A DNA stretch of 44,766 nucleotides from Vectrevirus DIJ06P1. The notes beneath the pieces are model-generated. The model worked only from the letters and a program-made list of their open reading frames with translations, had not been told where the DNA came from and did no database searches. Positions 1 through 44,766 of this stretch are shown piece after piece. The position numbers and the translations under genes were made by a program. Positions within the stretch are counted from its first letter, which is position 1. Each line of letters begins with the position of its first letter. The DNA lies in the sequence record OZ035817.1; one strand, given 5' to 3'.

Positions 1-29
1 TAATAAGTTCAAGATTTGGAGGGAGAAGC

Positions 30-329
30 GTGAGCGTACACAATAAACATGCAGCTACAGAGGATGAGGTTGGCATTCTGCATGGTGCTATTACCAAAAT
101 CTTCAATAAGAAAGCACAGGCAATACTGGACACTATAGAAGAAGACCCTGATGCAGCATTACATTTAGTGTCTGGTAAGGATATTGGTGCGATGTGTAAG
201 TGGGTTCTTGATAACGGCATTACCGCCACACCTGCTGCACAGCAGGAAGAGTCCAAGTTATCTAAGCGCCTCAAGGCTATCCGAGAGGCATCCAGTGGCA
301 AGATTATTCAGTTTACAAAAGAGGAGTGA
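30..329 (+). CDS. putative terminase small subunit (DNA maturase A)
   Basis: 99-aa ORF with GTG start just downstream of GGAGGGAG; lies immediately upstream of the large terminase as T7 gene 18 does. Positional call only, no motif recognised. Confidence 0.4.
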   Translation: MSVHNKHAATEDEVGILHGAITKIFNKKAQAILDTIEEDPDAALHLVSGKDIGAMCKWVLDNGITATPAAQQEESKLSKRLKAIREASSGKIIQFTKEE

Positions 330-330
330 T

Positions 331-774
331 ATGCATAGATGGTGTGAATCTCAAGGTTATACCATCTTACCTTCTGGTGTCATCCTTTCAAAGGGTGGCA
401 CCCCTCTCAAACCATTCAAGGCGGGTAGGGGTTATTTAGCAGTTAAAATTAAAAATAAAGAAGGTAAATGGCGTAATGTCTATGTTCATCAATTAGTGGC
501 TTATAAGTATTTACCTAAAACTAATAATGAAGTAAACCACAAAGACGGCGATAAGCACAACAATGATGTTAGCAACTTGGAGTGGGTAACAAGAAGCGAG
601 AATAACTATTTAAAATGCAATGGAAATGATAGGAGTGCCTTAAATAGCTATTTAGCAAGATTAAAAGATTGCTTCTTGCAAGGTAAGGGTGTAGCAGAAA
701 CCGCTAGACTTACTGGTAAAAGTGAACCAAGAGTTTCTTCTCTCTTTAAGGAGTGGCGAAATGGCAAAGGCTAG
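331..774 (+). CDS. free-standing HNH homing endonuclease
   Basis: ATG at 331 preceded by GAGGAG; HNH core VNHKDGDKHNNDVSNLEWVTRSEN; AT-rich relative to flanks; 3' end overlaps the terminase start by 14 nt. The six-frame ORF 184..774 is an upstream extension of this frame. Confidence 0.7.
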   Translation: MHRWCESQGYTILPSGVILSKGGTPLKPFKAGRGYLAVKIKNKEGKWRNVYVHQLVAYKYLPKTNNEVNHKDGDKHNNDVSNLEWVTRSENNYLKCNGNDRSALNSYLARLKDCFLQGKGVAETARLTGKSEPRVSSLFKEWRNGKG

Positions 775-2659
775 AGAATCACAGGCAGAGGCATTAAAGC
801 GGTGGGAAAACCTTAAAGAACTACAAGACACTTTTAAATATACAGCGGAAGGTTTGCTTCTCTTTGCAGATACAGTTATTCATAACTTAATTGCAGGCAA
901 CCCTCATCTGATTCGTATGCAGGCTGATATCTTGAAGTTCCTATTTTACGGACACAAGTACCGCCTCATCGAAGCGCCTCGTGGTATCGCTAAGACAACA
1001 CTATCAGCAATCTATACGGTATTCCGTATTATTCATGAACCGCATAAGCGTATCATGGTTGTGTCCCAAAACGCCAAGCGAGCAGAGGAAATCGCAGGTT
1101 GGGTAGTTAAAATCTTCCGTGGCTTAGACTTTCTTGAGTTTATGCTGCCGGATATCTACGCTGGGGACCGTGCATCCGTTAAGGCGTTTGAGATTCATTA
1201 CACCCTACGTGGTAGTGATAAGTCTCCTTCTGTATCCTGTTACTCAATCGAAGCAGGTATGCAGGGTGCTCGTGCTGATATTATTCTAGCGGATGACGTA
1301 GAGTCGATGCAGAATGCTCGTACGGCAGCGGGCCGTGCCTTGCTTGAGGAACTGACTAAGGAGTTTGAATCTATCAACCAGTTTGGGGATATCATTTACC
1401 TTGGTACACCTCAGAACGTAAACTCTATCTACAACAACCTACCTGCTCGTGGTTACTCTGTTCGTATCTGGACTGCGCGTTACCCTTCAGTAGAGCAAGA
1501 GCAATGTTATGGCGACTTCCTTGCACCTATGATTGTTCAAGATATGAAGGACAACCCAGCACTTCGCTCAGGGTACGGGTTGGATGGTAATAGTGGTGCA
1601 CCTTGTGCCCCTGAAATGTATGATGATGAAGTCCTAATTGAGAAGGAAATCTCTCAGGGTGCTGCTAAGTTCCAGCTTCAGTTCATGCTTAACACTCGCA
1701 TGATGGATGCTGACAGATACCCATTACGCCTGAACAATCTAATCTTCACCTCGTTTGGTACAGAGGAAGTCCCTGTGATGCCTACGTGGAGTAATGATTC
1801 CATAAACATCATTGGTGATGCACCTAAGTATGGTAACAAGCCTACGGATTTCATGTACAGACCTGTAGCTCGCCCATACGAATGGGGTGCTGTCTCCCGC
1901 AAGATTATGTATATTGACCCTGCGGGTGGTGGTAAGAACGGAGATGAGACGGGTGTAGCCATCGTATTCCTGCACGGCACATTCATTTATGTGTATCAGT
2001 GCTTTGGTGTACCTGGCGGATACCGAGAGTCGTCCCTGAATCGCATTGTGCAGGCCGCACAGCAGGCGGGTGTTAAAGAGGTATTCATTGAGAAGAACTT
2101 TGGTCATGGCGCGTTTGAGGCGGTAATTAAGCCGTACTTTGAACGAGAGTGGCCTGTAACTCTGGAAGAAGATTACGCCACCGGACAGAAAGAATTGCGT
2201 ATCATTGAGACGCTGGAGCCGCTCATGGCAGCCCATAGGCTTATCTTCAATGCAGAGATGGTGAAGTCAGACTTTGAGTCGGTACAGCACTATCCGCTTG
2301 AACTACGCATGTCCTACAGTCTTTTCAATCAAATGTCGAACATAACGATTGAGAAGAACAGCCTCCGGCACGATGACCGCCTAGACGCCCTGTATGGCGC
2401 TATACGGCAATTAACTTCTCAGATAGACTATGACGAGGTTACACGGATTAATCGCCTCAGAGCGCAGGAGATGCGAGATTACATCCATGCTATGAACACA
2501 CCTCATCTACGCAGGGCAATGCTATATGGGGATTACGGTACTGAGCGAAGAGTGACCAACACTTCCGTAGCGATGCAGCAGCGAGTTTACGGGCAGAACT
2601 ACCGAAATAAATCGGCAAGCAGAAATACACTTTCTGCAAGGATTTCAAGGACTTATTAA
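761..2659 (+). CDS. terminase large subunit (T7 gp19-like)
   Basis: ATG at 761 after AAGGAG; segments such as ADIILADDVE, IYLGTPQN, KFQLQFMLN and DRYPLRLNNL match my recollection of T7 gp19. A GTG at 722 is an alternative start. Confidence 0.9.
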   Translation: MAKARESQAEALKRWENLKELQDTFKYTAEGLLLFADTVIHNLIAGNPHLIRMQADILKFLFYGHKYRLIEAPRGIAKTTLSAIYTVFRIIHEPHKRIMVVSQNAKRAEEIAGWVVKIFRGLDFLEFMLPDIYAGDRASVKAFEIHYTLRGSDKSPSVSCYSIEAGMQGARADIILADDVESMQNARTAAGRALLEELTKEFESINQFGDIIYLGTPQNVNSIYNNLPARGYSVRIWTARYPSVEQEQCYGDFLAPMIVQDMKDNPALRSGYGLDGNSGAPCAPEMYDDEVLIEKEISQGAAKFQLQFMLNTRMMDADRYPLRLNNLIFTSFGTEEVPVMPTWSNDSINIIGDAPKYGNKPTDFMYRPVARPYEWGAVSRKIMYIDPAGGGKNGDETGVAIVFLHGTFIYVYQCFGVPGGYRESSLNRIVQAAQQAGVKEVFIEKNFGHGAFEAVIKPYFEREWPVTLEEDYATGQKELRIIETLEPLMAAHRLIFNAEMVKSDFESVQHYPLELRMSYSLFNQMSNITIEKNSLRHDDRLDALYGAIRQLTSQIDYDEVTRINRLRAQEMRDYIHAMNTPHLRRAMLYGDYGTERRVTNTSVAMQQRVYGQNYRNKSASRNTLSARISRTY

Positions 2660-2680
2660 TTACTGGACACTATAGAAGGA
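2656..2680 (+). promoter_or_regulatory. SP6-type phage RNAP promoter
   Basis: ATTACTGGACACTATAGAAGGA just after the terminase stop; matches the consensus repeated across the window. Confidence 0.7.
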
Positions 2681-2824
2681 AGGCCCAGATAATAAGAGAA
2701 AATAATAGGTAATATATAGGTTAACCTAGGTTATATAGGTATGCCTTAGTATGGGTGTACTCCTGTACACCCTATTCATTACTACCTTACTACCTTACTA
2801 TATTTACATAATAGGAGAGATACA

Positions 2825-3103
2825 ATGGCTAATGATTATAGTAGTCAACCATTAACAGGTAAGTCTAAGAGAAAGCAGGTACAACCTGTAAGTGAAGAAC
2901 TAATGCTTCCGGTAATCAAAAAAGAGGAAGCTAGTAAGAAAAGCAATGCTATTAATGATGCCACCAAATCAGGTAAACAGAAAGGGGCCATGGTGTGCCT
3001 TGAAGTGGAAGGTGGTGTATTGAAGATTGCTATCGCGGTTGATGGCAAAGAAGATTCAGAGTGGAAGTTAGTAACAGCGAAACCAACTGTTATCCCAGTT
3101 TAA
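2825..3103 (+). CDS. hypothetical protein (paralog A of tandem pair)
   Basis: 92-aa ORF; shares SGKQKGAMV...IA(I/V)A block with the next ORF. Confidence 0.5.
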   Translation: MANDYSSQPLTGKSKRKQVQPVSEELMLPVIKKEEASKKSNAINDATKSGKQKGAMVCLEVEGGVLKIAIAVDGKEDSEWKLVTAKPTVIPV

Positions 3104-3121
3104 GAGAAGGAGGAAGATTAC

Positions 3122-3415
3122 ATGGCTAAATATGGTACTACAGGTTCTGTTACTGGTCAGGCTTTTCGAGTAAAAGCAGTACAAACTATTGCAACGGCAA
3201 TCCCTATGCCTGTTGTTGCTGAAGCAGACCTTAAGAAGAAAGATCACCCTATCAACATCAAACACCTGTCAGGTAAGCAGAAAGGCGCAATGGTTGCTGT
3301 TGAGAGAGATGACACAACCATGCATATTGCTGTTGCACGTGGTAGTGAACCAACAGACTCTTGGGATGTAACTGGTATGGAAGAGGACGCTGTCACTCCA
3401 GCAGGTGGAGAATAA
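3122..3415 (+). CDS. hypothetical protein (paralog B of tandem pair)
   Basis: 97-aa ORF after GAAGGAGGAAG RBS; same SGKQKGAMV motif as 2825..3103. Confidence 0.5.
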   Translation: MAKYGTTGSVTGQAFRVKAVQTIATAIPMPVVAEADLKKKDHPINIKHLSGKQKGAMVAVERDDTTMHIAVARGSEPTDSWDVTGMEEDAVTPAGGE

Positions 3416-3759
3416 TGCTTAACAAATACTTCAAGCGTCGTGAGTTCGCTTGCCGTTGTGGTTGCGGTACATCCACCGTTGATGCTGAATTACTACAGGT
3501 AGTCACAGATGTGCGTGAGCACTTTGGTTCTCCTGTAGTTATCACTTCGGGGCACCGCTGTGCTAAGCACAATGCTAATGTAGGAGGAGCTAAGAACTCC
3601 ATGCATCTTACTGGTAAGGCTGCTGACATTAAGGTACGAGGCATCTTACCTTCTGATGTACATAAGTATCTTACTGATAAGTACCAAGGCAAATATGGGA
3701 TTGGTAAGTATAACTCCTTTACTCATATTGATGTACGTGACGGGTGTGCACGATGGTAG
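3415..3759 (+). CDS. peptidase M15-type peptidoglycan hydrolase (candidate endolysin)
   Basis: ATG overlaps the upstream stop (TAATG); SGHRCAKHNANVGGAKNSMHLTGKAADI fits the SG(Y/H)R...GG...S.H..G.A.D zinc-peptidase signature as I recall it. Confidence 0.65.
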   Translation: MLNKYFKRREFACRCGCGTSTVDAELLQVVTDVREHFGSPVVITSGHRCAKHNANVGGAKNSMHLTGKAADIKVRGILPSDVHKYLTDKYQGKYGIGKYNSFTHIDVRDGCARW

Positions 3760-3867
3760 GTTGTGTTGCATGGTGTGAACGCATGGTTGCTAAGGCTTCA
3801 GAGGAAGGCAACTATGAAGATTGGCAGAACTACTCAACTTTATTAGCTCAATGGAAAGGGAGATGCA

Positions 3868-4017
3868 ATGAAAAAGCTGTTCAAATCTAAGAAGGTTGTA
3901 GGTGCACTAGTTGCATTGGCAATTGCTCTTGTTTCTGTAGGTCTTGGTGTAGACCTTGGCTCTGGCACGGAATCCTCTGTGACAGACGTGGTCTGCCAAG
4001 TGATCACCTGTGAATAA
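3868..4017 (+). CDS. small membrane protein, 49 aa
   Basis: ATG at 3868; hydrophobic core VVGALVALAIALVSVGLGV; below the ORF-track size cutoff. Confidence 0.3.
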   Translation: MKKLFKSKKVVGALVALAIALVSVGLGVDLGSGTESSVTDVVCQVITCE

Positions 4018-4231
4018 GTTTCTAGAAGTGCTGGCAGGTCTTATTGGCCTGCTTGTCTCTGCTAAGAAGAAACAAGAAGAGAAGGAGGCACAAAGTGAAG
4101 CGAATCATGTTAGTGACAATCCTGCTGATTGGTTCGCTGACCACTTCCGGGTGTCAGCAGGCGTTACCAGAGAAAGCAATGGTGAAACCTCTGAGGCCGA
4201 CGCTGACGGAAGTTTACGAGGTAGACGATAA
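4010..4231 (+). CDS. putative i-spanin (Rz-like), unusually short
   Basis: N-terminal hydrophobic segment FLEVLAGLIGLLVSA then charged region; overlaps a lipoprotein ORF in another frame. Confidence 0.35.
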   Translation: MNKFLEVLAGLIGLLVSAKKKQEEKEAQSEANHVSDNPADWFADHFRVSAGVTRESNGETSEADADGSLRGRR

Positions 4232-4304
4232 GGTCTGCTTTAGTAAGCCTGACGCTACAAAATTAGGTTTGTATATTCTTTCGCTGGAACGCGGATATAA
4301 TTAA
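4095..4304 (+). CDS. putative o-spanin (Rz1-like lipoprotein)
   Basis: GTG at 4095 (or ATG at 4107) after GAAGGAGG; signal peptide plus lipobox LTTSGC; starts inside the 4010..4231 ORF in a different frame. Confidence 0.5.
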   Translation: MKRIMLVTILLIGSLTTSGCQQALPEKAMVKPLRPTLTEVYEVDDKVCFSKPDATKLGLYILSLERGYN

Positions 4305-4333
4305 TACATAGCTTTATGTATCAGTGTCTTACG

Positions 4334-4356
4334 ATTTACTGGACACTATAGAAGAG
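4334..4356 (+). promoter_or_regulatory. SP6-type phage RNAP promoter
   Basis: ATTTACTGGACACTATAGAAGAGG about 80 nt upstream of tailspike 1. Confidence 0.75.
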
Positions 4357-4435
4357 GTAAGATAGCGCCGTTCTTTTGAGCGGCCTATTACTAGCCAATC
4401 TTCATAGGGAGGGTTGGAAAGTAATAGGAGATAGC

Positions 4436-6334
4436 ATGGCTAAATTAACCAAACCTAATACTGAAGGAATCTTGCATAAAGGACAATCTTTGTATGAGTA
4501 CCTTGATGCGAGAGTTTTAACATCAAAGCCGTTTGGTGCTGTAGGTGACGCCACTACTGATGATACGGAGGTTATAGCTGCTTCATTAAACTCTCAGAAA
4601 GCTGTCACAATCTCAGACGGTGTATTCTCTAGCTCTGGTATTAATAGTAATTACTGTAACTTAGACGGTAGAGGTAGTGGGGTGCTAAGTCACCGTTCCA
4701 GTACAGGTAACTACTTAGTATTTAACAATCCACGTACAGGTCGCTTAAGTAATATTACGGTAGAAAGTAATAAGGCGACTGATACAACTCAGGGACAGCA
4801 GGTATCTCTTGCCGGTGGAAGTGATGTTACTGTAAGTGACGTTAACTTCTCAAACGTTAAAGGTACTGGTTTCAGTTTAATCGCATACCCTAATGATGCG
4901 CCACCTGATGGACTTATGATTAAAGGTATTCGAGGTAGCTATTCAGGCTATGCTACTAATAAGGCAGCTGGATGCGTACTTGCTGACTCCTCAGTTAACT
5001 CCCTCATAGATAACGTCATTGCTAAGAACTACCCTCAGTTCGGAGCAGTAGAGTTGAAAGGTACAGCCAGTTACAACATAGTCAGTAATGTTATAGGGGC
5101 AGATTGCCAGCATGTAACTTACAACGGCACTGAAGGGCCAATAGCTCCTTCTAATAACCTTATCAATGGGGTAGTGGCTAATAATCCTAAGTATGCAGCG
5201 GTTGTTGCAGGCAAAGGTAGTACGAACTTAATATCAGATGTGCTCGTAGATTACTCAACCTCTGATGCTAGGCAGGCTCATGGTGTTACAGTAGAGGGTT
5301 CTGATAACGTCATAAATAATGTGCTTATGTCAGGATGTGATGGTACTAACTCTTTAGGACAAGGGCAGACTGCTACAATTGCACGCTTTATAGGTACAGC
5401 TAATAACAACTATGCGTCTGTATTTCCTAGCTACAGTGCTACAGGTGTTATTACTTTCGAATCCGGCTCTACCCGTAACTTCGTAGAGGTAAAGCACCCT
5501 GGCAGGAGAAACGACCTTCTCAGTTCTGCTAGTACTATTGACGGTGCAGCTACTATTGACGGCACTAATAATAGTAACGTAGTGCACGCACCTGCCTTAG
5601 GGCAGTACATAGGTAGTATGTCAGGTAGGTTCGAATGGCGGATTAAGTCCATGTCACTCCCTTCAGGCGTTCTTACTTCTGCTGATAAGTACAGAATGCT
5701 TGGGGATGGTGCTGTATCATTAGCTTTAGGTGGGGGTACTTCTTCTCAAGTTCGCCTATTTACTTCTGATGGTACTTCTCGGACAGTGTCCCTCACCAAC
5801 GGTAACGTGCGTCTTTCTACCAGTAGCACAGGCTATTTGCAGTTAGGTGCTGATGCAATGACCCCAGACAGTACTGGTACATACGCATTAGGTTCCGCCA
5901 GCCGAGCATGGTCTGGCGGTTTTACTCAAGCAGCATTCACTGTTACCTCAGATGCTCGGTGTAAAACAGAACCTCTCACTATCTCAGATGCCTTACTGGA
6001 TGCTTGGTCTGAAGTTGACTTTGTGAAGTTTCAGTATTTGGATCGTGTTGAGGAGAAGGGTGCAGACTCAGCTAGATGGCACTTCGGTATCATCGCTCAG
6101 CGAGCTAAGGAGGCTTTCGAACGTCACGGTATAGATGCACATCGCTATGGCTTTTTGTGCTTCGACAGTTGGGATGATGTATACGAGGAAGATGCAGATG
6201 GCTCTCGTAAACTGATTACACCAGCAGGTTCCCGCTACGGTATTCGTTACGAGGAAGTGCTGATATTAGAGGCTGCGTTGATGCGGAGGACTATTAAGCG
6301 TATGCAGGAAGCACTAGCTTCCCTGCCTAAGTAA
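4436..6334 (+). CDS. tailspike 1, beta-helix with C-terminal intramolecular chaperone (S74-like) domain
   Basis: ATG at 4436 after GGAG; Gly/Ser/Thr/Asn-rich repeats typical of a right-handed beta-helix; C-terminus SDARCK...WHFGIIAQRAKEAF resembles auto-cleaving chaperone domains. The ORF-track start at 4376 is probably too early. Confidence 0.8.
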   Translation: MAKLTKPNTEGILHKGQSLYEYLDARVLTSKPFGAVGDATTDDTEVIAASLNSQKAVTISDGVFSSSGINSNYCNLDGRGSGVLSHRSSTGNYLVFNNPRTGRLSNITVESNKATDTTQGQQVSLAGGSDVTVSDVNFSNVKGTGFSLIAYPNDAPPDGLMIKGIRGSYSGYATNKAAGCVLADSSVNSLIDNVIAKNYPQFGAVELKGTASYNIVSNVIGADCQHVTYNGTEGPIAPSNNLINGVVANNPKYAAVVAGKGSTNLISDVLVDYSTSDARQAHGVTVEGSDNVINNVLMSGCDGTNSLGQGQTATIARFIGTANNNYASVFPSYSATGVITFESGSTRNFVEVKHPGRRNDLLSSASTIDGAATIDGTNNSNVVHAPALGQYIGSMSGRFEWRIKSMSLPSGVLTSADKYRMLGDGAVSLALGGGTSSQVRLFTSDGTSRTVSLTNGNVRLSTSSTGYLQLGADAMTPDSTGTYALGSASRAWSGGFTQAAFTVTSDARCKTEPLTISDALLDAWSEVDFVKFQYLDRVEEKGADSARWHFGIIAQRAKEAFERHGIDAHRYGFLCFDSWDDVYEEDADGSRKLITPAGSRYGIRYEEVLILEAALMRRTIKRMQEALASLPK

Positions 6335-6419
6335 GCAACAGGCAGTGCGTAAGCACTGCTTTTCACGCAACTTTTCTTAAAGGTTATCATGGTGGTAGCC
6401 TTTCAGAAAAGGAGGGTAC

Positions 6420-8471
6420 ATGCTACAAAGATTAGGGGCTTCCATGGTGAAGTTCAAGAGTAAACTCGCTGGTTCCATCGAACGTATACTCTCAGACAAG
6501 TTAATGGATACTGTAAGCGTTAAAGACTTTGGCGCTAAAGGAGATGGTATCACAGATGATACTGCTGCTTTCAAAGCAGCAATAACTTGTGGCGCATCTA
6601 GGGTATTAGTACCTGCAGGCAGGTATGTGATTACTGACACACTTTCTTTGCCATCTGGGGTCTGGTTATTTGGTGAAGGTGTTGACTATTGGGACACCTA
6701 TCGTCCAGACGAGGGTAGGCTTATTAAGTCATGGAGTAAAGGAACGCACCTTGTGTTCACTGGTAGTGGGTCTAAAAACAAGCAATTTCTTAATATCTCT
6801 AATGAACGCCCAACAAAGACAATAAATGGAGTAACTTGCTCTTTTACCGACTTCACTAATAGTGATGCACAAGTAACAGAACCTGCTACACCACGTAGTA
6901 TGAGTATTGCTGTATCAGTACAGGCAGGCAGTGGCTTACGCGATCTTCGTATTATGGTAAACAATGAAGGTATCTCTGGTTACAATGACTTTGTTTCTAC
7001 AAACAAGCTAGGTGACAACTGGGATATTGGGTTGCATGTATATGACAGCTCAGATGCTGTAATTGATAATGTGCAAGTTGTTGGCTATTGGAAGGTTGCA
7101 GGTACACTCTTAACGGAGAACGACGGCTCCATCACAATGCGTGGTAATCCAGAGAAGACACTATTTAATAAGTTCTACACTCAAGGTATCAGAGGTTTAC
7201 TTATTAGGAATAGCCCGCAAGTAGATGTAGTATCTCAAGAGTCAGCAACCAAGTTAACCATTAAAGCGAATGCTACTTCCCGTATATTAGCACAAAATGG
7301 TTTTCGAGTAGCAGGTAGTACTACGATACATAGATGGACTAGTGTTACAAGACAAGGAGACACTTATGTATTAGATGGCATCACACCTGAGTTACCTTCT
7401 GCTTCTGGCCTCGGGGTTGTTCGTTTCCCATCTATGGGTAACAATTGGTCTGGTACAGTGTTCAACAATACTGTTGCTGTGTCCTTTGAGCACTCATCCG
7501 GTAGAACCTCAAGACAACTAGGACTTCCTGTATCTTTTGCTATGGAGATTGATGGCTTCCCTTGTCGTAACCTCAAATTCATAAACTTCAAGGCACAGAC
7601 TTCTTACGATGAAGGAAATACATTGTTTGGTGATATGCGCGATGCCAAGTTTGTGGCTAGCGAGTTCGAGAATGGTAGGCTGATTGCGTATGATTTGTCT
7701 CAGACTCAAGGGTATACTGGTAATATGCGGTCTGCTGTGTCTGACATGCAGTTTCATTCCACTAATATTGAAGGCTTCACACCACGTGATTTCTTCTATG
7801 ACCTAGGACATTTTCCTACTTCTTATACTGATGGTTCTTTTATCATGAAGCATTGGCGAGAAAAGGATTTACAGGTACAATGGTATAATGGTAAAGCATT
7901 CATCCATCTACATGAAGATGATGGCCGTGTAACACTTACCAGTAAAGGCGGTCTAGATTTGTATAACTTTAGTTCTACAAAAGACGTGACGTTCAAGGGT
8001 CGCAACTTTGTATTCAAAAACGATGCAAGTGAAGACGTATTGAAGTGGTTTGGCGGTTCAGGGAATATCTCTACGAAAGGAAACATCTCGCCTATGGTAG
8101 ATGGGGTTGCCTCTCTGGGTACAAATTCCTATCGCTGGGGCGCAGTGCATTCAGTAAATGGGACGTTACAAACCTCTGACGGTAGGCTAAAGGAGATCCA
8201 CGATATTAAACAAGAAGAACTTGATGCGGGGATTGCATTATCAGCAAGTCTAATCAAGTATCGTTGGTATGGAGAAGAAAAGTTCCACTTTGGTTGTATT
8301 GCCCAAGAGGTAATGTTAATCATGGAGAAACATAATCTAGACCCATTACAGTATGGAATGGTGCAGTATGATGAAGAGGCAGACATCTTTAGTGTAAACT
8401 ATGCTGAATTGAACAGCTTCTGCATCGCAGCTCTGTCTAGGAGGTTGAATGCCATTAATCAAATCAGTTAA
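6420..8471 (+). CDS. tailspike 2, pectate-lyase-like beta-helix with C-terminal intramolecular chaperone domain
   Basis: ATG after AAAGGAGGG; VKDFGAKGDGITDDTAAFKAAI is a pectate-lyase-superfamily N-terminal motif; C-terminus SDGRLK...FHFGCIAQEV parallels tailspike 1. Confidence 0.8.
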   Translation: MLQRLGASMVKFKSKLAGSIERILSDKLMDTVSVKDFGAKGDGITDDTAAFKAAITCGASRVLVPAGRYVITDTLSLPSGVWLFGEGVDYWDTYRPDEGRLIKSWSKGTHLVFTGSGSKNKQFLNISNERPTKTINGVTCSFTDFTNSDAQVTEPATPRSMSIAVSVQAGSGLRDLRIMVNNEGISGYNDFVSTNKLGDNWDIGLHVYDSSDAVIDNVQVVGYWKVAGTLLTENDGSITMRGNPEKTLFNKFYTQGIRGLLIRNSPQVDVVSQESATKLTIKANATSRILAQNGFRVAGSTTIHRWTSVTRQGDTYVLDGITPELPSASGLGVVRFPSMGNNWSGTVFNNTVAVSFEHSSGRTSRQLGLPVSFAMEIDGFPCRNLKFINFKAQTSYDEGNTLFGDMRDAKFVASEFENGRLIAYDLSQTQGYTGNMRSAVSDMQFHSTNIEGFTPRDFFYDLGHFPTSYTDGSFIMKHWREKDLQVQWYNGKAFIHLHEDDGRVTLTSKGGLDLYNFSSTKDVTFKGRNFVFKNDASEDVLKWFGGSGNISTKGNISPMVDGVASLGTNSYRWGAVHSVNGTLQTSDGRLKEIHDIKQEELDAGIALSASLIKYRWYGEEKFHFGCIAQEVMLIMEKHNLDPLQYGMVQYDEEADIFSVNYAELNSFCIAALSRRLNAINQIS

Positions 8472-8667
8472 GCAAAGTGCTGTACGCCAGAACACAGAAG
8501 AGCTTATTCAATCAGGACGTGACCCTAAGCAAGCCTATGCGATTGCCAAGGTATACAACGTCGTGCTATGAAGAAACTTTCTGCATCTTCTGCGTAAGCA
8601 GGTTAATATCTTAGTATAAACAAGGGCAGACTTAGGTTTGTCCTTAGTGTATTCCAAAGGAGGTAAC

Positions 8668-8796
8668 ATGCTGAAAGATGGTTGGGTTTCATATGACCCT
8701 ACAGACCCTAAGAATTGGCTACAGGTTATCGCTATAGCTTGTGCAGGTAGCCTATTGGCTGCCCTGATGTATTCATTATGGATGTACACAAAGTAA
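8668..8796 (+). CDS. small membrane protein, 42 aa
   Basis: Strong RBS AAGGAGG 5 nt before ATG; one hydrophobic helix; last ORF before the non-coding terminus region. Confidence 0.3.
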   Translation: MLKDGWVSYDPTDPKNWLQVIAIACAGSLLAALMYSLWMYTK

Positions 8797-9461
8797 CCAA
8801 AGTCAAAATTTTGATGTAGGCGTGTGTCAGCTCTCTCGCCCTCGCCCTCGCCGGGTTGCCCCCATAGGGTGGCCTGAGGGAATCCGTCGAAGACGGGTAG
8901 GGCTGATGTACTCCTTCGCTAGTACAAGGGAGGCGGGGAATGCCTAGGAAGCGCTAGGGCACGCCTTAGTATTGGACAAGGTGATTGCCTTAGTGAAGCC
9001 TCTTAGTACATTCCTGAGGCCATTCAGGGCGTTTATGAGGCATTGACAGGGTGGATGGGTGTGGGCTATCTGTTCGTTTCGCTACGCTTCACTCACTGCT
9101 CCTCACTTCGTTCGTCGCTGCGGTAGCCTGATGTGTACCTTAGGTTATTACTTGATGGATAGCTTAGGTTATAGCTTAGTGACCTACCTTAGTTATAACC
9201 TTAGTGCATAGCTTAGTATCAGCTTAGTAGTGTACCTTAGTAAGTCTTAGTGTCTTCTCTTAGTGATTGCACATGCAAGCATGTAAGATGCCATTAGGTC
9301 GCGGTCGGTAGACCGCTAAAGAAGGAGAGTAGTAATAAGATGCAGTAGGAGGAACACCAGAAGCCTCGCCAACCTAGCCTATCCTAGCTCTGTATCTATT
9401 GCTTTTCCTTAGTCTCACATGATAGACAACCTATCTTATTCCTAGTGATGATAACTTAGTG

Positions 9462-9490
9462 TTGACAAGATAATCTTAGTGTAATACTAT
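9462..9490 (+). promoter_or_regulatory. candidate host sigma70 early promoter
   Basis: TTGACA, 17-nt spacer, TACTAT; upstream of the first early ORF. Confidence 0.45.
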
Positions 9491-9562
9491 GCATCACGTA
9501 GGCGGTGCTGAGGCACCTAGTAGCCAGCTAGTAAGGCATACGAAGAGACTAGCGCTTACATT

Positions 9563-9575
9563 GCTCTTTAACAAT
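9563..9575 (+). repeat. GCTCTTTAACAAT 13-mer, copy 1 of 3
   Basis: Exact 13-mer repeated at 10108 and 10320 in early non-coding leaders. Confidence 0.6.
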
Positions 9576-9633
9576 TTGCTTAGTGTAACCTATGTATGCC
9601 GTGGTTAATTACTTATTGAATGAGGGATTAACT

Positions 9634-9813
9634 ATGACATTAAACAACCGTGAATTATCCGTTCTCTTCACTCTGTTGTGCTACATGATTCGTAACAACG
9701 AATTGCTTACAGATGACGAGTTGGCACTGTATCACCGCTTTCTTAACGAAGGTTGGACCGATACAGTTAATCAATACCGTAACATGATAGATGAGTTGAG
9801 GGAGGGTAAATAA
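9634..9813 (+). CDS. hypothetical early protein
   Basis: ATG at 9634 after GAGGG; the ORF-track start at 9592 has no RBS. Confidence 0.4.
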   Translation: MTLNNRELSVLFTLLCYMIRNNELLTDDELALYHRFLNEGWTDTVNQYRNMIDELREGK

Positions 9814-10037
9814 TGTATCAACATGAGGTATTCTTTGAATCAGCTAGCGAAGCTATTCGCTTCCGTGATGATATGATGCAAGCTGGTGTAGGCGTTGATG
9901 TGTATCACTATTTGATAGATTACGACACTGAATATCACCGAGTTACCTTAGTATCTGAGTATGACAACCAAGTCATTACTGAGTATCTAGGCAGTGAAGA
10001 TTACGATTACGATGAAGTAATCACGACAAATCTCTAA
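9813..10037 (+). CDS. hypothetical acidic early protein
   Basis: ATG after GGAGGG, overlapping the upstream stop; acidic, Tyr-rich. Confidence 0.5.
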   Translation: MYQHEVFFESASEAIRFRDDMMQAGVGVDVYHYLIDYDTEYHRVTLVSEYDNQVITEYLGSEDYDYDEVITTNL

Positions 10038-10045
10038 ATTAACTG

Positions 10046-10074
10046 TTGACAGCCACGGCATACAAGGTTACATT
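10046..10074 (+). promoter_or_regulatory. candidate host sigma70 early promoter
   Basis: TTGACA, 17-nt spacer, TACATT; same architecture as T7 A-type early promoters. Confidence 0.45.
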
Positions 10075-10107
10075 AAGCATCAAGACGGCGACGTCTTTAA
10101 ACATCCC

Positions 10108-10120
10108 GCTCTTTAACAAT
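10108..10120 (+). repeat. GCTCTTTAACAAT 13-mer, copy 2 of 3
   Basis: Exact repeat, about 60 nt downstream of the 10046 promoter. Confidence 0.6.
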
Positions 10121-10319
10121 ACGGTTTGTGTCTTGATAGGCTAACTAACTAACTAAGGTAATTATCATGAAAGGTTTAATTTGTGTAGAACGTATGGTCA
10201 ATGGTAAACTTGAAATATTACCACTGGAAAACCAATCTAGCTTCAAAGAGTGGTATGGCTGTTTCTCACTGATTTAAGGTAAAGGCTGGCACTAGTCAGC
10301 CTATCAAGGCGCAAACCAA

Positions 10320-10332
10320 GCTCTTTAACAAT
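10320..10332 (+). repeat. GCTCTTTAACAAT 13-mer, copy 3 of 3
   Basis: Exact repeat, about 100 nt upstream of ocr. Confidence 0.6.
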
Positions 10333-10428
10333 TTGGATGGTAGCTTCTTAGTCTGGATAGGTTAAACCTAGGAGATTCTCTTGAGTCTCCTATAATGTAA
10401 CCTAACTAACTAAATGAGGATTAATAAC

Positions 10429-10788
10429 ATGGCTATGTCTAATATGACTTACTCTCAGGTTTACAACAACGCTCATGCTGCATTAGTTGAACGTATCTGG
10501 AATGATGCTATTGATTGTATTGATAACGCGCATGATGCAATCCATGATGTGGCGGATAGTGCTGTACCAATCTATTATGCTGACATCTTCTCCGTGATGG
10601 CGAGTGAAGGAATTGATCATTTCTTCGAAGACTCCGGCCTGATGCCAGACACTAAGGATGTAACGGTAGTATTGCAAGCCCGTATCTATGAGCAACTCAC
10701 AATTGATCTATGGGAACGTGTTCAGTATATGATTGTTGAATACATCAACTCCGCCGAATATTTAGAAGAAGAAGAAGAGGAAGAATAA
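10429..10788 (+). CDS. ocr: Ocr-like DNA mimic (anti-restriction, T7 gp0.3 homolog)
   Basis: ATG at 10429 after GAGGA; [42 protein letters not shown] and [15 protein letters not shown] match T7 Ocr as I recall it; poly-Glu C-terminus. Confidence 0.85.
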
Positions 10789-10893
10789 TATGGAAAAGCT
10801 ATACAACTTTATCTTTTCAGACGGTGTAACCCTGAAGTGTTCCCTACGATTCGCACAAATTCGTGAGGAAGTACTAGGCACTACATACAAACT

Positions 10894-10918
10894 ATTTAGC
10901 TGACACTATAAGAGAAGG
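10894..10918 (+). promoter_or_regulatory. variant phage-promoter-like sequence
   Basis: ATTTAGCTGACACTATAAGAGAAGG; position +1 is A rather than G, so function is uncertain. Confidence 0.35.
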
Positions 10919-10979
10919 CTTAACAAGGCGTTGCTACGGTAGCGCCTGATTAAACTTTCACTTACTAGGAGTTAAGACT

Positions 10980-11207
10980 ATGGATTTAGATAGCATCATT
11001 ATGGCATTTGCTCTTATTGGCTTAAGCTGGTGCTCCTATCACCTTTACCGTGAGTTCTTATTTGATAAAGCTAAACGCAAACTAAGAAAGGAAGGCGGTA
11101 ATTACCTTTGTGTAAGAGATGGGCTTGTAGAATACATTGCACCTAACGGCACGGAATGCGCCATTAGCAAAGATGCATTTATAGAAACGTGGCATTACAT
11201 CAAGTAA
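10980..11207 (+). CDS. hypothetical early protein with N-terminal hydrophobic segment
   Basis: ATG after AGGAG; 75 aa. Confidence 0.5.
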   Translation: MDLDSIIMAFALIGLSWCSYHLYREFLFDKAKRKLRKEGGNYLCVRDGLVEYIAPNGTECAISKDAFIETWHYIK

Positions 11208-11241
11208 CTAGCCTATAGCCTACCTGAGTGGGCTATGTGAT

Positions 11242-11264
11242 ATTTACTTACACTATATAAGGTG
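11242..11264 (+). promoter_or_regulatory. variant phage-promoter-like sequence
   Basis: ATTTACTTACACTATATAAGG; degenerate around +1. Confidence 0.3.
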
Positions 11265-11270
11265 ACTATT

Positions 11271-12155
11271 ATGACTACTGAAAACACCCTCCTGTCTGTT
11301 CGTGAAGCTGCAACCGCTGAGATCAAGCAACACTTAGACAATATCGGCACTTCTTACATCAAAGTTGGCGCTTGTCTTAATGAGTTACGCGGTGACTTTG
11401 AAGGTCAAAAAGACTTTTTGGCTTATGTAGAATCAGAATTTGGAATCAAGAAAGCACAATGTTACAAGCTGATGAGTGTAGCCCGTGTCTTTGAAGGCGA
11501 TGATCGCTTTAAAGGCGTGGCGATGCGTGTAATGCTGGCGCTTGTTCCTTTCGCTGATGAAAATATAATCATGGAGAAGGCCGCAGAACTCGCCGCAAAT
11601 GGCAAGCTGGACACTAATGCCGTAAACGCCCTGATTGAACCTAAGAAAGAGTCAAAGGCCGAAACGGTACAATCTAAGGCTGAGACAGTAAAACCGCAGG
11701 AGAACGCGACTGAGTCCGCAGAATTACAGGAAATGCAAGCGCCGCAGGTAGTGCCACCCGCGAGCGAGCAGGAGGCCGACGAATCAGCACCTTGGGAAGA
11801 GGAAAGCAAGCCGGAAGCGCCTAAGGCCGCGCCACTGGATAACACGGCTAACACCGAGAATGCCACTATTGCTGGTCTGCTGGCACAAATTAAAGCACTG
11901 ACCGAGCAATTACAGGTAGCTAATGACCGCATTGCCTCCTTAAGCAGCGCACGCGAAAGCAAGAAAGCAGCCGCACCTATGCTGCCGCAGTTCAAATCTT
12001 CCTGCTTCTACGCTCGCTTAGGCTTGAGCGCTGAGGAGGCAACGAAGAAAACAGCAGTTAACAAGGCACGCCGCGAACTGGTTAAGCTAGGCTATGGTGA
12101 AGGCCATGAAGCATGGGCCTTAATCTCTGAGGCAGTAGAAGAATTAACTAAGTAA
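11271..12155 (+). CDS. hypothetical early protein with Ala/Glu/Lys-rich low-complexity linker
   Basis: ATG at 11271 (GTG at 11262 possible); folded N-terminal part, long low-complexity middle, helical C-terminus; sits where T7 has host-takeover genes but shows no kinase motifs. Confidence 0.55.
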   Translation: MTTENTLLSVREAATAEIKQHLDNIGTSYIKVGACLNELRGDFEGQKDFLAYVESEFGIKKAQCYKLMSVARVFEGDDRFKGVAMRVMLALVPFADENIIMEKAAELAANGKLDTNAVNALIEPKKESKAETVQSKAETVKPQENATESAELQEMQAPQVVPPASEQEADESAPWEEESKPEAPKAAPLDNTANTENATIAGLLAQIKALTEQLQVANDRIASLSSARESKKAAAPMLPQFKSSCFYARLGLSAEEATKKTAVNKARRELVKLGYGEGHEAWALISEAVEELTK

Positions 12156-12218
12156 CCTTATCGGTGGCATCTTCTTAGGTGTCACCTATTAAGGTTTCTT
12201 TCACTAGGAGTAAACAAG

Positions 12219-14846
12219 ATGCAAGACTTACACGCTATTCAACTTCAACTTGAAGAAGAAATGTTTAACGGCGGTATCCGTCGCTTTGAAGCGGACCAAC
12301 AGCGCCAGATTGCATCCGGTAATGAATCAGACACGGCATGGAATCGCCGCTTATTGTCCGAGTTAATTGCGCCAATGGCTGAAGGTATTCAGGCATACAA
12401 GGAAGAGTATGAAGGTAAAAGAGGCCGTGCACCGCGTGCATTAGCTTTCATTAACTGCGTAGAAAATGAAGTGGCAGCGTATATCACGATGAAAATCGTT
12501 ATGGATATGCTGAACACGGATGTAACCTTGCAGGCTATAGCCATGAATGTAGCTGACCGCATTGAGGACCAAGTACGTTTTAGCAAGCTGGAAGGTCACG
12601 CCGCCAAATACTTTGAAAAAGTTAAGAAGTCACTTAAGGCAAGTAAGACTAAATCATATCGCCATGCGCACAACGTAGCGGTAGTGGCTGAGAAGTCAGT
12701 AGCTGACCGTGACGCTGATTTCTCCCGCTGGGAGGCATGGCCTAAAGACACCTTGCTGCAAATTGGGATGACCTTGCTTGAAATCTTAGAGAATAGCGTA
12801 TTCTTCAACGGGCAACCTGTCTTCCTCCGCACCTTGCGCACTAATGGCGGCAAACATGGTGTTTACTACCTACAGACTAGTGAACACGTAGGTGAGTGGA
12901 TAACTGCATTTAAAGAACATGTAGCGCAACTTAGTCCAGCCTATGCACCTTGCGTTATTCCTCCGCGTCCGTGGGTATCACCCTTTAACGGTGGGTTTCA
13001 TACTGAGAAAGTAGCAAGCCGTATTCGTCTGGTAAAAGGCAATCGTGAGCACGTCCGCAAGCTGACCAAAAAGCAAATGCCAGCGGTTTACAAGGCTGTT
13101 AACGCTTTGCAGGCGACTAAGTGGCAGGTTAATAAAGAGGTTTTACAGGTTGTGGAGGACGTTATACGTCTAGACCTCGGCTATGGTGTACCTTCCTTTA
13201 AACCACTCATCGACCGTGAGAACAAGCCAGCTAATCCGGTGCCGTTAGAGTTCCAGCACCTGCGAGGCCGTGAACTGAAAGAAATGCTTACGCCGGAACA
13301 ATGGCAAGCCTTTATCAACTGGAAAGGTGAATGTACTAAGCTGTACACCGCTGAAACTAAGCGCGGAAGCAAATCGGCGGCAACCGTTCGCATGGTCGGT
13401 CAGGCCCGTAAATATAGCCAGTTCGACGCAATCTACTTCGTGTATGCACTGGACAGCCGCAGCCGTGTATACGCGCAATCTAGCACACTCTCACCGCAAT
13501 CAAATGACTTGGGCAAGGCCTTGCTCCGTTTTACCGAAGGGCAGCGTCTTGATAGCGCTGAGGCGCTTAAGTGGTTTTTGGTGAACGGGGCTAATAACTG
13601 GGGTTGGGATAAGAAAACTTTTGACGTGCGCACTGCTAACGTGCTGGATAGTGAATTTCAAGACATGTGCCGCGACATTGCAGCCAACCCGCTGACCTTC
13701 ACTCAATGGGTGAATGCTGATTCCCCTTATGGCTTCCTTGCATGGTGCTTTGAATATGCGCGTTATCTGGATGCACTGGACGAAGGAACGCAAGACCAAT
13801 TCATGACGCACCTACCCGTCCATCAAGATGGTAGTTGCTCTGGTATCCAGCACTATAGCGCGATGTTACGAGATGAAGTAGGTGCGAAAGCAGTAAACCT
13901 TAAGCCTTCTGACTCCCCTCAAGATATTTATGGCGCGGTTGCGCAGGTTGTTATCCAGAAGAATTACGCCTACATGAATGCAGACGACGCAGTGACTTTC
14001 ACATCCGGAAGCGTCACACTTACAGGTGCAGAACTGCGTAGCATGGCTAGTGCGTGGGATATGATAGGAATCACTCGCGGATTGACCAAAAAGCCCGTAA
14101 TGACACTACCTTATGGCAGCACACGTCTAACCTGCCGTGAATCAGTGATTGATTATATCGTTGATTTAGAAGAAAAAGAGGCCCAACGGGCTATTGCGGA
14201 AGGGCGTACCGCCAATCCTGTACACCCTTTTGATAATGACCGTAAAGACAGCCTGACACCTAGCGCAGCTTATAACTATATGACAGCTTTAATCTGGCCT
14301 TCTATTTCGGAAGTGGTTAAAGCTCCTATAGTGGCAATGAAAATGATTCGTCAGCTTGCCCGTTTCGCAGCTAAAAGGAATGAAGGCTTAGAGTATACCC
14401 TGCCTACTGGCTTCATCTTGCAACAAAAGATTATGGCTACTGATATGCTCCGCGTATCTACTTGCTTGATGGGAGAAATCAAGATGAGTCTACAGATTGA
14501 AACGGACGTAGTAGATGAAACGGCAATGATGGGCGCTGCTGCTCCTAACTTTGTGCATGGTCATGATGCCAGTCACCTTATCTTAACGGTCTGCGACCTT
14601 GTTGATAAAGGGATTACATCTATCGCAGTAATTCATGATTCTTTTGGCACTCATGCAGGCCGTACAGCCGATCTACGCAACAGCTTAAGGGCAGAAATGG
14701 TGAAAATGTACCAAGGCCGTAATGCACTGCAAAGCCTGCTAGATGAGCACGAAGAACGCTGGTTAGTTGATACAGGAATCCAAGTACCAGAGCAAGGGGA
14801 GTTTGACCTTAACGAAATCTTAGTTTCAGACTATTGCTTCGCATAA
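12219..14846 (+). CDS. single-subunit DNA-directed RNA polymerase, SP6 type
   Basis: 875 aa; hallmark blocks [24 protein letters not shown] and IHDSFGTH; very close to SP6 RNAP as I recall it, consistent with the SP6-type promoters. Confidence 0.95.
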
Positions 14847-14854
14847 TATTAATA

Positions 14855-14885
14855 GGCCATTCCTTCGGGGGTGGCCTTTCTTTTA
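14855..14885 (+). terminator. intrinsic terminator after the RNAP gene (early terminator analogue)
   Basis: GGCCAUUCC-UUCG-GGGGUGGCC hairpin with UUCG tetraloop, followed by UUUCUUUU. Confidence 0.65.
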
Positions 14886-14919
14886 CCTACTACCTGTAAC
14901 ATTTCATTAACATAAACGT

Positions 14920-14935
14920 GTCTCACACGTGAGAC
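14920..14935. repeat. palindrome GTCTCA-CACG-TGAGAC, copy a
   Basis: One of six copies of GTCTCA-N4-TGAGAC; abuts the promoter at 14938. Confidence 0.7.
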
Positions 14936-14937
14936 TT

Positions 14938-14960
14938 ATTTACCGGACACTATAGGATAA
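14938..14960 (+). promoter_or_regulatory. SP6-type phage RNAP promoter (first of tandem pair)
   Basis: ATTTACCGGACACTATAGGATAA. Confidence 0.7.
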
Positions 14961-15100
14961 CCGTCGGAGACGGAAAGAGAAGGGAAGATAAGGATATAAA
15001 GGAAGTAATAGGTATTAAAGGTTATATAGGTTTACCTAGGAATACCTATTACCTTCTTCCTTCCTCTTATTACTACTTAGAGGAAGGTCAGACCTAAGTT
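14956..15100. other. AT-rich region with purine tract and 11-bp inverted repeat between tandem promoters (putative primary origin or RNA processing site)
   Basis: TAATAGGTATT (15006-15016) and AATACCTATTA (15041-15051) inverted; purine run 14966-15010; placement mirrors the T7 origin downstream of gene 1. Confidence 0.4.
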
Positions 15101-15116
15101 GTCTCACATGTGAGAC
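15101..15116. repeat. palindrome GTCTCA-CATG-TGAGAC, copy b
   Basis: Perfect 16-bp palindrome just before the promoter at 15122. Confidence 0.7.
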
Positions 15117-15121
15117 TTCGT

Positions 15122-15143
15122 ATTTACCGGACAGTATAGATAA
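15122..15143 (+). promoter_or_regulatory. SP6-type phage RNAP promoter, variant (second of tandem pair)
   Basis: ATTTACCGGACAGTATAGATAA; CAGTATAG instead of CACTATAG. Confidence 0.5.
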
Positions 15144-15302
15144 GACTAACTTACTTTGGAGATTTAACCATGCGTAACTTTGAGAAGATGACCCGTAAAG
15201 CTAACCGTTTTGACATGGAAGAAGGGGCAGACGAAAGGCAAGAAGCTGAATAAACCTGTCCGTGACCGTGCATCTAAACGCGCAGCATGGGAGTTCTGAG
15301 TT

Positions 15303-15521
15303 ATGGCTAAATACAGAATCAAGACCTGTTTAAATAGTCACGGGCAAGAGTTCTACGTAGTGCAACGTAAAGTATTAGGCTTAATATGGGTCACTTGTAT
15401 GATGCCTATTGGCTATACTGATACAGAGGCTATCTTCTGCACCGAAAGGGATGCAAAGAAGTTTATCTCTAAGCGTAGAAAAGCTGACTCTTACCAACCT
15501 AGAATTATTAAGGTGAACTAA
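15303..15521 (+). CDS. hypothetical protein
   Basis: 72-aa ORF; stop overlaps the primase-helicase start. Confidence 0.45.
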   Translation: MAKYRIKTCLNSHGQEFYVVQRKVLGLIWVTCMMPIGYTDTEAIFCTERDAKKFISKRRKADSYQPRIIKVN

Positions 15522-17509
15522 TGGCTATTATTAATAACATCCCGTGCCCTGCCTGCCAGAAGAATGGGCACGATAAATCCGGCAATCATCTCATGATATT
15601 TGATGATGGTGCTGGCTATTGTAACCGTGGTCACTTCCATGATAATGGGAAGCCCTATTACCATAAGCCAGAGGGTGGTATCGAGATAACCGAATTGCCT
15701 ATTACTGGCAATATCAAATATACACCTTCTCAATTCAAAGAAATGGAGAAGGAAGGGAAGATAAGCGACCCTAAGCTACGCGCCATCGCTCTTGGTGGTA
15801 TGCGTATGAAAGACCGTTGGGAGGTCATGAATGAGCAAGAAAGGGCAGAGCAAGAAGCAGAGTGGAAACTTGATGTTGAATGGTTCCTCACGCTTAAGCG
15901 TAAGAACCTTGTTTCCAGACACATTCGCGGCGACATTTGCGCATTGTATGATGTACGTGTTGGGCACGATGAAGAGGGTAGAGTCTCACGGCATTACTAT
16001 CCACGCTTCGAAAAAGGTGAGCTAGTAGGCGCTAAGTGTCGTACCTTACCTAAAGATTTCAAGTTTGGACACTTAGGTAAACTCTTTGGTATGCAAGATC
16101 TTTTCGGTATGAATATTTTGTCTCACGTGTTAGACAAGGGAAGACGAAAGGATTGCTTGCTTATTGTGGGTGGGGAACTGGATGCACTAGCAGCGCAGCA
16201 GATGCTCCTTGATTCTGCCAAGGGTACTAAGTGGGAAGGTCAACCTTACCATGTATGGTCTGTTAACAAAGGGGAGTCTTGCCTTGAAGAGATTGTGCAG
16301 AACCGTGAACACATCGCCCAATTCAAGAAGATTATTTGGGGCTTCGATGGGGATGAGGTAGGGCAGAAGCAGAACCAGCAAGCGGCTCGCCTGTTCCCTG
16401 GCAAATCCTATATCCTTGAATATCCCTCTGGTTGCAAAGATGCTAACAAGGCATTGATGGCTGGCAAGGCTAAAGAATTTGTAGATGCATGGTTTAATGC
16501 CAAGTCATCTGATGAAGTCTTTGGTAGCCAGATTAAATCTATCGCATCTCAAAGGGATAAGCTCAAGGCTGCACGTCCAGAGCAAGGACTATCATGGCCT
16601 TGGCCTAAGCTGAACAAGGTAACGCTAGGTATTCGTAAGAACCAGCTTATCATTGTAGGTGCAGGGTCTGGTGTAGGTAAGACTGAGTTCCTTCGTGAAG
16701 TAGTTAAGCACCTCATTGAAGAACACGGTGAATCTGTAGGCATCATTTCTACAGAAGACCCGATGGTCAAGGTGTCCCGTGCTTTTATCGGCAAGTGGAT
16801 TGATAAGCGTATTGAGTTACCGCCAACCAACGACCCGAAAGAAGACGGATACCGTGAGGTGTTCGACTACACCGAGGAAGAAGCTAACGCCGCCATTGAT
16901 TATGTAGCTGATACAGGTAAGCTGTTTGTAGCTGACCTAGAGGGTGACTATTCGATGGAAAAGGTAGAGCAAACTTGCCTAGAGTTTGAGGCTATGGGCA
17001 TTTCTAATATCATCATTGATAACTTAACGGGGATTAAATTAGATGAGCGTGCTTTTGGTGGGAAGGTTGGTGCACTTGATGAATGCGTCAAGCGGATTGG
17101 TACTATCAAAGACCGACACCCGGTTACTATATTCCTTGTATCACACCTTACACGTCCTCCGGCAAACCGTACCCAACACGAAGAAGGTGGCGAAGTTATC
17201 CTTTCTGACTTCCGAGGCTCAGGAGCTATCGGATTCTGGGCATCTTACGCCTTGGGGATTGAGCGTAATACAAGAGCTGAAACGCTTGACGAAAGGACTA
17301 CCACGTACATCTCATGTGTCAAAGACCGCGACCAAGGTATCTACACTGGAACCAAGGTCATGCTTAAGGGTGACATTCAAACCGGACGTTTAATGGAACC
17401 ACAAGCCCGTACTAAGTCATTTGATACAGGTGAAGCAAGGCAACAAGAAGTACCAGATTTACCGGACACTATAGAAGAGACTAACTTCGATGAAGAAAGT
17501 GAGTTCTGA
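15521..17509 (+). CDS. DNA primase/helicase (T7 gp4-like)
   Basis: N-terminal Zn finger CPACQ...CNRGH; Walker A GAGSGVGKTEF; acidic C-terminal tail ending DEESEF. Confidence 0.9.
   Translation: MAIINNIPCPACQKNGHDKSGNHLMIFDDGAGYCNRGHFHDNGKPYYHKPEGGIEITELPITGNIKYTPSQFKEMEKEGKISDPKLRAIALGGMRMKDRWEVMNEQERAEQEAEWKLDVEWFLTLKRKNLVSRHIRGDICALYDVRVGHDEEGRVSRHYYPRFEKGELVGAKCRTLPKDFKFGHLGKLFGMQDLFGMNILSHVLDKGRRKDCLLIVGGELDALAAQQMLLDSAKGTKWEGQPYHVWSVNKGESCLEEIVQNREHIAQFKKIIWGFDGDEVGQKQNQQAARLFPGKSYILEYPSGCKDANKALMAGKAKEFVDAWFNAKSSDEVFGSQIKSIASQRDKLKAARPEQGLSWPWPKLNKVTLGIRKNQLIIVGAGSGVGKTEFLREVVKHLIEEHGESVGIISTEDPMVKVSRAFIGKWIDKRIELPPTNDPKEDGYREVFDYTEEEANAAIDYVADTGKLFVADLEGDYSMEKVEQTCLEFEAMGISNIIIDNLTGIKLDERAFGGKVGALDECVKRIGTIKDRHPVTIFLVSHLTRPPANRTQHEEGGEVILSDFRGSGAIGFWASYALGIERNTRAETLDERTTTYISCVKDRDQGIYTGTKVMLKGDIQTGRLMEPQARTKSFDTGEARQQEVPDLPDTIEETNFDEESEF
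17457..17480 (+). promoter_or_regulatory. SP6-type phage RNAP promoter inside the 3' end of the primase-helicase gene
   Basis: ATTTACCGGACACTATAGAAGAGA, full consensus match. Confidence 0.6.
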
Positions 17510-17530
17510 TTAGTGTATTTATCAGGGCTT

Positions 17531-17546
17531 GTCTCACATGTGAGAC
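17531..17546. repeat. palindrome GTCTCA-CATG-TGAGAC, copy c
   Basis: Flanks extend the stem (CTTGTCTCACATGTGAGACAGG); same extended sequence as copy f. Confidence 0.7.
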
Positions 17547-17585
17547 AGGCTCTTATTAAGTACATTAAATAACTGGAGATTGATT

Positions 17586-18269
17586 ATGTATAACTTAGTG
17601 TTGAATGTAGGTGACTTTGTACGCAACATCAAGAAAGATTCAAGTCGCTATCTTTGCCGTGGTGTTGTAACCTTTGTAGGTGAGAACCTGTATTATGTAG
17701 AATATCGCAGTGGTGTTAAGCAATATTACCACAAGAAGACAGCACATAAATATCTTGAAAAGATTGTAGAGATAAACAATCAATGTAAGTGCATACATGA
17801 TGAGGTTTGCGATAAATGTGCTCGCCAGATGCTTAAGAATTTCCTAGCTCCTCTTTATTATGGTGCTGGTCCTCAAACACTAGCAGAGTACATGGCAGAA
17901 AAGAAAACCACACTCAAGAAAGAGCGTCGCAATGTAATCACTGGTAAGACTCAAAGTGAGATGATTAAGCAATGTGGCACTGCATTAGGTGTTACACAGT
18001 TTAATACTCGTGCATTGGGTAAATCCACAGGACAAGCTATGGTAAAGATTGGAGAAGCCATGATGCATCCAAATGTACCTGTGCGAATCATGGATGTTGA
18101 CCATGCAATCACAGAACAAGGTACGCAACGACGTGTAATTAATAAGCATTTTGCCGACACTATAGAAGGTATTATTCGTAAGCAAGGGTTGAAAGGTCTT
18201 CACATCTTGAATGATGAAGAGTTACTGTACCTCCCTATTGTTACTGAAGAAACCTACGTGAATATCTAA
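17586..18269 (+). CDS. hypothetical protein
   Basis: ATG at 17586 after GGAGAT; 227 aa; AT-rich. Confidence 0.5.
   Translation: MYNLVLNVGDFVRNIKKDSSRYLCRGVVTFVGENLYYVEYRSGVKQYYHKKTAHKYLEKIVEINNQCKCIHDEVCDKCARQMLKNFLAPLYYGAGPQTLAEYMAEKKTTLKKERRNVITGKTQSEMIKQCGTALGVTQFNTRALGKSTGQAMVKIGEAMMHPNVPVRIMDVDHAITEQGTQRRVINKHFADTIEGIIRKQGLKGLHILNDEELLYLPIVTEETYVNI
18148..18170 (+). promoter_or_regulatory. weak phage-promoter-like sequence (intragenic)
   Basis: ATTTTGCCGACACTATAGAAGGT, 14 of 17 upstream positions match consensus. Confidence 0.3.
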
Positions 18270-18279
18270 GGAGTTAATC

Positions 18280-18498
18280 ATGACTAAAGTATTAATTTAT
18301 ATGCGTGGACCTCATAAATGCTATGCAGTTGTAGCACCAAATGGTGTTAAGCCTTATAGTACTTCAAAAGGATTGGCATTAATAGGTGCTAGTAGTAGTG
18401 CAAGTTTCCAAATGGAACTTTTTGGTCATTGGAATGAAAGGCAATTCCGTGAGGATTTTAAAGTCATTGGCAGCTTCATGGTGAAACATGCAGAATAA
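18280..18498 (+). CDS. hypothetical protein
   Basis: 72-aa ORF. Confidence 0.45.
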   Translation: MTKVLIYMRGPHKCYAVVAPNGVKPYSTSKGLALIGASSSASFQMELFGHWNERQFREDFKVIGSFMVKHAE

Positions 18499-18674
18499 AC
18501 ATAGTCTTAAAATGTTCGATGGTCATGAAGACCTGCAAGCCAAGATTACTAACCAAGCCTTCATGTTTGCACAGTTAACTATGGCTGAAGCAAAGAAGAA
18601 TAGCCTGACGCGTGAACAGGTTATCAAGGAAAGTGAAGTGAAACGTAAGATTCGCAGTCGATAAGTCAAGGGTT

Positions 18675-18690
18675 GTCTCACACGTGAGAC
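18675..18690. repeat. palindrome GTCTCA-CACG-TGAGAC, copy d
   Basis: Intergenic, upstream of the DNA polymerase gene. Confidence 0.7.
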
Positions 18691-18815
18691 AGCCTTTCAT
18701 CATATTGATTGGAGGTGCATTATGCCACGTGATTATGATTCTGATTGGGACTATTATGACTCAATGAATCCAAAACCCGAACGTTCAGATGATTACTACG
18801 AAACAGAGGCAATGT

Positions 18816-21362
18816 ATGAAGACTATTGATTGGAAGAAGGAGGCAGAAGGTCGTATCCTCGTGATGGATGCGGAAGCTAAAGGACTCCTTGACGCTATCC
18901 GATATAGACACCGTGAAGATGTGCATATCATTTGCTGCATGGATTTGCTTACTACCGAGGAGTTTCTCTTCTTTGACCCGTATGAGATGCGTGACCCTGA
19001 AGCAAGAGAACGCCTGAAGGAATGGGAAGGTCATCAAGATGGAACCTTGGTTGACGGTGTTAACTTCCTGAAGCACTGTGAGGCTATTGTGTCGCAGAAC
19101 TTCCTAGGGTATGACGGTCTTCTCTTTGAGAAAGCATTCCCTGATATTTGGAAAGGCTTTAACTATACCGAGAAGCGCGGTAAGGGCAGACTCCGTGCTG
19201 ACCTGTGTCCTATCCGTGTTGTAGATACGCTGGTGATGAGTCGTCTGCTAAACCCAGATAGACGCCTTCCTCCGCAAGCATATGCCAAAGGCATGGGTAA
19301 CGTCGCCCCTCACTCAATTGAGGCGCACGGCATCCGTATAGGCCGCTATAAACCAGAGAACGAGGACTGGTCTAAACTAACTGACCACATGGTTCACCGT
19401 GTACGTGAAGACGTGGCAATTGGTCGTGACCTTTTCCTATGGCTTTACAACGGAGAGTGGACGGAGCACAAACGCCGTGGCGTGAATAAACGTACTGGCC
19501 TAGGTATTGAGACAGCCTTCCACATGGAGTCCATTGTGGCGCTGGAGATGAGCCGTCAGGCCGAGCGCGGGTTCCGTCTGGACATCGACAAGGCTTTGGC
19601 CCGATGCGAAGAATTGGACGCTAAAATTGACGAGACAGTCGCAGCGTTCCGCCCTCACATGCCTATGCGTATCAAGTCTAAACCTTTTAAACCGGAAGAA
19701 AAGAATGAAGTATGCCAACGCGCAAATGAGTATGGAGTTAGCAACAATATACCTACTGTCCTTGACCCCTCACACTTTCTTCATGCCGAGAGACGAGGAG
19801 ATCGCAAGACAGTATGGAGTGTCACTACTAAGTCTGGTGATTGGTCGGCTAGTGTCAAGAAAGACTTCCCTCACCTTAGAGGAAACCGTAATGACACGCC
19901 AAGCATCAAGTGGATTGGCGCTTACTCGCCTGTTACTTTCGAAGAGATTCCCTTGGGTAACAGGGATACAGTTAAGCAAGTGCTCTATGATTATGGATGG
20001 AAAGGTGTTGAATTTAACGATACCGAGCAAGCTCATCTCGATGAACACGGAGTGTTACCCAAACCTTGGAGTGGTAAGATAAATGAAAAGTCCCTTACTT
20101 TATGGCAAGAAAGAGCCGCACGTGAAGGTAAAACAGTCCCTGATTGGTGCTTGGGTATCGCTGCATGGTACATACTCGTATCCCGTCGTGGTCAGATACT
20201 CAACCGTGGTGACGTTGAAGCCTTCAACGAGAAGGGAACGTGGCCCTCGCAGGCTGGTGTACGAAAGTGTCGCGGCCTTGTACCTGTAGCATTCAACAAG
20301 GAGCTAGGAATCAATGCGCAGCAATACTACGAGAGGTATGGATATTGGCCTACGTCTGACAAAGATGACGGGGAGTGGCGTGTTCCAGCTGTTGCTATTA
20401 GTATTGGCACTTCTACGTTCCGTATGCGTCATCGTAACGTGGTTAATATTCCTGCCCGTGGCTTGTATCCTTTACGTGATTTATTCATAGCAGGGAAAGG
20501 CAAGCTAATCCTTGGTTGTGACGGTGCAGGTCTTGAACTGCGTGTCCTGTCTCACTTCATGAATGACCCTGAGTACCAAGAGATTGTACTGCACGGTGAT
20601 ATTCATACGCATAACCAGATGAAGGCTGGTCTTCCTAAGCGTGATATGGCGAAGACGTTTATATACGCCTTCCTCTATGGCTCTGGTATAGCCAACCTTG
20701 CAGCAGTATGTGGTGTTACTGAGGCGGAAATGAAGGAAGTTGTGGCAAGATTCGAGATTGAACTGCCGTCTCTTGCACGTCTTCGTGAGAATGTTATCGC
20801 ACAAGGTAACAAGTTTGGCTACCTGCAAGCACCTGATGGGCATTGGGGTCGCATCCGCATGTCTGGTGGTGAACTTAAAGAGCACACGATGCTTAACGTA
20901 TTACTCCAGATGACTGGCTCTTTGTGTATGAAATATGCATTAGTAAAGGCATTTGCAGTAATGCGCAAGGAAGGTGTAGCCTTGGATGCTATGGGAAATC
21001 CTTGTGGTGTGGCTAACGTGCATGATGAAATCCAGATGGAAGTTCCTGAAGAGGAGGTCTTGTATCTTAACTACGACCTACCTTTCACCTTAGATGGGTT
21101 CGAAACAGAGAAGGCTGCCGTGAAAGCAGTGTTCGATGCAGAGGAGAAACGTGTTCATGTGGATTCTGAAGGACGTATGTGGTCTGCTGCAAACCTCGTC
21201 AGTGTTGATGCTGATGCTGGTGTATTGCATTGCCAGCGCCGTTATCACCGTGCAGGGCATATCATTGCCGACGCCATGATTTGGGCTGGTCAGTATCTGA
21301 AGATGCGTTGCCCGATGGCAGGAGAATATAAGATTGGCACAAGTTGGAAGGAAACACACTGA
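18816..21362 (+). CDS. DNA polymerase (T7 gp5-like, family A)
   Basis: ATG at 18816 after AGAGG (ORF-track start 18789 also possible); blocks GLELRVLSHF and KTFIYAFLYGSG match family A motifs A and B. Confidence 0.9.
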   Translation: MKTIDWKKEAEGRILVMDAEAKGLLDAIRYRHREDVHIICCMDLLTTEEFLFFDPYEMRDPEARERLKEWEGHQDGTLVDGVNFLKHCEAIVSQNFLGYDGLLFEKAFPDIWKGFNYTEKRGKGRLRADLCPIRVVDTLVMSRLLNPDRRLPPQAYAKGMGNVAPHSIEAHGIRIGRYKPENEDWSKLTDHMVHRVREDVAIGRDLFLWLYNGEWTEHKRRGVNKRTGLGIETAFHMESIVALEMSRQAERGFRLDIDKALARCEELDAKIDETVAAFRPHMPMRIKSKPFKPEEKNEVCQRANEYGVSNNIPTVLDPSHFLHAERRGDRKTVWSVTTKSGDWSASVKKDFPHLRGNRNDTPSIKWIGAYSPVTFEEIPLGNRDTVKQVLYDYGWKGVEFNDTEQAHLDEHGVLPKPWSGKINEKSLTLWQERAAREGKTVPDWCLGIAAWYILVSRRGQILNRGDVEAFNEKGTWPSQAGVRKCRGLVPVAFNKELGINAQQYYERYGYWPTSDKDDGEWRVPAVAISIGTSTFRMRHRNVVNIPARGLYPLRDLFIAGKGKLILGCDGAGLELRVLSHFMNDPEYQEIVLHGDIHTHNQMKAGLPKRDMAKTFIYAFLYGSGIANLAAVCGVTEAEMKEVVARFEIELPSLARLRENVIAQGNKFGYLQAPDGHWGRIRMSGGELKEHTMLNVLLQMTGSLCMKYALVKAFAVMRKEGVALDAMGNPCGVANVHDEIQMEVPEEEVLYLNYDLPFTLDGFETEKAAVKAVFDAEEKRVHVDSEGRMWSAANLVSVDADAGVLHCQRRYHRAGHIIADAMIWAGQYLKMRCPMAGEYKIGTSWKETH

Positions 21363-21478
21363 TGGATAGGCTTGACATTGTTTGCCTGTTCTTCACTTTC
21401 TTTCTTACACTCCTTATGCTTGCTTGTTATGGGAGTGTGAGACTAGATGTACCTGATGAAGAAGAGGGTTACGACTAA
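21362..21478 (+). CDS. tiny membrane peptide, 38 aa
   Basis: ATG overlaps the polymerase stop (TGATG); hydrophobic core; below the ORF-track cutoff. Confidence 0.25.
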   Translation: MDRLDIVCLFFTFFLTLLMLACYGSVRLDVPDEEEGYD

Positions 21479-21576
21479 TGCAAACTGCTTTTATTATTCT
21501 TGGTATCGTATTATTTATGGTAGTACTCTGGGCCTTCTCTGGCATTGACCCGGATTGTGATGGTAACTACGACTGA
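21478..21576 (+). CDS. tiny membrane peptide, 32 aa
   Basis: ATG overlaps the preceding stop (TAATG); hydrophobic core IILGIVLFMVVLWAF. Confidence 0.25.
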   Translation: MQTAFIILGIVLFMVVLWAFSGIDPDCDGNYD

Positions 21577-21633
21577 GTTATACTCAAGGTCACTTACGAG
21601 TGGCCTTTATGAATAACTTAACTGGAGAGTATT

Positions 21634-21894
21634 ATGATTAAATCACAGAAGTATTTCTCAACTAAAGATCGTAAGGTAGGTTTTGAAATCAAAGTTTGGG
21701 AAGACGGACACATTACTATTATTTACGAAGGTAAAGGTTCTAATGGTATGATGCTACGTAGATGCCGTACATTCACAAAGAAAGAATGTATGCATATGTC
21801 TGAATGCATGTTTCTTTACATCATTGCTGATGATATTAAAGGTATGAAGCTAATTGTATCTCTACCTTTAATACCTAAATCTTTGTTAGGTTGA
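21634..21894 (+). CDS. hypothetical protein
   Basis: 86-aa ORF, AT-rich. Confidence 0.45.
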   Translation: MIKSQKYFSTKDRKVGFEIKVWEDGHITIIYEGKGSNGMMLRRCRTFTKKECMHMSECMFLYIIADDIKGMKLIVSLPLIPKSLLG

Positions 21895-21918
21895 TTTACT
21901 GGACACTATAGAAGGAAA
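21894..21918 (+). promoter_or_regulatory. SP6-type phage RNAP promoter
   Basis: ATTTACTGGACACTATAGAAGGAAAG; followed by a TAGGT-repeat leader. Confidence 0.75.
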
Positions 21919-21980
21919 GCCTAGGTAATCTAGGTTTATAAGGTAGTATGGGTAATTAAGTAAATATAGGAGATATAAAT

Positions 21981-22358
21981 ATGTCAATGGTAACTACTCT
22001 GGTATTTGTAGCTCAATACTTTCGTGGTCTGGCTAATAAGTTCAAATCCAAGGCTATCAAAGCTATTGAGTCTCGCATCGAGGCAGTACAGGCAGAGCAA
22101 GTTAAAGTTGAAGAACATCGTAGTTCTCAAATGATTGACTGTCATAACCGCTACTATGCATCTCGTGATGAACTAAATGCACGTCAAGTCAAAGAGGTAG
22201 AAGATATGCTGGCACGTCACCAGCAAGAGCGTGACAGCCTGAAAGCTGAATTTGAAGAGAACAAGGCATCAATTGCTCTTGTAAATCAAGCTGCATCTGA
22301 CAGCCTGAAGAAAGAGATTGTTATGCTGGAAATAGAACTGGACAACTTGTCTAAATAA
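21981..22358 (+). CDS. hypothetical coiled-coil protein
   Basis: ATG after AGGAG; hydrophobic N-terminus then heptad-like charged region. Confidence 0.5.
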   Translation: MSMVTTLVFVAQYFRGLANKFKSKAIKAIESRIEAVQAEQVKVEEHRSSQMIDCHNRYYASRDELNARQVKEVEDMLARHQQERDSLKAEFEENKASIALVNQAASDSLKKEIVMLEIELDNLSK

Positions 22359-22364
22359 GGGGTT

Positions 22365-22664
22365 ATGATGGAAGAAGTGATTCAAGCTAAACATGTAGGT
22401 ATCATCTTTCGTGATCTAGAGCAGCGTAAAGTTGCAGGTCACACTCGTCTGGCTAAAGAATACGATACAGCAATCACTACTGTGGAACAAGCAGATGCCT
22501 ATCGTGGTCCAGAGTTTACTCAAGGTGAAACTTGTCATCAATTGAGCCTTTCACTTTGTGACACTATGGCTAGTGTAAATGTACAAGAGGTTGAAGATGG
22601 TGAATGTGTTAGTTATGTCTACCCTCTCGACACTATTGCACGTATTAAGGTAGTTCATAAGTAA
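22365..22664 (+). CDS. hypothetical protein
   Basis: 99-aa ORF. Confidence 0.5.
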   Translation: MMEEVIQAKHVGIIFRDLEQRKVAGHTRLAKEYDTAITTVEQADAYRGPEFTQGETCHQLSLSLCDTMASVNVQEVEDGECVSYVYPLDTIARIKVVHK

Positions 22665-22686
22665 TTACTGGACACTATAGAACAAT
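22664..22686 (+). promoter_or_regulatory. SP6-type phage RNAP promoter
   Basis: ATTACTGGACACTATAGAACAATAGG, overlapping the upstream stop codon. Confidence 0.7.
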
Positions 22687-22741
22687 AGGTCGGCTTAGTT
22701 CGGCCTATGATTGTGTAGTGTAACAATAGGAGACTAAATAA

Positions 22742-23548
22742 ATGGCACGTGGTGATTTTGATTTTGGTGCTCAGGTTACTAAAGCTGAAGGTAAAGTATT
22801 TAAGAACCCTGAAGTTGGTGATCATGAAGCAGTAATCTCTGGCATCATTCATGTTGGTTCCTTCCAAGATATCTTTAAGAAAGGTAATACCACTGAAGTT
22901 AAGAAGCCAGCAAACTTTGTTCTTGTTAAGATTATCCTGATGGGTGACGACGATAAGAATGAAGATGATTCTCGCATGGAACAATGGATGGCTGTGCCTC
23001 TGAAGTCTGGTGATAAGGCAACACTGACTAAGTTCCTGAATGCAGTTGACCCTAAAGAGTTGCTGGGTGGCTTCGATGATTTTATCGGTGAATGTCTGAC
23101 TGCAACTATGGTTGGCTCTGGCGACAAGAATGATGATGGTACTTTCAAGTATGTTAACTGGAAAGGCTTTGGCGGTATGCCTGATAAGTTGAAGAAGCTT
23201 GTACTGGCTCAGGTAGAAGAGGAAGGTCTGTCTATGACAGGTCATATCACCTTCGACAAGCTGACCAAAGAAATCCTTGATGACATCCCAGCTAACTTGG
23301 TACGTCAATACTTCCTGAACGAGACACCTCGTGGTAAGAACCTGTCTGTTGCTGGCTCTCACGTAGAAGCTATTATCAAAGCTGCTCGTGAAGAAGACCC
23401 TGAATGGAAGAAGGCTAAGAAGAAAGACGAGGAAGATGCTACCCCAGCTAATCGTAAATCTCTGGATACTGGTGAGTCTGTTCCACAGGAAGTACCTGAA
23501 GCAGAAGATACTCCTGCACCGGAGATGGATGAGGACGCGGAATATTAA
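22742..23548 (+). CDS. acidic protein, possible ssDNA-binding protein
   Basis: ATG after AGGAG; 268 aa; acidic C-terminal tail ending EMDEDAEY, like the T7 gp2.5 tail; fold not verifiable by eye. Confidence 0.35.
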   Translation: MARGDFDFGAQVTKAEGKVFKNPEVGDHEAVISGIIHVGSFQDIFKKGNTTEVKKPANFVLVKIILMGDDDKNEDDSRMEQWMAVPLKSGDKATLTKFLNAVDPKELLGGFDDFIGECLTATMVGSGDKNDDGTFKYVNWKGFGGMPDKLKKLVLAQVEEEGLSMTGHITFDKLTKEILDDIPANLVRQYFLNETPRGKNLSVAGSHVEAIIKAAREEDPEWKKAKKKDEEDATPANRKSLDTGESVPQEVPEAEDTPAPEMDEDAEY

Positions 23549-23557
23549 GGAGAAAGG

Positions 23558-23776
23558 ATGAAAGTACAAATCGTAACCCTGCACTGCAAGAAAGGAATTA
23601 CAACTCTTGGCGGCAACACTTTTCACTCCTTCTCTGAGGGGGGCACATATGCCGACCTGCACTACATCTGGCGCGACGGACAGCACGTGGTGAACTACAG
23701 CGACCCAGCTACGGGGAAACGCCACGGCGTATCGCTTCCGGCGCATGACATTGCTCAGGTGAACACAGTTTTATAA
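23558..23776 (+). CDS. hypothetical protein, GC-rich compositional outlier
   Basis: 72-aa ORF after AAGGAG; noticeably GC-richer with GCG/CGC/GGC codons unlike its neighbours. Confidence 0.45.
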   Translation: MKVQIVTLHCKKGITTLGGNTFHSFSEGGTYADLHYIWRDGQHVVNYSDPATGKRHGVSLPAHDIAQVNTVL

Positions 23777-23777
23777 A

Positions 23778-23793
23778 GTCTCACGTGTGAGAC
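23778..23793. repeat. palindrome GTCTCA-CGTG-TGAGAC, copy e
   Basis: Reverse-orientation version of copies a and d; 16 nt upstream of the promoter at 23809. Confidence 0.7.
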
Positions 23794-23808
23794 AAATCGG
23801 TGTCCGGT

Positions 23809-23832
23809 ATTTACTGGACACTATAGAAGAGA
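23809..23832 (+). promoter_or_regulatory. SP6-type phage RNAP promoter
   Basis: ATTTACTGGACACTATAGAAGAGAAG. Confidence 0.75.
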
Positions 23833-23881
23833 AGAATTTTAATCGGCGATAATGCCATAACCAACAAAAGGAGAATTTAAT

Positions 23882-24253
23882 ATGTTCAAGATTGAAACTA
23901 TCGTAAACCGTGTTGTTAAAGGTGCTGCTCTGGTATCCGTTGAGTCTTTCATTATCGTCGATGAAGCTGATCAACTGGTAGCTGGTACTAAGGCTTACGA
24001 TACCCGTGAAGAAGCTCAGGCTAAGATTGACAGCATGGGTAACTTCGCTGCTGGTCTGGAGTTCGCTCGTGCTTGCTTCCCTGAGCAGGCTGACAAAGCC
24101 CAGATCGGTAAGGCTAACATCGTAGCTGAATATCTGGATTGGATTGCTGCTGGTAAACCAGTGAAAGAAGTTAAAGCTGCTGAAGAAGCTGAAGCTCCGG
24201 CAGTAGAAGAAACCAAAGCAGAAGAAGTACTGTCTGCTGAAGAAGAATTTTAA
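23882..24253 (+). CDS. small acidic protein in a promoter-terminator cassette (function unknown)
   Basis: ATG after AAAGGAG; 123 aa; strongly biased codons; C-terminus ends SAEEEF; followed directly by a terminator. Confidence 0.6.
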   Translation: MFKIETIVNRVVKGAALVSVESFIIVDEADQLVAGTKAYDTREEAQAKIDSMGNFAAGLEFARACFPEQADKAQIGKANIVAEYLDWIAAGKPVKEVKAAEEAEAPAVEETKAEEVLSAEEEF

Positions 24254-24259
24254 TTGATG

Positions 24260-24293
24260 CCCTGTCTGCCTTAGTGTAGGCAGGGTCTTTTGC
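24260..24293 (+). terminator. intrinsic terminator
   Basis: CCCTGTCTGC - loop - GTAGGCAGGG followed by TCTTTTG; sequence-related to the terminator after the capsid gene. Confidence 0.6.
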
Positions 24294-24317
24294 GTAATAG
24301 TTATTGGAGAATGAATT

Positions 24318-24590
24318 ATGCCGACTATTGAATCTCGAATTACAATGGACATTAGCTACAATGCAATCACCAGACAATACATTGGGGTGGCCTATGATTA
24401 CAAAACTGGTGAGAAGCTAGTGGAGGTGAGACAATGGGATGACTATTGGTTAAGACAGAACCTCCATGATGCGGTGTCCTCCTTCTTGAAGGAGTGGCCT
24501 ACATGCGACCAAACTTCGACTTCGGAGCTACAGTATCGGAAGACAATAATCTCATCCTGTGGCCAACTGAAGGTAATAGAATCGCTTTAA
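24318..24590 (+). CDS. hypothetical protein (3' end overlaps exonuclease gene)
   Basis: ATG after GGAG; the last 88 nt overlap the exonuclease ORF in another frame. Confidence 0.3.
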   Translation: MPTIESRITMDISYNAITRQYIGVAYDYKTGEKLVEVRQWDDYWLRQNLHDAVSSFLKEWPTCDQTSTSELQYRKTIISSCGQLKVIESL

Positions 24591-25531
24591 TAGATGCTGA
24601 TATGCTACCCTACATCGTAGCTTATACAATCAGTGACATGACTTATGTGCGAGCCACAACTCGTGTTAAGTCAGGACAAGTCCCATCAATCAAAGATACA
24701 CCTGAGTGTAAGCAAGCGTGTGACCGTGTGAACTCCTTGCTTAACTCTTGGGTATACGCAGCAGAGTGCGATGCAGCTAAGTTATTCATGACGAAATCAG
24801 AAGCTAACTTCCGTGTTCGCCTAGCCTTCACCAAGCCTTATAAGGGTCAACGTAAGACCGAGAAGCCTCCGTTCTTCTGTGAATTGCGAGAGCATCTCTT
24901 AGAGGTTCATGGTGCAATCTTGGCAGATGGAGAAGAGGCTGATGACCTCATGAGCATTGCACAATGGGACAGCCACCGCCGCTTCCAGCAAGATACAGGT
25001 AACGAGTTCCCTATCGGTAGTCCAGAGCATAAAGCATTCTCTGATACTTGCATCGTTTCCTTAGATAAGGATTTGATGATTGTTCCCGGTTGGCATCTTC
25101 AGCCGGGTCAAGAGAAGAAATGGGTAGAGCCTATGGGTTGGCTTGAGTTACGCCGTAAGGCTAATGGTCAGGTTAAAGACCTTAAAGGTGCTGGCCTCAT
25201 GTTTCATTATGCACAGATGATTATCGGTGATGATATTGATAACTATGCTGGCATACCTGGACGTGGTGCTAAATACGCCTATGATCTTCTCAAAGATTGT
25301 AAGACAGAGAAAGAGTTGTACATGGCAGTGCTTGGTGCTTACAAGGCTAAGTTCGGACATGGACAAGTTAAGATTAAGAATTACCGAGGTGGTTATCGTA
25401 TCGGCAAGGCTTTTGACCTGATGCTCGAATGTGGTCGCCTAGCTCACATGGCAAGATTCAAAGGTGATATATGGCGAGCCGATAAGAACCCAATCTTGTG
25501 GGGAGATGATGCGGAATGGTTAGCAAATTAA
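24503..25531 (+). CDS. 5'-3' exonuclease (T7 gp6-like, FEN family)
   Basis: ATG at 24503 after GAAGGAG (GTG at 24494 possible); N-terminal IALIDADMLPYIVAY and central acidic clusters typical of FEN-type nucleases. Confidence 0.8.
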   Translation: MRPNFDFGATVSEDNNLILWPTEGNRIALIDADMLPYIVAYTISDMTYVRATTRVKSGQVPSIKDTPECKQACDRVNSLLNSWVYAAECDAAKLFMTKSEANFRVRLAFTKPYKGQRKTEKPPFFCELREHLLEVHGAILADGEEADDLMSIAQWDSHRRFQQDTGNEFPIGSPEHKAFSDTCIVSLDKDLMIVPGWHLQPGQEKKWVEPMGWLELRRKANGQVKDLKGAGLMFHYAQMIIGDDIDNYAGIPGRGAKYAYDLLKDCKTEKELYMAVLGAYKAKFGHGQVKIKNYRGGYRIGKAFDLMLECGRLAHMARFKGDIWRADKNPILWGDDAEWLAN

Positions 25532-25926
25532 AATCATCGGAGGTAGCAGCTTATAAGAGGGAATTGCTAGAGAAGCAAGGGTGGAAGTGCCCACTATGTG
25601 GCGGCAGTCTCAAGGCTGTTACTCCTATAAACCGTGTACTTGACCATGACCATGAGACAGGATTCTGCCGTGCTGTTGTATGCCGAGGCTGCAATGGTGC
25701 AGAAGGAAAGATTAAGGGTGTTATCTCTGGTTACGGTAAGGCTGGTAACAACCGTTACTTCCAGCTTCAATGGTTAGAGCGACTATATGAATACTGGAAG
25801 TTACATAGTACGCCTCAGACAGATAAGTTATATCACAAACATCAAACGGAGGCAGAGAAGCGCGAGGCTAAGAACCGTAAGGTACGCCTTGCTTATGCAA
25901 GAAAGAAGGAGGTTAAAGTTGGGTAA
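25516..25926 (+). CDS. endonuclease VII-like junction-resolving nuclease
   Basis: CPLCG...LDHDHETG...CRGCNGAEG matches the Zn-binding and H-N-H-like core of T4 endonuclease VII as I recall it. Confidence 0.75.
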   Translation: MVSKLKSSEVAAYKRELLEKQGWKCPLCGGSLKAVTPINRVLDHDHETGFCRAVVCRGCNGAEGKIKGVISGYGKAGNNRYFQLQWLERLYEYWKLHSTPQTDKLYHKHQTEAEKREAKNRKVRLAYARKKEVKVG

Positions 25927-26926
25927 GCTTCGCAGCTTGTACAAAGACTCCGAGGTACTTGATGCAATCGAGCAAGCTACCGACGAGAAAGGTAATGTTA
26001 ATTACAATGAGATGGCACGTGTATTATCGTGTCACCCTGTGGGTAAGAAGATTACCCGCCAGTTGGCTCGATACTGGCATGGTCAATTCAAGAAGACCAA
26101 GAAGAATGGTGATTATTACCAGACCCTTCTGCAAGAAGATAAGCGTATCAAAGAAGAGCGTAAGCTCAGGACTCCTGACCGCTACGAGGATTTGGCTATT
26201 GTTCCATTGCCTGACTCGCCTCATCGAAGTGTACTGGTGATACCTGATACTCATGCACCTTATGAGCACCCAGATACCCTAGAGTTCCTTGCAGCCGTGG
26301 CAGCACGTTACCGTCCAGACACAGTGGTACACCTAGGAGATGAGGCAGACAAACATGCCTTGTCATTCCACGATTCGGACCCAAATCTGGATAGTGCTGG
26401 CATGGAGTTGGAGAAGGCTCGTATCTTCATGCACAAATTGCACAAGATGTTCCCTGTGATGCGCCTGTGTCACTCCAACCACGGCTCTATGCACTTCCGT
26501 AAGGCAAGCGCCAAGGGCATCCCTGTGCAATACCTGCGCACCTACCGTGAAGTTTTCTTCCCGCAGGGAGGTGGCGACCAGTGGGATTGGCAGCATACGC
26601 ACGTCCTTGAGTTGCCGAATGGTGAACAAGTGGCATTCAAGCATCAACCTGCTGGCTCTGTCCTAGCAGATGCAGCGCATGAGCGTATGAACCTGGTGTG
26701 TGGTCACTTGCACGGTAAGATGTCTGTGGAGTACGCACGTAATACACATGAACAGTATTGGGCTGTGCAGGGTGGCTGCTTAATTGATGAGTCATCCCGT
26801 GCATTTGCCTATGGGCGTGAGTCTAAATACAAGCCAGCATTAGGTTGTGTGGTTATTCTGGAAGGTGTGCCTCATATTGTCCCGATGCAAACCAATAGCG
26901 ACAACCGTTGGATTGGCAAGATTTAG
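25919..26926 (+). CDS. calcineurin-like metallophosphoesterase
   Basis: Probable TTG start 6 nt after AAGGAGG; motifs IPDTHAP, HLGDEAD, SNHG, CGHLHG match the phosphoesterase metal-binding series. The ORF-track start at 25787 is an upstream extension. Confidence 0.65.
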   Translation: MGKLRSLYKDSEVLDAIEQATDEKGNVNYNEMARVLSCHPVGKKITRQLARYWHGQFKKTKKNGDYYQTLLQEDKRIKEERKLRTPDRYEDLAIVPLPDSPHRSVLVIPDTHAPYEHPDTLEFLAAVAARYRPDTVVHLGDEADKHALSFHDSDPNLDSAGMELEKARIFMHKLHKMFPVMRLCHSNHGSMHFRKASAKGIPVQYLRTYREVFFPQGGGDQWDWQHTHVLELPNGEQVAFKHQPAGSVLADAAHERMNLVCGHLHGKMSVEYARNTHEQYWAVQGGCLIDESSRAFAYGRESKYKPALGCVVILEGVPHIVPMQTNSDNRWIGKI

Positions 26927-26945
26927 TTGACACTATAGAACAAAG
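26921..26945 (+). promoter_or_regulatory. SP6-type phage RNAP promoter
   Basis: ATTTAGTTGACACTATAGAACAAAGGG; closest to the canonical SP6 sequence; overlaps the upstream stop codon. Confidence 0.7.
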
Positions 26946-27026
26946 GGCTAGGTAAGACTTTATCGGCTGGCGTATCCAAATGATATTGCACTAGCCCTTG
27001 ATTGTATAGTGAATGGAGGATTCAAT

Positions 27027-27530
27027 ATGTCACACTATGAATGTAAGAAGTGTCATAAGCGTTATGATTACTGTACTTGTGGTCAAGAGAAAACATCTTT
27101 TAAAGTTGGAGACAAGGTATTTCGTAATGAAAAAGATTCTATTCCTTGGAATCAATACTGCAAAGAAGCTGGTATTGACCCTGATAGCCCTGTAACCATA
27201 GATGATATTGATGGCATTAACTTGTGCTTTCGTGAGGTGAGGGGTACAGGTTGGGATTCCAAAAAATTCAAACTTGCATCTGATAAGTTAGACAACAATA
27301 TGGTAACTCAGCCTAAGCACTACGAGTTCTTTGATGGTGTAGAGGCAATCACTATCATTGCCCGCAGTATGACTGAAAAGCAATTCGCTGGGTACTGCAT
27401 GGGTAATGCCCTTAAGTATCGCCTGCGTGCAGGTAAGAAGTTCAATACTGAAGAAGACTTGAAGAAGGCAGACTATTATAAAGAGTTATTCCAGAAGCAT
27501 CGTCACGAATGTATTGATGAGGATATTTAA
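27027..27530 (+). CDS. Zn-ribbon protein with DUF3310-like C-terminal domain
   Basis: ATG at 27027 after GGAGG; N-terminal CKKCHKRYDYCTC; C-terminal PKHYEF...GNALKYRLRAGKK...EDLKKADYY pattern; AT-rich gene. Confidence 0.5.
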   Translation: MSHYECKKCHKRYDYCTCGQEKTSFKVGDKVFRNEKDSIPWNQYCKEAGIDPDSPVTIDDIDGINLCFREVRGTGWDSKKFKLASDKLDNNMVTQPKHYEFFDGVEAITIIARSMTEKQFAGYCMGNALKYRLRAGKKFNTEEDLKKADYYKELFQKHRHECIDEDI

Positions 27531-27531
27531 T

Positions 27532-27705
27532 ATGGAAGGTAAACTGTATAGAGGGTACTTCGGTAACTTATATAAAGTAAGCTCTCGCGGTTTTGTATTG
27601 ACCTCTGATGATGAAGGTGCAATGTGGCACATAAGTGCATATGGTTCTAACTTAGCACACTTTAAAGAGGCAATAGTCAAAGGTGTGATGAAGGAGGTGA
27701 AATGA
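27532..27705 (+). CDS. hypothetical small protein
   Basis: ATG at 27532; 57 aa; stop overlaps the ligase start. Confidence 0.35.
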   Translation: MEGKLYRGYFGNLYKVSSRGFVLTSDDEGAMWHISAYGSNLAHFKEAIVKGVMKEVK

Positions 27706-28649
27706 ACATCTTCCAATTCCTAGGTCTTCCAGAAGACCACCGCAATCATCCATTCATGCTGGTGAAGCATCGCGGTGAAGTTCCTGAGAAGAAACTTACT
27801 TTTCCATGTTATGCACAGGTGAAACGAGATGGAATATTCAGTGCTGTTGTGGTGCGCAATGATGGTGCTGTTGCCGTCTTTGGTCGTACTGGTAAGAAGC
27901 TCGCAAATGTTGAAGCCTTGGAAAAGACATTTAGTGTATTTCCTGTCGGGTTGTATCTTGGTGAGTTGCAATCTATGGCTGTTGATGTTTATCTTGAAGC
28001 TCTGTCAGGAGTGGTAAACCCTAATCGTACAGAGCCACTTAACTTCATAGGCCAGCAGATTAAAGACAACCTGTATATCGACTTCTTCGATATGTTAACT
28101 ATTAAGGCATTCCATGATGGATTCACTGATGTTTCTTATCTCAAACGTTACGATGCTTTACATCGTCGTATCGGCACTCATCTTAGCGGGTGCAACGCTA
28201 TCCTTCCTATCACTCCTTGCCATAATGAGCGAGAAGTTGAAGCGTTTGCGCAAGAGCAAATAGATGCAGGACGTGAGGGTGCCGTATTCAAACTGGACTG
28301 CGATTATGAAGCAGGACACAAAGGTTATCGTCAGACTAAAGAAGTCCGTAAGGTAACTTATGACCTTACTTGTATTGGCTTTGAAGAAGGTAAAGGTAAA
28401 TACAAAGGTAAGGTAGCTAACCTCATTTTCAAGTGGAAAGGGGGCAAGACAATCAAAGCTATGCTCGGTAAAGGGTGGACTCATGCAGATGCAGAACAGA
28501 TGTTCCACGACATTAAACATGGTGGACGATTGAATGTCATTGGTAAAATCTTTGAAGTCAAAGGTCTTCAGGATTCAAGCAAGGGCAACATTCGTCTGCC
28601 CAAAGCGGGAGAATTAAGACATGACAAAGATGAACCAGATTTCTTTTGA
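27702..28649 (+). CDS. ATP-dependent DNA ligase
   Basis: ATG after GAAGGAGG; adenylation motif KRDG in AQVKRDGIFSAVV; size about 315 aa. Confidence 0.8.
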   Translation: MNIFQFLGLPEDHRNHPFMLVKHRGEVPEKKLTFPCYAQVKRDGIFSAVVVRNDGAVAVFGRTGKKLANVEALEKTFSVFPVGLYLGELQSMAVDVYLEALSGVVNPNRTEPLNFIGQQIKDNLYIDFFDMLTIKAFHDGFTDVSYLKRYDALHRRIGTHLSGCNAILPITPCHNEREVEAFAQEQIDAGREGAVFKLDCDYEAGHKGYRQTKEVRKVTYDLTCIGFEEGKGKYKGKVANLIFKWKGGKTIKAMLGKGWTHADAEQMFHDIKHGGRLNVIGKIFEVKGLQDSSKGNIRLPKAGELRHDKDEPDFF

Positions 28650-28836
28650 TAGCATGAAGGCAACTCGTGCAGTTGAGGTAGCAGAAGCTATCTTTGAAAC
28701 TTTATCCTGTGGCATGGAAGTGCCATATACTTTACTTGCTGATGCAGAAGAACTTGGTCTTTCTGTAGAAGCTATCCAAGAGAAGGTTGACGAATTATAT
28801 GGTACAGACGAAGAAGAAACCGACGATTTCATTTGA
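28621..28836 (+). CDS. hypothetical acidic protein
   Basis: 71-aa ORF; acidic C-terminus. Confidence 0.4.
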   Translation: MTKMNQISFDSMKATRAVEVAEAIFETLSCGMEVPYTLLADAEELGLSVEAIQEKVDELYGTDEEETDDFI

Positions 28837-28840
28837 AGGA

Positions 28841-28969
28841 ATGGAGATGCTTGAGATGATTCTCAAGCCTTCTTCTCCTAAGGTGACTAAGACTCATGAA
28901 GAGTTAATCGTTGATGAAGTTAAGCGTTACATCATGGATTGTGTCAGAGCACAACTGGTGGTCCAATGA
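28841..28969 (+). CDS. hypothetical small protein, 42 aa
   Basis: ATG at 28841 after AAGGA; fills the gap before the acetyltransferase gene. Confidence 0.25.
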   Translation: MEMLEMILKPSSPKVTKTHEELIVDEVKRYIMDCVRAQLVVQ

Positions 28970-29427
28970 TACGTCCAGCTTCCTTCCTAGATATTCCTGA
29001 GATTATAAACCTTGGGAATAAATATGTGGAAGAGGAAGTCAAGGTTGTAGCCCACCACTCAGCCTCATGGAATGCAGAACAAAGTGCACATAACCTTTGT
29101 GCATCTCTTAGTAGAGAAGATTTATTCCTATGGGTTGCTGTAGATGAAGGGCAGATTGTAGGGTTCCTGTGGGCTGGCTATCACGAGTTGGCCCCTTGGA
29201 CACCTGTAAGAGTTGCCTCTGACATTCTCTTTTATATTATACCAGAGAGGCGAGGAACCCTACTTGGTATGCGTCTCATCAAAGCCCTAAAGCAATGGGC
29301 TAGTGATAATGAATGCTCTGAGGTTCGCCTGTCTATCGCCTCTGGTATTAATGAAGAACGTGTCGGACGTATGTATAAGCGACTTGGCTTTGAACCGTTT
29401 GGCACTGTGTATAACCTGAAGTTCTAA
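28966..29427 (+). CDS. GNAT-family N-acetyltransferase
   Basis: ATG at 28966; acetyl-CoA-binding motif RRGTLLGMRL and C-terminal YKRLGFEP are typical of GNAT enzymes. Confidence 0.7.
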   Translation: MIRPASFLDIPEIINLGNKYVEEEVKVVAHHSASWNAEQSAHNLCASLSREDLFLWVAVDEGQIVGFLWAGYHELAPWTPVRVASDILFYIIPERRGTLLGMRLIKALKQWASDNECSEVRLSIASGINEERVGRMYKRLGFEPFGTVYNLKF

Positions 29428-29436
29428 GGAGATAAC

Positions 29437-29646
29437 ATGGGTGTTGTAAAGAAAGCATTTAAGGCTATCGGTCTTGCTCAAGATGCACCACGTATTGAAG
29501 CCAAAGTCCCAGCACAGCAGCTTGAGCGTAAGCCTGAGACTGAAGCTGAAGATATTCAAATTGGTGCAGGTGGTGATGATGCGACTGCATCTGCAAAAGG
29601 TAAGCGCGGCCTTGTCCGTCCGGTAGCTTCTAGCTTGAAGGTGTAA
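29437..29646 (+). CDS. small basic/acidic virion-associated protein (gp6.7-like by position)
   Basis: 69-aa ORF immediately upstream of the portal gene. Confidence 0.4.
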   Translation: MGVVKKAFKAIGLAQDAPRIEAKVPAQQLERKPETEAEDIQIGAGGDDATASAKGKRGLVRPVASSLKV

Positions 29647-29647
29647 T

Positions 29648-31198
29648 ATGAAACAGAGCACAGATTTGGAGTATGGAGGTAAGCGGTCTAAGATACCTAA
29701 GCTATGGGAGAAGTTCTCCACTAAACGTAGCTCTTTCCTTGATAGGGCGAAGCATTACTCCAAATTAACCTTGCCCTATCTGATGAATGACAAAGGTGAT
29801 AACGAGACTTCGCAGAATGGATGGCAAGGTGTAGGTGCTCAGGCAACTAATCATCTAGCCAACAAGCTAGCGCAAGTACTATTCCCTGCACAGCGTTCCT
29901 TCTTCCGTGTAGACTTAACTGCACAAGGTGAGAAGGTTCTTAATCAGCGTGGCCTGAAGAAGACAGAGCTAGCTACCATCTTCGCTCAAGTGGAAACACG
30001 GGCAATGAAAGAGTTAGAGCAACGTCAATTCCGGCCTGCTGTAGTGGAAGCATTCAAGCATCTTATTGTTGCTGGTAGCTGTATACTATACAAGCCGAGC
30101 AAAGGTGCAATCAGTGCTATCCCAATGCATCACTACGTAGTTAACCGTGATACCAATGGCGACCTGTTAGACATTATCTTGCTACAAGAGAAAGCCTTAC
30201 GTACCTTTGACCCAGCTACACGTGCTGTAGTAGAGGTTGGCCTGAAAGGTAAGAAGTGCAAGGAAGATGACAGCGTTAAGCTGTACACACATGCTAAGTA
30301 TCTTGGTGATGGATTTTGGGAACTCAAGCAATCTGCTGATGATATTCCTGTAGGTAAGGTTAGTAAGATCAAATCAGAAAAGCTACCTTTCATCCCATTA
30401 ACTTGGAAGAGAAGCTATGGTGAGGATTGGGGTCGCCCTCTTGCAGAGGATTACTCAGGTGACTTATTCGTTATCCAATTCTTATCTGAAGCAGTTGCCC
30501 GTGGTGCTGCACTGATGGCAGATATTAAGTACCTGATTCGTCCGGGTGCTCAAACTGATGTTGACCACTTTGTTAACTCTGGCACTGGTGAAGTTGTCAC
30601 TGGTGTAGAAGAAGATATCCATATTGTACAGTTAGGTAAGTATGCAGACCTCACACCTATTAGCGCGGTTCTAGAGGTGTACACTCGCCGTATCGGTGTT
30701 GTCTTCATGATGGAGACAATGACACGCCGTGACGCCGAACGTGTTACTGCTGTAGAAATCCAGCGAGATGCGTTAGAGATTGAGCAGAACATGGGTGGGG
30801 TATACTCCCTCTTTGCTACTACTATGCAATCGCCAGTAGCGATGTGGGGTCTGCTGGAGGCAGGGGAGTCCTTCACTAGTGACTTAGTGGACCCTGTGAT
30901 TATCACAGGTATTGAAGCTTTAGGACGCATGGCTGAGTTGGATAAACTGGCTAACTTTGCTCAGTATATGTCACTGCCATTACAATGGCCTGAGCCTGTC
31001 CTAGCTGCTGTGAAATGGCCTGACTATATGGATTGGGTGCGTGGTCAAATCTCTGCTGAACTGCCGTTCCTTAAATCAGCTGAAGAGATGGCACAAGAAC
31101 AGGAAGCACAGATGCAAGCACAGCAAGCACAGATGCTTGAAGAAGGTGTGGCTAAGGCCGTGCCGGGTGTAATTCAACAAGAACTTAAGGAGGCGTAA
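29648..31198 (+). CDS. portal (head-to-tail connector) protein
   Basis: 516 aa; WQGVGAQATNHLANKLAQVLFP matches the conserved N-terminal block of T7 gp8 as I recall it. Confidence 0.9.
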   Translation: MKQSTDLEYGGKRSKIPKLWEKFSTKRSSFLDRAKHYSKLTLPYLMNDKGDNETSQNGWQGVGAQATNHLANKLAQVLFPAQRSFFRVDLTAQGEKVLNQRGLKKTELATIFAQVETRAMKELEQRQFRPAVVEAFKHLIVAGSCILYKPSKGAISAIPMHHYVVNRDTNGDLLDIILLQEKALRTFDPATRAVVEVGLKGKKCKEDDSVKLYTHAKYLGDGFWELKQSADDIPVGKVSKIKSEKLPFIPLTWKRSYGEDWGRPLAEDYSGDLFVIQFLSEAVARGAALMADIKYLIRPGAQTDVDHFVNSGTGEVVTGVEEDIHIVQLGKYADLTPISAVLEVYTRRIGVVFMMETMTRRDAERVTAVEIQRDALEIEQNMGGVYSLFATTMQSPVAMWGLLEAGESFTSDLVDPVIITGIEALGRMAELDKLANFAQYMSLPLQWPEPVLAAVKWPDYMDWVRGQISAELPFLKSAEEMAQEQEAQMQAQQAQMLEEGVAKAVPGVIQQELKEA

Positions 31199-32118
31199 TG
31201 TCTTTCTCATTTACTGAACCGTCAACCACTCACCCTACTGCTGAAGAGGGTCCGGTAGAAACCAAGGAGGTAACAACTGATGCTGCTACTACTGATACTC
31301 CTGCTGACGCTGGCACTGCTGTACAAGATGACAATGCTGGTGCACAACCTACTGAAGACACCGGAGGAGAAGCTTCTGGACAGCCTTCAGAAAAAGGAGA
31401 CAATGGCGGAGAGAATGGTGAACCTAAGCCAGATGATACCGCGACCGACACTGAGGAAGTGCAATACTTCTTCGGAGAACATGAAGTAACAGTAGACATC
31501 CCACAGGATGTAACTGACAGCCTTAAAGAGAAAGGCATTGATGCCAAGCAGGTTGCCAAGGAACTCTATTCCAAAGGTGGCAAGTTTGAACTGTCAGATG
31601 CAACCAAGCAGAAATTGTATGATGCTTTTGGCAAGTTTGCGGTAGATGCTTACCTGTCAGGTCTAAAGGCTCAAAATGAAGCCTTCTTCCTGAAAGAAGC
31701 CAACGCAGCTAAAGAGTTGGAAGCAGCTAACACCCAACGCTTCTCTGATGTTTCTAAGGAAATTGGTGGCGAAGAAGGTTGGTCCCGTCTTGAGGAGTGG
31801 GCACTTGAAGCGCTGTCTGATGACGAACTAATGGCATTCAATGCGGTGATGGAATCTGGCAACCAGTACCTCCAGCAGTACGCTGTGCGTGAACTGGAGA
31901 GCCGCCGTAAGGCTGCACAGGGTGATGATAAGCCATCCCTGATTGAGCCATCAGCACCTGCTAAGGTTAATGAAGAGAATGGCCCACTGACGCGAGATCA
32001 GTACGTTCAAGCAATCGCAACTCTTAGCCAGAAGTACGGCAATGACCGTAAAGCTATGGCAGAAGCTCAGGCTAAACTGGACGCCCGTCGCCGTGCTGGC
32101 ATGGCTCGCGGTATCTAA
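31198..32118 (+). CDS. capsid assembly scaffolding protein
   Basis: Acidic 306-aa protein between portal and capsid; ATG overlaps the portal stop. Confidence 0.7.
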   Translation: MSFSFTEPSTTHPTAEEGPVETKEVTTDAATTDTPADAGTAVQDDNAGAQPTEDTGGEASGQPSEKGDNGGENGEPKPDDTATDTEEVQYFFGEHEVTVDIPQDVTDSLKEKGIDAKQVAKELYSKGGKFELSDATKQKLYDAFGKFAVDAYLSGLKAQNEAFFLKEANAAKELEAANTQRFSDVSKEIGGEEGWSRLEEWALEALSDDELMAFNAVMESGNQYLQQYAVRELESRRKAAQGDDKPSLIEPSAPAKVNEENGPLTRDQYVQAIATLSQKYGNDRKAMAEAQAKLDARRRAGMARGI

Positions 32119-32124
32119 TTCAGT

Positions 32125-32148
32125 ATTTACCGGACACTATAGAAGGGA
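32125..32148 (+). promoter_or_regulatory. SP6-type phage RNAP promoter driving the capsid gene
   Basis: ATTTACCGGACACTATAGAAGGGAG, 50 nt upstream of the capsid start. Confidence 0.8.
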
Positions 32149-32197
32149 GAAAAGTTCTCCCTAGTTATCAATTTGATTTATAAGGAGATTATAATAC

Positions 32198-33409
32198 ATG
32201 TCTACACCGAATACTCTGACTAACGTTGCTGTATCTGCATCCGGTGAGGTTGACAGCCTTCTCATTGAGAAGTTTAATGGTAAGGTCAATGAGCAGTACC
32301 TGAAAGGTGAGAACATTCTGTCCTACTTTGATGTACAAACTGTTACTGGCACTAACACAGTGAGCAACAAATATTTGGGCGAAACTGAGTTGCAGGTGCT
32401 AGCACCGGGTCAGTCTCCTAATGCCACCCCTACTCAGGCAGATAAAAACCAGTTGGTAATTGATACCACTGTCATTGCTCGTAACACTGTGGCTCACATC
32501 CACGATGTACAAGGTGACATCGATAGCCTGAAACCAAAACTGGCTATGAACCAAGCCAAGCAACTGAAACGTCTGGAAGACCAGATGGCAATTCAGCAGA
32601 TGCTGTTAGGCGGTATTGCTAACACCAAGGCCAAACGTAACAAGCCGCGTGTTAAAGGGCATGGCTTCTCTATCAACGTTAACGTAACTGAGAGTGAAGC
32701 ACTGGCTAACCCTCAGTATGTTATGGCTGCGGTAGAGTATGCTCTGGAGCAACAGCTTGAGCAGGAAGTGGACATCTCTGATGTAGCTATCATGATGCCG
32801 TGGAAGTTCTTCAATGCTCTGCGTGATGCAGACCGAATTGTAGATAAGACTTACACTATCAGCCAGTCTGGTGCAACCATTAATGGCTTCGTTCTCTCTT
32901 CTTATAACTGCCCTGTGATCCCGTCTAACCGATTCCCTACCTTCGCTCAGAATCAGGCTCACCACCTGTTGTCTAATGAAGATAACGGCTATCGTTATGA
33001 CCCTATCGCAGAGATGAATGGTGCAGTTGCTGTTCTGTTCACTGCCGACGCACTGCTGGTGGGTCGTACCATTGAAGTGACTGGTGACATCTTCTATGAG
33101 AAGAAAGAGAAGACTTATTACATTGACACCTTCATGGCTGAGGGTGCAATCCCTGACCGTTGGGAAGCAGTGTCTGTAGTTACCACTAAACGTAATGCAA
33201 CTACTGGTGTTGCTGAAGGTTCTGGTGGTGATGATCACGCAACCGTACTGGCTCGTGCACAGCGTAAGGCTGTATATGTCAAAACCGAAGGTGCTGCGGC
33301 TGCATTCTCTGCTGCCCCAGCAGGTATCCAAGCGGAAGACCTTGTAGCGGCGGTACGTGCTGTAATGGCAAATGACATCAAGCCGACTGCAATGAAACCT
33401 GCTGAGTAA
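32198..33409 (+). CDS. major capsid protein
   Basis: 403 aa; own promoter upstream and terminator downstream; position between scaffold and tail tube genes. Confidence 0.85.
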   Translation: MSTPNTLTNVAVSASGEVDSLLIEKFNGKVNEQYLKGENILSYFDVQTVTGTNTVSNKYLGETELQVLAPGQSPNATPTQADKNQLVIDTTVIARNTVAHIHDVQGDIDSLKPKLAMNQAKQLKRLEDQMAIQQMLLGGIANTKAKRNKPRVKGHGFSINVNVTESEALANPQYVMAAVEYALEQQLEQEVDISDVAIMMPWKFFNALRDADRIVDKTYTISQSGATINGFVLSSYNCPVIPSNRFPTFAQNQAHHLLSNEDNGYRYDPIAEMNGAVAVLFTADALLVGRTIEVTGDIFYEKKEKTYYIDTFMAEGAIPDRWEAVSVVTTKRNATTGVAEGSGGDDHATVLARAQRKAVYVKTEGAAAAFSAAPAGIQAEDLVAAVRAVMANDIKPTAMKPAE

Positions 33410-33416
33410 TACCTAT

Positions 33417-33451
33417 GCCCTATCTACCTTGCGTAGGTAGGGTTCTTTTTG
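33417..33451 (+). terminator. intrinsic terminator after the capsid gene (T-phi analogue)
   Basis: CCCTATCTACC - loop - GTAGGTAGGG followed by TTCTTTTTG; 10-bp stem. Confidence 0.7.
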
Positions 33452-33463
33452 TTAGGAGGATTC

Positions 33464-34201
33464 ATGCCTGTTATTAAACAACAAAGTTACACTGGCTATA
33501 CTGTCTCAGATGTAGCCTTTCAAGTGATTGATAGTAAGCTGGAGGCTGTTAACCTTTGTATGCGAGCCATTGGTCGTGAGGGTGTGGATTCTCTCGACTC
33601 AGGCGACCTTGATGCTGAAGATGCTAGCAAAATGATTGATATCGTCTCCCAACGTTTCCAATACAACAAAGGAGGTGGTTGGTGGTTTAACCGTGAGCCT
33701 AACTGGCAGCTTGCACCAGATACTAATGGTGAGGTTAACTTACCTAATAACTGCCTAGCAGTATTGCAGTGTTATGCTTTAGGTGAAAAGAAAGTACCTA
33801 TGACTATGCGAGCAGGTAAGCTCTACTCTACATGGAGTCATACCTTTGATATGCGTAAGCATGTGAATGCTAATGGTATGATTCGTCTTACCTTACTCAC
33901 CTTACTACCCTACGAGCATTTACCTACAAGTGTAATGCAGGCTATTGCCTATCAAGCTGCTGTAGAGTTTATTGTGTCTAAGGATGCAGATCAGACTAAG
34001 CTAGCCACTGCGCAGCAGATAGCCACTCAGCTTCTTATGGATGTACAATCTGAGCAAATGTCACAGAAGCGATTAAACATGCTGGTACATAACCCCACTC
34101 AGCGTCAGTTTGGTATCATGGCTGGTGGCTCTCAGAATGTGCCTGCTTACTCTCATTCACCTTATGAGAGTTGGGCGCTCCGTCCGTGGGAGGATCGTTA
34201 A
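33464..34201 (+). CDS. tail tubular protein A (gp11-like)
   Basis: ATG at 33464 after AGGAGGA; position and size as in T7. Confidence 0.8.
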   Translation: MPVIKQQSYTGYTVSDVAFQVIDSKLEAVNLCMRAIGREGVDSLDSGDLDAEDASKMIDIVSQRFQYNKGGGWWFNREPNWQLAPDTNGEVNLPNNCLAVLQCYALGEKKVPMTMRAGKLYSTWSHTFDMRKHVNANGMIRLTLLTLLPYEHLPTSVMQAIAYQAAVEFIVSKDADQTKLATAQQIATQLLMDVQSEQMSQKRLNMLVHNPTQRQFGIMAGGSQNVPAYSHSPYESWALRPWEDR

Positions 34202-36603
34202 TGGAAGTACAAGGTTCATTAGGTAGACAAATCCAAGGGATTAGCCAGCAGCCGCCAGCGGTACGCTTGGATGGTCAGTGCACAGCTATGGTTAATATGA
34301 TACCTGATGTAGTGAATGGTACTCAATCACGCATGGGTACAACTCATATTGCAAAGATACTTGATGCTGGGACTGATGACATGGCTATTCATCATTATCG
34401 CAGAGGTGATGGTGATGAAGAGTATTTCTTCACGTTGAAGAAAGGACAAGTTCCTGAGATATTTGATAAGTATGGGCGCAAATGTAATGTGACTTCACAA
34501 GATGCACCTATGACCTACCTCTCTGAGGTTGTTAATCCAAGGGAAGATGTACAATTCATGACGATAGCTGATGTTACTTTCATGCTTAATCGTAGGAAAG
34601 TAGTTAAAGCTAGTAACAGGAAGTCACCTAAAGTTGGAAACAAAGCCATTGTGTTTTGTGCGTATGGTCAATATGGTACATCTTATTCCATTGTAATTAA
34701 TGGGACCAACGCTGCTAGTTTTAAAACACCGGATGGTGGAAGTGCAGACCATGTTGAACAAATTCGAACTGAACGTATCACTTCTGAATTGTACTCTAAG
34801 TTGCAGCAATGGAGCGGTGTGAGTGACTATGAAATACAAAGAGACGGTACTAGTATATTTATCGAGAGACGGGATGGTGCTAGCTTTACAATAACAACCA
34901 CCGATGGTGCAAAAGGTAAGGACTTAGTGGCTATCAAGAATAAAGTTAGCTCTACTGACCTACTCCCTTCTCGTGCGCCTGCTGGTTATAAAGTACAAGT
35001 GTGGCCTACTGGCAGCAAACCTGAGTCTCGTTACTGGCTGCAAGCTGAGCCTAAAGAGGGAAACCTTGTGTCTTGGAAAGAAACAATAGCTGCTGATGTA
35101 TTACTTGGGTTTGATAAAGGCACAATGCCTTACATTATTGAACGTACAGATATCATCAACGGCATAGCTCAATTCAAGATAAGACAAGGTGATTGGGAAG
35201 ATCGTAAAGTAGGGGATGACTTGACTAACCCTATGCCCTCTTTTATTGATGAGGAGGTACCCCAGACAATAGGTGGAATGTTCATGGTGCAGAACCGCCT
35301 ATGCTTTACAGCAGGTGAAGCGGTTATTGCTTCTCGTACATCATACTTCTTCGATTTCTTTCGTTATACGGTTATCTCTGCATTGGCAACTGACCCATTT
35401 GATATTTTCTCAGATGCTAGTGAAGTCTACCAGCTAAAACATGCAGTGACCTTAGATGGCGCTACCGTGTTGTTCTCTGATAAGTCACAATTCATACTGC
35501 CAGGCGATAAGCCTTTAGAGAAGTCAAATGCACTGCTTAAGCCTGTTACAACATTTGAAGTGAACAATAAAGTGAAGCCAGTAGTAACTGGTGAATCGGT
35601 AATGTTTGCCACTAATGATGGTTCTTACTCTGGTGTACGAGAGTTCTATACAGACTCTTATAGTGACACTAAGAAGGCACAAGCAATCACAAGTCATGTG
35701 AATAAACTCATCGAAGGTAACATTACCAACATGGCAGCAAGCACCAATGTCAACAGGTTACTTGTCACTACCGATAAGTATCGTAACATAATCTACTGCT
35801 ACGATTGGTTATGGCAAGGAACAGACCGTGTACAATCGGCATGGCATGTATGGAAGTGGCCTATAGGTACAAAGGTGCGAGGTATGTTTTATTCTGGTGA
35901 ATTACTTTACCTGCTCCTTGAGCGAGGAGATGGCGTATATCTGGAGAAGATGGATATGGGTGATGCACTAACCTACGGTTTGAATGACCGCATCAGAATG
36001 GATAGGCAAGCAGAGTTAGTCTTCAAGCATTTTAAAGCAGAAGATGAATGGGTGTCTGAACCTCTTCCTTGGACCCCTACTAACCCAGAGCTTTTGGATT
36101 GCATCTTAATAGAAGGATGGGATTCATATATTGGTGGCTCTTTCCTATTCAAATACAACCCCGGTGATAACACCTTGTCTACAACCTTTGATATGCATGA
36201 TGATAGCCACGTAAAAGCGAAGGTTATTGTTGGTCAGATTTACCCTCAAGAGTTTGAACCAACACCTGTAGTTATCAGAGATAGGCAAGACCGTGTATCC
36301 TATATTGATGTACCTGTTGTGGGATTAGTTCACCTTAATCTTGATATGTATCCTGATTTCTCCGTGGAGGTTAAGAATGTGAAGAGTGGTAAAGTACGCA
36401 GGGTGCTAGCGTCAAACCGTATAGGTGGTGCTCTCAACAATACAGTAGGTTATGTTGAACCAAGAGAGGGTGTCTTCAGATTCCCACTGAGGGCTAAGAG
36501 TACGGATGCTGTTTATCGTATTATTGTAGAATCACCTCACACATTCCAGCTCCGCGATATTGAGTGGGAAGGGAGCTACAATCCAACCAAAAGGAGGGTC
36601 TAA
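34201..36603 (+). CDS. tail tubular protein B (gp12-like)
   Basis: ATG overlaps the upstream stop; N-terminal GISQQP matches the conserved start of T7 gp12 as I recall it. Confidence 0.85.
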   Translation: MEVQGSLGRQIQGISQQPPAVRLDGQCTAMVNMIPDVVNGTQSRMGTTHIAKILDAGTDDMAIHHYRRGDGDEEYFFTLKKGQVPEIFDKYGRKCNVTSQDAPMTYLSEVVNPREDVQFMTIADVTFMLNRRKVVKASNRKSPKVGNKAIVFCAYGQYGTSYSIVINGTNAASFKTPDGGSADHVEQIRTERITSELYSKLQQWSGVSDYEIQRDGTSIFIERRDGASFTITTTDGAKGKDLVAIKNKVSSTDLLPSRAPAGYKVQVWPTGSKPESRYWLQAEPKEGNLVSWKETIAADVLLGFDKGTMPYIIERTDIINGIAQFKIRQGDWEDRKVGDDLTNPMPSFIDEEVPQTIGGMFMVQNRLCFTAGEAVIASRTSYFFDFFRYTVISALATDPFDIFSDASEVYQLKHAVTLDGATVLFSDKSQFILPGDKPLEKSNALLKPVTTFEVNNKVKPVVTGESVMFATNDGSYSGVREFYTDSYSDTKKAQAITSHVNKLIEGNITNMAASTNVNRLLVTTDKYRNIIYCYDWLWQGTDRVQSAWHVWKWPIGTKVRGMFYSGELLYLLLERGDGVYLEKMDMGDALTYGLNDRIRMDRQAELVFKHFKAEDEWVSEPLPWTPTNPELLDCILIEGWDSYIGGSFLFKYNPGDNTLSTTFDMHDDSHVKAKVIVGQIYPQEFEPTPVVIRDRQDRVSYIDVPVVGLVHLNLDMYPDFSVEVKNVKSGKVRRVLASNRIGGALNNTVGYVEPREGVFRFPLRAKSTDAVYRIIVESPHTFQLRDIEWEGSYNPTKRRV

Positions 36604-37325
36604 TGGCTATAGGTTCTGCCGTTATGGCTGGTATGTCTTCTATTGGTAGTATGTTTACAGGCAGCGGTGCAGCAGCCGCTGCTGGAGGTGCTGCCGCAGG
36701 TGGCGGAGGCTTGCTAGGTTCTCTAGGTGGCTTCCTAAGCGGCTCTACTGCTGGCTTCTCTAATGCTGGGCTTCTTGGTGCTGGCCTTCAAGGTTTAGGC
36801 TTGATTGGTGATCTCTTTGGTGGAAGTGATGAAGCCAAGGCAATGAAGAAAGCACAAGAAGAACAGTGGCGGCAGCAACTTATTGCTACACAAGAAGCAT
36901 ACAAAACAGTAGCAGATGCAGAGCGTTCTGCTGCTAAACAATATCATGCAGATGCAATAAGCAATCAGGCTTCACTACTACAGCAGCGAGCACAGGTTGC
37001 ATTACTAGCAGGTGCTACTGGTACTGGTGGTAACTCTGTATCTTCTATGCTGAATGACTTAGCAGCAGAGGGCGGGAGGAACCAGAGTACAATTATTGAT
37101 AACTATGAGAATCAGAAGATTAACTTCACCAATCAGCTTAAGTCTATCCAGCGAGGTGGACAGATGCAGATGCGTGAGTTTAAGAAGCCTTCTGCCGTGA
37201 GCACCTTGGTGCAAGGTATACCGAGTCTGGCATCTGCCTATGTAACAGGTAGTAAGTCCGGCATGGCTTTAGGTAAAGCTTTAACTGATTCTCGTACATA
37301 TTCATCTGGAACAAGAGGTATTTAA
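36603..37325 (+). CDS. internal virion protein (Gly/Ala-rich)
   Basis: ATG overlaps the upstream stop; Gly/Ala-rich N-terminus then Gln-rich region. Confidence 0.65.
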   Translation: MAIGSAVMAGMSSIGSMFTGSGAAAAAGGAAAGGGGLLGSLGGFLSGSTAGFSNAGLLGAGLQGLGLIGDLFGGSDEAKAMKKAQEEQWRQQLIATQEAYKTVADAERSAAKQYHADAISNQASLLQQRAQVALLAGATGTGGNSVSSMLNDLAAEGGRNQSTIIDNYENQKINFTNQLKSIQRGGQMQMREFKKPSAVSTLVQGIPSLASAYVTGSKSGMALGKALTDSRTYSSGTRGI

Positions 37326-40273
37326 TGGCAATTGAGCGACAAGCAGTACAAGGTCTGCCACAAGTGCAGGCCACTTCTCCTAATGTCATGACCTTTGCAC
37401 CTCAGCGAGTTGGAGGTGTGGAGGCTGGCGTAGCTTCTACCTCCGGTAGTCGATTTATCGAAGACCTTATTCGAGCAGCCAGTAGTGTAGCTGATGTAAC
37501 CACTGGTATCCTTAATCAAAAGATTGAGGAAGATAAGGTTGTTCAAATGGAACGGGCATATAACGGATTAATGCCTTCTGAGGATGCAACTCGTGGTGGC
37601 GCTCGTGCTAACATGCTTGTCAAAGCTCAACTGCTAGCTAATGATGAAGCAGCACGAATGAAAGACATGGCTACTCGTTTCCAAGGGACGGATGACGAGT
37701 GGACACAACTTATGGTTGACTCTCGTAATGAGATGCAGAATAAGCTGTTCCAGCAATACCCTGAGTTGCAAGGTGACAAAGATACTATGCGTATGGTCAC
37801 TAATGTCTTCCAAGAACAGCAGCCTCAGATTTGGGCGACACGAACCCAGCATAAACTTGACCGTGAACAAGCAGACCGTGAGGATATCTTTGACGGGCGA
37901 GTGGCTTCTACTTGGGATTCTAATATTGACCCTGAAGCATCTGGCTATGCTTTACAGGAACGAATCCGCGAAGGTCTTACTCAAGGATTACTACCTGAAC
38001 AGATGCACAAGAAGTTAGTCCAGCGAGCAATTTCACTTGCACAAGGCGGTGATGTTAGCATGGCTGAAGCCCTGAAGTATGTGAAGGACGATAAGGGTGT
38101 TTCTGTTTATGCTAAGAATCCACAGCTTATCACAGCCATCACTAGTGGTAATGCAGTTTGGGCTAGGAATAATGTAGCTGATGTAACTCGTATGTCTTTC
38201 GAAGTTAAAGAATCCTACCTTGCAGGTGATTTAACTGATGAAGAATTGTTGGAACGAGCACAGCACATTAATAATCTGACAGGTAACTCTGTCTTCTCTA
38301 ATCCAGAGCTAGAGGCACTGATGCGCCAACGGGCTAAGCAGAATGCAGAGCTAGGTGCAATGCAGGATATGCGACGTGAGCTTTACTCCGACCGCCTGAC
38401 TGGCTTCCAAGGTAAGACTGATAAAGAGAAGAAGGCTTACATTGATGTTATCAAACAGGATAGCCAACTTTATGCAGACCAGCAAATCAAACAACGTGGC
38501 TTGGACCCTTACAGTCAAGAGGCTGAAGCTATTCGTGGTGCAGTGGAAGTGCAGCGCCTGCAATTCATGAACTCCAAAGGCTTAGTGGATGATACCTTTG
38601 AGTCTCGTATCAAAGCCATGGAATCTATGCTATCGCCTGAGCACTTTGCCAAGGGCGAACCACAGGAGTTGATGACTATTCGCCAGTTGTGGGAACAGTT
38701 GCCAGAAGAGAGCCGAGGTGTCTTTGGTGACACGGTGAATGGCTACATGGATAACTACAACACTGCACTACAAATGGGAGAGACACCTTTGCAGGCTGCA
38801 AGGTTTGCGCGTGAAGCACAGCAGAAATTCTCTCGTACTGAGAAGGAAACCAAGAAGTTCAACTCAGCTATTGGAGATGCACTGGATGAGGTATCTGGTG
38901 CTGGCTGGTTTGATGGTAAAACCGAAGTGTCAGACTTAGGTAAAGCTATTGCGGAAGAAGAGTTACGAGCTAAGGCCAATATGTTGTGGTCTAGTGGTAT
39001 GCGTAACATGGATTCTATCAAGAAGGCTTTAATTACTTGGGGCAATAAACGCTACACTCAAACAGAGGATGCAAAGACTTCCGGTGGCTATTTCATTAAA
39101 GGTGATTACACTTCTGCATCTGATATGCTTATGTCAGTTGGGAAAGGCGTAAACCCTACCGATGTACCTCTGGCGCTTGGTAGGTATGTAGAAACACAGA
39201 TGCCAGAATTGAAGAAGGAGCTTCAAGAGTGGGAAACTAAAGATGATATATACATTGATTACAATGAACAGAAAGGTACTTTCGTGATTCGTGCTGGTGC
39301 AGCAGGTCGCCCTCTTTCTGGAGTAATCCCTGTAACCTCTTTAGATACCACTTCACTACTAGATTCTGCCTATCAGAAGAAAGTAGAGGAACGAGATAAA
39401 GGCGAGTATGTTCACCCTTATCGTACAGATATTGGTGCACAAGAGCCTATGCCAGCTAAACCAACTGCCAAAGATATTGGTAAATTTGGACTAGCTAACT
39501 TCCTCATGTCTTCTGCTTTTGCTTCTGGTGAGAATCTGCCTTCTAACTTCGAGATTAACTATCGAGGTAATATGCAACAATTCTATGACAAGCTAGCTAT
39601 GGATGAGAATAAAGATAAAGTTGGCTTTAATAAGGCAACTGGAACCTTTACTCCATATAAAGATGCTCACGGTGAGTCTATCGGTTACGGTCATTTCTTA
39701 ACGGAAGAAGAGAAGCGAAACGGGTATATTAAGATTGGTGATGAACTAGTTCCCTATCGAGGGTCTATGTCTCAGCTTACAGAGAGCAAGGCTCGCGCTC
39801 TTATGGAGCAAGATGCCAAGAAGCATGTGCCTTCTACTCGTGACTGGAAGATTCCGTTTGACCAGATGCATCCTGCACAGCAACGTGGCTTGATGGATTT
39901 AACCTACAATTTAGGTAAAGGTGGAATCCAGAACTCACCGCGTGCTCTTGCTGCATTCAAAGCTGGTAAGCTTACGGAAGGCTTTATCGAAATGCTGGGC
40001 ACTGCATCAAGTGAAGGTAAGCGTATCCCTGGTCTACTGAAGCGACGCGCTGAGGCATACAATATGGCATCTGCTGGTGGTGTGCCTAAGATTACCGAAG
40101 TGGAGACTCGTGAAGATGGCTCCATGTGGGTTAGGTTTGGTGGACCTATGCCAGCAGGTTCTGTCTCGGCATGGACTCATAAACGTATTGGCGCGGATGG
40201 TTGGTATCAGGTTTATGAGGCTGCACCTACCAAGTTAGCTAAAGGTTCTAAGGTAGGTAAATTTAAGTTGTAG
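37325..40273 (+). CDS. internal virion protein with C-terminal lysozyme-like domain
   Basis: 982 aa; C-terminal segment DENKDKVGFNKATGTFTPYKDAHGESIGYGHFL parallels the T4 lysozyme catalytic region. Confidence 0.8.
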   Translation: MAIERQAVQGLPQVQATSPNVMTFAPQRVGGVEAGVASTSGSRFIEDLIRAASSVADVTTGILNQKIEEDKVVQMERAYNGLMPSEDATRGGARANMLVKAQLLANDEAARMKDMATRFQGTDDEWTQLMVDSRNEMQNKLFQQYPELQGDKDTMRMVTNVFQEQQPQIWATRTQHKLDREQADREDIFDGRVASTWDSNIDPEASGYALQERIREGLTQGLLPEQMHKKLVQRAISLAQGGDVSMAEALKYVKDDKGVSVYAKNPQLITAITSGNAVWARNNVADVTRMSFEVKESYLAGDLTDEELLERAQHINNLTGNSVFSNPELEALMRQRAKQNAELGAMQDMRRELYSDRLTGFQGKTDKEKKAYIDVIKQDSQLYADQQIKQRGLDPYSQEAEAIRGAVEVQRLQFMNSKGLVDDTFESRIKAMESMLSPEHFAKGEPQELMTIRQLWEQLPEESRGVFGDTVNGYMDNYNTALQMGETPLQAARFAREAQQKFSRTEKETKKFNSAIGDALDEVSGAGWFDGKTEVSDLGKAIAEEELRAKANMLWSSGMRNMDSIKKALITWGNKRYTQTEDAKTSGGYFIKGDYTSASDMLMSVGKGVNPTDVPLALGRYVETQMPELKKELQEWETKDDIYIDYNEQKGTFVIRAGAAGRPLSGVIPVTSLDTTSLLDSAYQKKVEERDKGEYVHPYRTDIGAQEPMPAKPTAKDIGKFGLANFLMSSAFASGENLPSNFEINYRGNMQQFYDKLAMDENKDKVGFNKATGTFTPYKDAHGESIGYGHFLTEEEKRNGYIKIGDELVPYRGSMSQLTESKARALMEQDAKKHVPSTRDWKIPFDQMHPAQQRGLMDLTYNLGKGGIQNSPRALAAFKAGKLTEGFIEMLGTASSEGKRIPGLLKRRAEAYNMASAGGVPKITEVETREDGSMWVRFGGPMPAGSVSAWTHKRIGADGWYQVYEAAPTKLAKGSKVGKFKL

Positions 40274-40290
40274 TATCTAACTCAAGGCTT

Positions 40291-40306
40291 GTCTCACATG
40301 TGAGAC
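40291..40306. repeat. palindrome GTCTCA-CATG-TGAGAC, copy f
   Basis: Extended context GGCTTGTCTCACATGTGAGACAGG identical to copy c. Confidence 0.7.
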
Positions 40307-40337
40307 AGGTCTTTATGATAGGCACTATGGAGGAATT

Positions 40338-43300
40338 ATGGAACAAGACATTAAGACTAATTGGGCTGGATATGTCCAGTCTACTCCTGAGCCGTTTTCT
40401 ATTGAGGCGGCTCCGGTATCGGCTCCTACGATACGCCAGCGTAATGAGTTACAAGAGCAAGTTCTTGAAGCTAAAGCTGATGCTGATATCTTAGGTGCTG
40501 TAGGTGCTGCCTTCCAGAATGAGTGGTTGGCATTCGGAGGCAAGCGGTGGTATGACCGTGCCACTGCTGATTTCACACCTCAACCAGACTTCGAGATACA
40601 ACCTGAGCAACGTGAAGCACTACGTTTCAAATATGGTACAGATATGATGCAGACAATCACTGAGGGTGTTCGTTCTGAGGATGAATTGAACTTCCGTATT
40701 CAGAATGCTGATGAAGACCTTGAGCGCAATAAGCGCATTGCTCAGGCTGGCTGGGTTGGCTCTGTGGCGACGATTGGCGCTGCTGTGCTTGACCCTGTGG
40801 GATGGGTTGCCTCTATTCCAACCGGTGGTGCCGCTAAAGTTGGACTCGTAGGCCGTGCTGTGCGTGGCGCTATCGCCGCTGGCGTAAGTAATGCCGCTAT
40901 TGAATCCGTATTGGTCCAAGGTGACATGACTCGTGATTTAGATGACATTATGGTAGCACTAGGCTCCGGTATGGCTATGGGTGGCGTTATTGGAGCTGTA
41001 GCGCGTGGTAAGGCCACTAAGCTCAGTGAGCAAGGAGATGACAGGGCTGCGAGCATTGTGCGCAGTGCAGACGCAGGGGACCGCTATGTGCGTGCTGTTG
41101 CTGATGATAGTATCGGTGCGATGCGTGTTAAGGGTGAAGAGGTACTCACTGAGGGTGCATTTGATATCTCTAGCAAAGGTGAAGATTTGCTGAAAACCCT
41201 ACAGCGGGAAGGTAATGCAATTGATATGACCCCTCGCCGCTGGGCCGGAACTCTGTCTGCCCTTGGTACTGTCGTACATTCCTCTCAGGATGCAAGTGTA
41301 CGCGGCCTTGGTGCTCGCCTGTTTGAGTCCCCCCAAGGCTTAGGTATGCAGAAGGCATCTGCTAGTCTCATGCAGAATACTAACTTGAACCGTCTGAAAT
41401 CTGCTGATATGAATCGTTTCAACGATGGGTTCGATTTATGGCTCAAAGAGAATAATATCAACCCGGTTGCAGGTCATACTAACTCTCACTATGTGCAGCA
41501 ATATAATGAGAAGGTATGGGAAGCTGTACGCATCGGTATGGACGAGTCTACGCCTAAGTCTATCCGTATGGCAGCAGAGGGGCAGCAAGCTATGTATCGT
41601 GAAGCATTAGCATTACGTCAACGCTCTGGTGAAGCTGGGTTTGAAAAGGTTAAAGCAGATGATAAGTACATGCCTGATATTTTTGACAGTATGAAGGCTC
41701 GTCGTCAATTCAGTATGCACGATAAAGAGGACATCATTGAGTTATTCTCTCGTGCATACCAGAATGGTTCTCGTAAGGTTCCAAAGGAAGTGGCTGATGA
41801 TATTGCACGAGCACAAGTAAACCGCGTTGCTGATGCCACCTTGACCGGACAGCTTAGCTTTGAAAAGGCTATGTCTGGTCAAACCAAAGCAGAATATGAA
41901 GCACTCATGCGCAAAGCAGGCTTTAGTGATGAAGAGATTGAAAAGATGGTAGAAGCTCTGGATAATAAAGAAACTAGAGATAATATCTCTAACCGAGCTA
42001 AGATGAGTTTAGGCTTAGATGTTACTCAAGAGTACAATGGTATTCGTATGCGTGACTTTATGAACACTAACGTGGAAGAGTTAACAGATAACTACATGAA
42101 GGAAGCGGCAGGTGGTGCTGCCTTGGCTCGTCAAGGTTTCTCTACCTATCAGGCTGCACTTAATGCAATTGATCTTGTAGAGCGAAATGCACGAAATGCA
42201 GCTAAAGATACAAAAGCACACGCACAATTTGAAGCGGAGTCGGCTAAGATCCGTCAATCAGAGCCTGATTACAAGAAGGCACAAGAGAAGATTGAAGAGT
42301 TAAAGAAGCGACTTAAATTGAAAGAGAAAGATGAAGCAGCAGGTCTGGCTATTGATGAAGAAATCCGTCAGATGCGAGAGGGGCTTCGCTTGATTATGGG
42401 TAAATCTATCGATTCAAACCCACAAGATTTGTCTACTAAAATGCTGCGTCGTGGGCGTGACATTACAGGTGTACTTCGCTTAGGTCAGATGGGCTTCGCA
42501 CAGCTAGGTGAACTTGCTAACTTCATGGGTGAGTTTGGTATTGCTGCCACCACTATGGCTTTAGGTAAGCAATTCCGCTTCACCTCTAAGGCGTTGCGTA
42601 ATGGCGATGGCTTCTTTCGAGATAAGAATTTAGCTGAGGTTGAGCGAATGGTAGGTTACATTGGTGAAGACAACTGGCTGACAACTAAGGGTGCGCGTCC
42701 CGATGAGTTTGGTGATGTAACCACAGTGCGAGGTATGATGGCCCATTTTGACCAGTCCATGAACTCTATACGACGTGCTCAGACAAACCTATCCCTCTTC
42801 CGCATGGCACAGGGTTCTCTGGAGCGAATGACCAATAGGCAAATAGCTTTGTCTTTCATTGACCACCTTGAAGGCAAGAAGATTATTCCTCAGAAGAAAC
42901 TGGAGGAACTTGGTCTTACTCAGGAGTTCATGACTAACCTACAGAAGCACTATGATGCTAACTCTAAAGGTTCTGGCTTGCTTGGCTTTGATACAATGCC
43001 TTATGCCATGGGTGAAACTTTAGCTAATGCTATTCGTCGTAAGTCAGGTCTAATTATCCAACGTAACTTCATTGGTGATGAAGGTATCTGGATGAACAAA
43101 GCACTAGGTAAGACATTTGCACAGCTTAAGTCATTCTCTCTTGTATCTGGTGAGAAGCAATTTGGTCGAGGGATTCGCCACGATAAAATTGGTCTTGCTA
43201 AGAAGACAGCTTATGGTTTTGCTTTGGGTTCAATAGTGTATGCGGCAAAAGCCTATGTGAACTCTATTGGTCGAGAAGATCAAGATGAATATTTGGAAGA

Positions 43301-43646
43301 GAAGTTATCGCCTAAAGGGTTGGCCTTTGGTGCAATGGGTATGATGAGTACAACTGCTGTATTTAGTCTAGGTGGAGATTTCTTAGGTGGCCTAGGTGTT
43401 CTACCTTCTGAGTTAGTACAATCCCGTTATGAGGCTGGCTTTCAGACTAAGGGTTTGATAGACCAAATACCACTAGTAGGTGTTGGTCAAGATGCATATC
43501 GTTTAGCAGATTCTATAACTAAATACGCAGAGGGTGATACAGAAGGTGTAGATGTGGCACGTAGGGCTTTACGCTTAGTGCCTCTAGCTAATGTAATAGG
43601 AATCCAGAACGCATTGCGTTATGGCTTAGATGAACTGGAGGATTAA
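40338..43646 (+). CDS. internal core protein (gp16-like)
   Basis: 1102-aa ORF last in the internal-protein series before the tail adaptor. Confidence 0.8.
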   Translation: MEQDIKTNWAGYVQSTPEPFSIEAAPVSAPTIRQRNELQEQVLEAKADADILGAVGAAFQNEWLAFGGKRWYDRATADFTPQPDFEIQPEQREALRFKYGTDMMQTITEGVRSEDELNFRIQNADEDLERNKRIAQAGWVGSVATIGAAVLDPVGWVASIPTGGAAKVGLVGRAVRGAIAAGVSNAAIESVLVQGDMTRDLDDIMVALGSGMAMGGVIGAVARGKATKLSEQGDDRAASIVRSADAGDRYVRAVADDSIGAMRVKGEEVLTEGAFDISSKGEDLLKTLQREGNAIDMTPRRWAGTLSALGTVVHSSQDASVRGLGARLFESPQGLGMQKASASLMQNTNLNRLKSADMNRFNDGFDLWLKENNINPVAGHTNSHYVQQYNEKVWEAVRIGMDESTPKSIRMAAEGQQAMYREALALRQRSGEAGFEKVKADDKYMPDIFDSMKARRQFSMHDKEDIIELFSRAYQNGSRKVPKEVADDIARAQVNRVADATLTGQLSFEKAMSGQTKAEYEALMRKAGFSDEEIEKMVEALDNKETRDNISNRAKMSLGLDVTQEYNGIRMRDFMNTNVEELTDNYMKEAAGGAALARQGFSTYQAALNAIDLVERNARNAAKDTKAHAQFEAESAKIRQSEPDYKKAQEKIEELKKRLKLKEKDEAAGLAIDEEIRQMREGLRLIMGKSIDSNPQDLSTKMLRRGRDITGVLRLGQMGFAQLGELANFMGEFGIAATTMALGKQFRFTSKALRNGDGFFRDKNLAEVERMVGYIGEDNWLTTKGARPDEFGDVTTVRGMMAHFDQSMNSIRRAQTNLSLFRMAQGSLERMTNRQIALSFIDHLEGKKIIPQKKLEELGLTQEFMTNLQKHYDANSKGSGLLGFDTMPYAMGETLANAIRRKSGLIIQRNFIGDEGIWMNKALGKTFAQLKSFSLVSGEKQFGRGIRHDKIGLAKKTAYGFALGSIVYAAKAYVNSIGREDQDEYLEEKLSPKGLAFGAMGMMSTTAVFSLGGDFLGGLGVLPSELVQSRYEAGFQTKGLIDQIPLVGVGQDAYRLADSITKYAEGDTEGVDVARRALRLVPLANVIGIQNALRYGLDELED

Positions 43647-44608
43647 TGAGTTATACTTTCACAGAACATATAGCCAACGGTACGCAAGTAACCTATCCCT
43701 TTAGCTTTGCTGGTAGGGATAAAGGTTATCTTCGTGCCTCAGATGTGATAGTGGAGTCTCTTCAAGGTAACACTTGGATTGAGGTTACATCTGGCTGGCA
43801 ACTAACTGGCACGCACCAGATTACTTTTGATGTAGCACCAGTTGCAGGTTTGAAGTTCCGTATTAGAAGGGAAGTACAAAAGGAGTATCCATACGCTGAG
43901 TTTGACCGTGGTGTTACCTTGGATATGAAGTCTTTAAATGGTTCTTTCATTCATATACTGGAGATTACACAGGAGTTACTTGACGGGTTTTATCCAGAAG
44001 GATACTTCATTAAACAGGATGTAAGCTGGGGCGGCAATAAGATTACTGATTTGGCTGATGGCACAAATCCTGGAGATGCAGTAAATAAAGGGCAGCTTGA
44101 TGCCATCGACAAGAAGCATACAGATTGGAACGCCAAACAGGACATTGAGATTGCTGGCCTTAAGGCTGGTATGACTTCTGGTATTGCGCACAGAACTGTT
44201 CCTTGGTACACGATAGCCCAAGGTGGTGAGATTTCCGTAAAACCACCTTATGAATTTCAAGATGCACTAGTTTTCCTTAATGGGGTGTTGCAGCACCAAA
44301 TTGTAGGCGCATACTCTATAAGCAACAACACTATCACTTTCGCAGAGCCGCTTGTGGCTGGTACAGAGGTGTATGTGCTGATTGGTAGTCGTGTGGCTAC
44401 ATCTGAACCTAATATTCAGTTAGAGTTGAACTTTGACTTAGTAGAAGGCCAACAAGTAGTACAGATTGGCTCTGCATTTAAGTACATTGAGGTCTACCTT
44501 GATGGATTATTACAACCTAAACTTGCTTATCAGGTAGACGGTGACATTGTTACTTTCTCAGAGGGAGTGCCAGAATGCCGGATGACTGCTAAGATTATCA
44601 CAGCATAA
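43646..44608 (+). CDS. tail fiber adaptor protein (gp17 N-terminal-domain-like)
   Basis: 320 aa; ATG overlaps the upstream stop; short protein suited to docking the separately encoded tailspikes. Confidence 0.7.
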   Translation: MSYTFTEHIANGTQVTYPFSFAGRDKGYLRASDVIVESLQGNTWIEVTSGWQLTGTHQITFDVAPVAGLKFRIRREVQKEYPYAEFDRGVTLDMKSLNGSFIHILEITQELLDGFYPEGYFIKQDVSWGGNKITDLADGTNPGDAVNKGQLDAIDKKHTDWNAKQDIEIAGLKAGMTSGIAHRTVPWYTIAQGGEISVKPPYEFQDALVFLNGVLQHQIVGAYSISNNTITFAEPLVAGTEVYVLIGSRVATSEPNIQLELNFDLVEGQQVVQIGSAFKYIEVYLDGLLQPKLAYQVDGDIVTFSEGVPECRMTAKIITA

Positions 44609-44617
44609 GGAGGTAGG

Positions 44618-44766
44618 ATGATTAACTCCGAACTGGTAGATAGTGGTGTGAAGCTTGCGCCACCTGCACTCGTATCAGGTGGGTACTTCCTCGGTATCAG
44701 TTGGGATAATTGGGTGTTAATAGCAACATTCATTTATACCGTGTTGCAAATTGGGGACTGGTTTTA
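44618..44766 (+). CDS. class II holin (T7 gp17.5-like), truncated by the window end
   Basis: ATG after AGGAGGTAGG; hydrophobic core LAPPALVSGGYFLGISWDNWVLIATFIYTVLQIG resembles T7 holin; the frame continues without a stop to the last base. Confidence 0.6.
   Translation, partial: MINSELVDSGVKLAPPALVSGGYFLGISWDNWVLIATFIYTVLQIGDWF

Follow-up and report, generated by a model that had tools for sequence, protein, structure and literature searches.

The window analysed here, a stretch of 44,766 nucleotides, holds a complete but permuted Vectrevirus genome of the K1E/K1-5 group, which is 99.6% identical to T147P1. Phages of the SP6/K1-5/K1E type are employed against K1 E. coli in phage therapy, and are the source of the SP6 RNA polymerase (RNAP) and promoter tool. 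The locus is the non-coding spacer that, in this K1E/K1-5/SP6-type coliphage, leads from the RNAP gene to the homologue of gene 1.1. Its features, with positions in the window, are as follows.

12219 to 14846, plus strand: single-subunit RNAP gene, 875 amino acids (list of open reading frames; RNA polymerase annotation in the matching K1E, K1-5 and LL11)
14854 to 14884, plus strand: predicted intrinsic (Rho-independent) early terminator, a 10-bp stem with a c(UUCG)g loop, then TTCTTTT (fold and conservation)
14882 to 14912, plus strand: conserved block TACCTACTACCTGTAACATTTCATTAACA, near-invariant across Vectrevirus, Zindervirus and Klebsiella phages
14920 to 14935, plus strand: first copy of the GTC..GAC hairpin or palindrome, a bare 6-bp stem of -7 kcal/mol (syntenic with SP6 6093)
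14938 to 14955, plus strand: predicted phage RNAP promoter P1, perfect consensus, predicted +1 at G14955 (motif scan)
14961 to 14973, plus strand: predicted stem-loop at the 5' end of the P1 transcript, CCGTC-GGA-GACGG, +7 to +19 (folds)
14981 to 15040, plus strand: phased array of seven AGG motifs, AT- and purine-rich (motif chain scan)
14999 to 15058, no strand assigned: imperfect inverted repeat centred on CCTAGG, with arms at 14999-15016 and 15041-15058 (fold and repeat search)
15059 to 15087, plus strand: pyrimidine tract and 9-bp hairpin, CCTTCCTCT / AGAGGAAGG (repeat search and fold)
15101 to 15116, plus strand: second copy of the GTC..GAC hairpin or palindrome, followed by TTCGTATTT (syntenic with SP6 6264)
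15122 to 15139, plus strand: predicted phage RNAP promoter P2, predicted +1 at G15139, with G at -5 (motif scan)
15158 to 15298, plus strand: Shine-Dalgarno GGAG (15158-15161) and gene 8, the T7 gp1.1 homologue, with its ATG at 15170 (Pfam and comparison)

This segment is ordinary for the already well-known K1E/K1-5/SP6-type family. Among the orthologous spacers of Molineuxvirinae, those between genes 7 and 8 in K1E, K1-5 and LL11 are 95-99% identical to it, and that of SP6 is about 71% identical over its entire length. All of the elements are found in these four spacers in unchanged order, and the same arrangement is seen again in the SP6, Klebsiella, Proteus and Erwinia relatives, with stems that co-vary. 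From the orthologous spacers, the sequence studied here departs by point differences only: a U.G pair replaces U-A in the terminator stem, a T stands in place of G within GGGCAGAC, and an extra G, in a run at about 15224-15227, apparently frameshifts gene 8. No credible open reading frame of at least 20 amino acids was found in 14850-15165 on either strand. A coding potential of the spacer was rejected, given that no frame of this length with an ATG start or conservation was present, and the 'hypothetical proteins' annotated in the spacer of two relatives were discounted as automatic calls. The entire window gave no match to Rfam at gathering thresholds; at E values up to 10, the region gave sub-threshold matches only, mostly to miRNA-precursor, snoRNA and sRNA families.

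Pfam Phage_1_1 (PF08200) is matched by gp8 of K1E with E = 8e-16 and by the copy in the window with 2e-6, and SP6p09 is annotated as 'gp1.1'. Given that the downstream gene is a Phage_1_1 homologue, the spacer corresponds in position to phi1.1A/phi1.1B of T7. The original prediction held that the locus mirrors the T7 arrangement of early terminator, phi1.1A/B and primary origin, and this holds in part. Like the primary origin spacer of T7, the spacer is flanked by the RNAP gene and the gp1.1 gene and is placed about 15% in from the left end on the K1E coordinates, and both phages carry tandem promoters here, which are 184 bp apart in the window and 75 bp apart in T7 (phi1.1A at 5848, phi1.1B at 5923, with gene 1.1 at 6007). 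The terminator does not follow the T7 plan: TE of T7 is found 1.7 kb further on, at 7588 and downstream of the ligase gene, whereas the terminator described here directly follows the RNAP gene. Since TE does not come after gene 1, the 'early terminator' parallel fits SP6-type phages and not T7. A terminator after the RNAP gene has already been reported for SP6 and UAB_Phi78 (PMC4837284).

The presence of a UUCG-tetraloop terminator directly after the RNAP gene was borne out. Its stem-loop at 14854-14877 reads AGGCCATTCC-TTCG-GGGGTGGCCT, with 10 pairs, six of them G-C; it folds with -17.2 kcal/mol (z = -3.4 against shuffles) and has TTCTTTT immediately 3' of the stem (14878-14884). From the sigma-70 early promoters (9462 and 10046) to this point, no terminator-like site on the plus strand is stronger, and it is the first strong one that follows these promoters. 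All 30 related loci have a post-RNAP terminator, with a T-run each time. At least seven different stem sequences occupy this one position after the RNAP stop codon, so that the structure is kept and the sequence is not, and in MK373771 a terminator is annotated at this position. There is strong support, from sequence comparison, for the view that host RNAP coming from the left-end sigma-70 promoters would meet this conserved, predicted terminator after the RNAP gene.

The block at 14882-14912 is near-invariant while the remaining spacer is about 71% identical; it is single-copy in the genome and absent from the Proteus, VLCpiA2b and Erwinia relatives. Of the three exact copies of GTARTAGGTA, one is carried by this block on the minus strand. 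A class II (ATCTGTT-like) pause signal in ACCTGTAACATTT was considered and dropped, as there is no more than a resemblance and the block is single-copy. CCTGTWACA occurs three times in the genome against 0.9 expected, with none at a genome end, and no site for a sigma-70 promoter within the block passed the scan.

Two phage promoters had been proposed at 14938 and 15122, and both were confirmed by the motif scan. The SP6/K1-5-type motif ATTTACCGGACACTATAG, which spans -17 to +1 with the core CACTATAG and is oriented with the genes, was found at 14938-14955 with no mismatch and at 15122-15139 with one, a change of C to G at -5 that falls inside the core (CAGTATAG). The genome has 12 such sites, all on the plus strand, where 0.01 would be expected by chance. 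Both promoters lie at orthologous positions in Vectrevirus, Zindervirus, Klebsiella phages and the Proteus phage; the P1 position is kept in all relatives, and in the Erwinia phage the second promoter was not seen. The departure of P2 from the consensus is itself conserved, with G at -5 in Vectrevirus and the Proteus phage and T at -1 in Zindervirus and Klebsiella phages. It is strongly supported that the predicted P2, conserved and sub-consensus, 31 nt before the gp1.1 homologue, would drive the gp1.1/primase-helicase operon. The support is equally strong for a predicted P1 driving a non-coding RNA of about 165 nt, in which a co-varying GGA-loop hairpin would be followed by the least stable duplex of the region.

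A palindrome copy does precede each promoter, as had been claimed: the 16-bp palindromes GTCTCACACGTGAGAC (14920-14935) and GTCTCACATGTGAGAC (15101-15116) lie 2 and 5 nt upstream of P1 and P2, respectively. The whole genome has eight matches with at most three mismatches, six of these with at most one, against 0.23 expected. The palindrome is not origin-specific and belongs to a genome-wide family of RNA hairpins that is syntenic with SP6, where the counterpart hairpins read GTC(C/T)AAC..GTTGGAC. Extended 12-bp members of this family with a U-rich tail follow the stop codons at 17531, 18675 and 40291, and the second copy in the spacer, together with TTCGTATTT, is flagged as terminator-like. 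Most of the copies in SP6 have a U.G wobble on the plus strand, which suggests an RNA-level element, and seven phage-RNAP terminators have been reported in SP6, the nearest start site being just 14 bp off. These observations would suit a discrete and abundant small non-coding RNA of about 165-170 nt, bearing the 5' GGA hairpin and AGG repeats that resemble SD sequences, that ends at the second GTC..GAC hairpin and acts in trans, for instance by sequestering ribosomes or a host protein that binds RNA. However, the bare hairpin is weak (-7.7 kcal/mol), no homologous RNA family was matched in Rfam, and the GGA motifs needed for CsrA-type binding are AGGU in other genera, which makes such an RNA very improbable. 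The same AGGU repeats led to the rejection of a CsrA sponge (GGA loop plus GGA repeats) as a general explanation.

The AT-rich stretch with a purine tract said to lie between the promoters was found as described. GC content is 30% at 14980-15039 against about 45% in the genome, and the 167-nt stretch from P1 to P2 is 71% purine in its first half and 42% in its second. What is new here is a register of seven AGG motifs, and a minimum of duplex stability, behind P1. The motifs start at 14981, 14991, 15000, 15010, 15019, 15028 and 15038, with a spacing of 9-10 bp, and make up the longest such chain of the genome; 200 block-shuffled genomes yielded at most five. Five lineages keep this register relative to +1. 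Between the repeat units, conservation is limited to the AGG core; because the units share little beyond it, TRF finds only a short period-10 array (14967-14994). Three exact copies of the 10-mer GTARTAGGTA are present in 44.8 kb, and a 170-bp stretch of this region holds all of them.

This regularity could also be explained by a DNA-level protein-binding array, in which a phage or host protein, bound by the phased AGG(T/A)A motifs and GTARTAGGTA, would regulate P1 and P2 (the early-to-middle switch) or bend the DNA, and would not be concerned with priming. The even spacing with its conserved register, a chain length above all shuffles, and the mixed orientation of the three 10-mers confined to this region are consistent with such an array, and the pyrimidine arm, invariant within the genus, suggests a constraint on sequence rather than on pairing. 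On the other hand, the array comes without a candidate binding protein, sites with a period near 9.5 bp do not stay on one face of B-DNA, and only the AGG core is conserved between units. We regard this explanation as quite unlikely. As iterons are an origin feature, a protein-binding array would in any case be compatible with an origin, and not exclusive of one.

The P1 transcript itself carries the mark of selection at its 5' end. In the hairpin at +7 to +19, 26 loci have G-C as the middle pair, four have A-T, one has C-G and one T-A, with no mispairs, and the GGA loop is invariant across the loci compared; this co-variation points to RNA-level selection on the transcript. Further downstream, the inverted repeat of 11 bp that had been described does exist, with a different length: the perfect core is 12 nt long (GTAATAGGTATT/AATACCTATTAC, at 15005-15016 and 15041-15052) and belongs to imperfect arms of 18 nt with 89% complementarity. 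Its predicted hairpin has a 17-bp stem with one bulge. Each genus has an equivalent dyad with a different sequence, and an alignment between genera pair by pair is impossible. Among 15 distinct Vectrevirus sequences, no compensatory double changes were found and six cells were unpaired (broken), and covariation of the long repeat within Vectrevirus was therefore rejected. The z-scores of folding lie between -1.7 and -2.5, and in four of seven lineages the fold of the minus strand is equally good or better, so that a folding asymmetry between the strands was rejected as well.

In T7, a hairpin is predicted in the interval from phi1.1A to phi1.1B, so that both phages have a predicted hairpin between their promoters. 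We take the T7 hairpin to be the R1.1 RNase III site, reportedly from work by Dunn and Studier in 1983. Sites of this kind are RNA duplexes of about 20 bp in transcripts between cistrons, and an internal loop is usual in them.

The inverted repeat in the window could equally be an RNase III element of the R1.1 kind. The spacer might then be an RNA processing or leader element with no role as an origin, in which the purine and pyrimidine arms of the P1 transcript pair into a long imperfect hairpin, a counterpart of R1.1 whose cleavage or folding would govern the gp1.1/primase-helicase mRNA in its stability and translation. The shared position of the hairpin between the tandem promoters agrees with this proposal, as do the co-varying GGA-loop hairpin, several one-sided changes that keep G.U pairs, and the long hairpin predicted in every genus despite the change of sequence; moreover, an AT-rich, SD-like leader could act at the RNA level instead of as an origin. 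However, the broken cells and the lack of compensatory double changes in Vectrevirus, where the 3' arm is invariant and the 5' arm drifts, do not fit a paired RNA well, nor do the modest z-scores without preference for one strand in most lineages, and no Rfam family was matched. For the AGG array at 21913 there is no partner arm of pyrimidines, which indicates that the array, and not the hairpin, is the common feature. An exclusive role in RNA processing is rather unlikely.

Features of a T7-type origin are present at this locus, namely the promoter P1, an easily melted segment directly downstream, and the position between the RNAP gene and the homologue of gene 1.1. As in T7, one of the genome's least stable duplex segments comes immediately after a promoter: the 60-bp window starting at 14984 is the third least stable, at 3.1 sd. 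The AT-rich origin segment of the original prediction does melt easily, but it sits between the two promoters, whereas that of T7 follows phi1.1B. According to one paper (PMC8373140), phi1.1A/B are the primary origins of T7, phiOR and phi6.5 serve as secondary ones, and no T7 origin can do without a T7 promoter. Origin activity has been shown for T7, while the spacer described here is a candidate from sequence.

Taken together, the segment appears to be the boundary between early and middle transcription and, most likely, one transcription-activated candidate origin of the T7 type, a reading to which we assign a probability of about one half. By analogy with phi1.1A/B, the purine-rich P1 transcript would stay hybridised to the pyrimidine template in the easily melted tract, and RNAP would pause or stop at the second GTC..GAC hairpin with its U-rich tail. 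Phage DNA polymerase, again as in T7, could then extend this RNA's 3' end rightward, and the primase-helicase, encoded just downstream, may load on the displaced strand, leading to bidirectional replication. The promoter-plus-AGG-array tracts at 2658-2740, after the terminase gene, and at 21894-21945 might serve as alternative or secondary origins. There is a likeness to the R-loop-primed origins of the ColE1 type, given that a purine-rich transcript is proposed here to persist as an RNA-DNA hybrid and to act as the leading-strand primer. ColE1 differs in that it depends on the host RNAP, on processing by RNase H and on Pol I, and shares no sequence or structural homology with the spacer; the likeness is one of mechanism only.

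Other observations weigh against the origin or are uninformative. GC skew is monotonic and positive genome-wide, and gives no origin signal. A full-text search of the reachable literature found no experimental report or statement on origin mapping in SP6-type phages. One paper, whose wording is garbled, credits Dobbins et al. 2004 with suggesting an SP6 origin near the DNA polymerase gene. An origin of the T7 type would also be expected to offer a primase site on the displaced strand. The stretch from P1 to P2 in the window lacks 5'-GCA-3' and most relatives have one, in GGGCAGAC; a trinucleotide carries no statistical weight. This triplet is said to be the recognition site of the SP6 primase, reportedly from work by Tseng et al. 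in 2000.

In the genome, the three 60-bp windows of lowest duplex stability begin 28-47 bp past +1 of the promoters at 21894, 2658 and 14938, and the same three promoters stand out in the duplex-stability scan of SP6. The promoter-proximal tracts at 2689 and 21922 melt at least as easily as that at 14984, and the label 'primary' for the latter therefore comes from synteny alone. In T7, used as a positive control, the four least stable windows (417, 5931, 18561 and 39248) lie directly after phiOL, phi1.1B, phi6.5 and phiOR, so that the simple criterion of a phage promoter followed by a genome minimum of duplex stability recovers all documented T7 origins. The candidates in the window resemble phiOR, phiOL and phi6.5 in this succession of promoter and minimally stable segment. 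The promoter at 2658 directly follows the gene of the terminase large subunit; as gene 19 of T7 ends at 39130 and phiOR lies at 39229, it matches phiOR in position. The secondary origins of T7 correspond to the arrays at 2689 and 21922, and not to the spacer at 14.9-15.1 kb. A promoter-plus-tract at the left end, like phiOL, was not seen in the window.

T7 has none of the phased AGG array, the 5' hairpin with a GGA loop and the GTC..GAC hairpins found here. It is conceivable, if doubtful, that the AGG arrays form an origin code specific to Molineuxvirinae, either as iterons for a loading factor or as an R-loop-stabilising sequence. If so, P1 would make a defined primer RNA, from the 5' GGA-loop hairpin to the 3' GTC..GAC hairpin, and the origin architecture would be distinct from the plain AT-rich segment of T7. 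Conceptually, the comparison carries a known T7 principle over to a sister subfamily, with no new kind of system. It yields three concrete origin candidates, at the promoters 2658, 14938 and 21894, and names conserved non-coding elements that phage engineers should leave intact, namely the GGA-loop hairpin at the 5' end, the phased AGG repeats and the hairpins of the GTC..GAC type.

The segment 14700-15400 matched 88 phage records by megablast, with Vectrevirus T147P1 at the top (99.6%). K1E, K1-5, LL11 and numerous further Escherichia phages came next (93-98%), and SP6-type phages of Salmonella matched at 60-80%. These matches indicate that the window is the complete genome of a podophage of the K1E/K1-5 type (Autographiviridae, Molineuxvirinae). 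Its order is a circular permutation of that in K1E (RNAP gene at 12219-14846 here, 4104-6731 in K1E). The RNAP gene and gene 8 are separated by a spacer of 323 bp, which shares 95-99% identity with published genomes; no credible ORF was found in it. It was compared with the spacers of K1E, K1-5, LL11, R4596, T205P4 and ULINTec7, of SP6, UAB_Phi78, Kenya-K11, BP12B and PST_H2, of four Klebsiella phages, a Proteus phage, Klebsiella phage VLCpiA2b and Erwinia phage Tapenade, and of 16 IMG/VR contigs. The order common to all is terminator, GTC..GAC hairpin, promoter, short 5′ hairpin, AGG-rich AT-rich tract, pyrimidine-rich mirror, (hairpin), second promoter and gene 8. The main features in and outside the spacer are:

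14854-14877, + strand: terminator just 3′ of the RNAP stop codon, 10-bp stem with a c(UUCG)g loop, then TTCTTTT
14882-14912: 31-bp block TACCTACTACCTGTAACATTTCATTAACA, near-invariant in Vectrevirus, Zindervirus and Klebsiella phages
15170-15298, + strand: gene 8, its start preceded by GGAG at 15158
2658-2830: promoter with phased AGG(T) array, syntenic with SP6 promoter 37773
21894-21985: promoter with phased AGG(T) array, syntenic with SP6 promoter 12542

The 31-bp block is much better conserved than its flanks, and is missing from more distant relatives.

Gene 8 is a homologue of T7 gene 1.1. K1E gp8 matches Pfam Phage_1_1 with E = 8e-16 (2e-6 for the truncated copy in the window), the SP6p09 record bears the note 'gp1.1', and gene 8 and T7 gene 1.1 open with identical DNA, ATGCGTAACTT. 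Taken with the T7 map (gene 1 end 5822, phi1.1A 5848, phi1.1B 5923, gene 1.1 6007, TE 7588), this homology makes the spacer the positional counterpart of the phi1.1A/phi1.1B region, the primary origin of T7 (PMC8373140), and a T7 specialist would guess that an origin lies here. The original prediction, that the arrangement mirrors that of T7, thus stands as regards spacer position, but not in the placement of two elements: a terminator follows the RNAP gene here, whereas T7 has none after gene 1 (TE being at 7588), and the AT-rich segment lies between the promoters here but 3′ of phi1.1B in T7.

Nearest-neighbour duplex stability was scanned in 60-bp windows, with T7 as a positive control. The four least stable windows of the T7 genome start at 417, 5931, 18561 and 39248, directly 3′ of phiOL (405), phi1.1B (5923), phi6.5 (18545) and phiOR (39229). 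phiOL is one of the T7 origins.
In the literature phi1.1A/B, phiOR and phi6.5 are described as T7 origins (PMC8373140). The three least stable segments of the Vectrevirus genome begin at 21922, 2689 and 14984, in each case 28-47 bp downstream of a phage promoter +1, which is far from chance because ~1.6% of genome positions lie ≤60 bp downstream of any of the 12 promoters. Those at 2689 and 21922 (promoters 2658 and 21894) are the two least stable 60-bp segments of all, and the same three promoters stand out in a scan of SP6. The spacer segment therefore fits the sequence-level definition of a T7-type origin, namely a promoter with an easily melted tract after it, and it also has the synteny expected of a primary origin. 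The combination of promoter and readily melted tract is common to this segment and the two other sites, 2658-2830 and 21894-21985, which are candidate secondary origins; the terminase large-subunit ORF (722-2659) ends right at the 2658 promoter, and T7 phiOR likewise follows gene 19. We put the probability that the spacer tract has origin function, as the primary origin or as one of three, at about 0.5. Following the T7 paradigm, the purine-rich transcript of the first promoter (P1, 14938-14955) would remain hybridised within the melted tract, RNAP would slow or stop at the palindrome copy at 15101 (hairpin 2), the RNA would be extended by the phage DNA polymerase, and the displaced strand would be loaded with primase-helicase. 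A suggested SP6 origin is placed near the DNA polymerase gene by a second-hand statement in garbled wording, the sole such statement found. Good descriptions already exist of the phage family and of its promoters and terminators; the useful additions are this three-site stability result, the phased AGG array and the co-varying GGA hairpin.

Between P1 and the second promoter (P2, 15122-15139), GC content falls to 30% and purines make up 71% of the first half and 42% of the second, in agreement with the AT-rich stretch and purine tract previously noted there. Seven AGG motifs lie at +27, 37, 46, 56, 65, 74 and 84 from the P1 start (14981 to 15038), at a spacing of 9-10 bp. The register from +1 is nearly the same in SP6 (+29 to +77), Klebsiella cp4 (+27 to +74), the Proteus phage (+31 to +96) and VLCpiA2b (+19 to +68), even though the bases between motifs vary across lineages. 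This chain is the longest in the genome, as compared with at most five in 200 genomes shuffled within 100-bp blocks, and the exact 10-mer GTARTAGGTA has three copies in 44.8 kb, all in 14884-15052 (one forward, two reversed). A regulatory protein-binding array is another possible role for these motifs, and one that we consider very unlikely. Shorter AGG arrays lie 3′ of the promoters at 2658 and 21894, and AGG arrays also follow the SP6 promoters syntenic with these, 37773, where the chain has seven motifs, and 12542.

Both phage promoters of the original prediction were found, as two of 12 + strand sites genome-wide (0.01 expected by chance). The one at 14938 matches the motif ATTTACCGGACACTATAG perfectly and that at 15122 has one change, C to G at -5; sequence and comparison place the predicted phage RNAP starts at 14955 and 15139. 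P2 is a conserved sub-consensus variant and would serve the gp1.1/primase-helicase operon. The predicted P1 transcript is non-coding, runs across the region's least stable duplex and carries a selected 5′ hairpin, CCGTC-GGA-GACGG (+7 to +19). The pair in the middle of the stem occurs as G-C (26 loci), A-T (four), C-G (one) and T-A (one), with no mispairs, and the GGA loop is invariant across loci, showing that the hairpin is under selection at the RNA (or single-strand) level. Such a transcript could act as a trans-acting small RNA, although we regard this as a long shot.

The inverted repeat announced between the promoters is present (18 nt at 89%, with a perfect core of 12 nt rather than 11 bp), and in every genus a purine arm and a pyrimidine arm can pair, with CCTAGG at the centre. 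The case for a selected RNA hairpin is weak. Fold z-scores range from -1.7 to -2.5, folding of the minus strand is as good or better in 4/7 lineages, and among 15 distinct Vectrevirus sequences there are no compensatory changes, the 3′ arm being invariant and the 5′ arm drifting (3 G.U cells, 6 broken cells). The AGG array at 21913 has no partner arm. The T7 phi1.1A-phi1.1B gap contains a hairpin, the R1.1 RNase III site known from Dunn and Studier 1983. It is possible that the inverted repeat is a site of the same kind, but this is not the best-supported reading, and a pure RNA-processing or leader role for the tract is rather unlikely.

The UUCG-tetraloop terminator expected directly after the RNAP gene is borne out by a fold of -17.2 kcal/mol (z = -3.4). 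It occurs in 30/30 loci of the relatives compared, each time with a T-run 3′ of the stem, and the stem has at least seven different sequences (e.g. GGCCATTCC/GGAGTGGCC, GGTCAGCC/GGCTGGCC, GGGAGGC/GCCTCCC, GGGCGGCC/GGTCGCCC); varied stems with a constant T-run are the hallmark of a working intrinsic terminator. Downstream of the sigma-70-like early promoters 9462 and 10046, it is the first strong + strand terminator, and host RNAP transcription of the early region is predicted from sequence and comparison to end at 14854-14884. A terminator 3′ of the RNAP gene has been reported in SP6 and UAB_Phi78 (PMC4837284), and is annotated in MK373771.

A 16-bp palindrome, GTCTCAC(AC/AT)GTGAGAC, precedes each promoter as had been proposed, and has eight matches genome-wide within three mismatches, six of these within one (0.23 expected). 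The palindromes are not origin-specific:

14920, 15101, 16120, 17531, 18675, 23778, 40291 and, degenerate, 9412: palindrome copies in the window
6093, 6264, 7071, 8547, 9383, 14255, 30569 and 493: syntenic SP6 copies, respectively
17511-17556, 18655-18700, 40271-40316: 46-nt repeat family, with stop codon, extended GTC..GAC hairpin and U-rich tail

The SP6 palindrome is GTC(C/T)AAC..GTTGGAC, from which the Vectrevirus version differs on both arms. T.G occurs at one position in 6/9 SP6 copies, and would be a tolerated U.G in + strand RNA and a C.A mismatch on the other strand. In our reading, the family consists of RNA hairpins at which phage RNAP terminates or pauses, or which protect 3′ ends. 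The 14920 and 15101 copies are of a bare, weak form (-7 to -8 kcal/mol); the hairpins at 17531, 18675 and 40291 have stems of ~13 bp that include G.U pairs (-18 to -20 kcal/mol), and their 46-nt family probably represents phage-RNAP terminators or 3′-end stabilisers. Seven phage-RNAP terminators have been counted in SP6, the closest start site being 14 bp away (PMC11347151). The copy at 16120-16135 (two mismatches) lies inside the primase-helicase gene (15521-17509), ~200 codons in, as in SP6 (7071); it adjoins in-frame ATG codons, an arrangement reminiscent of the internal 4A/4B start in gene 4 of T7.

The spacer differs from all close relatives at two points: A to G at 14884, in the 3′ arm of the terminator stem, turns a U-A pair into U.G, and G to T at 15093, in GGGCAGAC, removes the sole GCA triplet between P1 and P2. 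Gene 8 has GGGG at 15224-15227 where T147P1, LL11, K1E, K1-5 and all IMG/VR relatives have GGG; the resulting frameshift leaves a gp1.1 homologue of 27 aa instead of 42, and the extra G reflects either a sequencing error in the homopolymer or a genuine knockout. HNH homing-endonuclease genes sit at or beside the spacer (position equivalent to window 15300-15520) in LL11, UAB_Phi78, BP12B, PST_H2 and Erwinia Tapenade, the PST_H2 insert lying between the AGG array and P2; the locus tolerates homing insertions and is a hot spot for them. The stretch 9100-9600, close to the inferred left physical end, contains many CTTAGT(G/A) repeats at ~10-12 bp intervals, together with the degenerate palindrome 9412 and the promoter 9462, which with 10046 is the strongest of the sigma-70-like promoters; these repeats bring to mind the arrays of short repeats close to the ends of the T7 genome.

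Follow-up and report, generated by a model that had tools for sequence, protein, structure and literature searches.

A palindrome that is repeated in the genome of a circularly permuted K1E/K1-5-like phage (Vectrevirus) may be a hairpin module common to SP6-like phages. Under the reading that we prefer, and to which we give an even chance, the module forms the tip of RNase III-type hairpins at three sites (c, d and f), stands bare in front of phage promoters at three others (a, b and e), and is read by a sequence-specific factor.

Palindrome copies and the hairpins around them

In the window, i.e. the whole stretch of 44,766 nucleotides that was analysed, the pattern GTCTCANNNNTGAGAC has six exact matches, which start at 14920, 15101, 17531, 18675, 23778 and 40291 (copies a to f). 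None was found in 100 dinucleotide-preserving shuffles (0/100; chance expectation 0). The first-pass annotation, which had reported a six-copy repeat of GTCTCA-N4-TGAGAC at these positions, was correct in this respect, as it was for the centres (CATG three times, CACG twice and CGTG once), for the intergenic location (6/6 exact copies), and for the 24-nt context shared by c and f, which is the identical 24-mer GGCTTGTCTCACATGTGAGACAGG. Isolated half-sites are not enriched: GTCTCAC and GTGAGAC each occur two extra times, against 1.8 and 3.0 expected, respectively.

The distance from the stop codon to the copy is 22 nt at c, 11 nt at d, 2 nt at e and 18 nt at f. Copy a lies 74 nt 3' of the RNAP stop, downstream of the early terminator at 14854-14877, and copy b is flanked by two promoters, in an origin-like interval without coding sequence. 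The gaps of 2, 5 and 15-16 nt between a, b and e and the next phage promoter agree with the 2-16 nt claimed earlier for three copies, and random placement never brought three of six copies this near to promoters in 100,000 trials. The general picture of a structured repeat tied to promoters and gene boundaries is borne out.

Table 1. Palindrome copies and associated hairpins in the window
Feature	Coordinates	Strand	Centre	dG (kcal/mol)	z	Remarks
Degenerate left-end copy GTCTCACATGATAGAC	9412..9427	+				about 35 nt 5' of first host-type -35 box
Copy a, bare palindrome, 6-bp stem	14920..14935	+	CACG	-6.9	-0.8	phage promoter at 14938
Copy b, bare palindrome	15101..15116	+	CATG			5' of variant phage promoter 15122
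Degenerate in-frame copy GTCTCACGTGTTAGAC	16120..16135	+				reads S-H-V-L-D; inside primase/helicase gene
Site c, RNase III-type hairpin	17510..17568	+	CATG	-31.2	-6.2	tip = palindrome 17531-17546; covariation
Site d, RNase III-type hairpin	18655..18711	+	CACG	-29.2	-5.3	tip = palindrome 18675-18690
T7-type RNase III hairpin without palindrome	21573..21620	+				TCAAGGTCAC-TTAC-GAGTGGCCTTTATGA; T7 R1.1 = TCAAGGTCATTCGCAAGAGTGGCCTTTATGA
Copy e, bare palindrome	23778..23793	+	CGTG			5' of promoter 23809
Second hairpin at site e	23799..23822	+				GGTGTCCGGTA pairs with promoter -12 to -3 (TACTGGACAC)
Site f, RNase III-type hairpin	40268..40330	+	CATG	-23.8	-3.5	tip = palindrome 40291-40306

Taken together with their flanks, copies c, d and f fold into irregular hairpins about 23-25 bp long, which consist of a lower stem of 4-12 bp, a 2 x 3 internal loop and an upper stem of 13-14 bp. 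At site c, for example, the lower stem has 12 bp and the upper stem 13 bp. When 18 sequences of these hairpins from six genera are aligned, 96.7% of the cells are paired, compared with 32-43% when the partners are slid; compensatory double changes occur in 13 of the 24 pairs, and the covariation score is 0.50, against 0.05-0.13 in the slid controls. Cells with G.U far outnumber those with A.C (52 vs 2), which indicates that the mRNA-sense (+) strand is the folding strand.

The element had been described as a hairpin of 6-9 bp, too short for a typical RNase III site. The length holds for a, b and e (6 bp) and not for c, d and f, where the 13-bp upper stem is extended by the internal loop and the lower stem. 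Nor does the objection to RNase III hold at these three sites, in view of their folding energies (-24 to -31 kcal/mol, z -3.5 to -6.2) and their T7 R-site flanks. The hairpins at c, d and f span about two helical turns, with at least 11 bp between the predicted cleavage site and the loop, whereas a, b and e offer 6 bp only; the 11-bp minimum is that of PMC1540722. According to the same paper, an internal loop confines cleavage to one strand and leaves a protective 3' hairpin.

The flank consensus (C)UCAAGG ... CCUUUAUGA around an asymmetric internal loop is matched by f, the flanks of which read ACUCAAGG...UCUUUAUGAU as at T7 R sites, and is closely approached by c (UCAGGG...CUCUUAUUA) and d (UCAAGGG...CCUUUCAUCA). 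From the alignment with T7, cuts are predicted near 17556/17557 at c, near 18700/18701 at d and inside 40315-40319 at f, the one at c falling on the internal loop's 3' side. These positions are uncertain, because the conserved U.G/U-A step, a candidate distal box (UG in 12/18 sequences, columns 28/48; UA in 18/18, columns 29/47), is displaced by 2 bp towards the stem base relative to T7 R1.1. The hairpin at 21573..21620 is of the T7 type and has no palindrome, so that the RNase III signal can exist apart from the palindrome. By architecture and flanks, c, d and f are palindrome-capped T7-type RNase III processing signals, at which we infer cleavage; transcript-end or cleavage data for SP6-like phages were not found in the literature searched.

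The bare hairpins are thermodynamically ordinary (6 bp, dG about -7 kcal/mol, z -0.8 to -1.3). Orthologues of copy a are present in 10 genomes, those of copy b in K1-5, SP6, Klebsiella HY and Erwinia/Pantoea phages, and those of copy e in nine genomes, and in all genera the bare copies are located 0-16 nt 5' of phage promoters. The bare and left-end copies accept mismatches both ways, as C.A in SP6, FBKp16 and KPN7 and as A.G or C.U in Vectrevirus variants, a tolerance that fits recognition of duplex-DNA half-sites better than a hairpin. For a, b and e we agree with the first-pass annotation that sequence alone cannot tell an RNA hairpin from a DNA operator. The second hairpin at site e has, together with the palindrome core, a dG of -22.2 kcal/mol (z -4.1), and in the cross-genome comparison its GGTGTCCGGTA-type complementary stretch follows each phage's own promoter sequence.

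Conservation across phages and within genes

The palindrome is found at orthologous sites in Vectrevirus, Zindervirus, Klebsiella, Pectobacterium, Proteus and Erwinia/Pantoea phages and in Vibrio phiA318, a range that corresponds to the Molineuxvirinae and a Vibrio phage; the two subfamilies that carry it share proteins only 35-50% identical. It had been proposed that a lack of conservation in related phages would mark the element as incidental, and the comparison shows the opposite, since it is kept in every SP6-like genus examined.

The stem versions GTCCAAC/GTTGGAC, GTCTAAC/GTTGGAC and GTCTCAC/GTGAGAC change in concert, with pairs 4/13 and 5/12 covarying via a U.G intermediate. The intermediate is seen in SP6, where the strand-asymmetric T/G combination is fixed in six of the nine copies, including bare b and e. 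Variation in the stem is confined to positions 4 and 5, and the centre is limited to R-(N)-Y, being self-complementary up to transitions in 76/76 copies. Most genera have a centre of 2 nt; in the phages of Proteus and Vibrio it has 3 nt, and Pm5460 contains copies of both kinds. The stem version is mostly uniform within a genome, the exceptions being site d of K1-5 and site c of the IMG/VR locus L020. In Erwinia phages, the RNase III hairpins at the d and f sites lack the palindrome, which occurs elsewhere in these genomes. No Rfam family matches at gathering score anywhere in the window, and no published description of the palindrome module was found in the literature searched.

Degenerate copies add to this pattern. 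The left-end position is occupied by a copy in all 10 genomes compared, and there GTCTCAC and GTCTAAC half-sites are combined without regard to pairing. In the in-frame copy at 16120, a completed right arm would bring a TGA stop into frame; among five genomes, one of the six third codon positions in the core is variable, compared with 35 of 40 in the flanks. Within the RNAP, primase and ligase genes, the in-frame copies are kept against synonymous drift, and N is exchanged for H when the stem version changes. Selection on the coding copies acts at synonymous sites and has also cost amino-acid changes.

Explanations of the module

Under the preferred reading, the module at c, d and f caps a long irregular hairpin of the mRNA-sense strand as its apical stem-loop. 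On the 3' side of the internal loop, host RNase III would make a single cut, which would leave the upstream message with a 3'-terminal hairpin as a shield against 3' exonucleases and free the downstream cistron. At a, b and e a weak 6-bp hairpin stands alone at the end of a transcription unit, directly 5' of the next phage promoter. Conservation beyond the need for pairing, concerted change of the arms, uniform centre length within genomes and selection on the coding copies together point to a sequence-specific factor, which is probably phage-encoded. Our best guess is that the tip of the RNA hairpin is what this putative factor reads, thereby marking or protecting the ends of transcripts and modulating processing or translation; for the bare copies a, b and e, it is almost equally likely that duplex DNA is recognised. 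The conserved proteins checked yielded no candidate for the binding protein, and no HTH, RHH or other DNA-binding domain was seen among them; a test linking stem version to protein residues gave nothing clear.

A more specific form of this reading, which we hold tentatively and as possible rather than probable, takes the palindrome as the site of a small SP6-like phage protein that would recognise, at 8-10 places in each genome, either the tip of the hairpin or the 16/17-mer as a duplex, and would coordinate the early/middle programme. If so, the factor and its sites would evolve together, in the way of the phage RNAP and its promoters. It might stabilise or shut off DNA-metabolism messages, gate the origin-like pair of promoters that follows the RNAP gene, or tune RNase III cleavage, and selection on its sites would be strong enough to set amino acids in RNAP, primase/helicase and ligase.

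Alternatively, the palindrome may act as duplex DNA, as the operator to which a dimeric DNA-binding protein, probably encoded by the phage, would bind at 8-10 sites in each genome. Such a protein could be a repressor or roadblock at the promoters downstream of the RNAP gene and ahead of the exonuclease region, or one that organises the origin. The hairpin tip would then be the only spot where a palindrome can be accommodated without breaking the RNase III structure. This would account for the strict two-fold symmetry of the perfect 16-mers, which includes the unpaired C7/G10 and extends to a centre whose self-complementarity up to transitions has no obvious use in a loop, and for the location of bare copies next to promoters in all genera. 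The unpaired mixture of half-sites at the left end and the about equal frequencies of C.A and U.G in bare copies are also consistent with it, as are the lack of isolated half-site enrichment, expected of a dimer site, the retention of one perfect half-site where the in-frame TGA blocks the other, and the persistence of coding copies in spite of ribosomes that would melt a 6-bp RNA hairpin. Nevertheless, the operator appears somewhat unlikely, considering that the spacing of the half-sites differs by 1 bp in phages of Proteus and Vibrio, with two spacings in Pm5460, that the promoter distance varies over 0-16 nt instead of keeping a fixed register, that no DNA-binding domain, and no column clearly tracking the stem version, was found in the conserved proteins examined, and that the T/G combination of SP6 is asymmetric between strands even in bare copies.

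Three further explanations were weighed. An evolutionary device without a dedicated reader, i.e. a short homology patch or mobile cassette homogenised by recombination or gene conversion, would mark module boundaries, and the copies do lie at gene and module boundaries; moreover, a mosaic junction between K1-5 and the window is located about 25 nt 3' of site d, where K1-5 has the other stem version within identical flanks, and the stem-loop with promoter at a, b and e resembles T4-type promoter/stem-loop cassettes. It is an improbable explanation against the conservation over two such divergent subfamilies and the selection on coding copies, and the restriction of variation to stem positions 4 and 5 and an R-Y centre points to functional constraint rather than hitch-hiking. 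Very improbable is the view, implied by some annotations of related phages, that the hairpins make the phage RNAP pause or serve it as intrinsic (class I) terminators. Site c is labelled a rho-independent terminator in the Pm5460 record, the UAB_Phi78 paper places terminators after genes without assigned function, and a simple scan (14500-24500) flags a and b as weakly terminator-like. These two calls, however, result only from the ATTTA tail of the promoter, which is missing at copy a of SP6; c and d were not called, and f, outside the scanned range, was judged by its tail sequence. The first-pass annotation had noted the lack of a consistent U-tract, correctly, and its suggestion of a phage-RNAP terminator class is unsupported for the same reason: no U-run is conserved after c, d and f, where the tail is CUUUAUGAU as in T7 RNase III sites. 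T7 R sites with this tail are known as processing sites, not as terminators. The genuine terminators of the window, at 14854 and 24259, differ in having a GC-rich stem followed by a T-run, and a terminator has no need of a conserved stem sequence. Finally, the self-complementary copies might pair with each other in RNA as 15-16-bp duplexes (e.g. a with b, 181 nt apart), which would serve as RNase III substrates or long-range clamps and explain the uniformity without a dedicated protein. Both the MFE and centroid folds of 14850-15135 pair a with b in place of two local hairpins (dG -87 kcal/mol, z -3.7), the R-Y centre keeps duplexes paired or wobble-paired in three of four combinations, and stem versions are uniform inside genomes. 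Yet we see only the slightest chance for this pairing, because local hairpins form earlier in transcription, many genomes have copy a without b, transcripts from promoter a lack copy a, ribosomes cover the coding copies, and site d of K1-5 and site c of L020 deviate in otherwise uniform genomes.

Comparison with known systems

REP/RAYT, CRISPR repeats/Cas6 and lambda boxB/N resemble the module in their short palindromic units with conserved stem sequence, in copies that are uniform within a genome, and in lineage-specific concerted change; unlike them, the module has no cognate protein found and matches no Rfam family in the window. The promoter-early stem-loop (PeSL) cassettes of T4-type phages were reportedly described by Arbiol, Comeau and Krisch in 2010. 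Both they and the module are short conserved stem-loops directly 5' of a phage promoter, situated at module boundaries, present in several copies along the genome and linked to mosaic junctions. PeSL stem-loops are thought to be terminators and recombination substrates in hyperplastic regions. The module, in contrast, is also present at RNase III hairpin tips and in essential genes and is conserved across subfamilies.

The pairing of the sequence upstream of the promoter at site e with the promoter specificity region recalls the promoter-embedded RNase III sites of T7 (R3.8, R6.5 and R13), in which the promoter sequence is one arm of the hairpin. In Erwinia phages the pairing at site e encloses the palindrome, whereas in this window the promoter hairpin and the palindrome are adjacent and un-nested, and copies a and b lack such pairing.

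The T7 sites R0.3, R0.5, R1.1, R4.7 and R18.5 have flanks that are matched by f and d (ACUCAAGG...CUUUAUGAU), and the shared consensus ACUCAAGG...CCUUUAU^GAU is clearest at f. T7 R sites and c, d and f have in common a lower stem, an asymmetric 2 x 3 internal loop, an upper stem with a U.G/U-A step, a small loop, and an intercistronic location 5' of the next ribosome-binding site. The site at 21584, within the palindrome-free hairpin, is near-identical to a T7-type site. When the T7 R-site coordinates, which we take to be those of Dunn and Studier (1983), are folded, every site falls on the 3' side of an internal loop. The upper stem of the T7 sites has 9-11 bp, compared with 13-14 bp at c, d and f, where it is longer because the conserved 6-7-bp palindromic stem-loop is stacked on top.

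Copies of the palindrome in the window and in related phages

The genome in the window belongs to a K1E/K1-5-like phage (Vectrevirus, Molineuxvirinae, SP6 group), is circularly permuted, and shares 93-97% identity with many Escherichia Vectrevirus phages. The permutation places the terminase and tailspike genes at 1-8471, and the left-end non-coding region with host-type promoters begins at about 8.6-9.5 kb. A search with GTCTCANNNNTGAGAC matches exactly six times, at the positions first reported for the palindrome GTCTCA-N4-TGAGAC (copies a to f), and gives 0 matches in 100 shuffles. The centres described for the six copies, the gaps of 2, 5 and 15-16 nt separating copies a, b and e from their promoters, and the identity of the 24-nt stretch shared by copies c and f were all reproduced. 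Two degenerate copies had been overlooked in the first-pass annotation (see table). Lone half-sites are not enriched in the window count.

Palindrome copies and associated features of the window
Feature	Position	Sequence or remark
Degenerate copy	9412	Directly upstream of the first host-type promoter
gp6-like protein	11262-12155	
RNAP gene	12219-14846	
Classical terminator	14854-14877	After the RNAP gene; likely the early terminator
Copy a	14920	Bare
Origin-like interval	14936-15125	Between the two atypical promoters
Copy b	15101	Bare
Primase/helicase gene	15521-17509	
Degenerate copy	16120	Within the primase/helicase gene
Copy c	17531	Tip of a long hairpin
Copy d	18675	Tip of a long hairpin
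T7-type RNase III hairpin without palindrome	21573-21620 (site at 21584-21612)	TCAAGGTCAC-TTAC-GAGTGGCCTTTATGA; nearly T7-identical
Copy e	23778	Bare; starts 2 nt past a stop codon
Second hairpin at copy e	23799-23822	Upstream GGTGTCCGGTA pairs with -12 to -3 of the promoter at 23809
Gene upstream of second terminator	23882-24253	
Classical terminator	24259-24286	Downstream of gene 23882-24253
Copy f	40291	Tip of a long hairpin

The exact element is absent from SP6, but GTC(T/C)AAC-RY-GTTGGAC is present at each orthologous site. The version GTCCAAC-RY-GTTGGAC (CA type) is found in the Klebsiella phages HY, FBKp16 and KPN7 and in Pectobacterium phage POP72, and the version of the window, GTCTCAC-RY-GTGAGAC (TC type), in Erwinia phage phiEa100 and Pantoea phage Nifs112. 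Proteus phage Pm5460 has GTCCAAC-RNY-GTTGGAC, Vibrio phage phiA318, of a different subfamily, has nine copies of GTCTCAC-RNY-GTGAGAC, Pectobacterium phage PP99 has GTCTAG-N4-CTAGAC, and the module is absent from T7. Positions G1-T2-C3, A6 and C7 are invariant, and stem pairs 4/13 and 5/12 covary, from C-G with A-U through U.G with A-U to U-A with C-G. The centre is R-Y in 76 of 76 copies, or R-N-Y in 14 of 15. In an IMG/VR scan with GTCCAACNNGTTGGAC, multi-copy matches came from SP6-like contigs only, and single matches elsewhere were at chance level; an automatic split of all fetched copies into extended and bare was left out, being contaminated by chance matches.

Two further arrangements were seen. 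Beside its own module, PP99 carries four copies of GTACTAGT-NNG-CTAGTAC (161, 7939, 8017 and 16305), a repeat resembling the E. coli trp operator. In phiEa100 (7068-7118) and Nifs112 (6736-6786), a promoter-like ATTAACCACCCAGGAAG without the TATA unwinding element lies between two palindromes 35 nt apart.

Long hairpins and bare copies

Folded with 30 nt of flank per side, copies c, d and f adopt a common structure. A lower stem of 4-12 bp leads through an asymmetric 2x3 internal loop into an upper stem of 13 bp, formed by the core and 6-7 further bp. Folding gives -31.2, -29.2 and -23.8 kcal/mol, respectively (z of -6.2, -5.3 and -3.5 versus shuffles). RNAalifold on an alignment of 18 sequences from six genera returns the same structure as the single folds. 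Paired cells in this alignment amount to 96.7%, and shifting the 3' partners by 1-3 columns lowers this to 32-43%; changes on both sides occur in 13 of the 24 pairs (78 cells), and the covariation score is reached by no shuffle. There are 52 G.U cells versus 2 A.C cells, and therefore the mRNA-sense strand is the folding strand. A U.G/U-A step is kept at the core base in all three, 2 bp closer to the stem base than in the T7 site R1.1, so that the predicted cleavage positions (near 17556/17557 in c and 18700/18701 in d, and within 40315-40319 in f) are stated to the nearest few nucleotides only.

It is quite likely that c, d and f serve as T7-type signals for RNase III processing: the structure, the folding strand and the flank homology are seen in the computed data, and we infer cleavage. 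The earlier view, that RNase III would need a longer element, does not hold for these three copies, which form long T7-type hairpins. Flank comparison and a terminator scan of 14500-24500 make it unlikely that the hairpins are terminators, as had been suggested for phage RNAP, although the Pm5460 record annotates site c as a rho-independent terminator. Classical terminators, with a GC-rich hairpin and a T-run, were found at two places in the window (see table).

The flanks of copies a, b and e are without complementarity, and their folds (about -7 kcal/mol, z of -0.8 to -1.3) are no better than shuffles. Copy a lies downstream of the likely early terminator, and a and b each lie upstream of one of two atypical promoters. 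The interval between these promoters contains a conserved hairpin, CCGTCGGAGACGG, followed by a purine-rich run able to pair with a pyrimidine-rich run, and its position matches that of the T7 primary replication origin. At copy e a second hairpin follows, and the complement of the GGTGTCCGGTA type changes with each phage's own promoter (SP6, HY, POP72, Pm5460 and phiA318).

Selection on the module and its possible reader

The copies inside genes are under selection at the nucleotide level. At the primase/helicase site in five genomes, third codon positions differ at 1 of 6 in the core versus 35 of 40 in the flanks, and the peptide tracks the stem version, being S-N-V-L-D with GTCCAAC and S-H-V-L-D with GTCTCAC. 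The right arm in the window is GTTAGAC, because GTGAGAC would create an in-frame TGA. The RNAP gene has an orthologous copy, from which POP72 encodes SNVLD and the Erwinia and Pantoea phages encode SHVLD; phiA318 retains a 17-nt version in another frame, encoding VSRCET, and the window has lost the motif and retained the peptide ANVLD.

Module and RNase III hairpin do not depend on one another. The Erwinia phages have RNase III-type hairpins with ordinary tips at the equivalents of d and f, and their palindromes instead adjoin promoters, adjoin a ribosome-binding site, or sit inside genes, while phiA318 has palindrome tips on RNase III-type hairpins. The RNase III-type hairpins here bear a family-specific, separately selected palindromic module.

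The stem version and the centre length are nearly uniform among the copies of one genome. This uniformity, together with the lineage-specific switching, points to a sequence-specific reader, that is, a factor recognising the module, or to homogenisation among copies. Site d of K1-5 (at 9570) and site c of an IMG/VR contig (at 3222) have the GTCCAAC/GTTGGAC version, with flanks that match those of GTCTCAC-type relatives exactly, and could be relics or recombination imports; each is the single odd-version copy in its genome and stands beside a mosaic junction. Arms of the GTCTCAC and GTCTAAC kinds are combined in the left-end copy, with pairing not preserved. Bare copies of SP6, FBKp16 and KPN7 include C.A combinations, which c, d and f never show.

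Two readings of the module are close in plausibility. Reading by a protein of the module as the tip of an RNA hairpin would account for the fixation of the U.G intermediate in SP6, for the differing centre lengths and for the module's place as a hairpin cap. An operator in duplex DNA, bound by a dimer, would suit the strict two-fold symmetry, centre included, the adjacency to promoters, the persistence in translated regions, and the tolerance of bare copies for unpaired half-site combinations. The self-complementary copies could also pair with each other into duplexes of RNase III size, and the minimum-free-energy fold of 14850-15135 does pair copy a with copy b.

As for the reader, one stem version is common to E. 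coli and Erwinia phages and the other to Salmonella, Klebsiella and Pectobacterium phages; since the version does not follow the host genus, a host factor is no explanation. Neither Pfam nor PHROG hinted at nucleic-acid binding in the 20 proteins searched, which were conserved or small. Among 21 shared proteins, 21 residue columns match the TC/CA split versus 4-15 in control partitions, which is not significant; the best protein, the gp6-like one, has 3 columns versus 0-1 in controls, and its homologue search returned only relatives of at least 90% identity.

Several known sites were rejected. T7 primase recognises GTC and SP6 primase GCA, and GCA is absent from the motif. The right arm resembles promoter cores of the GGACAC type, as a decoy for the phage RNAP might, yet the stem version does not follow the promoter specificity region, and the palindrome is common to the Erwinia and K1E phages but the promoter is not. 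The host sites of IHF, DeoR, parS, matS, SlmA, CRP and MetJ, in their usual forms, do not seem to fit both stem versions, and the restriction site GTCTC (BsmAI-type) is in one version only.

Relation to T7 and to RNase III processing

RNase III sites of T7-group phages are textbook knowledge. The T7 sites were folded at the RNase III coordinates attributed to Dunn and Studier, and each of these lies in a hairpin shaped like c, d and f, on the 3' side of its internal loop. Typical E. coli RNase III substrates comprise two helical turns; an internal loop limits cleavage to one strand, leaving a protective 3' hairpin, with a minimum of 11 bp between loop and cleavage site and UA/UG as the canonical distal box (Pertzev and Nicholson, PMC1540722).

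The deposited K1E, K1-5 and SP6 records contain CDS features only, and no Rfam family matches the window. Six literal versions of the motif gave no literature match, and searches pairing RNase III, hairpins or terminators with the SP6-like phages gave nothing relevant. The palindrome is unmentioned in the searchable open literature, although the original SP6 and K1-5 genome papers (Dobbins 2004; Scholl 2004) may mention it earlier.

The separable module is the more interesting part, its 16-nt sequence being constant from coliphages to Vibrio phages. Concerted change within genomes and imposition on coding sequence usually signal an unrecognised protein-nucleic acid recognition system. A reader, if found, would mean a further level of regulation in phages whose control has been ascribed to RNAP, promoters and terminators only, and could give engineers a hairpin and protein that form a compact, orthogonal pair. 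Although SP6, K1E and K1-5 serve as models and in therapy, and SP6 RNAP is in standard laboratory use, the map of RNA processing in these phages carries essentially no annotation. Taken as T7-type RNase III signals, c, d, f and the site at 21584 would provide testable transcript boundaries and carry a classic mechanism of T7 over to the 'estranged' branch of SP6.

The likeness to T7 extends to the sequences themselves. The T7 flanks are ACUCAAGG...CCUUUAU^GAU and those of site f are ACUCAAGG...UCUUUAUGAU, while the flanks of d and c are close variants of the T7 sequence. The promoter hairpin at copy e is similar to those RNase III sites of T7 that are embedded in promoters. T7 R1.1 is TCAAGGTCATTCGCAAGAGTGGCCTTTATGA, and the palindrome-free hairpin in the window is almost the same; SP6 also has a palindrome-free R1.1-like hairpin, at 12234.

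Follow-up and report, generated by a model that had tools for sequence, protein, structure and literature searches.

Why do several replication proteins of an SP6-type phage end in the same kind of acidic tail capped by an aromatic residue, and what reads these tails? The window analyzed here, 44,766 nucleotides long, is a complete Vectrevirus genome (K1E/K1-5/SP6-type). The initial annotation had singled out three such C-termini in it, DEESEF, EMDEDAEY and SAEEEF; translation reproduces all three exactly, and their carriers are the equivalents of K1E genes 9 (primase-helicase), 16 and 18 (Table 1). Their description as T7-style is also borne out: in the T7 genome record, gp2.5 ends ADEDGDF, gp4 ends SNDTDF, and no other T7 protein has a comparable acidic tail. 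The T7 gp4 and gp2.5 tails bind, in competition, to two basic patches of gp5, one at the front and one in the TBD (bioRxiv 10.64898/2026.05.20.726333; PMC12339929), and the gp2.5 tail is also required to stimulate the gp6 exonuclease (PMC4124056). The reading that we favor, with some confidence, is that the tails analyzed here represent a conserved C-terminal short linear motif that tethers several SP6-type replication proteins to a common partner. This motif would consist of a disordered acidic linker followed by [DE]-[FY] at, or beside, the free carboxyl end.

Table 1. Tail carriers, their putative receiver and associated features in the window.
Feature	Coordinates (nt)	Strand	Description
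Primase-helicase (K1E gp9)	15521..17509	+	T7 gp4-like, 662 aa; ends EETNFDEESEF
gp9 acidic tail	17456-17506	+	last 17 residues, DLPDTIEETNFDEESEF
Family A DNA polymerase	18789..21362	+	putative tail receiver
Polymerase basic insertion	19650-19967	+	106 aa, residues 288-393, pI 9.6
gp16, candidate SSB	22742..23548	+	268 aa; ends APEMDEDAEY
gp16 N-terminal arm			residues 1-19, MARGDFDFGAQV..., disordered and conserved
gp16 OB-fold core (predicted)			about residues 20-225
gp16 disordered acidic linker and tail	23417-23545	+	residues 226-268
gp18	23882..24253	+	123 aa, pI 4.4; ends VLSAEEEF; phrog_4429
gp18 core (predicted)			β-hairpin and three helices, residues 1-92, pI 4.7
gp18 disordered linker	24158-24250	+	Ala/Glu/Pro-rich, residues 93-123
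5'-3' exonuclease	24494..25531	+	FEN type, equivalent in function to T7 gp6
Exonuclease N-terminal arm	24503-24550	+	MRPNFDFGATVSED, carries the gp16 N-terminal motif
ATP-dependent DNA ligase	27702..28649	+	fourth tail carrier, absent from the initial annotation
Ligase tail	28629-28646	+	DEPDFF, after motif VI (RHDK)
71-aa ORF downstream of ligase	28621..28836	+	acidic tail TDEEETDDFI

Compositional coincidence in acidic early proteins is scarcely a credible source of the tails. The window does contain other acidic protein ends, e.g., that of an ocr-like protein ending EEEEEEE, and a loose test leaves coincidence some room: among 52 non-overlapping plus-strand ORFs, a terminal [DE][FYW] is present only in gp9, gp16 and gp18, which, at a frequency of this dipeptide of 0.011 in the proteome, gives P(≥3) = 0.019. 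When a tail is defined strictly (an aromatic at the end; three or more acidic residues but no basic one among the final eight), the 8-mer frequency is 0.0028 and P falls to 4e-4 for the same 52 ORFs. Conservation, which is a stronger argument than composition for the reality of the tails, already contradicts coincidence: across homologues compared at 27–70% identity, the terminal aromatic is kept while neighboring residues change. The gp16-family C-terminus is F or Y in 81 of 84 full-length proteins, with E at position −2 in 78; in the remaining three, one or two further residues follow EF or DF. EEEF closes all 120 close gp18 homologues, and 17/21 gp18 representatives (at least 100 aa, 30–72% identity) finish with [DE]-x-F or have it a single residue before the C-terminus. 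The helicase and the ligase were compared across 24-kb regions of nine relatives from Molineuxvirinae, Colwellvirinae and unclassified genera. The helicase ends x-[ED]-F or STF in eight of the nine, down to 43% identity, and QEFNG in SP6; the ligase keeps its terminal aromatic in nearly all nine, its C-terminus being D-[FY] or similar to it in 10/10 phages, with D-[FY] in most relatives and PDVF in SP6.

Within these 24-kb regions, terminal [DE][FY] is found almost only in orthologues of the helicase, gp16, gp18 and the ligase. The tail motif is under selection in these four orthologous groups, while the linkers that precede it vary freely across homologues and drift. The aromatic does not have to be the last residue: it is followed by two others in the SP6 helicase, and Pseudomonas phage Ulitu01 gp16 and gp18 end EFGE and ETFE, respectively, so that a free carboxylate on the aromatic is not always needed.

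A gp4 homologue, the helicase gp9 matches phrog_239 (E 1.7e-188) over residues 2–645 of 662 only, T7 gp4 in a blastp comparison (25% identity over 459 aa, E 5e-27), and Pfam DnaB_C (E 1.3e-14) and Toprim_2. The tail of about 17 residues thus lies beyond the end of the helicase profile, and its aromatics at −7 and −1, with an acidic residue at −2, match those of T7 gp4 (DWSNDTDF).

The second carrier, gp16, is probably an unannotated SSB, a call that draws on its predicted fold and on synteny. Structure prediction, which the initial annotation had proposed as a check, yields an OB fold whose best structural matches are ssDNA-binding proteins, namely PrgE, LEF-3, RPA, POT1 and DUF669 proteins; residues 230–268, at pLDDT <50, form a tail predicted to be disordered. 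In BFVD, Foldseek matches the model to a large number of uncharacterized podophage proteins (E down to 1e-10) as well as to three proteins labeled “DUF669 domain-containing” (E 3.7e-5 to 1.4e-4). In hhalign comparisons, gp16 aligns with phiKMV ORF21 (probability 82.8%, E 9.4e-6, 175 columns), and its gene occupies the position of this homologue, between the polymerase and exonuclease genes, in an order shared with phiKMV-type phages: polymerase, gp16/ORF21, exonuclease, endonuclease VII. By the same method, no relation to T7 gp2.5 is detectable (probability 0.07%); gp16 groups with phiKMV ORF21 and DUF669-like proteins, not with gp2.5. The N4 SSB and HK620 SSB sequences give no significant match. 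No Pfam family and no PDB sequence matches gp16, and Pfam DUF669 recovers 0/27 gp16-family members at E ≤5; the HK620 and N4 SSBs are likewise without a Pfam match in the same copy, so that the lack of a DUF669 hit says little. The acidic core (pI 5.1) counts against the SSB reading. No PHROG SSB family was found among the 36 ORFs scanned, the others lying mostly in the structural module, and gp16 is the sole SSB-like protein found in the genome. Homologues of gp16 are present in 215 GenBank phage records, and the gene is “hypothetical” in every annotated record among those listed.

Several characterized or proposed SSBs offer a frame for gp16. For DUF669/N4-type proteins, a role as acidic-tailed SSBs has been proposed (PMC4889955), and DUF669 proteins are encoded between polymerase and exonuclease in phiKMV-like phages (PMC9145550). 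The HK620 SSB binds ssDNA, and its last six residues, NDYPPF, are required for partner stimulation (PMC5928155). The gp16 model is a highly diverged OB fold that matches DUF669 structures, and gp16 shares with the HK620 SSB the acidic tail and the terminal aromatic needed there for stimulation. By contrast, phiKMV ORF21, its homologue by profile and by gene position, has an Ala/Pro/Val-rich tail without an acidic or aromatic tip. PrgE, like gp16, has a flexible N-terminal arm; that of PrgE binds a neighboring monomer and confers cooperativity. However, PrgE is 15% identical to gp16 and 144 aa long, the description consulted mentions no acidic aromatic tail, and the OB core of gp16 is followed by about 80 helical residues that PrgE lacks.

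The initial annotation had left two options for gp16 and gp18, either two SSB candidates or one SSB with a third tail-bearing protein. The first fails: gp18 is modeled as a β-hairpin with three helices, comparison of this model to the PDB gives no convincing match and no OB fold, and gp18 is therefore rejected as an SSB. The second survives, with an OB fold predicted for gp16 and not for gp18. The last 30 residues of gp18 (pLDDT 49–69) are predicted to be disordered.

That the DNA polymerase is the docking partner of the tails can only be inferred, by analogy to T7. When T7 gp5 is aligned by MAFFT to eight polymerases of SP6 type, its front basic patch (K587/K589/R590/R591) falls into a gap, and the place of the T7 thioredoxin-binding loop is taken by an unrelated 106-aa insertion; the receiving site is thus not transferable by homology. 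The insertion, located at the thumb, is basic and conserved, and a conserved R-x-R-K-rich hairpin adjoins the position of the T7 patch; either could receive acidic tails. This weakens the idea that the hub is not the polymerase at all, as does the T7 literature, in which no role of such a tail is better documented than that of linking helicase to polymerase. We therefore regard as unlikely a scheme in which the tails dock on another phage protein, e.g., on the gp16 DNA-binding cleft, the exonuclease or the helicase, with the SSB filament serving as a platform, although it has points in its favor beyond the absence of the T7 patches. The T7 gp2.5 tail contacts gp4 in addition to being needed for gp6 stimulation; a second, N-terminal motif, FD[FY]G[AG], is common to gp16 and the 5'-3' exonuclease only; and PrgE, the closest solved fold, binds neighboring monomers on ssDNA via its N-terminal tail, which points to an SSB-centered assembly.

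The tails could also act within their own proteins. T7 gp2.5 and E. coli SSB are described cases of self-shielding by an acidic tail (PMC12339929; PMC5928155, discussion), and each group has its own version of the motif: [ML]-D-x-x-x-E-[FY] in gp16, E-x-F in gp18 and [PGA]-D-[FY] in the ligase. Yet it is improbable that the tails are DNA-mimicking autoinhibitory segments whose likeness reflects parallel evolution rather than a shared partner. An invariant terminal aromatic typifies docking into a pocket rather than mimicry of charge; the gp18 core is acidic (pI 4.7) and not recognizable as a DNA binder, leaving nothing obvious to shield; and both roles coexist in T7.

In bacteria, the C-terminal tip of SSB is a hub for genome-maintenance proteins, and the tip of the host SSB starts with Met-Asp, as does that of gp16. 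The gp16 tip, P-x-M-D-x-D-x-E-Y, resembles the bacterial tip DDDIPF (PMC5928155) in outline, and the two systems have in common many partners and a disordered linker that leads through an acidic run to a final aromatic. The phage tails might then mimic the host tip and recruit or block its readers, with gp18, encoded at the position of the small host-directed T7 proteins gp5.5 and gp5.9, as a dedicated decoy. We consider such mimicry distinctly improbable. Here the tip is carried by several proteins instead of one SSB read by many partners; the Ile-Pro that precedes Phe is absent, so that none of the tails ends in I-P-F, and E or D is found at −2, as in T7. Furthermore, it is not obvious why a helicase and a ligase would carry decoys aimed at the host, and the HK620 SSB, with its host-tip-like NDYPPF, acts on a phage partner (PMC5928155).

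If the tails are indeed tethers to a common partner, the T7 precedent suggests a division of labor. The helicase tail would recruit the DNA polymerase and retain it at the fork; the gp16 tail would shield its own DNA-binding cleft and also hand gp16 to the polymerase and to other partners, e.g., the exonuclease; and look-alike tails would compete for the same basic site, making exchange between partners possible. Two further steps would be without precedent: the ligase may be brought to Okazaki-fragment nicks by its minimal tail, and gp18, small and not DNA-binding, may dock at the same site as one more client, to assist there as an accessory factor or to tune access as a competitor. The ligase tail, only about six residues long, could also simply pack on the ligase OB domain; the T7 and phiKMV ligases are tail-less, ending QEKM and GVKV. 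Tails go together with a fused gp4-type helicase-primase: in phiKMV, where primase and helicase are encoded by separate genes, no replication protein is tailed.

A more elaborate version of tethering, which we put forward tentatively and hold to be doubtful as a whole, is a clamp-less replisome run by a two-motif code. The tails of the helicase-primase, the SSB, the ligase and gp18, as a minimum set of clients, would compete for one site. The FD[FY]G[AG] arm, found only in the SSB and the flap exonuclease, would be the second motif: with it the nuclease would copy the filament-forming arm of the SSB and so take its place where SSB-coated DNA ends. In this scheme gp18, with a new fold, would serve specifically as a tailed regulator or decoy.

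The shared-tail principle is already known from T7; the variant described here is new. As in T7, a fused primase-helicase is accompanied by a protein of SSB type whose disordered acidic tail closes with an aromatic, and the tails are alike enough to compete for one site. Unlike in T7, the SSB-type partner has no detectable homology to gp2.5, the gp5 receiving patches are not present in the polymerase, and there are four or five tail carriers, including a ligase, instead of two. The comparison shows that the tail logic is kept while the SSB family differs and the tail-reading polymerase surface of T7 is missing; the principle thus appears more conserved than either partner.

PIP-box and other clamp-binding motifs bring polymerase partners, nuclease and ligase to a common platform through one short motif. 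Should the tails of ligase and gp18 be read at the same site as the others, C-terminal tethers would be a clamp-less counterpart of these motifs; the likeness is functional only, since there is no sliding clamp here and the tail motif is C-terminal and acidic. SP6, K1E and K1-5 are classic phages, also in therapeutic use, without an annotated SSB; with gp16 as the probable SSB, a missing piece of this familiar replication module is supplied. These phages are genetically tractable, which makes the tail hypotheses open to testing.

The 71-aa ORF downstream of the ligase gene is a possible fifth, weaker tail carrier; its orthologues end EADYQY in SP6 and DEDEQDY in Era103.

The acidic C-terminal tail ending in an aromatic residue, which the initial annotation had noted on three proteins of this phage, is confirmed by translated C-termini and conservation, and the set of carriers is extended. 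The phage DNA is 94-97% identical to Vectrevirus phages T205P4, K1E and K1-5 (Autographiviridae, Molineuxvirinae) and the sequence is a whole genome, circularly permuted. The three ORFs correspond to K1E genes 9 (the primase-helicase), 16 and 18; the last two are annotated in K1E as 'hypothetical protein' and fall into PHROG families that have no assigned function. gp9 ends in ...EETNFDEESEF, gp16 in ...APEMDEDAEY and gp18 in ...VLSAEEEF. Among 52 non-overlapping plus-strand ORFs, these three alone have a terminal [DE][FYW] (chance 0.019, or 4e-4 when the last eight residues must also include at least three acidic and no basic ones).

Principal features of the Vectrevirus DIJ06P1 genome
Feature	Coordinates	Remark
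HNH endonuclease ORF	184-774	overlaps the start of the large terminase gene
Large terminase	722-2659	
Tail spikes, two different genes in tandem	4376-6334 and 6420-8471	
RNA polymerase	12219-14846	
Primase-helicase (gp9)	15521-17509	
DNA polymerase, family A	18789-21362	
106-aa polymerase insertion (residues 288-393)	19650-19967	
gp16, candidate SSB	22742-23548	
N-terminal motif of gp16	22757-22783	
gp18, small acidic protein	23882-24253	
5'-3' exonuclease	24494-25531	
N-terminal motif of exonuclease	24515-24541	
DNA ligase, ATP-dependent	27702-28649	
Structural genes		extend to the window end

Conservation in homologous sequences, rather than these chance figures, is the real argument for the tails. 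The last residue of gp16 is F or Y in 81 of 84 full-length relatives, and Glu stands at -2 in 78 of the 84; in the three without a terminal F or Y, an EF or DF lies one or two positions short of the end. The family consensus reads [AP]-P-x-[ML]-D-x-x-x-E-[FY]. EEEF ends all 120 close homologues of gp18 (120/120), and representatives at 30-72% identity have [DE]-x-F at or beside the terminus in 17/21 cases, with Glu at -3 in 13/15; the Ala/Glu/Pro-rich linker ahead of the tail varies in length and sequence among them. In nine relatives compared gene by gene, whose hosts are Salmonella, Erwinia, Edwardsiella, Vibrio, Pseudomonas, Marinomonas, Aeromonas and Pantoea, x-[ED]-F or STF terminates the helicase in 8/9, SP6 having QEFNG (L003 5257-7242). 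The aromatic residue is likewise not the last one in Pseudomonas phage Ulitu01, in gp16 (EFGE, L007 11995-12762) and in gp18 (ETFE, L007 13334-13687), which means that the aromatic residue need not always carry the free carboxylate.

The ligase is a fourth carrier, overlooked previously: it ends in DEPDFF, and its orthologues end in PDVF, PDY, GDF, PDF, GDF, ADF, PDY and GDY, immediately past ligase motif VI. In each relative, [DE][FY] at or near an ORF end is almost confined to the orthologues of the helicase, gp16, gp18 and the ligase. The 71-aa ORF that follows the ligase (28621-28836) has an acidic end (...TDEEETDDFI; orthologues EADYQY in SP6 and DEDEQDY in Era103) and may be a weaker fifth carrier. 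Small hydrophobic ORFs ending in EEEGYD or DGNYD were set aside as membrane peptides outside the tail system. One of them, at 21344-21478, overlaps the end of the polymerase gene and terminates in DEEEGYD; K1E genes 13.5 and 14 and SP6 gp15 encode comparable short membrane-like peptides with a GYD or NYD end.

The tail principle itself is already known from T7 and bacterial SSB. In T7, tails of this kind are found only on gp2.5 (...ADEDGDF) and gp4 (...SNDTDF): the T7 terminase ends in E-W but is not acidic there, and the T7 ligase ends in QEKM, in contrast to DEPDFF here. phiKMV has separate primase and helicase genes and no replication protein with such a tail. Three features would not have been predicted by a specialist: an SSB that is not homologous to its T7 counterpart, the loss of the T7 receiving patch, and additional clients, including the ligase.

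The initial annotation had left open two SSB candidates, or a single SSB plus a third tail-bearing protein. The gp18 model has no OB fold, and gp18 was rejected as a second SSB; the latter arrangement holds, with the ligase added as a fourth protein. The SSB of these phages is, most probably, gp16. The AlphaFold2 model (27-sequence alignment; pLDDT 78, pTM 0.72) has a confident core at about residues 20-225, with disordered stretches on either side (the first 18 residues and 230-268). A Foldseek search against predicted viral structures returns many uncharacterized podophage proteins (E down to 1e-10); further matches, at E 4e-5 to 1e-4, are three 'DUF669 domain-containing' proteins and one annotated SSB. 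For DUF669/N4-type proteins, a role as the SSBs of viruses that have no others has been proposed, with a diverged OB fold and an acidic tail (PMC4889955); the HK620 SSB, from the same group, binds ssDNA and depends on its six C-terminal residues to stimulate its partner (PMC5928155). The gp16 family profile matches phiKMV ORF21 (82.8% probability, E 9e-6, 175 columns), the gene for which lies between the polymerase and the exonuclease, and DUF669 proteins have been reported at this position in phiKMV-like phages (PMC9145550).

A profile search with distant gp16 relatives, seeking an annotated family, yielded 86 unnamed proteins that form a closed set and have no Pfam domains, and gp16 has no detectable sequence relation in Pfam or among PDB sequences. 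Single-sequence hhalign comparisons with the N4 and HK620 SSBs gave no signal; an N-terminal match to the HK620 SSB, F-x-Y...G-x-F-x-N-x-E-x-G-x-H, is suggestive. Residues 20-106 have a sub-threshold match to NCBIfam NF046043, 'phage replication initiation protein, NGO0469 family' (E 0.0015, 18 bits, cut-off 75). Homology to gp2.5 was rejected at the sequence level, no relation being detectable; gp16 is most probably the functional counterpart of gp2.5 and no homologue of it. No other ORF among those scanned matches an SSB family, and nothing specific on an SSB in SP6-type phages was found in the literature.

gp16 (MARGDFDFGAQV...) and the exonuclease (MRPNFDFGATV...) share an N-terminal motif, F-[DN]-[FY]-G-[AG]-x-[VIL]-[AST]-E, which lies 3-12 residues from the protein start. 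Searched for as a pattern in all frames of the window and the nine relatives, it occurs in these two proteins of every genome and, apart from a single stray match, nowhere else; the same search finds nothing in T7 or phiKMV. Within any one phage, both proteins carry the same Gly-Gly or Gly-Ala variant. The two copies are encoded by different synonymous codons, and selection thus acts on the protein. The full motif is present in 78/84 gp16 relatives and FDxG in 83/84. The model shows the gp16 arm as disordered; PrgE, the solved structure closest in fold, has an N-terminal tail that binds to the adjacent monomer on ssDNA and confers cooperativity. It is a reasonable idea that the exonuclease would copy the SSB's own arm to dock on SSB-coated DNA.

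In T7, the gp4 and gp2.5 tails bind the polymerase at two basic patches and compete with each other; they serve in loading, processivity, the exchange of polymerases and the displacement of SSB (bioRxiv 10.64898/2026.05.20.726333; PMC12339929); the gp2.5 tail is also needed for stimulation of gp6 exonuclease (PMC4124056). The initial interpretation was right in part: the tails are T7-style, there is one SSB candidate instead of two, and docking on the polymerase remains a proposal drawn by analogy. A conserved, T7-like role of the helicase tail is the simplest reading because the helicase is a true gp4 homologue and its tail matches that of gp4 in length and aromatic spacing (-7, -1). By extension, the tails of gp16, gp18 and the ligase might reach the same site. 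Transfer of the T7 docking residues onto the phage polymerase failed: SP6-type polymerases lack the segment bearing the T7 front basic patch, and an unrelated 106-aa insertion replaces the T7 thioredoxin-binding loop. This insertion is basic (pI 9.6) and conserved in SP6-type polymerases; a conserved R-x-R-K-rich hairpin comes after the patch gap, and either is a candidate receiver of the tails.

The small genes on either side of gp16 (22365-22664 and 23558-23776) are K1E 15.5 and 17, distant paralogues since both match phrog_8057. A match of gene 17 to Pfam PF01307, 'Plant viral movement protein' (23.8 bits, gathering score 22.6), is probably spurious. Elsewhere, the ocr-like anti-restriction protein (10414-10788) ends in seven consecutive Glu residues, and T7 gp0.3 ends alike (...EEYEEDEE).

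What the first reader, a model, noticed from the sequence alone, without database searches (positions are those of the whole stretch)
23778..24293. Small acidic ORF boxed by a strong promoter and a capsid-type terminator
ORF 23882..24253 (123 aa, acidic, ends AEEEF) has a consensus promoter about 50 nt upstream, a strong RBS, strongly biased codon usage, and a terminator whose stem (CCCTGTCTGC/GTAGGCAGGG) is sequence-related to the one after the capsid gene (CCCTATCTACC/GTAGGTAGGG). That architecture is otherwise reserved for the capsid gene, implying very high expression of a protein I cannot assign.
Basis: partly seen in the sequence, partly recalled or inferred. Interest (0 to 1): 0.7.

Follow-up and report, generated by a model that had tools for sequence, protein, structure and literature searches.

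The report
Abundant acidic-tailed phage replication-module protein
Gene 18 of an SP6/K1E-type phage is a small, highly conserved gene of unknown function with its own strong promoter and terminator, and its protein ends in the same acidic, phenylalanine-tipped tail that phage T7's DNA-binding protein and helicase use to dock on the DNA polymerase, so it is probably an abundant, uncharacterised part of the DNA-replication machinery.

Summary
The window is a Vectrevirus (K1E/K1-5 group, SP6-like). ORF 23882-24253 is gene 18 (SP6 gene 20), annotated "hypothetical" in every record seen.

- **Expression signals:** its phage-RNAP promoter ties for best in the window. Its codon bias is the highest (Fop 0.80, capsid 0.67). 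Its terminator is the same type as the capsid terminator.
- **Conservation of the box:** promoter, terminator and top codon bias recur in relatives from two subfamilies. No expression data were found.
- **Protein:** a near-invariant 95-aa α/β core with no fold match, a variable Ala/Glu/Pro linker, and a conserved acidic tail ending in Phe.
- **Tail test:** in T7 the same tail criterion picks only gp2.5 and gp4, the known polymerase-docking tails. Here and in Vibrio phage AS51 it picks four proteins: helicase-primase, gp16, gp18 and ligase.
- **Context:** no canonical SSB is detectable. gp16 and gp18 co-occur in about 212 phage genomes. The gp18 core is the most conserved protein segment versus SP6.

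Best reading (confidence about 0.45, inferred): an abundant, SSB-like replisome accessory protein. A host-directed decoy is the main rival; a capsid or decoration role is unlikely. Function is unproven, interest moderate.

The parts
23778..23793 (+). Palindromic hairpin GTCTCACGTGTGAGAC, just after the gene 17 stop codon and 15 nt before the promoter
   Evidence: One of 6 exact copies (8 with near matches) in the window, against 0.05 expected. The same element sits just upstream of the orthologous promoter in Vibrio phage AS51. It folds as a 6-bp stem. Function unknown.
23809..23831 (+). Phage RNA-polymerase (SP6/K1-type) promoter, +1 at 23826
   Evidence: Exact 23-mer shared with 4334. Best leave-one-out PWM score of 13 sites, 38.2 bits.
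23826..23881 (+). 56-nt 5' leader with RBS AAGGAG at 23868-23873, 8 nt from the ATG
   Evidence: Sequence read. Same SD hexamer as the capsid gene; duplex energy rank about 16 of 49.
23882..24166 (+). gp18 core domain (aa 1-95): beta-hairpin, short strands and three helices, carrying the conserved motif GKANxxAxYLxWxxxGKP
24167..24238 (+). Variable, low-complexity Ala/Glu/Pro/Val linker (aa 96-119), predicted disordered
   Evidence: Indels and substitutions within otherwise invariant homologues. pLDDT about 40-60. Tail net charge -9; family mean -7.5.
24239..24253 (+). Conserved C-terminal tip EEEF-COOH plus stop codon
   Evidence: EEEF in 120 of 120 close homologues. Terminal Phe in 18 of 26 diverse family members, and within the last 7 residues in 3 more.
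24259..24291 (+). Intrinsic terminator: 11-pair stem GCCCTGTCTGC/GTAGGCAGGGT, 6-nt loop, then CTTTT
   Evidence: Top terminator hit. -18.3 kcal/mol, z = -3.6. Same class as the capsid terminator and the terminators after gp18 orthologues in other phages. No phage promoter follows until 26921.
21894..21916 (+). Upstream phage promoter (before gene 15) whose transcripts also end at the 24259 terminator
22663..22685 (+). Upstream phage promoter (before gene 16) whose transcripts also end at the 24259 terminator
22742..23548 (+). Gene 16 (268 aa, unknown function, acidic tail ending DEDAEY); co-occurring partner gene of gene 18
   Evidence: Found in 215 phage records against 212 for gp18, with near-identical taxon counts (Pseudomonas 15 vs 12). 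The tail [DE][DE]xE[FY] is conserved. Fop 0.64, ENC 38.3. No family match.
15521..17509 (+). Primase-helicase with acidic tail ending FDEESEF, the same tail class as gp18
   Evidence: The AS51 orthologue ends DDTQEF.
27702..28649 (+). DNA ligase with acidic tail ending DEPDFF, the same tail class as gp18
   Evidence: The AS51 orthologue ends SEPDF. T7 ligase has no such tail.
32125..33448 (+). Comparison box: capsid promoter (32125-32147), major capsid gene (32198-33409) and terminator (33417-33443 plus T-run)

Best explanation
Gene 18 encodes an abundant core protein of the phage's DNA replication/recombination module.

**Expression (shown at sequence level).** Three closely spaced phage promoters (21894, 22663 and the top-scoring 23809) all feed into one terminator at 24259. 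Gene 18, the last gene before it, is therefore covered by the most transcripts. It is also written in the most translation-optimised codons of the genome. The terminator attenuates transcription into genes 19-22 (exonuclease, endonuclease VII, phosphoesterase), which have no promoter of their own.

**Protein (shown).** A compact, near-invariant 95-aa core, a flexible acidic linker, and a conserved [D/E][D/E]x-Phe-COOH tip.

**Mechanism (inferred by analogy with T7 gp2.5 and gp4).** The tip docks in a basic pocket of a replisome hub, most likely the phage DNA polymerase or else gp16. Helicase-primase, gp16 and ligase carry the same kind of tail and would use the same site. gp18 would then act stoichiometrically as an SSB-like or hand-off factor at the fork, possibly covering part of the role that gp2.5 plays in T7. 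No gp2.5 or other recognisable SSB is encoded here.
For: **Tail anatomy**
- Core, variable linker and invariant EEEF.
- Terminal Phe is kept in 18 of 26 members at 23-72% identity although the linker is not conserved.

**Specificity of the tail criterion** (terminal aromatic plus at least 2 acidic residues in the preceding 5)
- In 35 T7 early/middle proteins it picks only gp2.5 and gp4. These tails dock on T7 DNA polymerase (PMC12339929; bioRxiv 10.64898/2026.02.22.705581).
- In the window it picks helicase-primase, gp16, gp18 and ligase. The shuffle null has mean 0.59 and P(>=4) = 0.001.
- In Vibrio phage AS51, a different subfamily, it picks the same four orthologues and no other of 33 CDS.

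**Conserved synteny:** DNA polymerase, gp16, gp18, exonuclease, endonuclease VII. A divergent marine homologue ending ADPF lies between an SF1 helicase and a Toprim primase.

**No SSB found:** no PHROG, Pfam or NCBIfam hit among early/middle proteins, and no gp2.5-like sequence in the window, SP6 or AS51.

**Core-gene behaviour**
- gp18 is present in all ~212 related genomes together with gp16.
- Its core is 94% identical to SP6, more than helicase (93), DNA polymerase (89) or capsid (85).

**T7 parallel:** with the same Fop metric, the most biased T7 early/middle gene is gene 2.5 (0.69), which also has its own promoter 51 nt upstream.
Against: - No experiment or expression data exist for this family.
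- The core is not an OB fold and matches no known DNA-binding fold.
- The core is slightly acidic (-3), not basic.
- The T7 'front basic patch' loop (K587-R599) is deleted in the window and AS51 polymerases, so the docking site cannot be transferred by alignment.
- The SP6 helicase ends ...QEFNG, so the tail code is not strict.
- An acidic tail ending in Phe could equally target a host protein.
- gp16 could not be identified either, so the division of labour between gp16 and gp18 is unknown.
Confidence: 0.45

Rival explanations
1. Host-directed decoy or inhibitor. gp18 is made in bulk to titrate an abundant host protein such as RNA polymerase, a nucleoid protein, SSB-interacting enzymes or the ribosome. 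Its acidic Phe-ended tail would mimic ssDNA or a host SSB-type tip, as T7 does with gp2, gp5.5, gp5.9 and Ocr.
For: - It is small, acidic (pI 4.4) and apparently very highly expressed.
- It has no homology to replication proteins.
- It sits where T7 carries gp5.5, 5.7 and 5.9, between the polymerase and the exonuclease.
- Titrating an abundant target would explain the expression level.
Against: - The folded core is nearly neutral (mean -2.3 across the family), unlike DNA mimics.
- An Ocr-like protein is already encoded in the early region, 10414-10788.
- The gene behaves as a core gene: present in all relatives, syntenic, and the most conserved segment versus SP6. Counter-defence genes are usually patchy and fast-evolving.
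- The family spans hosts from Escherichia to Vibrio, Pseudomonas, Marinomonas and Shewanella with the same motifs.
- The tip is [D/E][D/E]xF as in T7 gp2.5 and gp4, not the D-I-P-F of bacterial SSB (own knowledge).
- No PADLOC hit.
Confidence: 0.25
2. Dedicated partner or regulator of gp16 rather than of the polymerase. gp16 and gp18 would form a two-protein unit, for example an annealing or ssDNA-binding protein plus an accessory or chaperone subunit, working with the downstream exonuclease in recombination-dependent replication.
For: - Near-perfect co-occurrence: 215-216 versus 212 phage records with near-identical taxon counts.
- Same promoter-dense, codon-biased block ending at one terminator.
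- Immediately upstream of the exonuclease and endonuclease VII genes.
- Both carry conserved acidic aromatic-ended tails.
Against: - gp16 has no detectable similarity to any SSB, annealase or other family, so this is context only.
- It does not explain why helicase and ligase share the tail type.
- It partly overlaps with the best explanation.
Confidence: 0.15
3. Structural, decoration or scaffolding protein needed in capsid-like amounts, hence the capsid-like promoter and terminator.
For: Only the capsid gene has the same promoter/terminator box. Scaffolding proteins are acidic.
Against: - The gene lies in the replication block, 8 kb upstream of the portal-scaffold-capsid module.
- No PHROG, Pfam or BFVD match to any virion protein.
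- A separate scaffolding protein is encoded at 31198-32118 (SP6 annotation).
- The tail class is shared with helicase and ligase.
Confidence: 0.03

Closest known systems
T7 gp2.5 (ssDNA-binding and annealing protein)
   Same: - Middle gene with its own phage promoter about 50 nt upstream.
- Most codon-biased early/middle gene of its genome.
- Disordered acidic C-terminal tail ending in Phe, which docks on the DNA polymerase.
   Different: - gp2.5 is 232 aa with an OB fold. gp18 has a 95-aa non-OB core with no detectable sequence or fold similarity; hhalign probability 0.1.
- T7 has no terminator after gene 2.5.
- ssDNA binding by gp18 is untested.
T7 gp4 helicase-primase C-terminal tail (…DTDF) and the polymerase basic-patch docking system
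   Same: - Same tail class. The window's own helicase-primase ends …EESEF.
- Several replisome proteins would share one docking code.
   Different: - SP6-type phages appear to have four tail-bearing proteins (helicase, gp16, gp18, ligase) rather than two.
- The T7 front-basic-patch loop is absent from their polymerase.
Bacterial SSB C-terminal tip (…DDDIPF) on a disordered linker
   Same: Folded domain, low-complexity linker of variable length, and a conserved acidic tip with terminal Phe used as a protein-recruitment motif (own knowledge).
   Different: - The tip is [D/E][D/E]xF, without Ile-Pro.
- The core is not an OB fold.
- The oligomeric state is unknown.
T7 phi10 - gene 10 - Tphi cassette (capsid high-expression unit)
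   Same: Phage promoter, AAGGAG RBS, codon-optimised gene and stem-loop/U-run terminator that also attenuates downstream genes. The window has this for the capsid gene and, in a second copy, for gene 18.
   Different: - The second cassette lies in the replication region.
- It is fed by two extra upstream promoters.
- T7 has no equivalent middle-region terminator (own knowledge).
DUF1508 / UPF0339 (YegP-like) small beta-beta-alpha domains
   Same: - One database name for a close homologue reads 'DUF1508'.
   Different: - No Pfam PF07411 hit at E <= 1 for any of 26 members, and no PDB sequence hit.
- The similarity is below significance.
- DUF1508 itself has no known function.

Membership tests
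SP6/K1-type phage RNA-polymerase promoter | Conserved ~23-nt sequence (ATTTAnnnGACACTATAGAAGnn) recurring before phage genes | tested here: met
   Exact match to the window's best consensus. 7 sites at <=3 mismatches against 0 expected. Top PWM score, 38.2 bits.
Tphi-like intrinsic terminator | G+C-rich stem-loop followed by a T-run on the coding strand, downstream of a highly expressed gene | tested here: met
   11-pair stem, -18.3 kcal/mol, CTTTT. Same class after the capsid gene and after gp18 orthologues.
Tphi-like intrinsic terminator | Actually terminates the phage RNA polymerase | not testable with these tools
   Needs in vitro transcription or 3'-end mapping.
T7-type acidic C-terminal docking tail (gp2.5/gp4 class) | Disordered, strongly acidic C-terminal segment | tested here: met
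   aa 96-123 has net charge -9 and pLDDT 40-60. The linker carries indels among homologues.
T7-type acidic C-terminal docking tail (gp2.5/gp4 class) | Aromatic residue as the very last residue, conserved | tested here: met
   Phe in 120 of 120 close and 18 of 26 diverse homologues. The criterion picks only gp2.5 and gp4 in T7.
T7-type acidic C-terminal docking tail (gp2.5/gp4 class) | Binds a basic patch of the phage DNA polymerase | tested here: inconclusive
   Binding itself is not testable here. The T7 front-basic-patch loop is deleted in the window and AS51 polymerases, which carry different basic insertions.
OB-fold SSB (T7 gp2.5-like / bacterial SSB) | OB-fold ssDNA-binding core, or sequence/profile similarity to gp2.5 or SSB families | tested here: not met
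OB-fold SSB (T7 gp2.5-like / bacterial SSB) | Binds ssDNA | not testable with these tools
   Needs EMSA or similar. Conserved Lys (37, 72, 77, 92) and aromatic (23, 39, 61, 84, 87) positions are compatible but not diagnostic.
DNA-mimic anti-restriction / anti-defence proteins (Ocr, gp5.9, ArdA) | Folded surface densely negative, imitating the DNA backbone | tested here: not met
   Core net charge is -3 (family mean -2.3). The negative charge sits in the disordered tail.
DNA-mimic anti-restriction / anti-defence proteins (Ocr, gp5.9, ArdA) | Sequence or profile match to a known anti-defence or defence-related family | tested here: not met
   No PADLOC, Pfam or PHROG match. The Ocr-like gene is elsewhere, at 10414-10788.
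DUF1508 / UPF0339 (YegP) | Match to Pfam PF07411, or significant fold match | tested here: not met
Virion structural / decoration protein | Located in the structural module, or homologous to virion proteins | tested here: not met
   Lies between the DNA polymerase and exonuclease genes. No structural PHROG or BFVD match. Presence in virions is not testable here.

The most novel reading that the evidence does not exclude
gp18 (PHROG 4429) founds a new, non-OB class of phage replisome protein. It would be either the actual ssDNA-coating protein of SP6-, Erwinia- and Vibrio-type autographiviruses, or a polymerase hand-off or processivity factor. SP6-type replisomes would then use an expanded 'acidic tail ending in Phe' recruitment code, shared by helicase, gp16, gp18 and ligase, on a polymerase that lacks T7's basic-patch loop.
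Probability: 0.2. Interest if true: 0.7.

Novelty: new variant of a known kind. Interest (0 to 1): 0.5.

Why it matters
SP6/K1E/K1-5-type phages are used for phage therapy against K1 E. coli, Salmonella and Klebsiella, and they supply the SP6 RNA polymerase. Their replication machinery has mostly been inferred from T7.

- **Open question made testable:** these phages, about 212 sequenced genomes in two subfamilies, encode no recognisable ssDNA-binding protein. They do carry two universally conserved, co-occurring unknowns, gp16 and gp18, in a high-expression block. gp18 appears to be the most strongly expressed non-structural gene.
- **If the tail docks on the polymerase:** the T7 model, in which several replisome proteins share one acidic-tail docking site, would extend to a four-client system with a different docking surface and a new protein fold.
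- **Practical use:** the gene-18 box (promoter, leader, terminator) is a natural compact high-expression cassette for SP6/K1-type polymerases.
- **Engineering caution:** gene 18 is a candidate essential gene when phage genomes are minimised.

Tried and rejected
**Promoter type**
- Sigma-70 promoter rejected: no hit there; it is a phage-polymerase promoter.

**Family and homology searches on gp18, all negative**
- Pfam, NCBIfam, PADLOC and PDB sequence search. PHROG 4429 is 'unknown function'.
- A profile search of 1.84 billion representative proteins gave only about 25 small homologues. The few large repetitive proteins I judged spurious.

**Structure**
- The first AF2 run with a shallow alignment was poor (pLDDT 60.6). 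The second, with the diverse alignment, was good (85.9).

**Profile comparisons**
- hhalign of the gp18 family against T7 gp2.5 and gp5.5, and of the gp16 family against gp2.5, gave nothing.

**gp16 identity, unresolved**
- PDB profile search, Pfam on 5 members, NCBIfam (one sub-threshold hit to a replication-initiation family, E = 0.0015), database names and tblastn annotations.

**Genomic context of distant homologues**
- Six viral-contig scans and two metagenome scans gave one locus, L003. tblastn of P0152 in phages found nothing.

**Literature**
- Seven searches found no functional, transcriptomic or proteomic data for this gene. One search was badly designed and wasted. Dobbins et al. 2004 (PMC374404) is not held.

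**Other**
- Rfam over the whole window: nothing.
- The 193-aa antisense ORF 23771-24352 I dismissed as a by-product of the GCT/GAA-rich coding strand.

Full report
**Identity of the window.** The region is 99.9% identical to Vectrevirus T205P4 and 96-98% identical to coliphages K1E and K1-5, which are SP6-like phages (Autographiviridae, Molineuxvirinae). ORF 23882-24253 is gene 18 of K1E (CAJ29426.1) and K1-5 (AAR90060.1), with no product name. It corresponds to gene 20 of SP6 in the Dobbins numbering. The window is circularly permuted relative to those records.

- *Promoter.* The "consensus promoter" is a phage RNA-polymerase promoter, ATTTACTGGACACTATAGAAGAG at 23809-23831.
  - Seven sites match with at most 3 mismatches, against none expected. 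About 13 match with looser criteria.
  - In a leave-one-out weight matrix this site ties for the best score (38.2 bits); the capsid promoter scores 36.6.
  - Transcription would start at 23826, 56 nt before the ATG.
- *RBS.* It is AAGGAG, 8 nt upstream, the same hexamer as the capsid gene's. By duplex energy it is only mid-upper rank.
- *Codon bias.* It is the strongest in the window: Fop 0.80 against 0.67 for the capsid gene. The bias is not an artefact of the Ala/Glu-rich tail, since the core alone scores 0.75.
- *Terminators.* The terminator at 24259-24291 and the one after the capsid gene (33417-33448) are the two best terminator hits.
  - Both have 11-pair stems and equal predicted stability.
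  - Their 5' arms match at 9 of 11 positions, with one compensatory pair change.
- *Other terminator.* The only other strong terminator follows the RNA-polymerase gene (14854-14877).
- *Prior description.* A paper on the SP6-like phage UAB_Phi78 already lists terminators after the RNAP gene, after the capsid gene and after genes of unknown function, at the same positions as in SP6. It also lists the gene-18 orthologue as "Unknown" (PMC4837284). The layout has therefore been described but not interpreted.

**The box is part of a larger unit.**

- Promoters at 21894 (gene 15), 22663 (gene 16) and 23809 (gene 18) all precede the single terminator. No promoter-like site follows until 26921.
- Gene 18 is therefore covered by the most transcripts.
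- Genes 19-22 (a small ORF, exonuclease, endonuclease VII, phosphoesterase) depend on read-through.
- Genes 15-18 form a codon-biased island, with ENC of about 35-40 for genes 15, 15.5, 16 and 18 (gene 17: 55.9) against about 50 for most other genes.
- This looks like a device that sets a high ratio of stoichiometric proteins to catalytic nucleases. That step is inference.

**The arrangement is conserved far beyond this phage.**

- tblastn finds the protein in 212 of 50,697 phage records. All are 43-47 kb autographiviruses of Escherichia, Salmonella, Klebsiella, Proteus, Erwinia, Pectobacterium, Vibrio, Pseudomonas, Marinomonas, Aeromonas and Shewanella. In every row listed (60 of 212), annotated records call it "hypothetical" or "unknown function".
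- Four relatives were examined: Erwinia phiEa1H, Klebsiella F4M1D, Vibrio AS51 and Pseudomonas Alpheus, from Molineuxvirinae and Colwellvirinae.
  - In each, the orthologue lies between a gp16-like gene and the exonuclease gene.
  - In each, it has a phage promoter just upstream and a strong hairpin/T-run downstream.
  - In each, it has the highest Fop in its locus; in AS51 it is the highest in the whole genome, above the capsid gene.
- The optimal-codon set used is that of E. coli, so it is only a proxy for the other hosts.
- I found no transcriptomic or proteomic data.

**The protein.**

- Among 120 close homologues, residues 1-95 are almost invariant and residues 96-119 vary in sequence and length (Ala, Glu, Pro, Val). 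The last four residues are EEEF in all 120.
- A profile search of 1.84 billion representative proteins found only about 25 further small homologues, 23-72% identical. They share the motif GKANV(I/V)AxYLxWxxxGKP.
- In 18 of 26 diverse members the last residue is Phe, preceded by acidic residues. Three more have the Phe within the last seven residues.
- The core is nearly neutral (mean net charge -2.3), whereas the tail averages -7.5.
- With the diverse alignment AlphaFold2 gives a confident core (mean pLDDT 85.9, core above 90). It has a beta-hairpin (3-13, 16-26), two short bridges and three helices (42-51, 55-65, 71-89), followed by a disordered tail.
- No significant structural neighbour exists.
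  - Foldseek against PDB gave nothing below E = 0.25.
  - BFVD returned only a family member.

**The tail is the informative part.**

- In T7 the acidic C-terminal tail of gp2.5 anchors to the polymerase's front basic patch. A DTDF peptide mimicking the gp4 tail is seen bound in PDB 6P7E, and the C-terminal Phe of gp2.5 is essential (PMC12339929 and the references it cites; bioRxiv 10.64898/2026.02.22.705581).
- I applied a simple criterion: last residue aromatic, with at least two acidic residues among the preceding five.
  - In 35 T7 early and middle proteins it selects only gp2.5 (…EDGDF) and gp4 (…NDTDF).
  - In the window it selects four of 49 ORFs: helicase-primase (…EESEF), gp16 (…EDAEY), gp18 (…AEEEF) and DNA ligase (…DEPDFF). 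The shuffle expectation is 0.59, with P(>=4) = 0.001.
  - In Vibrio phage AS51 it selects exactly the same four orthologues out of 33 CDS (…DDTQEF, …DEEQEF, …EDEEF, …SEPDF).
- gp18 therefore belongs to a conserved set of tail-bearing proteins. Two of the other members are known replication enzymes, and the third (gp16) is its constant neighbour.

**Supporting context.**

- None of the early or middle proteins matches any SSB family. T7 gp2.5 finds nothing in the window, SP6 or AS51.
- gp16 and gp18 co-occur, in 215-216 and 212 records with near-identical taxon counts (Pseudomonas 15-16 vs 12).
- gp18 behaves as a core gene. Its core is 94% identical to SP6, the highest value of any ORF (helicase 93, polymerase 89, capsid 85). 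Against AS51 it is 48% identical, comparable to capsid and ligase.
- In T7, the same codon metric ranks gene 2.5 first among early and middle genes (0.69), and that gene also has its own promoter 51 nt upstream.
- A divergent marine homologue ending …ADPF lies between an SF1 helicase and a Toprim primase.

**What argues against a simple "it is the SSB".**

- The core is not an OB fold and is not basic.
- Profile comparisons with gp2.5 are negative.
- The T7 basic-patch loop (K587-R599) is absent from the window and AS51 polymerases, which carry different insertions. The docking site is therefore unknown.
- gp16 (268 aa, similar in size to gp2.5, with its own conserved tail) could equally be the SSB.

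**Rivals.**

- *Host-directed decoy.* It would explain the abundance, the acidity and the position analogous to T7 genes 5.5-5.9. It fits poorly with four points:
  - the neutral core;
  - core-gene conservation across very different hosts;
  - an Ocr-like gene elsewhere in the genome;
  - the T7-type rather than bacterial-SSB-type tip.
- *Dedicated gp16 partner.* This is compatible with the data and overlaps with the main explanation.
- *Structural or decoration protein.* The gene's location and the absence of any virion-protein similarity argue against it.

**Verdict.** The most likely function is an abundant replisome or recombination accessory protein that docks through a gp2.5/gp4-type tail. 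This rests on analogy and context, and I put it at about 0.45. It is a new variant of a known kind: a known tail code and expression cassette attached to a new fold. It is of moderate interest and directly testable.

Noticed in passing
window 14920-14935, 15101-15116, 17531-17546, 18675-18690, 23778-23793, 40291-40306 (near copies at 9412 and 16120); L011 (Vibrio phage AS51) 2940, 4686, 6288, 6968, 9605, 14843, 18048, 25012, 41777: A palindromic hairpin, GTCTCA-N4/5-TGAGAC, recurs mostly between genes, often just 5' of a phage promoter or an RBS. It is conserved between E. coli and Vibrio phages of different subfamilies even though their promoters differ. There is no Rfam match. It may be an RNA processing or stability element, or a protein-binding site.
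   Followed up: partly
window 22742-23548 (gene 16): A 268-aa protein found in the same ~215 phage genomes as gp18. It is codon-biased (Fop 0.64, ENC 38.3) and has a conserved acidic tail ending in Tyr or Phe. No family, fold or name is assigned anywhere. It is a candidate SSB or annealing protein of SP6-like phages.
   Followed up: partly
window 27702-28649 (DNA ligase); L011 19107-20105: The ligase of SP6-like and AS51-like phages ends in an acidic tail with terminal Phe (DEPDFF, SEPDF). T7 ligase has no such tail. This suggests ligase is recruited by the same tail code.
   Followed up: partly
window 18789-21362 (DNA polymerase): The T7 'front basic patch' loop (T7 residues ~575-595) is deleted in the window and AS51 polymerases. 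The region aligned to the T7 thioredoxin-binding domain is longer and differs in sequence.
   Followed up: partly
window 23558-23776 (gene 17): This 72-aa protein scores just above the Pfam gathering threshold for PF01307, Plant viral movement protein (23.8 vs 22.6 bits). It is probably a chance or compositional match.
   Followed up: no
window 24254-24258 versus L001/L002 4255-4315: K1E and K1-5 carry about 57 extra nucleotides between the gene-18 stop codon and the terminator that this window lacks. Some metagenomic relatives (L013, L014 at 5378-5815) have an HNH homing endonuclease, and Klebsiella phage F4M1D (L007) a 148-aa ORF of unknown function, just after gene 18.
   Followed up: no
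window 23798-23831 and 4320-4356: Upstream of both exact-consensus promoters lies a short sequence complementary to the promoter core (GTGTCC…GGACAC, AGTGTC…GACACT). Read-through RNA could therefore fold the promoter region into a hairpin; 23770-23835 folds at -22.2 kcal/mol, z = -4.4. This may be chance.
   Followed up: no
window 10414-10788: An Ocr-like anti-restriction protein (PHROG 2568) ending in a run of seven Glu residues lies in the early region.
   Followed up: no
window 21981-22358 (gene 15): A coiled-coil protein with a hydrophobic N-terminus is labelled 'polysaccharide chain length determinant' by PHROG 7450 and NCBIfam (weak). It is codon-biased and is the first gene of the gene 15-18 high-expression block.
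   Followed up: no
window 24318-24590 and 24494-25531: Gene 19 (90 aa, PHROG 'DNA repair protein') overlaps the start of the exonuclease ORF by about 90 nt in another frame. It is the first gene after the terminator.
   Followed up: no

Follow-up and report, generated by a model that had tools for sequence, protein, structure and literature searches.

The Cluster A mycobacteriophages encode metallophosphoesterases (MPEs), of which Bxb1 gp47 and A10ZJ24 gp48 are the described systems of greatest relevance here. Bxb1 gp47 consists of a catalytic domain only (254-255 residues); its gene lies in a replication module, with endonuclease VII and exonuclease genes in the same block, and the protein moonlights as an integrase cofactor, the recombination directionality factor of the Bxb1 serine integrase. 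[quoted passage not shown] Homologues of gp47 are flanked by the polymerase and primase genes, and this holds also for phages whose integrase is of the tyrosine type (PMC1470463). Elsewhere Bxb1 gp47 is cited as lacking phosphoesterase activity, and the Cluster A MPEs are shown not to be all interchangeable (PMC12287305).

A10ZJ24 gp48 has all five MPE motifs and has been aligned, as a Cluster A homologue, with the Bxb1 MPE (PMC12287305). It is a phosphodiesterase active on linear, plasmid and genomic DNA, and mutation of its motifs abolishes this degradation; it is needed for phage DNA replication in Mycobacterium tuberculosis and is dispensable on M. smegmatis (PMC12287305). The same work presents it as an early gene product with two effects, degradation of host DNA and silencing of defence genes (PMC12287305, EMBO Rep 2025). 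PdeM, an MPE of Pseudomonas putida (TIGR04123), is a ligase-associated Mn-dependent single-stranded DNA endonuclease encoded together with an exonuclease and an ATP-dependent ligase (PMC7826289).

Gene 22 of a K1-5-like phage

The window analyzed here, a stretch of 44,766 nucleotides from Vectrevirus DIJ06P1 (OZ035817.1), is a Vectrevirus (K1-5-like) genome, and its MPE gene is gene 22 of phages K1-5 and SP6. The same gene, with a 335-residue product, a TTG start, an 8-nt overlap and the same neighbors, is present in K1-5 (YP_654123.1), SP6 (AAR90014.1) and AAPEc6 (ANT40827.1), and the window protein differs from these by few substitutions (99.4%, 94% and 99.7% identity respectively). The window has an extra 62-residue open reading frame between the DUF3310 gene and the ligase gene that is absent from K1-5. 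As the same TTG-start gene is annotated as "metallo-phosphoesterase" in K1-5 and SP6, the gene is not new; it is already known and long annotated, and what is new here is its membership of phrog_221, shared with Bxb1 gp47, together with its N-terminal domain and its module context. No experimental study of gene 22 from SP6 or K1-5 came up in the literature searched. The features of the gene and its flanks are as follows.

23815..23828, plus strand: phage-type promoter-like site TGGACACTATAGAA, the nearest one upstream of the MPE gene
25516..25926, plus strand: endonuclease VII gene, upstream of the MPE gene (Pfam Endonuclease_7, E 1.5e-12)
25906..25912, plus strand: Shine-Dalgarno sequence AAGGAGG, contained in the 3' end of the endonuclease VII gene, with 6 nt between it and the TTG
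25919..25921, plus strand: TTG start codon of the MPE gene, assigned from the sequence and from homologous start positions in relatives
25919..26926, plus strand: MPE coding sequence, 335 codons plus TAG; orthologue of K1-5/SP6 gene 22; phrog_221
26927..26940, plus strand: phage-type promoter-like site TTGACACTATAGAA, beginning 1 nt after the MPE stop

A sequence-only reading of this region had placed the start at a TTG six nucleotides after AAGGAGG and overlapping the endonuclease VII stop codon, and both observations are borne out. The spacer reads ttaaag, the frame is open from the TTG to the TAG at 26924-26926, and the endonuclease VII stop (TAA, 25924-25926) leaves the last 8 nt of that gene overlapping the MPE start, which suggests translational coupling. 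AAGGAGG also precedes the start in K1-5, phage 6948, AAPEc6 and SP6, all of which start with TTG at the homologous position; Proteus phage PM85 and Klebsiella phage VLCpiA2b have GTG there, and Aeromonas phage Tola and Pseudomonas phage uligo have ATG. In PM85, VLCpiA2b and Tola an in-frame stop lies 1-2 codons before the conserved start. The TTG assignment thus holds up, given the TTG, GTG or ATG codons at the same position in relatives and the upstream stops in three of them. Identical MPE coordinates are annotated in GenBank and RefSeq, with the same start in K1-5, SP6, phage 6948 and AAPEc6, and in the K1-5 genome this is the sole TTG start among 52 annotated coding sequences. Longer products beginning at ATG 25787 or ATG 25895 were rejected because of the stops in the three relatives, and the in-frame ATG at 25895 is also absent from SP6. 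Translation starts at the TTG, behind a strong Shine-Dalgarno sequence, and is probably coupled to that of endonuclease VII.

The motif series is not a chance likeness. The protein matches phrog_221 with an E value of 4.3e-105, residues 1-334 aligning with profile positions 16-358 of 367. Its match to Pfam Metallophos (PF00149) is borderline, at 21.7 bits (E 3.1e-4) where the cut-off is 21.5, and 28 of 36 relatives match the same model. Homologues number 2805, the gene is present in 642 phage records, with many Klebsiella, E. coli K1 and Pseudomonas podoviruses among them, and metagenomes hold more than 3000 family clusters at 50% identity. The dN/dS values of 0.014 against K1-5, 0.05 against SP6 and 0.07 against VLCpiA2b point to strong purifying selection on the gene. 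Only 12 MPE loci emerged from 185,579 species genomes scanned, all of them on metagenome-assembled contigs and none in the genome records of cultured isolates, and there is thus no cellular or prophage context for the MPE. Searches of PDB sequences with the protein and with the family profile returned no metallophosphoesterase, and none of the defence families in PADLOC-DB, whose models cover defence and not anti-defence proteins, was matched at E values up to 1.

Domain organization and active site

The MPE has two parts joined by a basic linker, and its features are as follows.

25919..26089, plus strand: N-terminal domain, residues 1-57, a small helical bundle that is weakly Myb/SANT/homeodomain-like (helix-turn-helix, HTH)
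26090..26218, plus strand: basic linker, residues 58-100, with 11 K/R in 43 residues and a pI of 9.1
26219..26923, plus strand: binuclear metallophosphoesterase domain, residues 101-335
26246..26275, plus strand: extended motif I, D110-T-H112-A-P114-Y-E-H117-P-D119, defined by conservation
26336..26356, plus strand: motif II, G140-D141-E-A-D144-K-H146, with D141 the expected metal-bridging Asp
26474..26485, plus strand: motif III, S186-N187-H188-G189, with N187 an expected metal ligand and H188 the expected general acid
26642..26644, plus strand: motif IV histidine, H242, invariant in 36 relatives and at least 90% conserved in 93 family members
26702..26716, plus strand: motif V, G262-H263-L-H265-G266, with H263 and H265 invariant in both alignments

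The N-terminal domain is composed of three helices, including a conserved helix with L49-x-x-Y52-W53, and its fold matches to Myb/HTH-like proteins are weak; the linker contains a single helix at residues 71-80. A Pfam search with the N-terminal 99 residues gave no match, and a PHROGs search with the N-terminal domain recovered only phrog_221 itself. Elsewhere in the family a different HTH domain is joined to the same catalytic domain, HTH_23 in P0147 and HTH_24 in P0186, and there are members with the catalytic domain and no HTH domain, such as that of Pelagibacter phage HTVC026P. We propose that the N-terminal domain of the window protein binds DNA.

The catalytic domain carries the calcineurin-like motif series recognized in the sequence-only reading, with IPDTHAP at residues 108-114, GDEAD at 140-144, SNHG at 186-189 and GHLHG at 262-266, to which FKHQ at 240-243 can be added. 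All five elements of the PF00149 set (DxH, GD, GNH, H and GHxH) are thus present in order, and the fold is that of a beta-sandwich phosphoesterase. Conservation was scored in one alignment of 36 relatives and another of 93 diverse family members that includes Bxb1 gp47. D110, H112, D141, N187, H188, H242, H263 and H265 are invariant in the first, N187 and H188 are also invariant in the second, and judged by these residues the catalytic site is intact. Motif I has the family-specific extended form D-x-H-x-P-Y-x-H-x-D, and across the 93 members P114 is invariant and D110, H112, H117 and D119 are each at least 90% conserved. The conserved loop that follows motif II, up to G161, is poorly modelled, with pLDDT below 50 at residues 146-151.

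Intein-like insertions occur inside motifs I and II among relatives of the MPE, and in P0121 and P0155 the insertion directly follows the GDE of motif II. Inteins typically occupy conserved sites of replication and repair enzymes.

In the expected arrangement, D110, H112, D141, N187, H242, H263 and H265 would be the metal ligands and H188 the general acid; a role for the equivalent residue in the P. putida MPE, His113, has been described (PMC7826289). Two Mn2+ or Mg2+ ions would activate a bridging water, and the bonds hydrolysed are presumed to be the phosphodiester bonds of DNA.

Relationship to Bxb1 gp47 and other metallophosphoesterases

Bxb1 gp47 belongs to the same phage family, matching phrog_221 over its full length (E 2e-115, profile positions 111-363). 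When the family profile was compared by hhalign with individual MPEs, Bxb1 gp47 aligned with 90% probability and an E value of 1.5e-6, in an alignment of 191 columns that runs from motif I past motif V; the same test gave 11% for lambda NinI (78 columns), 6.1% for CpdA (49 columns), 2.9% for SbcD (42 columns) and 1% each for YfcE and LpxH. By these profile scores the likeness to Bxb1 gp47 is specific and not generic. The MPE family and gp47 have family-specific features in common, namely PDTxxP[YF]E following motif I, VVH[IL]GD at motif II and G-x-L-[IM]-D following motif V, and the window MPE and gp47 have the same top fold neighbors, PolD DP1 and Mre11. The two proteins are nonetheless only about 21-22% identical, gp47 is without the N-terminal HTH-like domain, and it has Q where the window protein has H112, such that the two may differ catalytically. 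The integrase-cofactor role is not available to the window MPE, as K1-5-type phages have no annotated integrase. A10ZJ24 gp48 is likened to the window MPE through its published description only, in which no HTH-like domain is described.

PdeM is the only NCBIfam model that recurs in the family, matching 19 of the 36 members with a best E value of 1.7e-4. Against the window MPE it scores 19.3 bits relative to a cut-off of 150 and aligns only with residues 114-146, and the third residue after the motif II Asp is Asp in the MPE versus the essential His81 in PdeM. The gene neighborhood resembles that of PdeM in part: exonuclease and ligase genes lie near the MPE gene in SP6-like phages, but there is no Lhr-core helicase, and KP34 has no annotated ligase. 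PdeM was rejected as the parent family, as the score is far below the cut-off and there is no PdeM structure among the fold matches listed.

The catalytic domain has its best or near-best structural neighbors in archaeal PolD DP1 and Mre11/SbcD, which are replication and repair nucleases, at 12-17% sequence identity. Unlike these, the MPE lacks an OB or capping domain as well as a Rad50/SbcC or DP2 partner, and small-molecule phosphodiesterases score as well as DP1 and Mre11 in the fold comparison, the neighbors including MJ0936, YfcE and LpxH.

Genomic context and candidate functions

The MPE gene is always found in DNA replication or recombination modules. In the window the site TGGACACTATAGAA heads a run of gp18-like, gp19-like, exonuclease, endonuclease VII and MPE genes, so that the MPE does adjoin the recombination nucleases as first noted; because the site TTGACACTATAGAA lies just past its stop codon, the MPE is the last gene before the next promoter. 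Eleven such promoter-like sites were found, where chance alone would give 0.54. SP6-like, Aeromonas and Pseudomonas phages share the order exonuclease, endonuclease VII, MPE ... ligase, with 0.6-1.5 kb between the MPE and ligase genes. In L018, a 35%-identical relative, the order is PolA, PDDEXK nuclease, SNF2 helicase, HNH and then MPE, and in KP34 the MPE lies two short open reading frames downstream of the DNA polymerase gene. A strict linkage of MPE and DNA ligase was rejected, as KP34 has no annotated ligase.

The slot between MPE and ligase holds a DUF3310/gp1.7-like gene in the window, a HAD_PNKP phosphatase and a P-loop protein in Tola, a P-loop protein and a weak dNMP-kinase-like match in uligo, and a dATP/dGTP diphosphohydrolase domain in VLCpiA2b. 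Three different Aeromonas phages have a common block of MPE, polynucleotide kinase/phosphatase, ATPase and ligase genes (PMC9145550). The genes just downstream of the MPE are genes of nucleotide metabolism, a setting that a nucleotide substrate would fit as well as a DNA substrate.

The explanation that we favor, with middling confidence, is that the MPE serves phage DNA metabolism as a metal-dependent phosphodiesterase or nuclease acting on DNA. Membership of the same phage family as Bxb1 gp47 makes a DNA-cutting enzyme the most likely assignment, and among podoviruses the MPE would correspond to the Cluster A proteins Bxb1 gp47 and A10ZJ24 gp48. It might cut as an exo- or endonuclease while phage DNA is replicated or recombined, or while host DNA is broken down to nucleotides.

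A rather unlikely alternative is that the MPE is a nucleotide or oligonucleotide phosphodiesterase for nucleotide salvage. It would take the short oligonucleotides, 3'-nucleotides or cyclic nucleotides that remain after the action of the exonuclease and endonuclease VII and turn them into substrates for a neighboring nucleotide kinase. The MPE-ligase slot is always filled by nucleotide-metabolism genes in the window, Tola, uligo and VLCpiA2b, and the fold neighbors MJ0936, YfcE and LpxH act on small substrates. However, a phage promoter-like site separates the MPE from the downstream genes, and in KP34 and L018 the MPE lies beside polymerase, helicase and nuclease genes and not kinases. The HTH fusions are also hard to explain for a small-molecule enzyme, and the characterized relatives act on DNA.

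It is less probable still that the MPE heals DNA or RNA ends as a 3'-phosphatase or 2',3'-cyclic phosphodiesterase that prepares them for the phage ATP-dependent ligase, in the manner of the MPE domain of bacterial Pnkp. The Pnkp phosphatase domain is of the lambda-phosphatase type, and the hhalign match to lambda NinI, the PPP representative tested, reaches only 11%. The recurrent PdeM match in 19 of 36 members (best E 1.7e-4) would agree with such a function, but it is weak and is limited in the window protein to residues 114-146 and to 19 bits against a cut-off of 150. Proximity to ligase within 0.6-1.5 kb in SP6-like, Aeromonas and Pseudomonas phages, and the block with polynucleotide kinase/phosphatase (Pfam HAD_PNKP), ATPase and ligase in three Aeromonas phages (PMC9145550), also fit; against this, KP34 has the MPE with no annotated ligase, and in Tola a dedicated HAD 3'-phosphatase is present already.

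Cyclic nucleotides are among the substrates of some metallophosphoesterases, and with its active site intact the MPE could be imagined as an anti-defence hydrolase of second messengers such as cyclic oligonucleotides, cCMP/cUMP or cADPR derivatives. We regard this role as decidedly unlikely. In several Autographiviridae subfamilies and 642 records the gene keeps its place in the DNA-metabolism module, outside the early variable region, and its dN/dS is 0.014-0.07; the hhalign match to the cAMP phosphodiesterase CpdA is 6%, there is no NCBIfam match of the CpdA/Rv0805 type, and HTH domains are fused at the N-terminus in the family. The phage messenger-degrading enzymes Acb1 and Apyc1 have other folds.

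The sequence-only reading had also offered a protein phosphatase and an Mre11/SbcD-like nuclease. A Ser/Thr/Tyr phosphatase like NinI that reprograms host or phage phosphoproteins is very improbable, since PDTHAP, GDEADKH and SNHG stand in place of the PPP signatures GDxHG, GDxVDRG and GNHE, NinI belongs to phrog_246 and not phrog_221, its 11% hhalign match spans only 78 columns, and no NCBIfam phosphatase model is matched. Of the Mre11/SbcD proposal the nuclease-like direction survives and the membership does not: a true orthologue processing DNA ends or hairpins with a Rad50/SbcC-type ATPase, the least probable reading of all, is largely refuted by the missing capping domain, the protein ending right after the phosphoesterase core, and by the lack of an SbcC/Rad50-like gene among the 52 annotated K1-5 genes or the window neighbors, the hhalign match to E. 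coli SbcD being 2.9% and TM-scores with Mre11/SbcD only about 0.36.

Returning to a DNA phosphodiesterase or nuclease, we tentatively suggest a broader possibility, itself rather less assured, that the SP6-type gp22 proteins and their roughly 3000 clusters of relatives constitute a widespread and unrecognized class of phage replication nuclease. Such proteins could be accessory exo- or endonucleases working with the phage replisome or recombination machinery, either as editing or processing nucleases functionally like PolD DP1 or as openers of host DNA for its breakdown. In the SP6/K1-5 branch a family-specific HTH-like domain at the N-terminus would direct the enzyme to its target, and the integrase-cofactor role of Bxb1 gp47 would be a late addition to the ancestral function.

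This conserved phosphoesterase family occurs in phages of kinds that are often studied for phage therapy, and its link to Bxb1 gp47 and A10ZJ24 gp48 provides a testable hypothesis, that of a DNA nuclease for replication or host-DNA degradation. A further implication of the link is that a general phage replication enzyme may have been the source of the widely used Bxb1 recombination directionality factor. If true, this would give a role to one of the last unassigned conserved DNA-metabolism genes in the non-T7 Autographiviridae examined.

The phosphoesterase gene and its start codon

The window covers all or nearly all of a Vectrevirus genome of the K1-5/AAPEc6 type (Autographiviridae, Molineuxvirinae), and a 1.6-kb query around its metallophosphoesterase (MPE) gene matches 106 phage records at identities up to 99.4%. 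The MPE is a known, annotated gene that the sequence-only reading had identified correctly; RefSeq and GenBank already carry the identical CDS in relatives, down to its TTG start and its length. The orthologues are gene 22 of K1-5 (YP_654123.1, labelled "metallo-phosphoesterase") and of SP6, with the labels "phosphoesterase" in phage 6948 and "protein phosphatase 2a-like protein" in AAPEc6. Protein identity is 99.4% with K1-5, 99.7% with AAPEc6 and 94% with SP6.

Features at the MPE gene
25516-25926, +, endonuclease VII ORF (Pfam Endonuclease_7, E 1.5e-12), stop TAA at 25924-25926
25906-25912, +, Shine-Dalgarno AAGGAGG, then a 6-nt spacer (from the sequence)
25919-25921, +, TTG start codon of the MPE gene (from the sequence)
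26924-26926, +, MPE stop TAG, the frame being open up to there from the TTG

The claimed TTG six nucleotides behind AAGGAGG and the overlap with the endonuclease VII stop are both found in the sequence, the position of that stop giving an overlap of 8 nt. Comparison of start codons and upstream stops in relatives likewise supports the proposed start and indicates that it is real. The homologous codon is TTG in K1-5, 6948, AAPEc6 and SP6, GTG in Proteus PM85 and Klebsiella VLCpiA2b, and ATG in Aeromonas Tola and Pseudomonas uligo; in PM85, VLCpiA2b and Tola an in-frame stop lies 1-2 codons upstream of the conserved start, and an upstream in-frame ATG at window position 25895 is lost in SP6. The motif M-[GAS]-K-[LI]-R marks the start of all 36 aligned homologues (36/36) within a few residues. 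In K1-5 the MPE gene is the sole TTG start among 52 CDS.

SP6/K1-5-type promoter-like sites with the consensus TGGACACTATAGAA number ten on the + strand; with both strands counted there are 11, where chance predicts 0.54.

Promoter-like sites by consensus match
127, 2664, 4340, 17463, 18154, 21900, 22669, 23815, 26927 and 32131, +

The sites at 23815 and 26927 flank the gp18-like, gp19-like, exonuclease, endonuclease VII and MPE genes; the second (26927-26940, +) begins 1 nt past the MPE stop and is the sole TTGACACTATAGAA variant. A terminator-like hairpin (24259-24286, +; 11-bp stem, T-rich tail) lies directly behind the gp18-like ORF (23882-24253) and ahead of the exonuclease, endonuclease VII and MPE genes. 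It may act as a transcriptional attenuator for the 23815 promoter or as a processing site. The 72-aa gp17-like ORF (23558-23776, +) has a marginal Pfam match to 'Plant viral movement protein' (PF01307, 23.8 bits, cut-off 22.6), which is probably spurious.

Protein fold and family membership

All of the calcineurin-like motifs listed in the sequence-only reading are located in the 335-aa product (IPDTHAP at residue 108, GDEAD at 140, SNHG at 186 and GHLHG at 262), together with FKHQ at 240. An AlphaFold2 model built with a 36-sequence alignment (pLDDT 85, pTM 0.78) predicts a metallophosphoesterase sandwich at residues 101-335; residues 146-151 are poorly modelled, within a strictly conserved loop (H146, S149, H151, P155, G161). 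Foldseek places M. jannaschii Mre11 at the top (E 7e-7) and LpxH next, with TM-scores of only 0.35-0.5.

Fold neighbours of the catalytic domain, with score
PolD DP1 proofreading exonuclease, 13.7
MJ0936, 13.6
YfcE, 13.3
Vps29, 12.0
Polymerase B subunits, 10.3-12.6
Mre11/SbcD, 10-11.7
LpxH, 11.3
PPP phosphatases, 9-10

Residues 1-57 form a small helical domain joined to the catalytic domain by a basic linker (pI 9.1); the N-terminal region matches no Pfam family, and in PHROG nothing besides phrog_221. Most family representatives in the 50%-identity library consist of the catalytic domain alone (about 235 aa), and some carry other N-terminal domains, namely Pfam HTH_23 or HTH_24 (P0147 and P0186).

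The window MPE barely reaches Pfam Metallophos (21.7 bits, cut-off 21.5), and an NCBIfam search of it and its relatives returned nothing beyond a weak match to the ligase-associated endonuclease PdeM, recurrent in 19/36 members and in the window MPE spanning residues 114-146 at 19 bits against a cut-off of 150. Its match to phrog_221 extends over the whole protein (E 4e-105), as does that of mycobacteriophage Bxb1 gp47 (E 2e-115), whereas lambda NinI falls in phrog_246.

Alignment (hhalign) of the family profile with Bxb1 gp47 and five controls
Bxb1 gp47, 90% probability, E 1.5e-6, 191 columns from motif I to past motif V
Lambda NinI, 11%, 78 columns
E. coli CpdA, 6%, 49 columns
E. coli SbcD, 3%, 42 columns
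E. coli YfcE, 1%, 78 columns
E. coli LpxH, 1%, 86 columns

We regard the shared phrog_221 membership and this alignment as decisive on the family question. In a 93-sequence alignment including gp47, P114, D141, N187, H188, H263 and H265 are invariant, and conservation reaches 90% or more at D110, H112, H117, D119, D144, R194, W222, H242 and other positions, defining an extended motif I, D-x-H-x-P-Y-x-H-x-D. At the position of H112, gp47 has Q. The window MPE is almost certainly catalytically active.

The MPE gene is present in 642 phage records, from phages of Klebsiella, Escherichia, Pectobacterium, Pseudomonas, Aeromonas, Vibrio, Proteus, Salmonella, Yersinia, Pelagibacter and others, and has 2805 homologous clusters at 90% identity; of the cluster representatives in the 50%-identity library, 3119 match at E <=1e-3 and 773 at <=1e-30. 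A scan of 185,579 species genomes yielded 12 loci only, all on metagenome-assembled contigs, and the family is essentially phage-borne. For the window gene, dN/dS is 0.014 against K1-5, 0.05 against SP6 and 0.07 against VLCpiA2b.

Intein-like insertions of about 300 aa interrupt catalytic motifs in three relatives, behind GDE of motif II in P0121 (residues 144-442) and P0155 (96-395) and behind DLH of motif I in P0160 (66-374). Each begins with Cys, carries TxxH some 65 residues later and ends with Asn followed by Cys; the P0160 protein also contains a LAGLIDADG_3 domain. The spliced lengths (336, 286 and 286 aa) equal those of intein-free relatives.

Mycobacteriophage relatives

In Bxb1, gp47 serves the serine integrase as its recombination directionality factor, and homologues of gp47 lie between polymerase and primase genes also in tyrosine-integrase phages, which led to the proposal of a role in replication (PMC1470463). 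PMC11795197 cites a report that phage DNA replication requires gp47 (Savinov et al. 2012). The predicted gp47 structure best matches Mre11 and PolD DP1, fold neighbours that it shares with the window MPE, and a purified sample showed exonuclease activity that was weak, depended on Mn/Mg and may have come from a contaminant (PMC11795197). The Cluster A homologue A10ZJ24 gp48 is a phosphodiesterase that breaks down linear, plasmid and genomic DNA and loses activity in motif mutants. It is toxic to the host, and in M. tuberculosis replication of the phage DNA depends on it; Cluster A MPEs are not all interchangeable (PMC12287305). The same paper cites gp47 as being reported without phosphoesterase activity. 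The Bxb1 RefSeq record (NC_002656.1) names the 5.3-kDa gp46 'site-specific recombination directionality factor RDF' and gp47 'metallo-phosphoesterase'; set against PMC1470463, the label on gp46 looks like an annotation slip.

Genomic setting and candidate functions

SP6, PM85, VLCpiA2b, Tola and uligo all keep the gene order exonuclease, endonuclease VII, MPE ... ligase, and the MPE-ligase slot (27027-27530 in the window) is a variable cassette of nucleotide-metabolism genes.

Contents of the MPE-ligase slot
Window, DUF3310/gp1.7-like gene
Aeromonas Tola, HAD_PNKP phosphatase and P-loop protein
Pseudomonas uligo, P-loop protein and weak dNMP-kinase-like protein
Klebsiella VLCpiA2b, dATP/dGTP diphosphohydrolase N-terminal domain

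A 62-aa ORF (27517-27705, +) between the DUF3310/gp1.7-like gene and the DNA ligase has no counterpart in K1-5, 6948 or AAPEc6, and its product matches nothing in Pfam; of the 80 phage records matching a query across it, 43 cover at least 80% of that query, and a hypothetical protein is annotated at the site among the matches listed. In KP34 two short ORFs separate the MPE gene from the DNA polymerase gene upstream, with the exonuclease and endonuclease VII genes 4 kb off, and a 35%-identical relative has PolA, PDDEXK nuclease, SNF2 helicase, HNH and MPE in that order. A DNA replication and recombination module is the constant theme of the MPE gene's setting.

Homology to gp47 and gp48, the fold neighbours, this context, the HTH fusions and the intein-like insertions in relatives point to a DNA phosphodiesterase or nuclease acting in phage DNA replication/recombination or host-DNA breakdown, a reading to which we give an even chance; we infer the DNA substrate, the metal, DNA binding by the N-terminal domain and the biological role. 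A nucleotide or oligonucleotide phosphodiesterase supplying the adjacent kinases is possible but rather unlikely. An end-healing 3'-phosphoesterase serving the ligase is improbable; the KP34 annotation includes no ligase. The second-messenger hydrolase proposed from the sequence is very doubtful. The lambda-type protein phosphatase proposed alongside it is more doubtful still, failing on signatures and profile comparison, and a true Mre11/SbcD orthologue is the least credible, given the profile comparison and a protein without the capping domain and a locus without the partner gene.

The literature searched contains no statement linking SP6/K1-5 gene 22 to the Bxb1 gp47/A10ZJ24 gp48 group. That link is a direct experimental hypothesis, and for this large, strongly conserved family of phage MPEs the interest now lies in the question of substrate.

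Follow-up and report, generated by a model that had tools for sequence, protein, structure and literature searches.

Gene 1.7 of phage T7 encodes a protein, gp1.7, which is described in secondary accounts as a nucleotide kinase converting dTMP and dGMP to their diphosphates (PMC11897194, citing Tran et al. 2012; PMC10700055; PMC9712115). The T7 protein (NP_041967) comprises 196 aa, and its gene, located in the DNA-metabolism region and read by the phage polymerase, follows the ligase gene at a distance of about 600 nt. It is also said to act independently of metal, to have an active shorter form and to form oligomers, properties that are not used as evidence here. A second DUF3310-bearing early phage protein, SaV of lactococcal phages (InterPro 'SaV-like'), is described in the sections of PMC8306868 devoted to it. 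SaV is a distant relative of the protein analysed here, belongs to phages of Gram-positive hosts and, according to the same sections (PMC8306868), is known for its toxicity and its interaction with AbiV; no report of a kinase activity of SaV was found in the literature looked at.

The closest counterparts are found among the Vectrevirus phages. Gene 23 of K1-5 (YP_654124) and its ULINTec6 equivalent (UCR91838) represent the same gene as the one analysed here: all are 504 nt long and share their promoter and flanking genes, and the DNA identity to the annotated Vectrevirus kinase genes is 96-99.9%. 'Nucleotide kinase' is already the GenBank name of the product in K1-5, K1E, mutPK1A2 and ULINTec6, and one GenBank record reads 'nucleotide kinase Gp1.7, phosphorylates dGMP to dGDP and dTMP to dTDP'.

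Transcription unit and its gp1.7-type kinase homologue

In this Vectrevirus phage, the 26921 promoter, the DUF3310 gene and a small ORF belong to a single transcription unit of middle genes for DNA metabolism (Table 1). The window, that is, the whole stretch of 44,766 bases that was analysed, has its genes laid out on one strand with a GC skew that is positive throughout, a layout that fits a complete K1-5/K1E-like (SP6-type) phage genome. K1-5/K1E-like coliphages belong to the SP6 group (Autographiviridae, Molineuxvirinae). Over 851 bases surrounding the locus, the identity is 99.9% with Vectrevirus LI10P5 and 99.8% with Escherichia phage ULINTec6, and a megablast search with the whole locus returned 89 phage records, nearly all of them from K1-5/K1E-like coliphages.

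Table 1. Features of the locus, with positions in the window.
Feature	Position	Strand	Basis or remark
SP6/K1-5-type phage RNA polymerase promoter, ATTTAGTTGACACTATAGAAC	26921-26941	+	agrees with the promoter consensus of the window
5'-terminal stem-loop of the predicted transcript, GGGCTAGG...CTAGCCC	26943-26999	+	RNA fold
Shine-Dalgarno sequence GGAGGA	27015-27020	+	6 nt 5' of ATG 27027; read from the sequence
167-aa DUF3310 protein gene, homologue of T7 gene 1.7 and K1-5 gene 23	27027-27530	+	Pfam, PHROG, BLASTP
Cys4 knuckle, residues 6-18, C-x2-C-x6-C-x-C	27042-27080	+	optional family module
Small beta-barrel, residues 24-85, FKVGDKVxR...W...C...V...W...F	27096-27281	+	model
DUF3310 core, three-helix unit, residues 93-161	27303-27509	+	Pfam and model
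Accessory 57-aa gene (phrog_15259)	27532-27705	+	PHROG match, homologues, dN/dS, AF2
Asp-box (BNR) motif, S25-D-D27-E-G29-A-M-W32	27604-27627	+	compared with consensus S-x-D-x-G-x-T-W
ATP-dependent DNA ligase gene	27702-28649	+	Pfam DNA_ligase_A_M and DNA_ligase_OB_2; phrog_114

The promoter, already placed at 26921 by the initial annotation, was borne out by the search: within the window the promoter consensus is ATTTACnGGACACTATAGAAG, of the SP6 type, and the site is one of 11 on the plus strand with the GACACTATAG core. A looser promoter pattern gave 18 matches, compared with 6.0 expected. By analogy with SP6, transcription would start at G 26938. The stem-loop that follows has a predicted folding energy of -27.1 kcal/mol (z -2.2 relative to shuffled sequences) and could act as an mRNA stabilisation or processing site; the Rfam scan of 26800-27800, which includes it, gave no match. 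Scans of 26947-27705 for sigma-70 promoters and terminators found nothing beyond chance level. Upstream, the neighbouring genes encode an exonuclease, an endonuclease VII and a phosphoesterase. Downstream, the transcription unit continues with the ligase gene.

For the main gene, the start was assigned to ATG 27027 rather than GTG 27009 because of the GGAGGA sequence 6 nt upstream, and this start agrees with the one annotated in K1-5 and ULINTec6. The encoded protein begins with MSHYECKKCHKRYDYCTCG, which carries C6, C9, C16 and C18, and contains GNALKYRLRAGKKFNTEEDLKKADYY. DUF3310 had originally been proposed from the C-terminal sequence pattern, and the profile search substantiated it: PF11753 (DUF3310/SaV-like) matches residues 93-152 over profile positions 1-59 of 60 with 88.4 bits (E 3.1e-25), against a curated gathering threshold of 24 bits. 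Additionally, the protein matches phrog_1689 'nucleotide kinase' (E 3.8e-44), and the viral structure-library matches to its model carry the labels nucleotide kinase, DUF3310 or SaV-like; the NCBIfam search gave no meaningful match.

With T7 gp1.7, BLASTP yielded 64% identity and 77% positives over 73 C-terminal aa (E 9e-31). PF11753 occurs in both proteins, matching T7 gp1.7 at residues 122-184, while BLASTP produced no alignment to T7 residues 1-121, outside the C-terminal core. Both genes are phage-polymerase-transcribed members of a DNA-metabolism region near a ligase gene, but the order differs, since the kinase gene lies upstream of the ligase gene here. On these sequence grounds, 27027-27530 is a known and already annotated homologue of the T7 gp1.7-type nucleotide kinase, to which the activity, measured for the T7 protein only, would extend from T7. 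The gene is among those conserved across the T7/SP6 supergroup. The function had been called unknown in the initial annotation, a statement that does not hold, as near-identical phage records already say nucleotide kinase; the link to T7 gp1.7 had been missed.

Modular architecture of the 167-aa protein

An AlphaFold (AF2) model of the 167-aa protein was obtained from an alignment of 91 sequences, with a mean pLDDT of 78. In this model, the first ~20 residues with the four cysteines are poorly defined (pLDDT ~65), and they are followed by the small barrel with one helix (residues ~24-85, pLDDT 77-88), a disordered linker (residues 87-97) and the DUF3310 core, whose helices span residues 107-114, 117-137 and 141-161 (pLDDT 81-93).

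C6, C9, C16 and C18 are kept in 6 of the 6 aligned homologues that have the N-terminal module. In a regular-expression scan of 120 homologues, 37 had C-x2-C...[C/H]-x-C inside their first 40 residues. Other homologues, P0117 for example, carry the Cys pattern directly before the DUF3310 core, and some proteins have the knuckle behind the barrel. T7 gp1.7 shares the N-terminal C-x2-C...[C/H]-x-C motif in the form CIAC...HTC (C-x2-C...H-x-C). The region had been described as an N-terminal CxxC...CxC ribbon; the four-Cys motif stands, being kept wherever the module occurs. With no more than 6 residues between the two Cys pairs, the C-x2-C-x6-C-x-C spacing appears closer to that of a short knuckle than to a canonical ribbon. 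By its motif, the Cys4 knuckle is a putative zinc-binding site.

As modelled, the barrel appears SH3/KOW-like, and it is hypervariable among relatives: in 53 cluster representatives with 95% identity or more to this protein over the C-terminal 75 residues, the median identity of the barrel region is 22%. Sequence searches of the PDB (single sequence and profile) gave weak SH3-like matches at E ~0.2, which are not significant. The barrel-profile matches in PDB sequences consisted only of the TEV-site/Strep-tag in PhnK constructs and were discarded as an artefact. By motif count, the 120 homologues contain 0, 1 or 2 copies of the barrel, and by alignment P0078 contains 3. Judging from these patterns, the Cys-knuckle and barrel modules combine freely among the 120 homologues, where they are absent, present, repeated or reordered. 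The two are read as exchangeable accessory modules outside the presumed catalytic core, probably serving in partner binding.

The DUF3310 core is the sole part in common with T7 gp1.7. In T7, the region before the core consists of two Cys clusters without a barrel and does not align to the knuckle and barrel of the present protein. Residues invariant in the 91 relatives include, among others, P96, Y99, E106, R113, G122, G126, K130, Y131, R134, G136, K138, K147, Y151 and C162. The core is presumed to be the catalytic and oligomerisation unit, and the invariant basic residues R113, K130, R134, K138 and K147 are candidates for phosphate binding. No DUF3310 protein matched a PDB chain by sequence, either with the single sequence or with the profile. 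A kinship between DUF3310 and DUF5664 (dGTP_diPhyd_N) was also considered, as a DUF5664 gene stands in KL01 and Reminis at the position that the DUF3310 gene has here, yet profile comparison showed no similarity, and the idea was rejected.

The 57-aa gene and its Asp-box

The small ORF starts at ATG 27532, one base past the kinase stop, with its own Shine-Dalgarno sequence (GAGGA) 8 nt upstream, and its TGA overlaps the ligase start (ATGA). The protein matches phrog_15259, a family without functional or structural annotation, from end to end (E 7.7e-37), and has 21 cluster-level homologues with 70-95% identity, almost all of them 57 aa long and most of them encoded on contigs of ~44 kb. The ORF was found in 48 phage records by tblastn, compared with 89 records for the whole locus by megablast. 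K1-5 lacks it: a clean 171-bp difference joins the ATG of the ORF to the second codon of the ligase, so that the ligase ATG takes its place. Because roughly half of the related phage records do not contain the gene, it is considered dispensable.

The dN/dS values relative to three relatives are 0.56-0.76, calculated on few sites, and the other forward frames across the ORF are full of stops. An antisense ORF of 76 aa (27486-27716) was rejected as a candidate, since stop codons interrupt its frame in K1E, mutPK1A2 and PSK8. The 57-aa ORF, listed at the outset as a small ORF, is accepted here as a real, conserved but weakly constrained accessory gene on the strength of phrog_15259, the homologue clusters and the dN/dS values. 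Equivalence to T7 gene 1.8, which has the corresponding position in T7, was also examined, and no similarity was found.

In this phage, as in Kayfunavirus CY1, which is T7-like, the gene comes directly after the DUF3310 gene. A DUF5664 (dGTP_diPhyd_N) gene precedes it and the ligase gene follows it in Klebsiella phage KL01 and phage Reminis, whereas Shigella phage Buco (Bucovirus) has it flanked by the primase and helicase genes. Thus, 4 of the 5 genomic contexts examined place it beside nucleotide-metabolism or DNA-joining genes, Bucovirus being the fifth. More distant homologues of the small ORF were observed on short metagenome contigs, where the neighbours are families without known function.

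The AF2 model of the 57-aa protein (pLDDT 93.9, pTM 0.78) consists of a four-stranded meander with an Asp-box hairpin, followed by a helix and a short final strand. The Asp-box lies between strands 22-25 and 33-34; S25, D27, G29 and W32 of the consensus are present, with M in the place of T. The consensus is exact in the homologues P0133-P0135, and the motif is degenerate in the most distant of the small homologues. Like the Asp-box (BNR) blades of sialidases, sortilin/Vps10 and YCF48 (PMC2716378), the 57-aa protein has an S-x-D-x-G-x-(T)-W hairpin, located between its third and fourth strands. Unlike the Asp-box propellers, the 57-aa protein contains a single copy, capped by a helix and a fifth strand, and its monomer model is confident alone.

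With a profile of the 57-aa family, 228 matches were obtained from a set of 1.84 billion representative proteins. Among the 150 matches listed, about a dozen were free-standing proteins of 53-65 residues, and most of the others listed were large proteins, each matched 5-12 times over profile positions ~11-40. All seven large matches that were checked (7/7) carry BNR/Asp-box propeller domains, assigned to PSII_BNR/YCF48, Sortilin-Vps10 or BNR. Furthermore, single sialidase and sortilin blades superpose on the 57-aa model over 42-46 residues at 2.2-3.0 A, with 10-19% identity. The Pfam BNR-type models gave no match to the 57-aa protein even at E up to 1; the Pfam BNR model covers 12 residues and needs several repeats to reach 27 bits, a threshold that a single copy cannot pass.

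Taken as modelled, these features indicate that the 57-aa protein resembles one Asp-box (BNR) blade plus a helix. A propeller is closed by several blades, whereas the 57-aa chain is one blade-sized unit. This Asp-box reading of phrog_15259 is new, being absent from the annotated records found. How a free-standing single blade would work is a matter of speculation: it might assemble into a homo-oligomeric ring or add an extra blade to a partner, working with the adjacent nucleotide-metabolism or DNA-joining enzymes, and we regard this proposal as rather improbable.

Exchange at the locus and its functional reading

Comparison with relatives revealed a mosaic structure. DNA identity to K1E and mutPK1A2 is 33-66% across 26930-27330 and about 90-95% in the flanks, and this low-identity stretch spans the 5'UTR and the N-terminal half of the kinase gene. 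In these two phages the stem-loop UTR is replaced (61% identity), and the divergent N-terminal allele gives a 179-aa protein. PSK8 diverges across 26930-27130. K1-5 is ~99% identical in the N-terminal half and 89-93% identical in the DUF3310 core, up to the missing small ORF. The identity breakpoints coincide with the domain linker. Overall, phages that are otherwise 90-99% identical differ by replacement or loss of two parts, the 5'UTR with the N-terminal half and the small ORF. Judged from these alignments, horizontal exchange at the locus is real, and it is visible by comparison with relatives, not by composition.

The locus is best read, with a probability of roughly 65%, as a DNA-metabolism transcript driven from 26921 with a gp1.7-type dNMP kinase as its first gene, recycling nucleotides of host DNA, and with the N-terminal modules as accessory parts. 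The phage-polymerase promoter at 26921 would drive the transcript, and its first product would be the 167-aa kinase homologue. The DUF3310 core would then act as a deoxynucleoside-monophosphate kinase, converting dTMP to dTDP and dGMP to dGDP as in T7, and would speed the recycling of nucleotides freed from host DNA by the nucleases encoded upstream. The recycled nucleotides may feed phage DNA synthesis. The 57-aa gene comes next and is translationally adjacent to the DNA ligase gene. Several points count against the kinase reading. Only the C-terminal 73 of the 167 residues align with the characterised T7 enzyme, and T7 gene 1.7 is non-essential in the laboratory (PMC9712115). Other DUF3310 proteins have different phenotypes, as reported in the sections on SaV (PMC8306868) and on mycobacteriophage proteins (PMC10700055).

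These phenotypes could instead point to host takeover or toxicity as the main role, in which the core would act on a host target, the variable barrel would direct it to partners, and kinase activity would be secondary or absent. According to the sections of PMC8306868 on SaV (citing Haaber et al.), the lactococcal protein is toxic in L. lactis and E. coli, and the DUF3310 proteins of mycobacteriophages Waterfoul and Hammy were among the most cytotoxic gene products tested (PMC10700055). A hypervariable N-terminal module beside a near-invariant core is also what would be expected of a targeting domain. We nevertheless consider a primary takeover role unlikely: the core shares 64% identity with a protein whose kinase activity has been demonstrated biochemically (PMC11897194), the gene sits amid DNA-metabolism genes, and gp1.7 expressed alone is not listed as growth-inhibiting in the Avs5 study, where p16 is the sole named exception (PMC11897194). 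A conflict with host immunity may also have shaped the locus, with the swapping of the N-terminal part and the small ORF serving as escape from, or interference with, defence sensors. T7 gp1.7 activates the Avs5 NADase filament (PMC11897194), SaV determines AbiV sensitivity in the account of it given in PMC8306868, the mosaic boundaries are sharp (identity to K1E/mutPK1A2 falls from about 92% to 33-66% across 26930-27330), and close relatives differ in whether they carry the small ORF. The immune-escape idea is weakened because the variable part differs from the part common to both sensed proteins, the conserved core being the better sensor target, and mosaic early and middle genes are frequent in T7/SP6-like phages without any link to immunity. 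It is slightly less probable than a takeover role.

The exchange itself had been proposed in the initial annotation, which took the region for a distinctly AT-rich island without known function and saw in its composition a sign of horizontal acquisition. The exchange was upheld by the comparison with relatives; composition as its marker was not. The GC content of 26947-27705 is indeed below the mean of same-size segments of the window (0.394 vs 0.449, sd 0.032), at the 4.6th percentile, but the z value is only -1.73, and the lowest same-size segment elsewhere reaches 0.364, so that the composition remains inside the genome's own range. Among 44 crude plus-strand ORF calls, 27027-27530 has the 8th-lowest GC, with 7 calls lower, and its GC3 (0.387) is at the gene mean (0.393). 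In the codon-usage check, its synonymous codon choice was the most genome-typical of 39 genes (likelihood under rest-of-genome usage), with no foreign signal, and the gene belongs to the conserved T7/SP6 supergroup set. The impression of an AT-rich island arises mainly because a GC-rich gene lies just upstream, the metallophosphoesterase gene (GC 0.49, GC3 0.52), which is among the GC-richest. A compositional island is therefore very improbable, and the gp1.7-type kinase transcript is the reading we retain.

For the main gene, little changes, as it is a known gp1.7-type kinase homologue in a well-sampled phage genus. The added value is modest and consists of a modular, mosaic kinase from a family with no PDB sequence match, together with an optional, blade-like 57-aa neighbour. 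The near-invariant core of ~70 residues, combined with freely exchanged modules, suggests a minimal construct for studying this unusual kinase, and the same construct would be a tool for finding the surface recognised by Avs5- or AbiV-type defences. The 57-aa protein, apparently a stand-alone Asp-box blade, could be a natural example for studies of how beta-propellers arise from single blades.

The barrel domain in kinase homologues

The putative SH3/KOW-like barrel (residues 24-85 of the 167-aa DUF3310 protein) was found to vary in copy number. In some relatives, such as the kinase homologues P0078 (290 aa) and P0081 (226 aa), the FKVGDxVxR barrel is repeated two or three times in tandem, followed by a single DUF3310 core. 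The barrel thus behaves like a module that can be amplified. When the barrel-domain profile (A5) was compared with PDB sequences, matches to PhnK constructs corresponded to a TEV site and Strep-tags (...ENLYFQG...WSHPQFEK) and were rejected as spurious, illustrating that tag sequences can generate false PDB sequence matches. Additionally, the kinase homologue of Escherichia phage AAPEc6 is annotated as two proteins of 87 and 92 aa (A0A1P8BK44 and A0A1P8BK45 in the viral structure library); this points to a frameshift, to an error in the sequence or to a gene that is truly split.

Sequences flanking the kinase gene

RNA folding against shuffled sequences revealed a strong stem-loop in the 5'UTR, beginning 5 nt downstream of the transcription start predicted for the 26921 promoter. 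An Rfam scan of this element returned no match; it might represent an mRNA-stabilising or RNase III-type element. In K1E and mutPK1A2, the entire UTR, including the stem-loop, is exchanged for other sequence. The metallophosphoesterase gene upstream is among the most GC-rich genes of the window, and its true start is probably located downstream of the mechanical call, since annotated homologues comprise 335 aa (1008 nt).

Within the DNA ligase gene, a second small mosaic patch was observed, with 72-76% DNA identity to K1-5, K1E and mutPK1A2, while the remainder of the gene shares 94-99% with the same phages. PSK8 is still 92% identical to the window across the patch.

Positions in OZ035817.1 (window) or in segments of relatives' records
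Feature	Sequence	Position	Detail
Metallophosphoesterase ORF, mechanical call	window	25787-26926	379 aa
Metallophosphoesterase ATG, probable start	window	near 25919	
5'UTR stem-loop	window	26943-26999	-27 kcal/mol, z -2.2
Mosaic patch in ligase gene	window	27830-28030	~200 nt
57-aa ORF	K1E, L004	1501-1671	91% identity
DUF5664/dGTP_diPhyd_N gene	Klebsiella phage KL01, L007	1101-1511	
DUF5664/dGTP_diPhyd_N gene	phage Reminis, L012	1080-1520	

Gene content of the slot in relatives

The 57-aa accessory ORF is present in phage K1E and is unannotated in its reference record (NC_007637), where a gap separates genes 23 and 24. In KL01 and Reminis, a DUF5664/dGTP_diPhyd_N gene occupies the position of the DUF3310 gene; on one side lies a gene for a phosphatase or for a polynucleotide kinase-phosphatase, on the other the same small ORF and the ligase gene. 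Profile comparison detected no sequence similarity between DUF5664 and DUF3310. The presence of DUF5664 in place of DUF3310 in these two phages may constitute a functional substitution.
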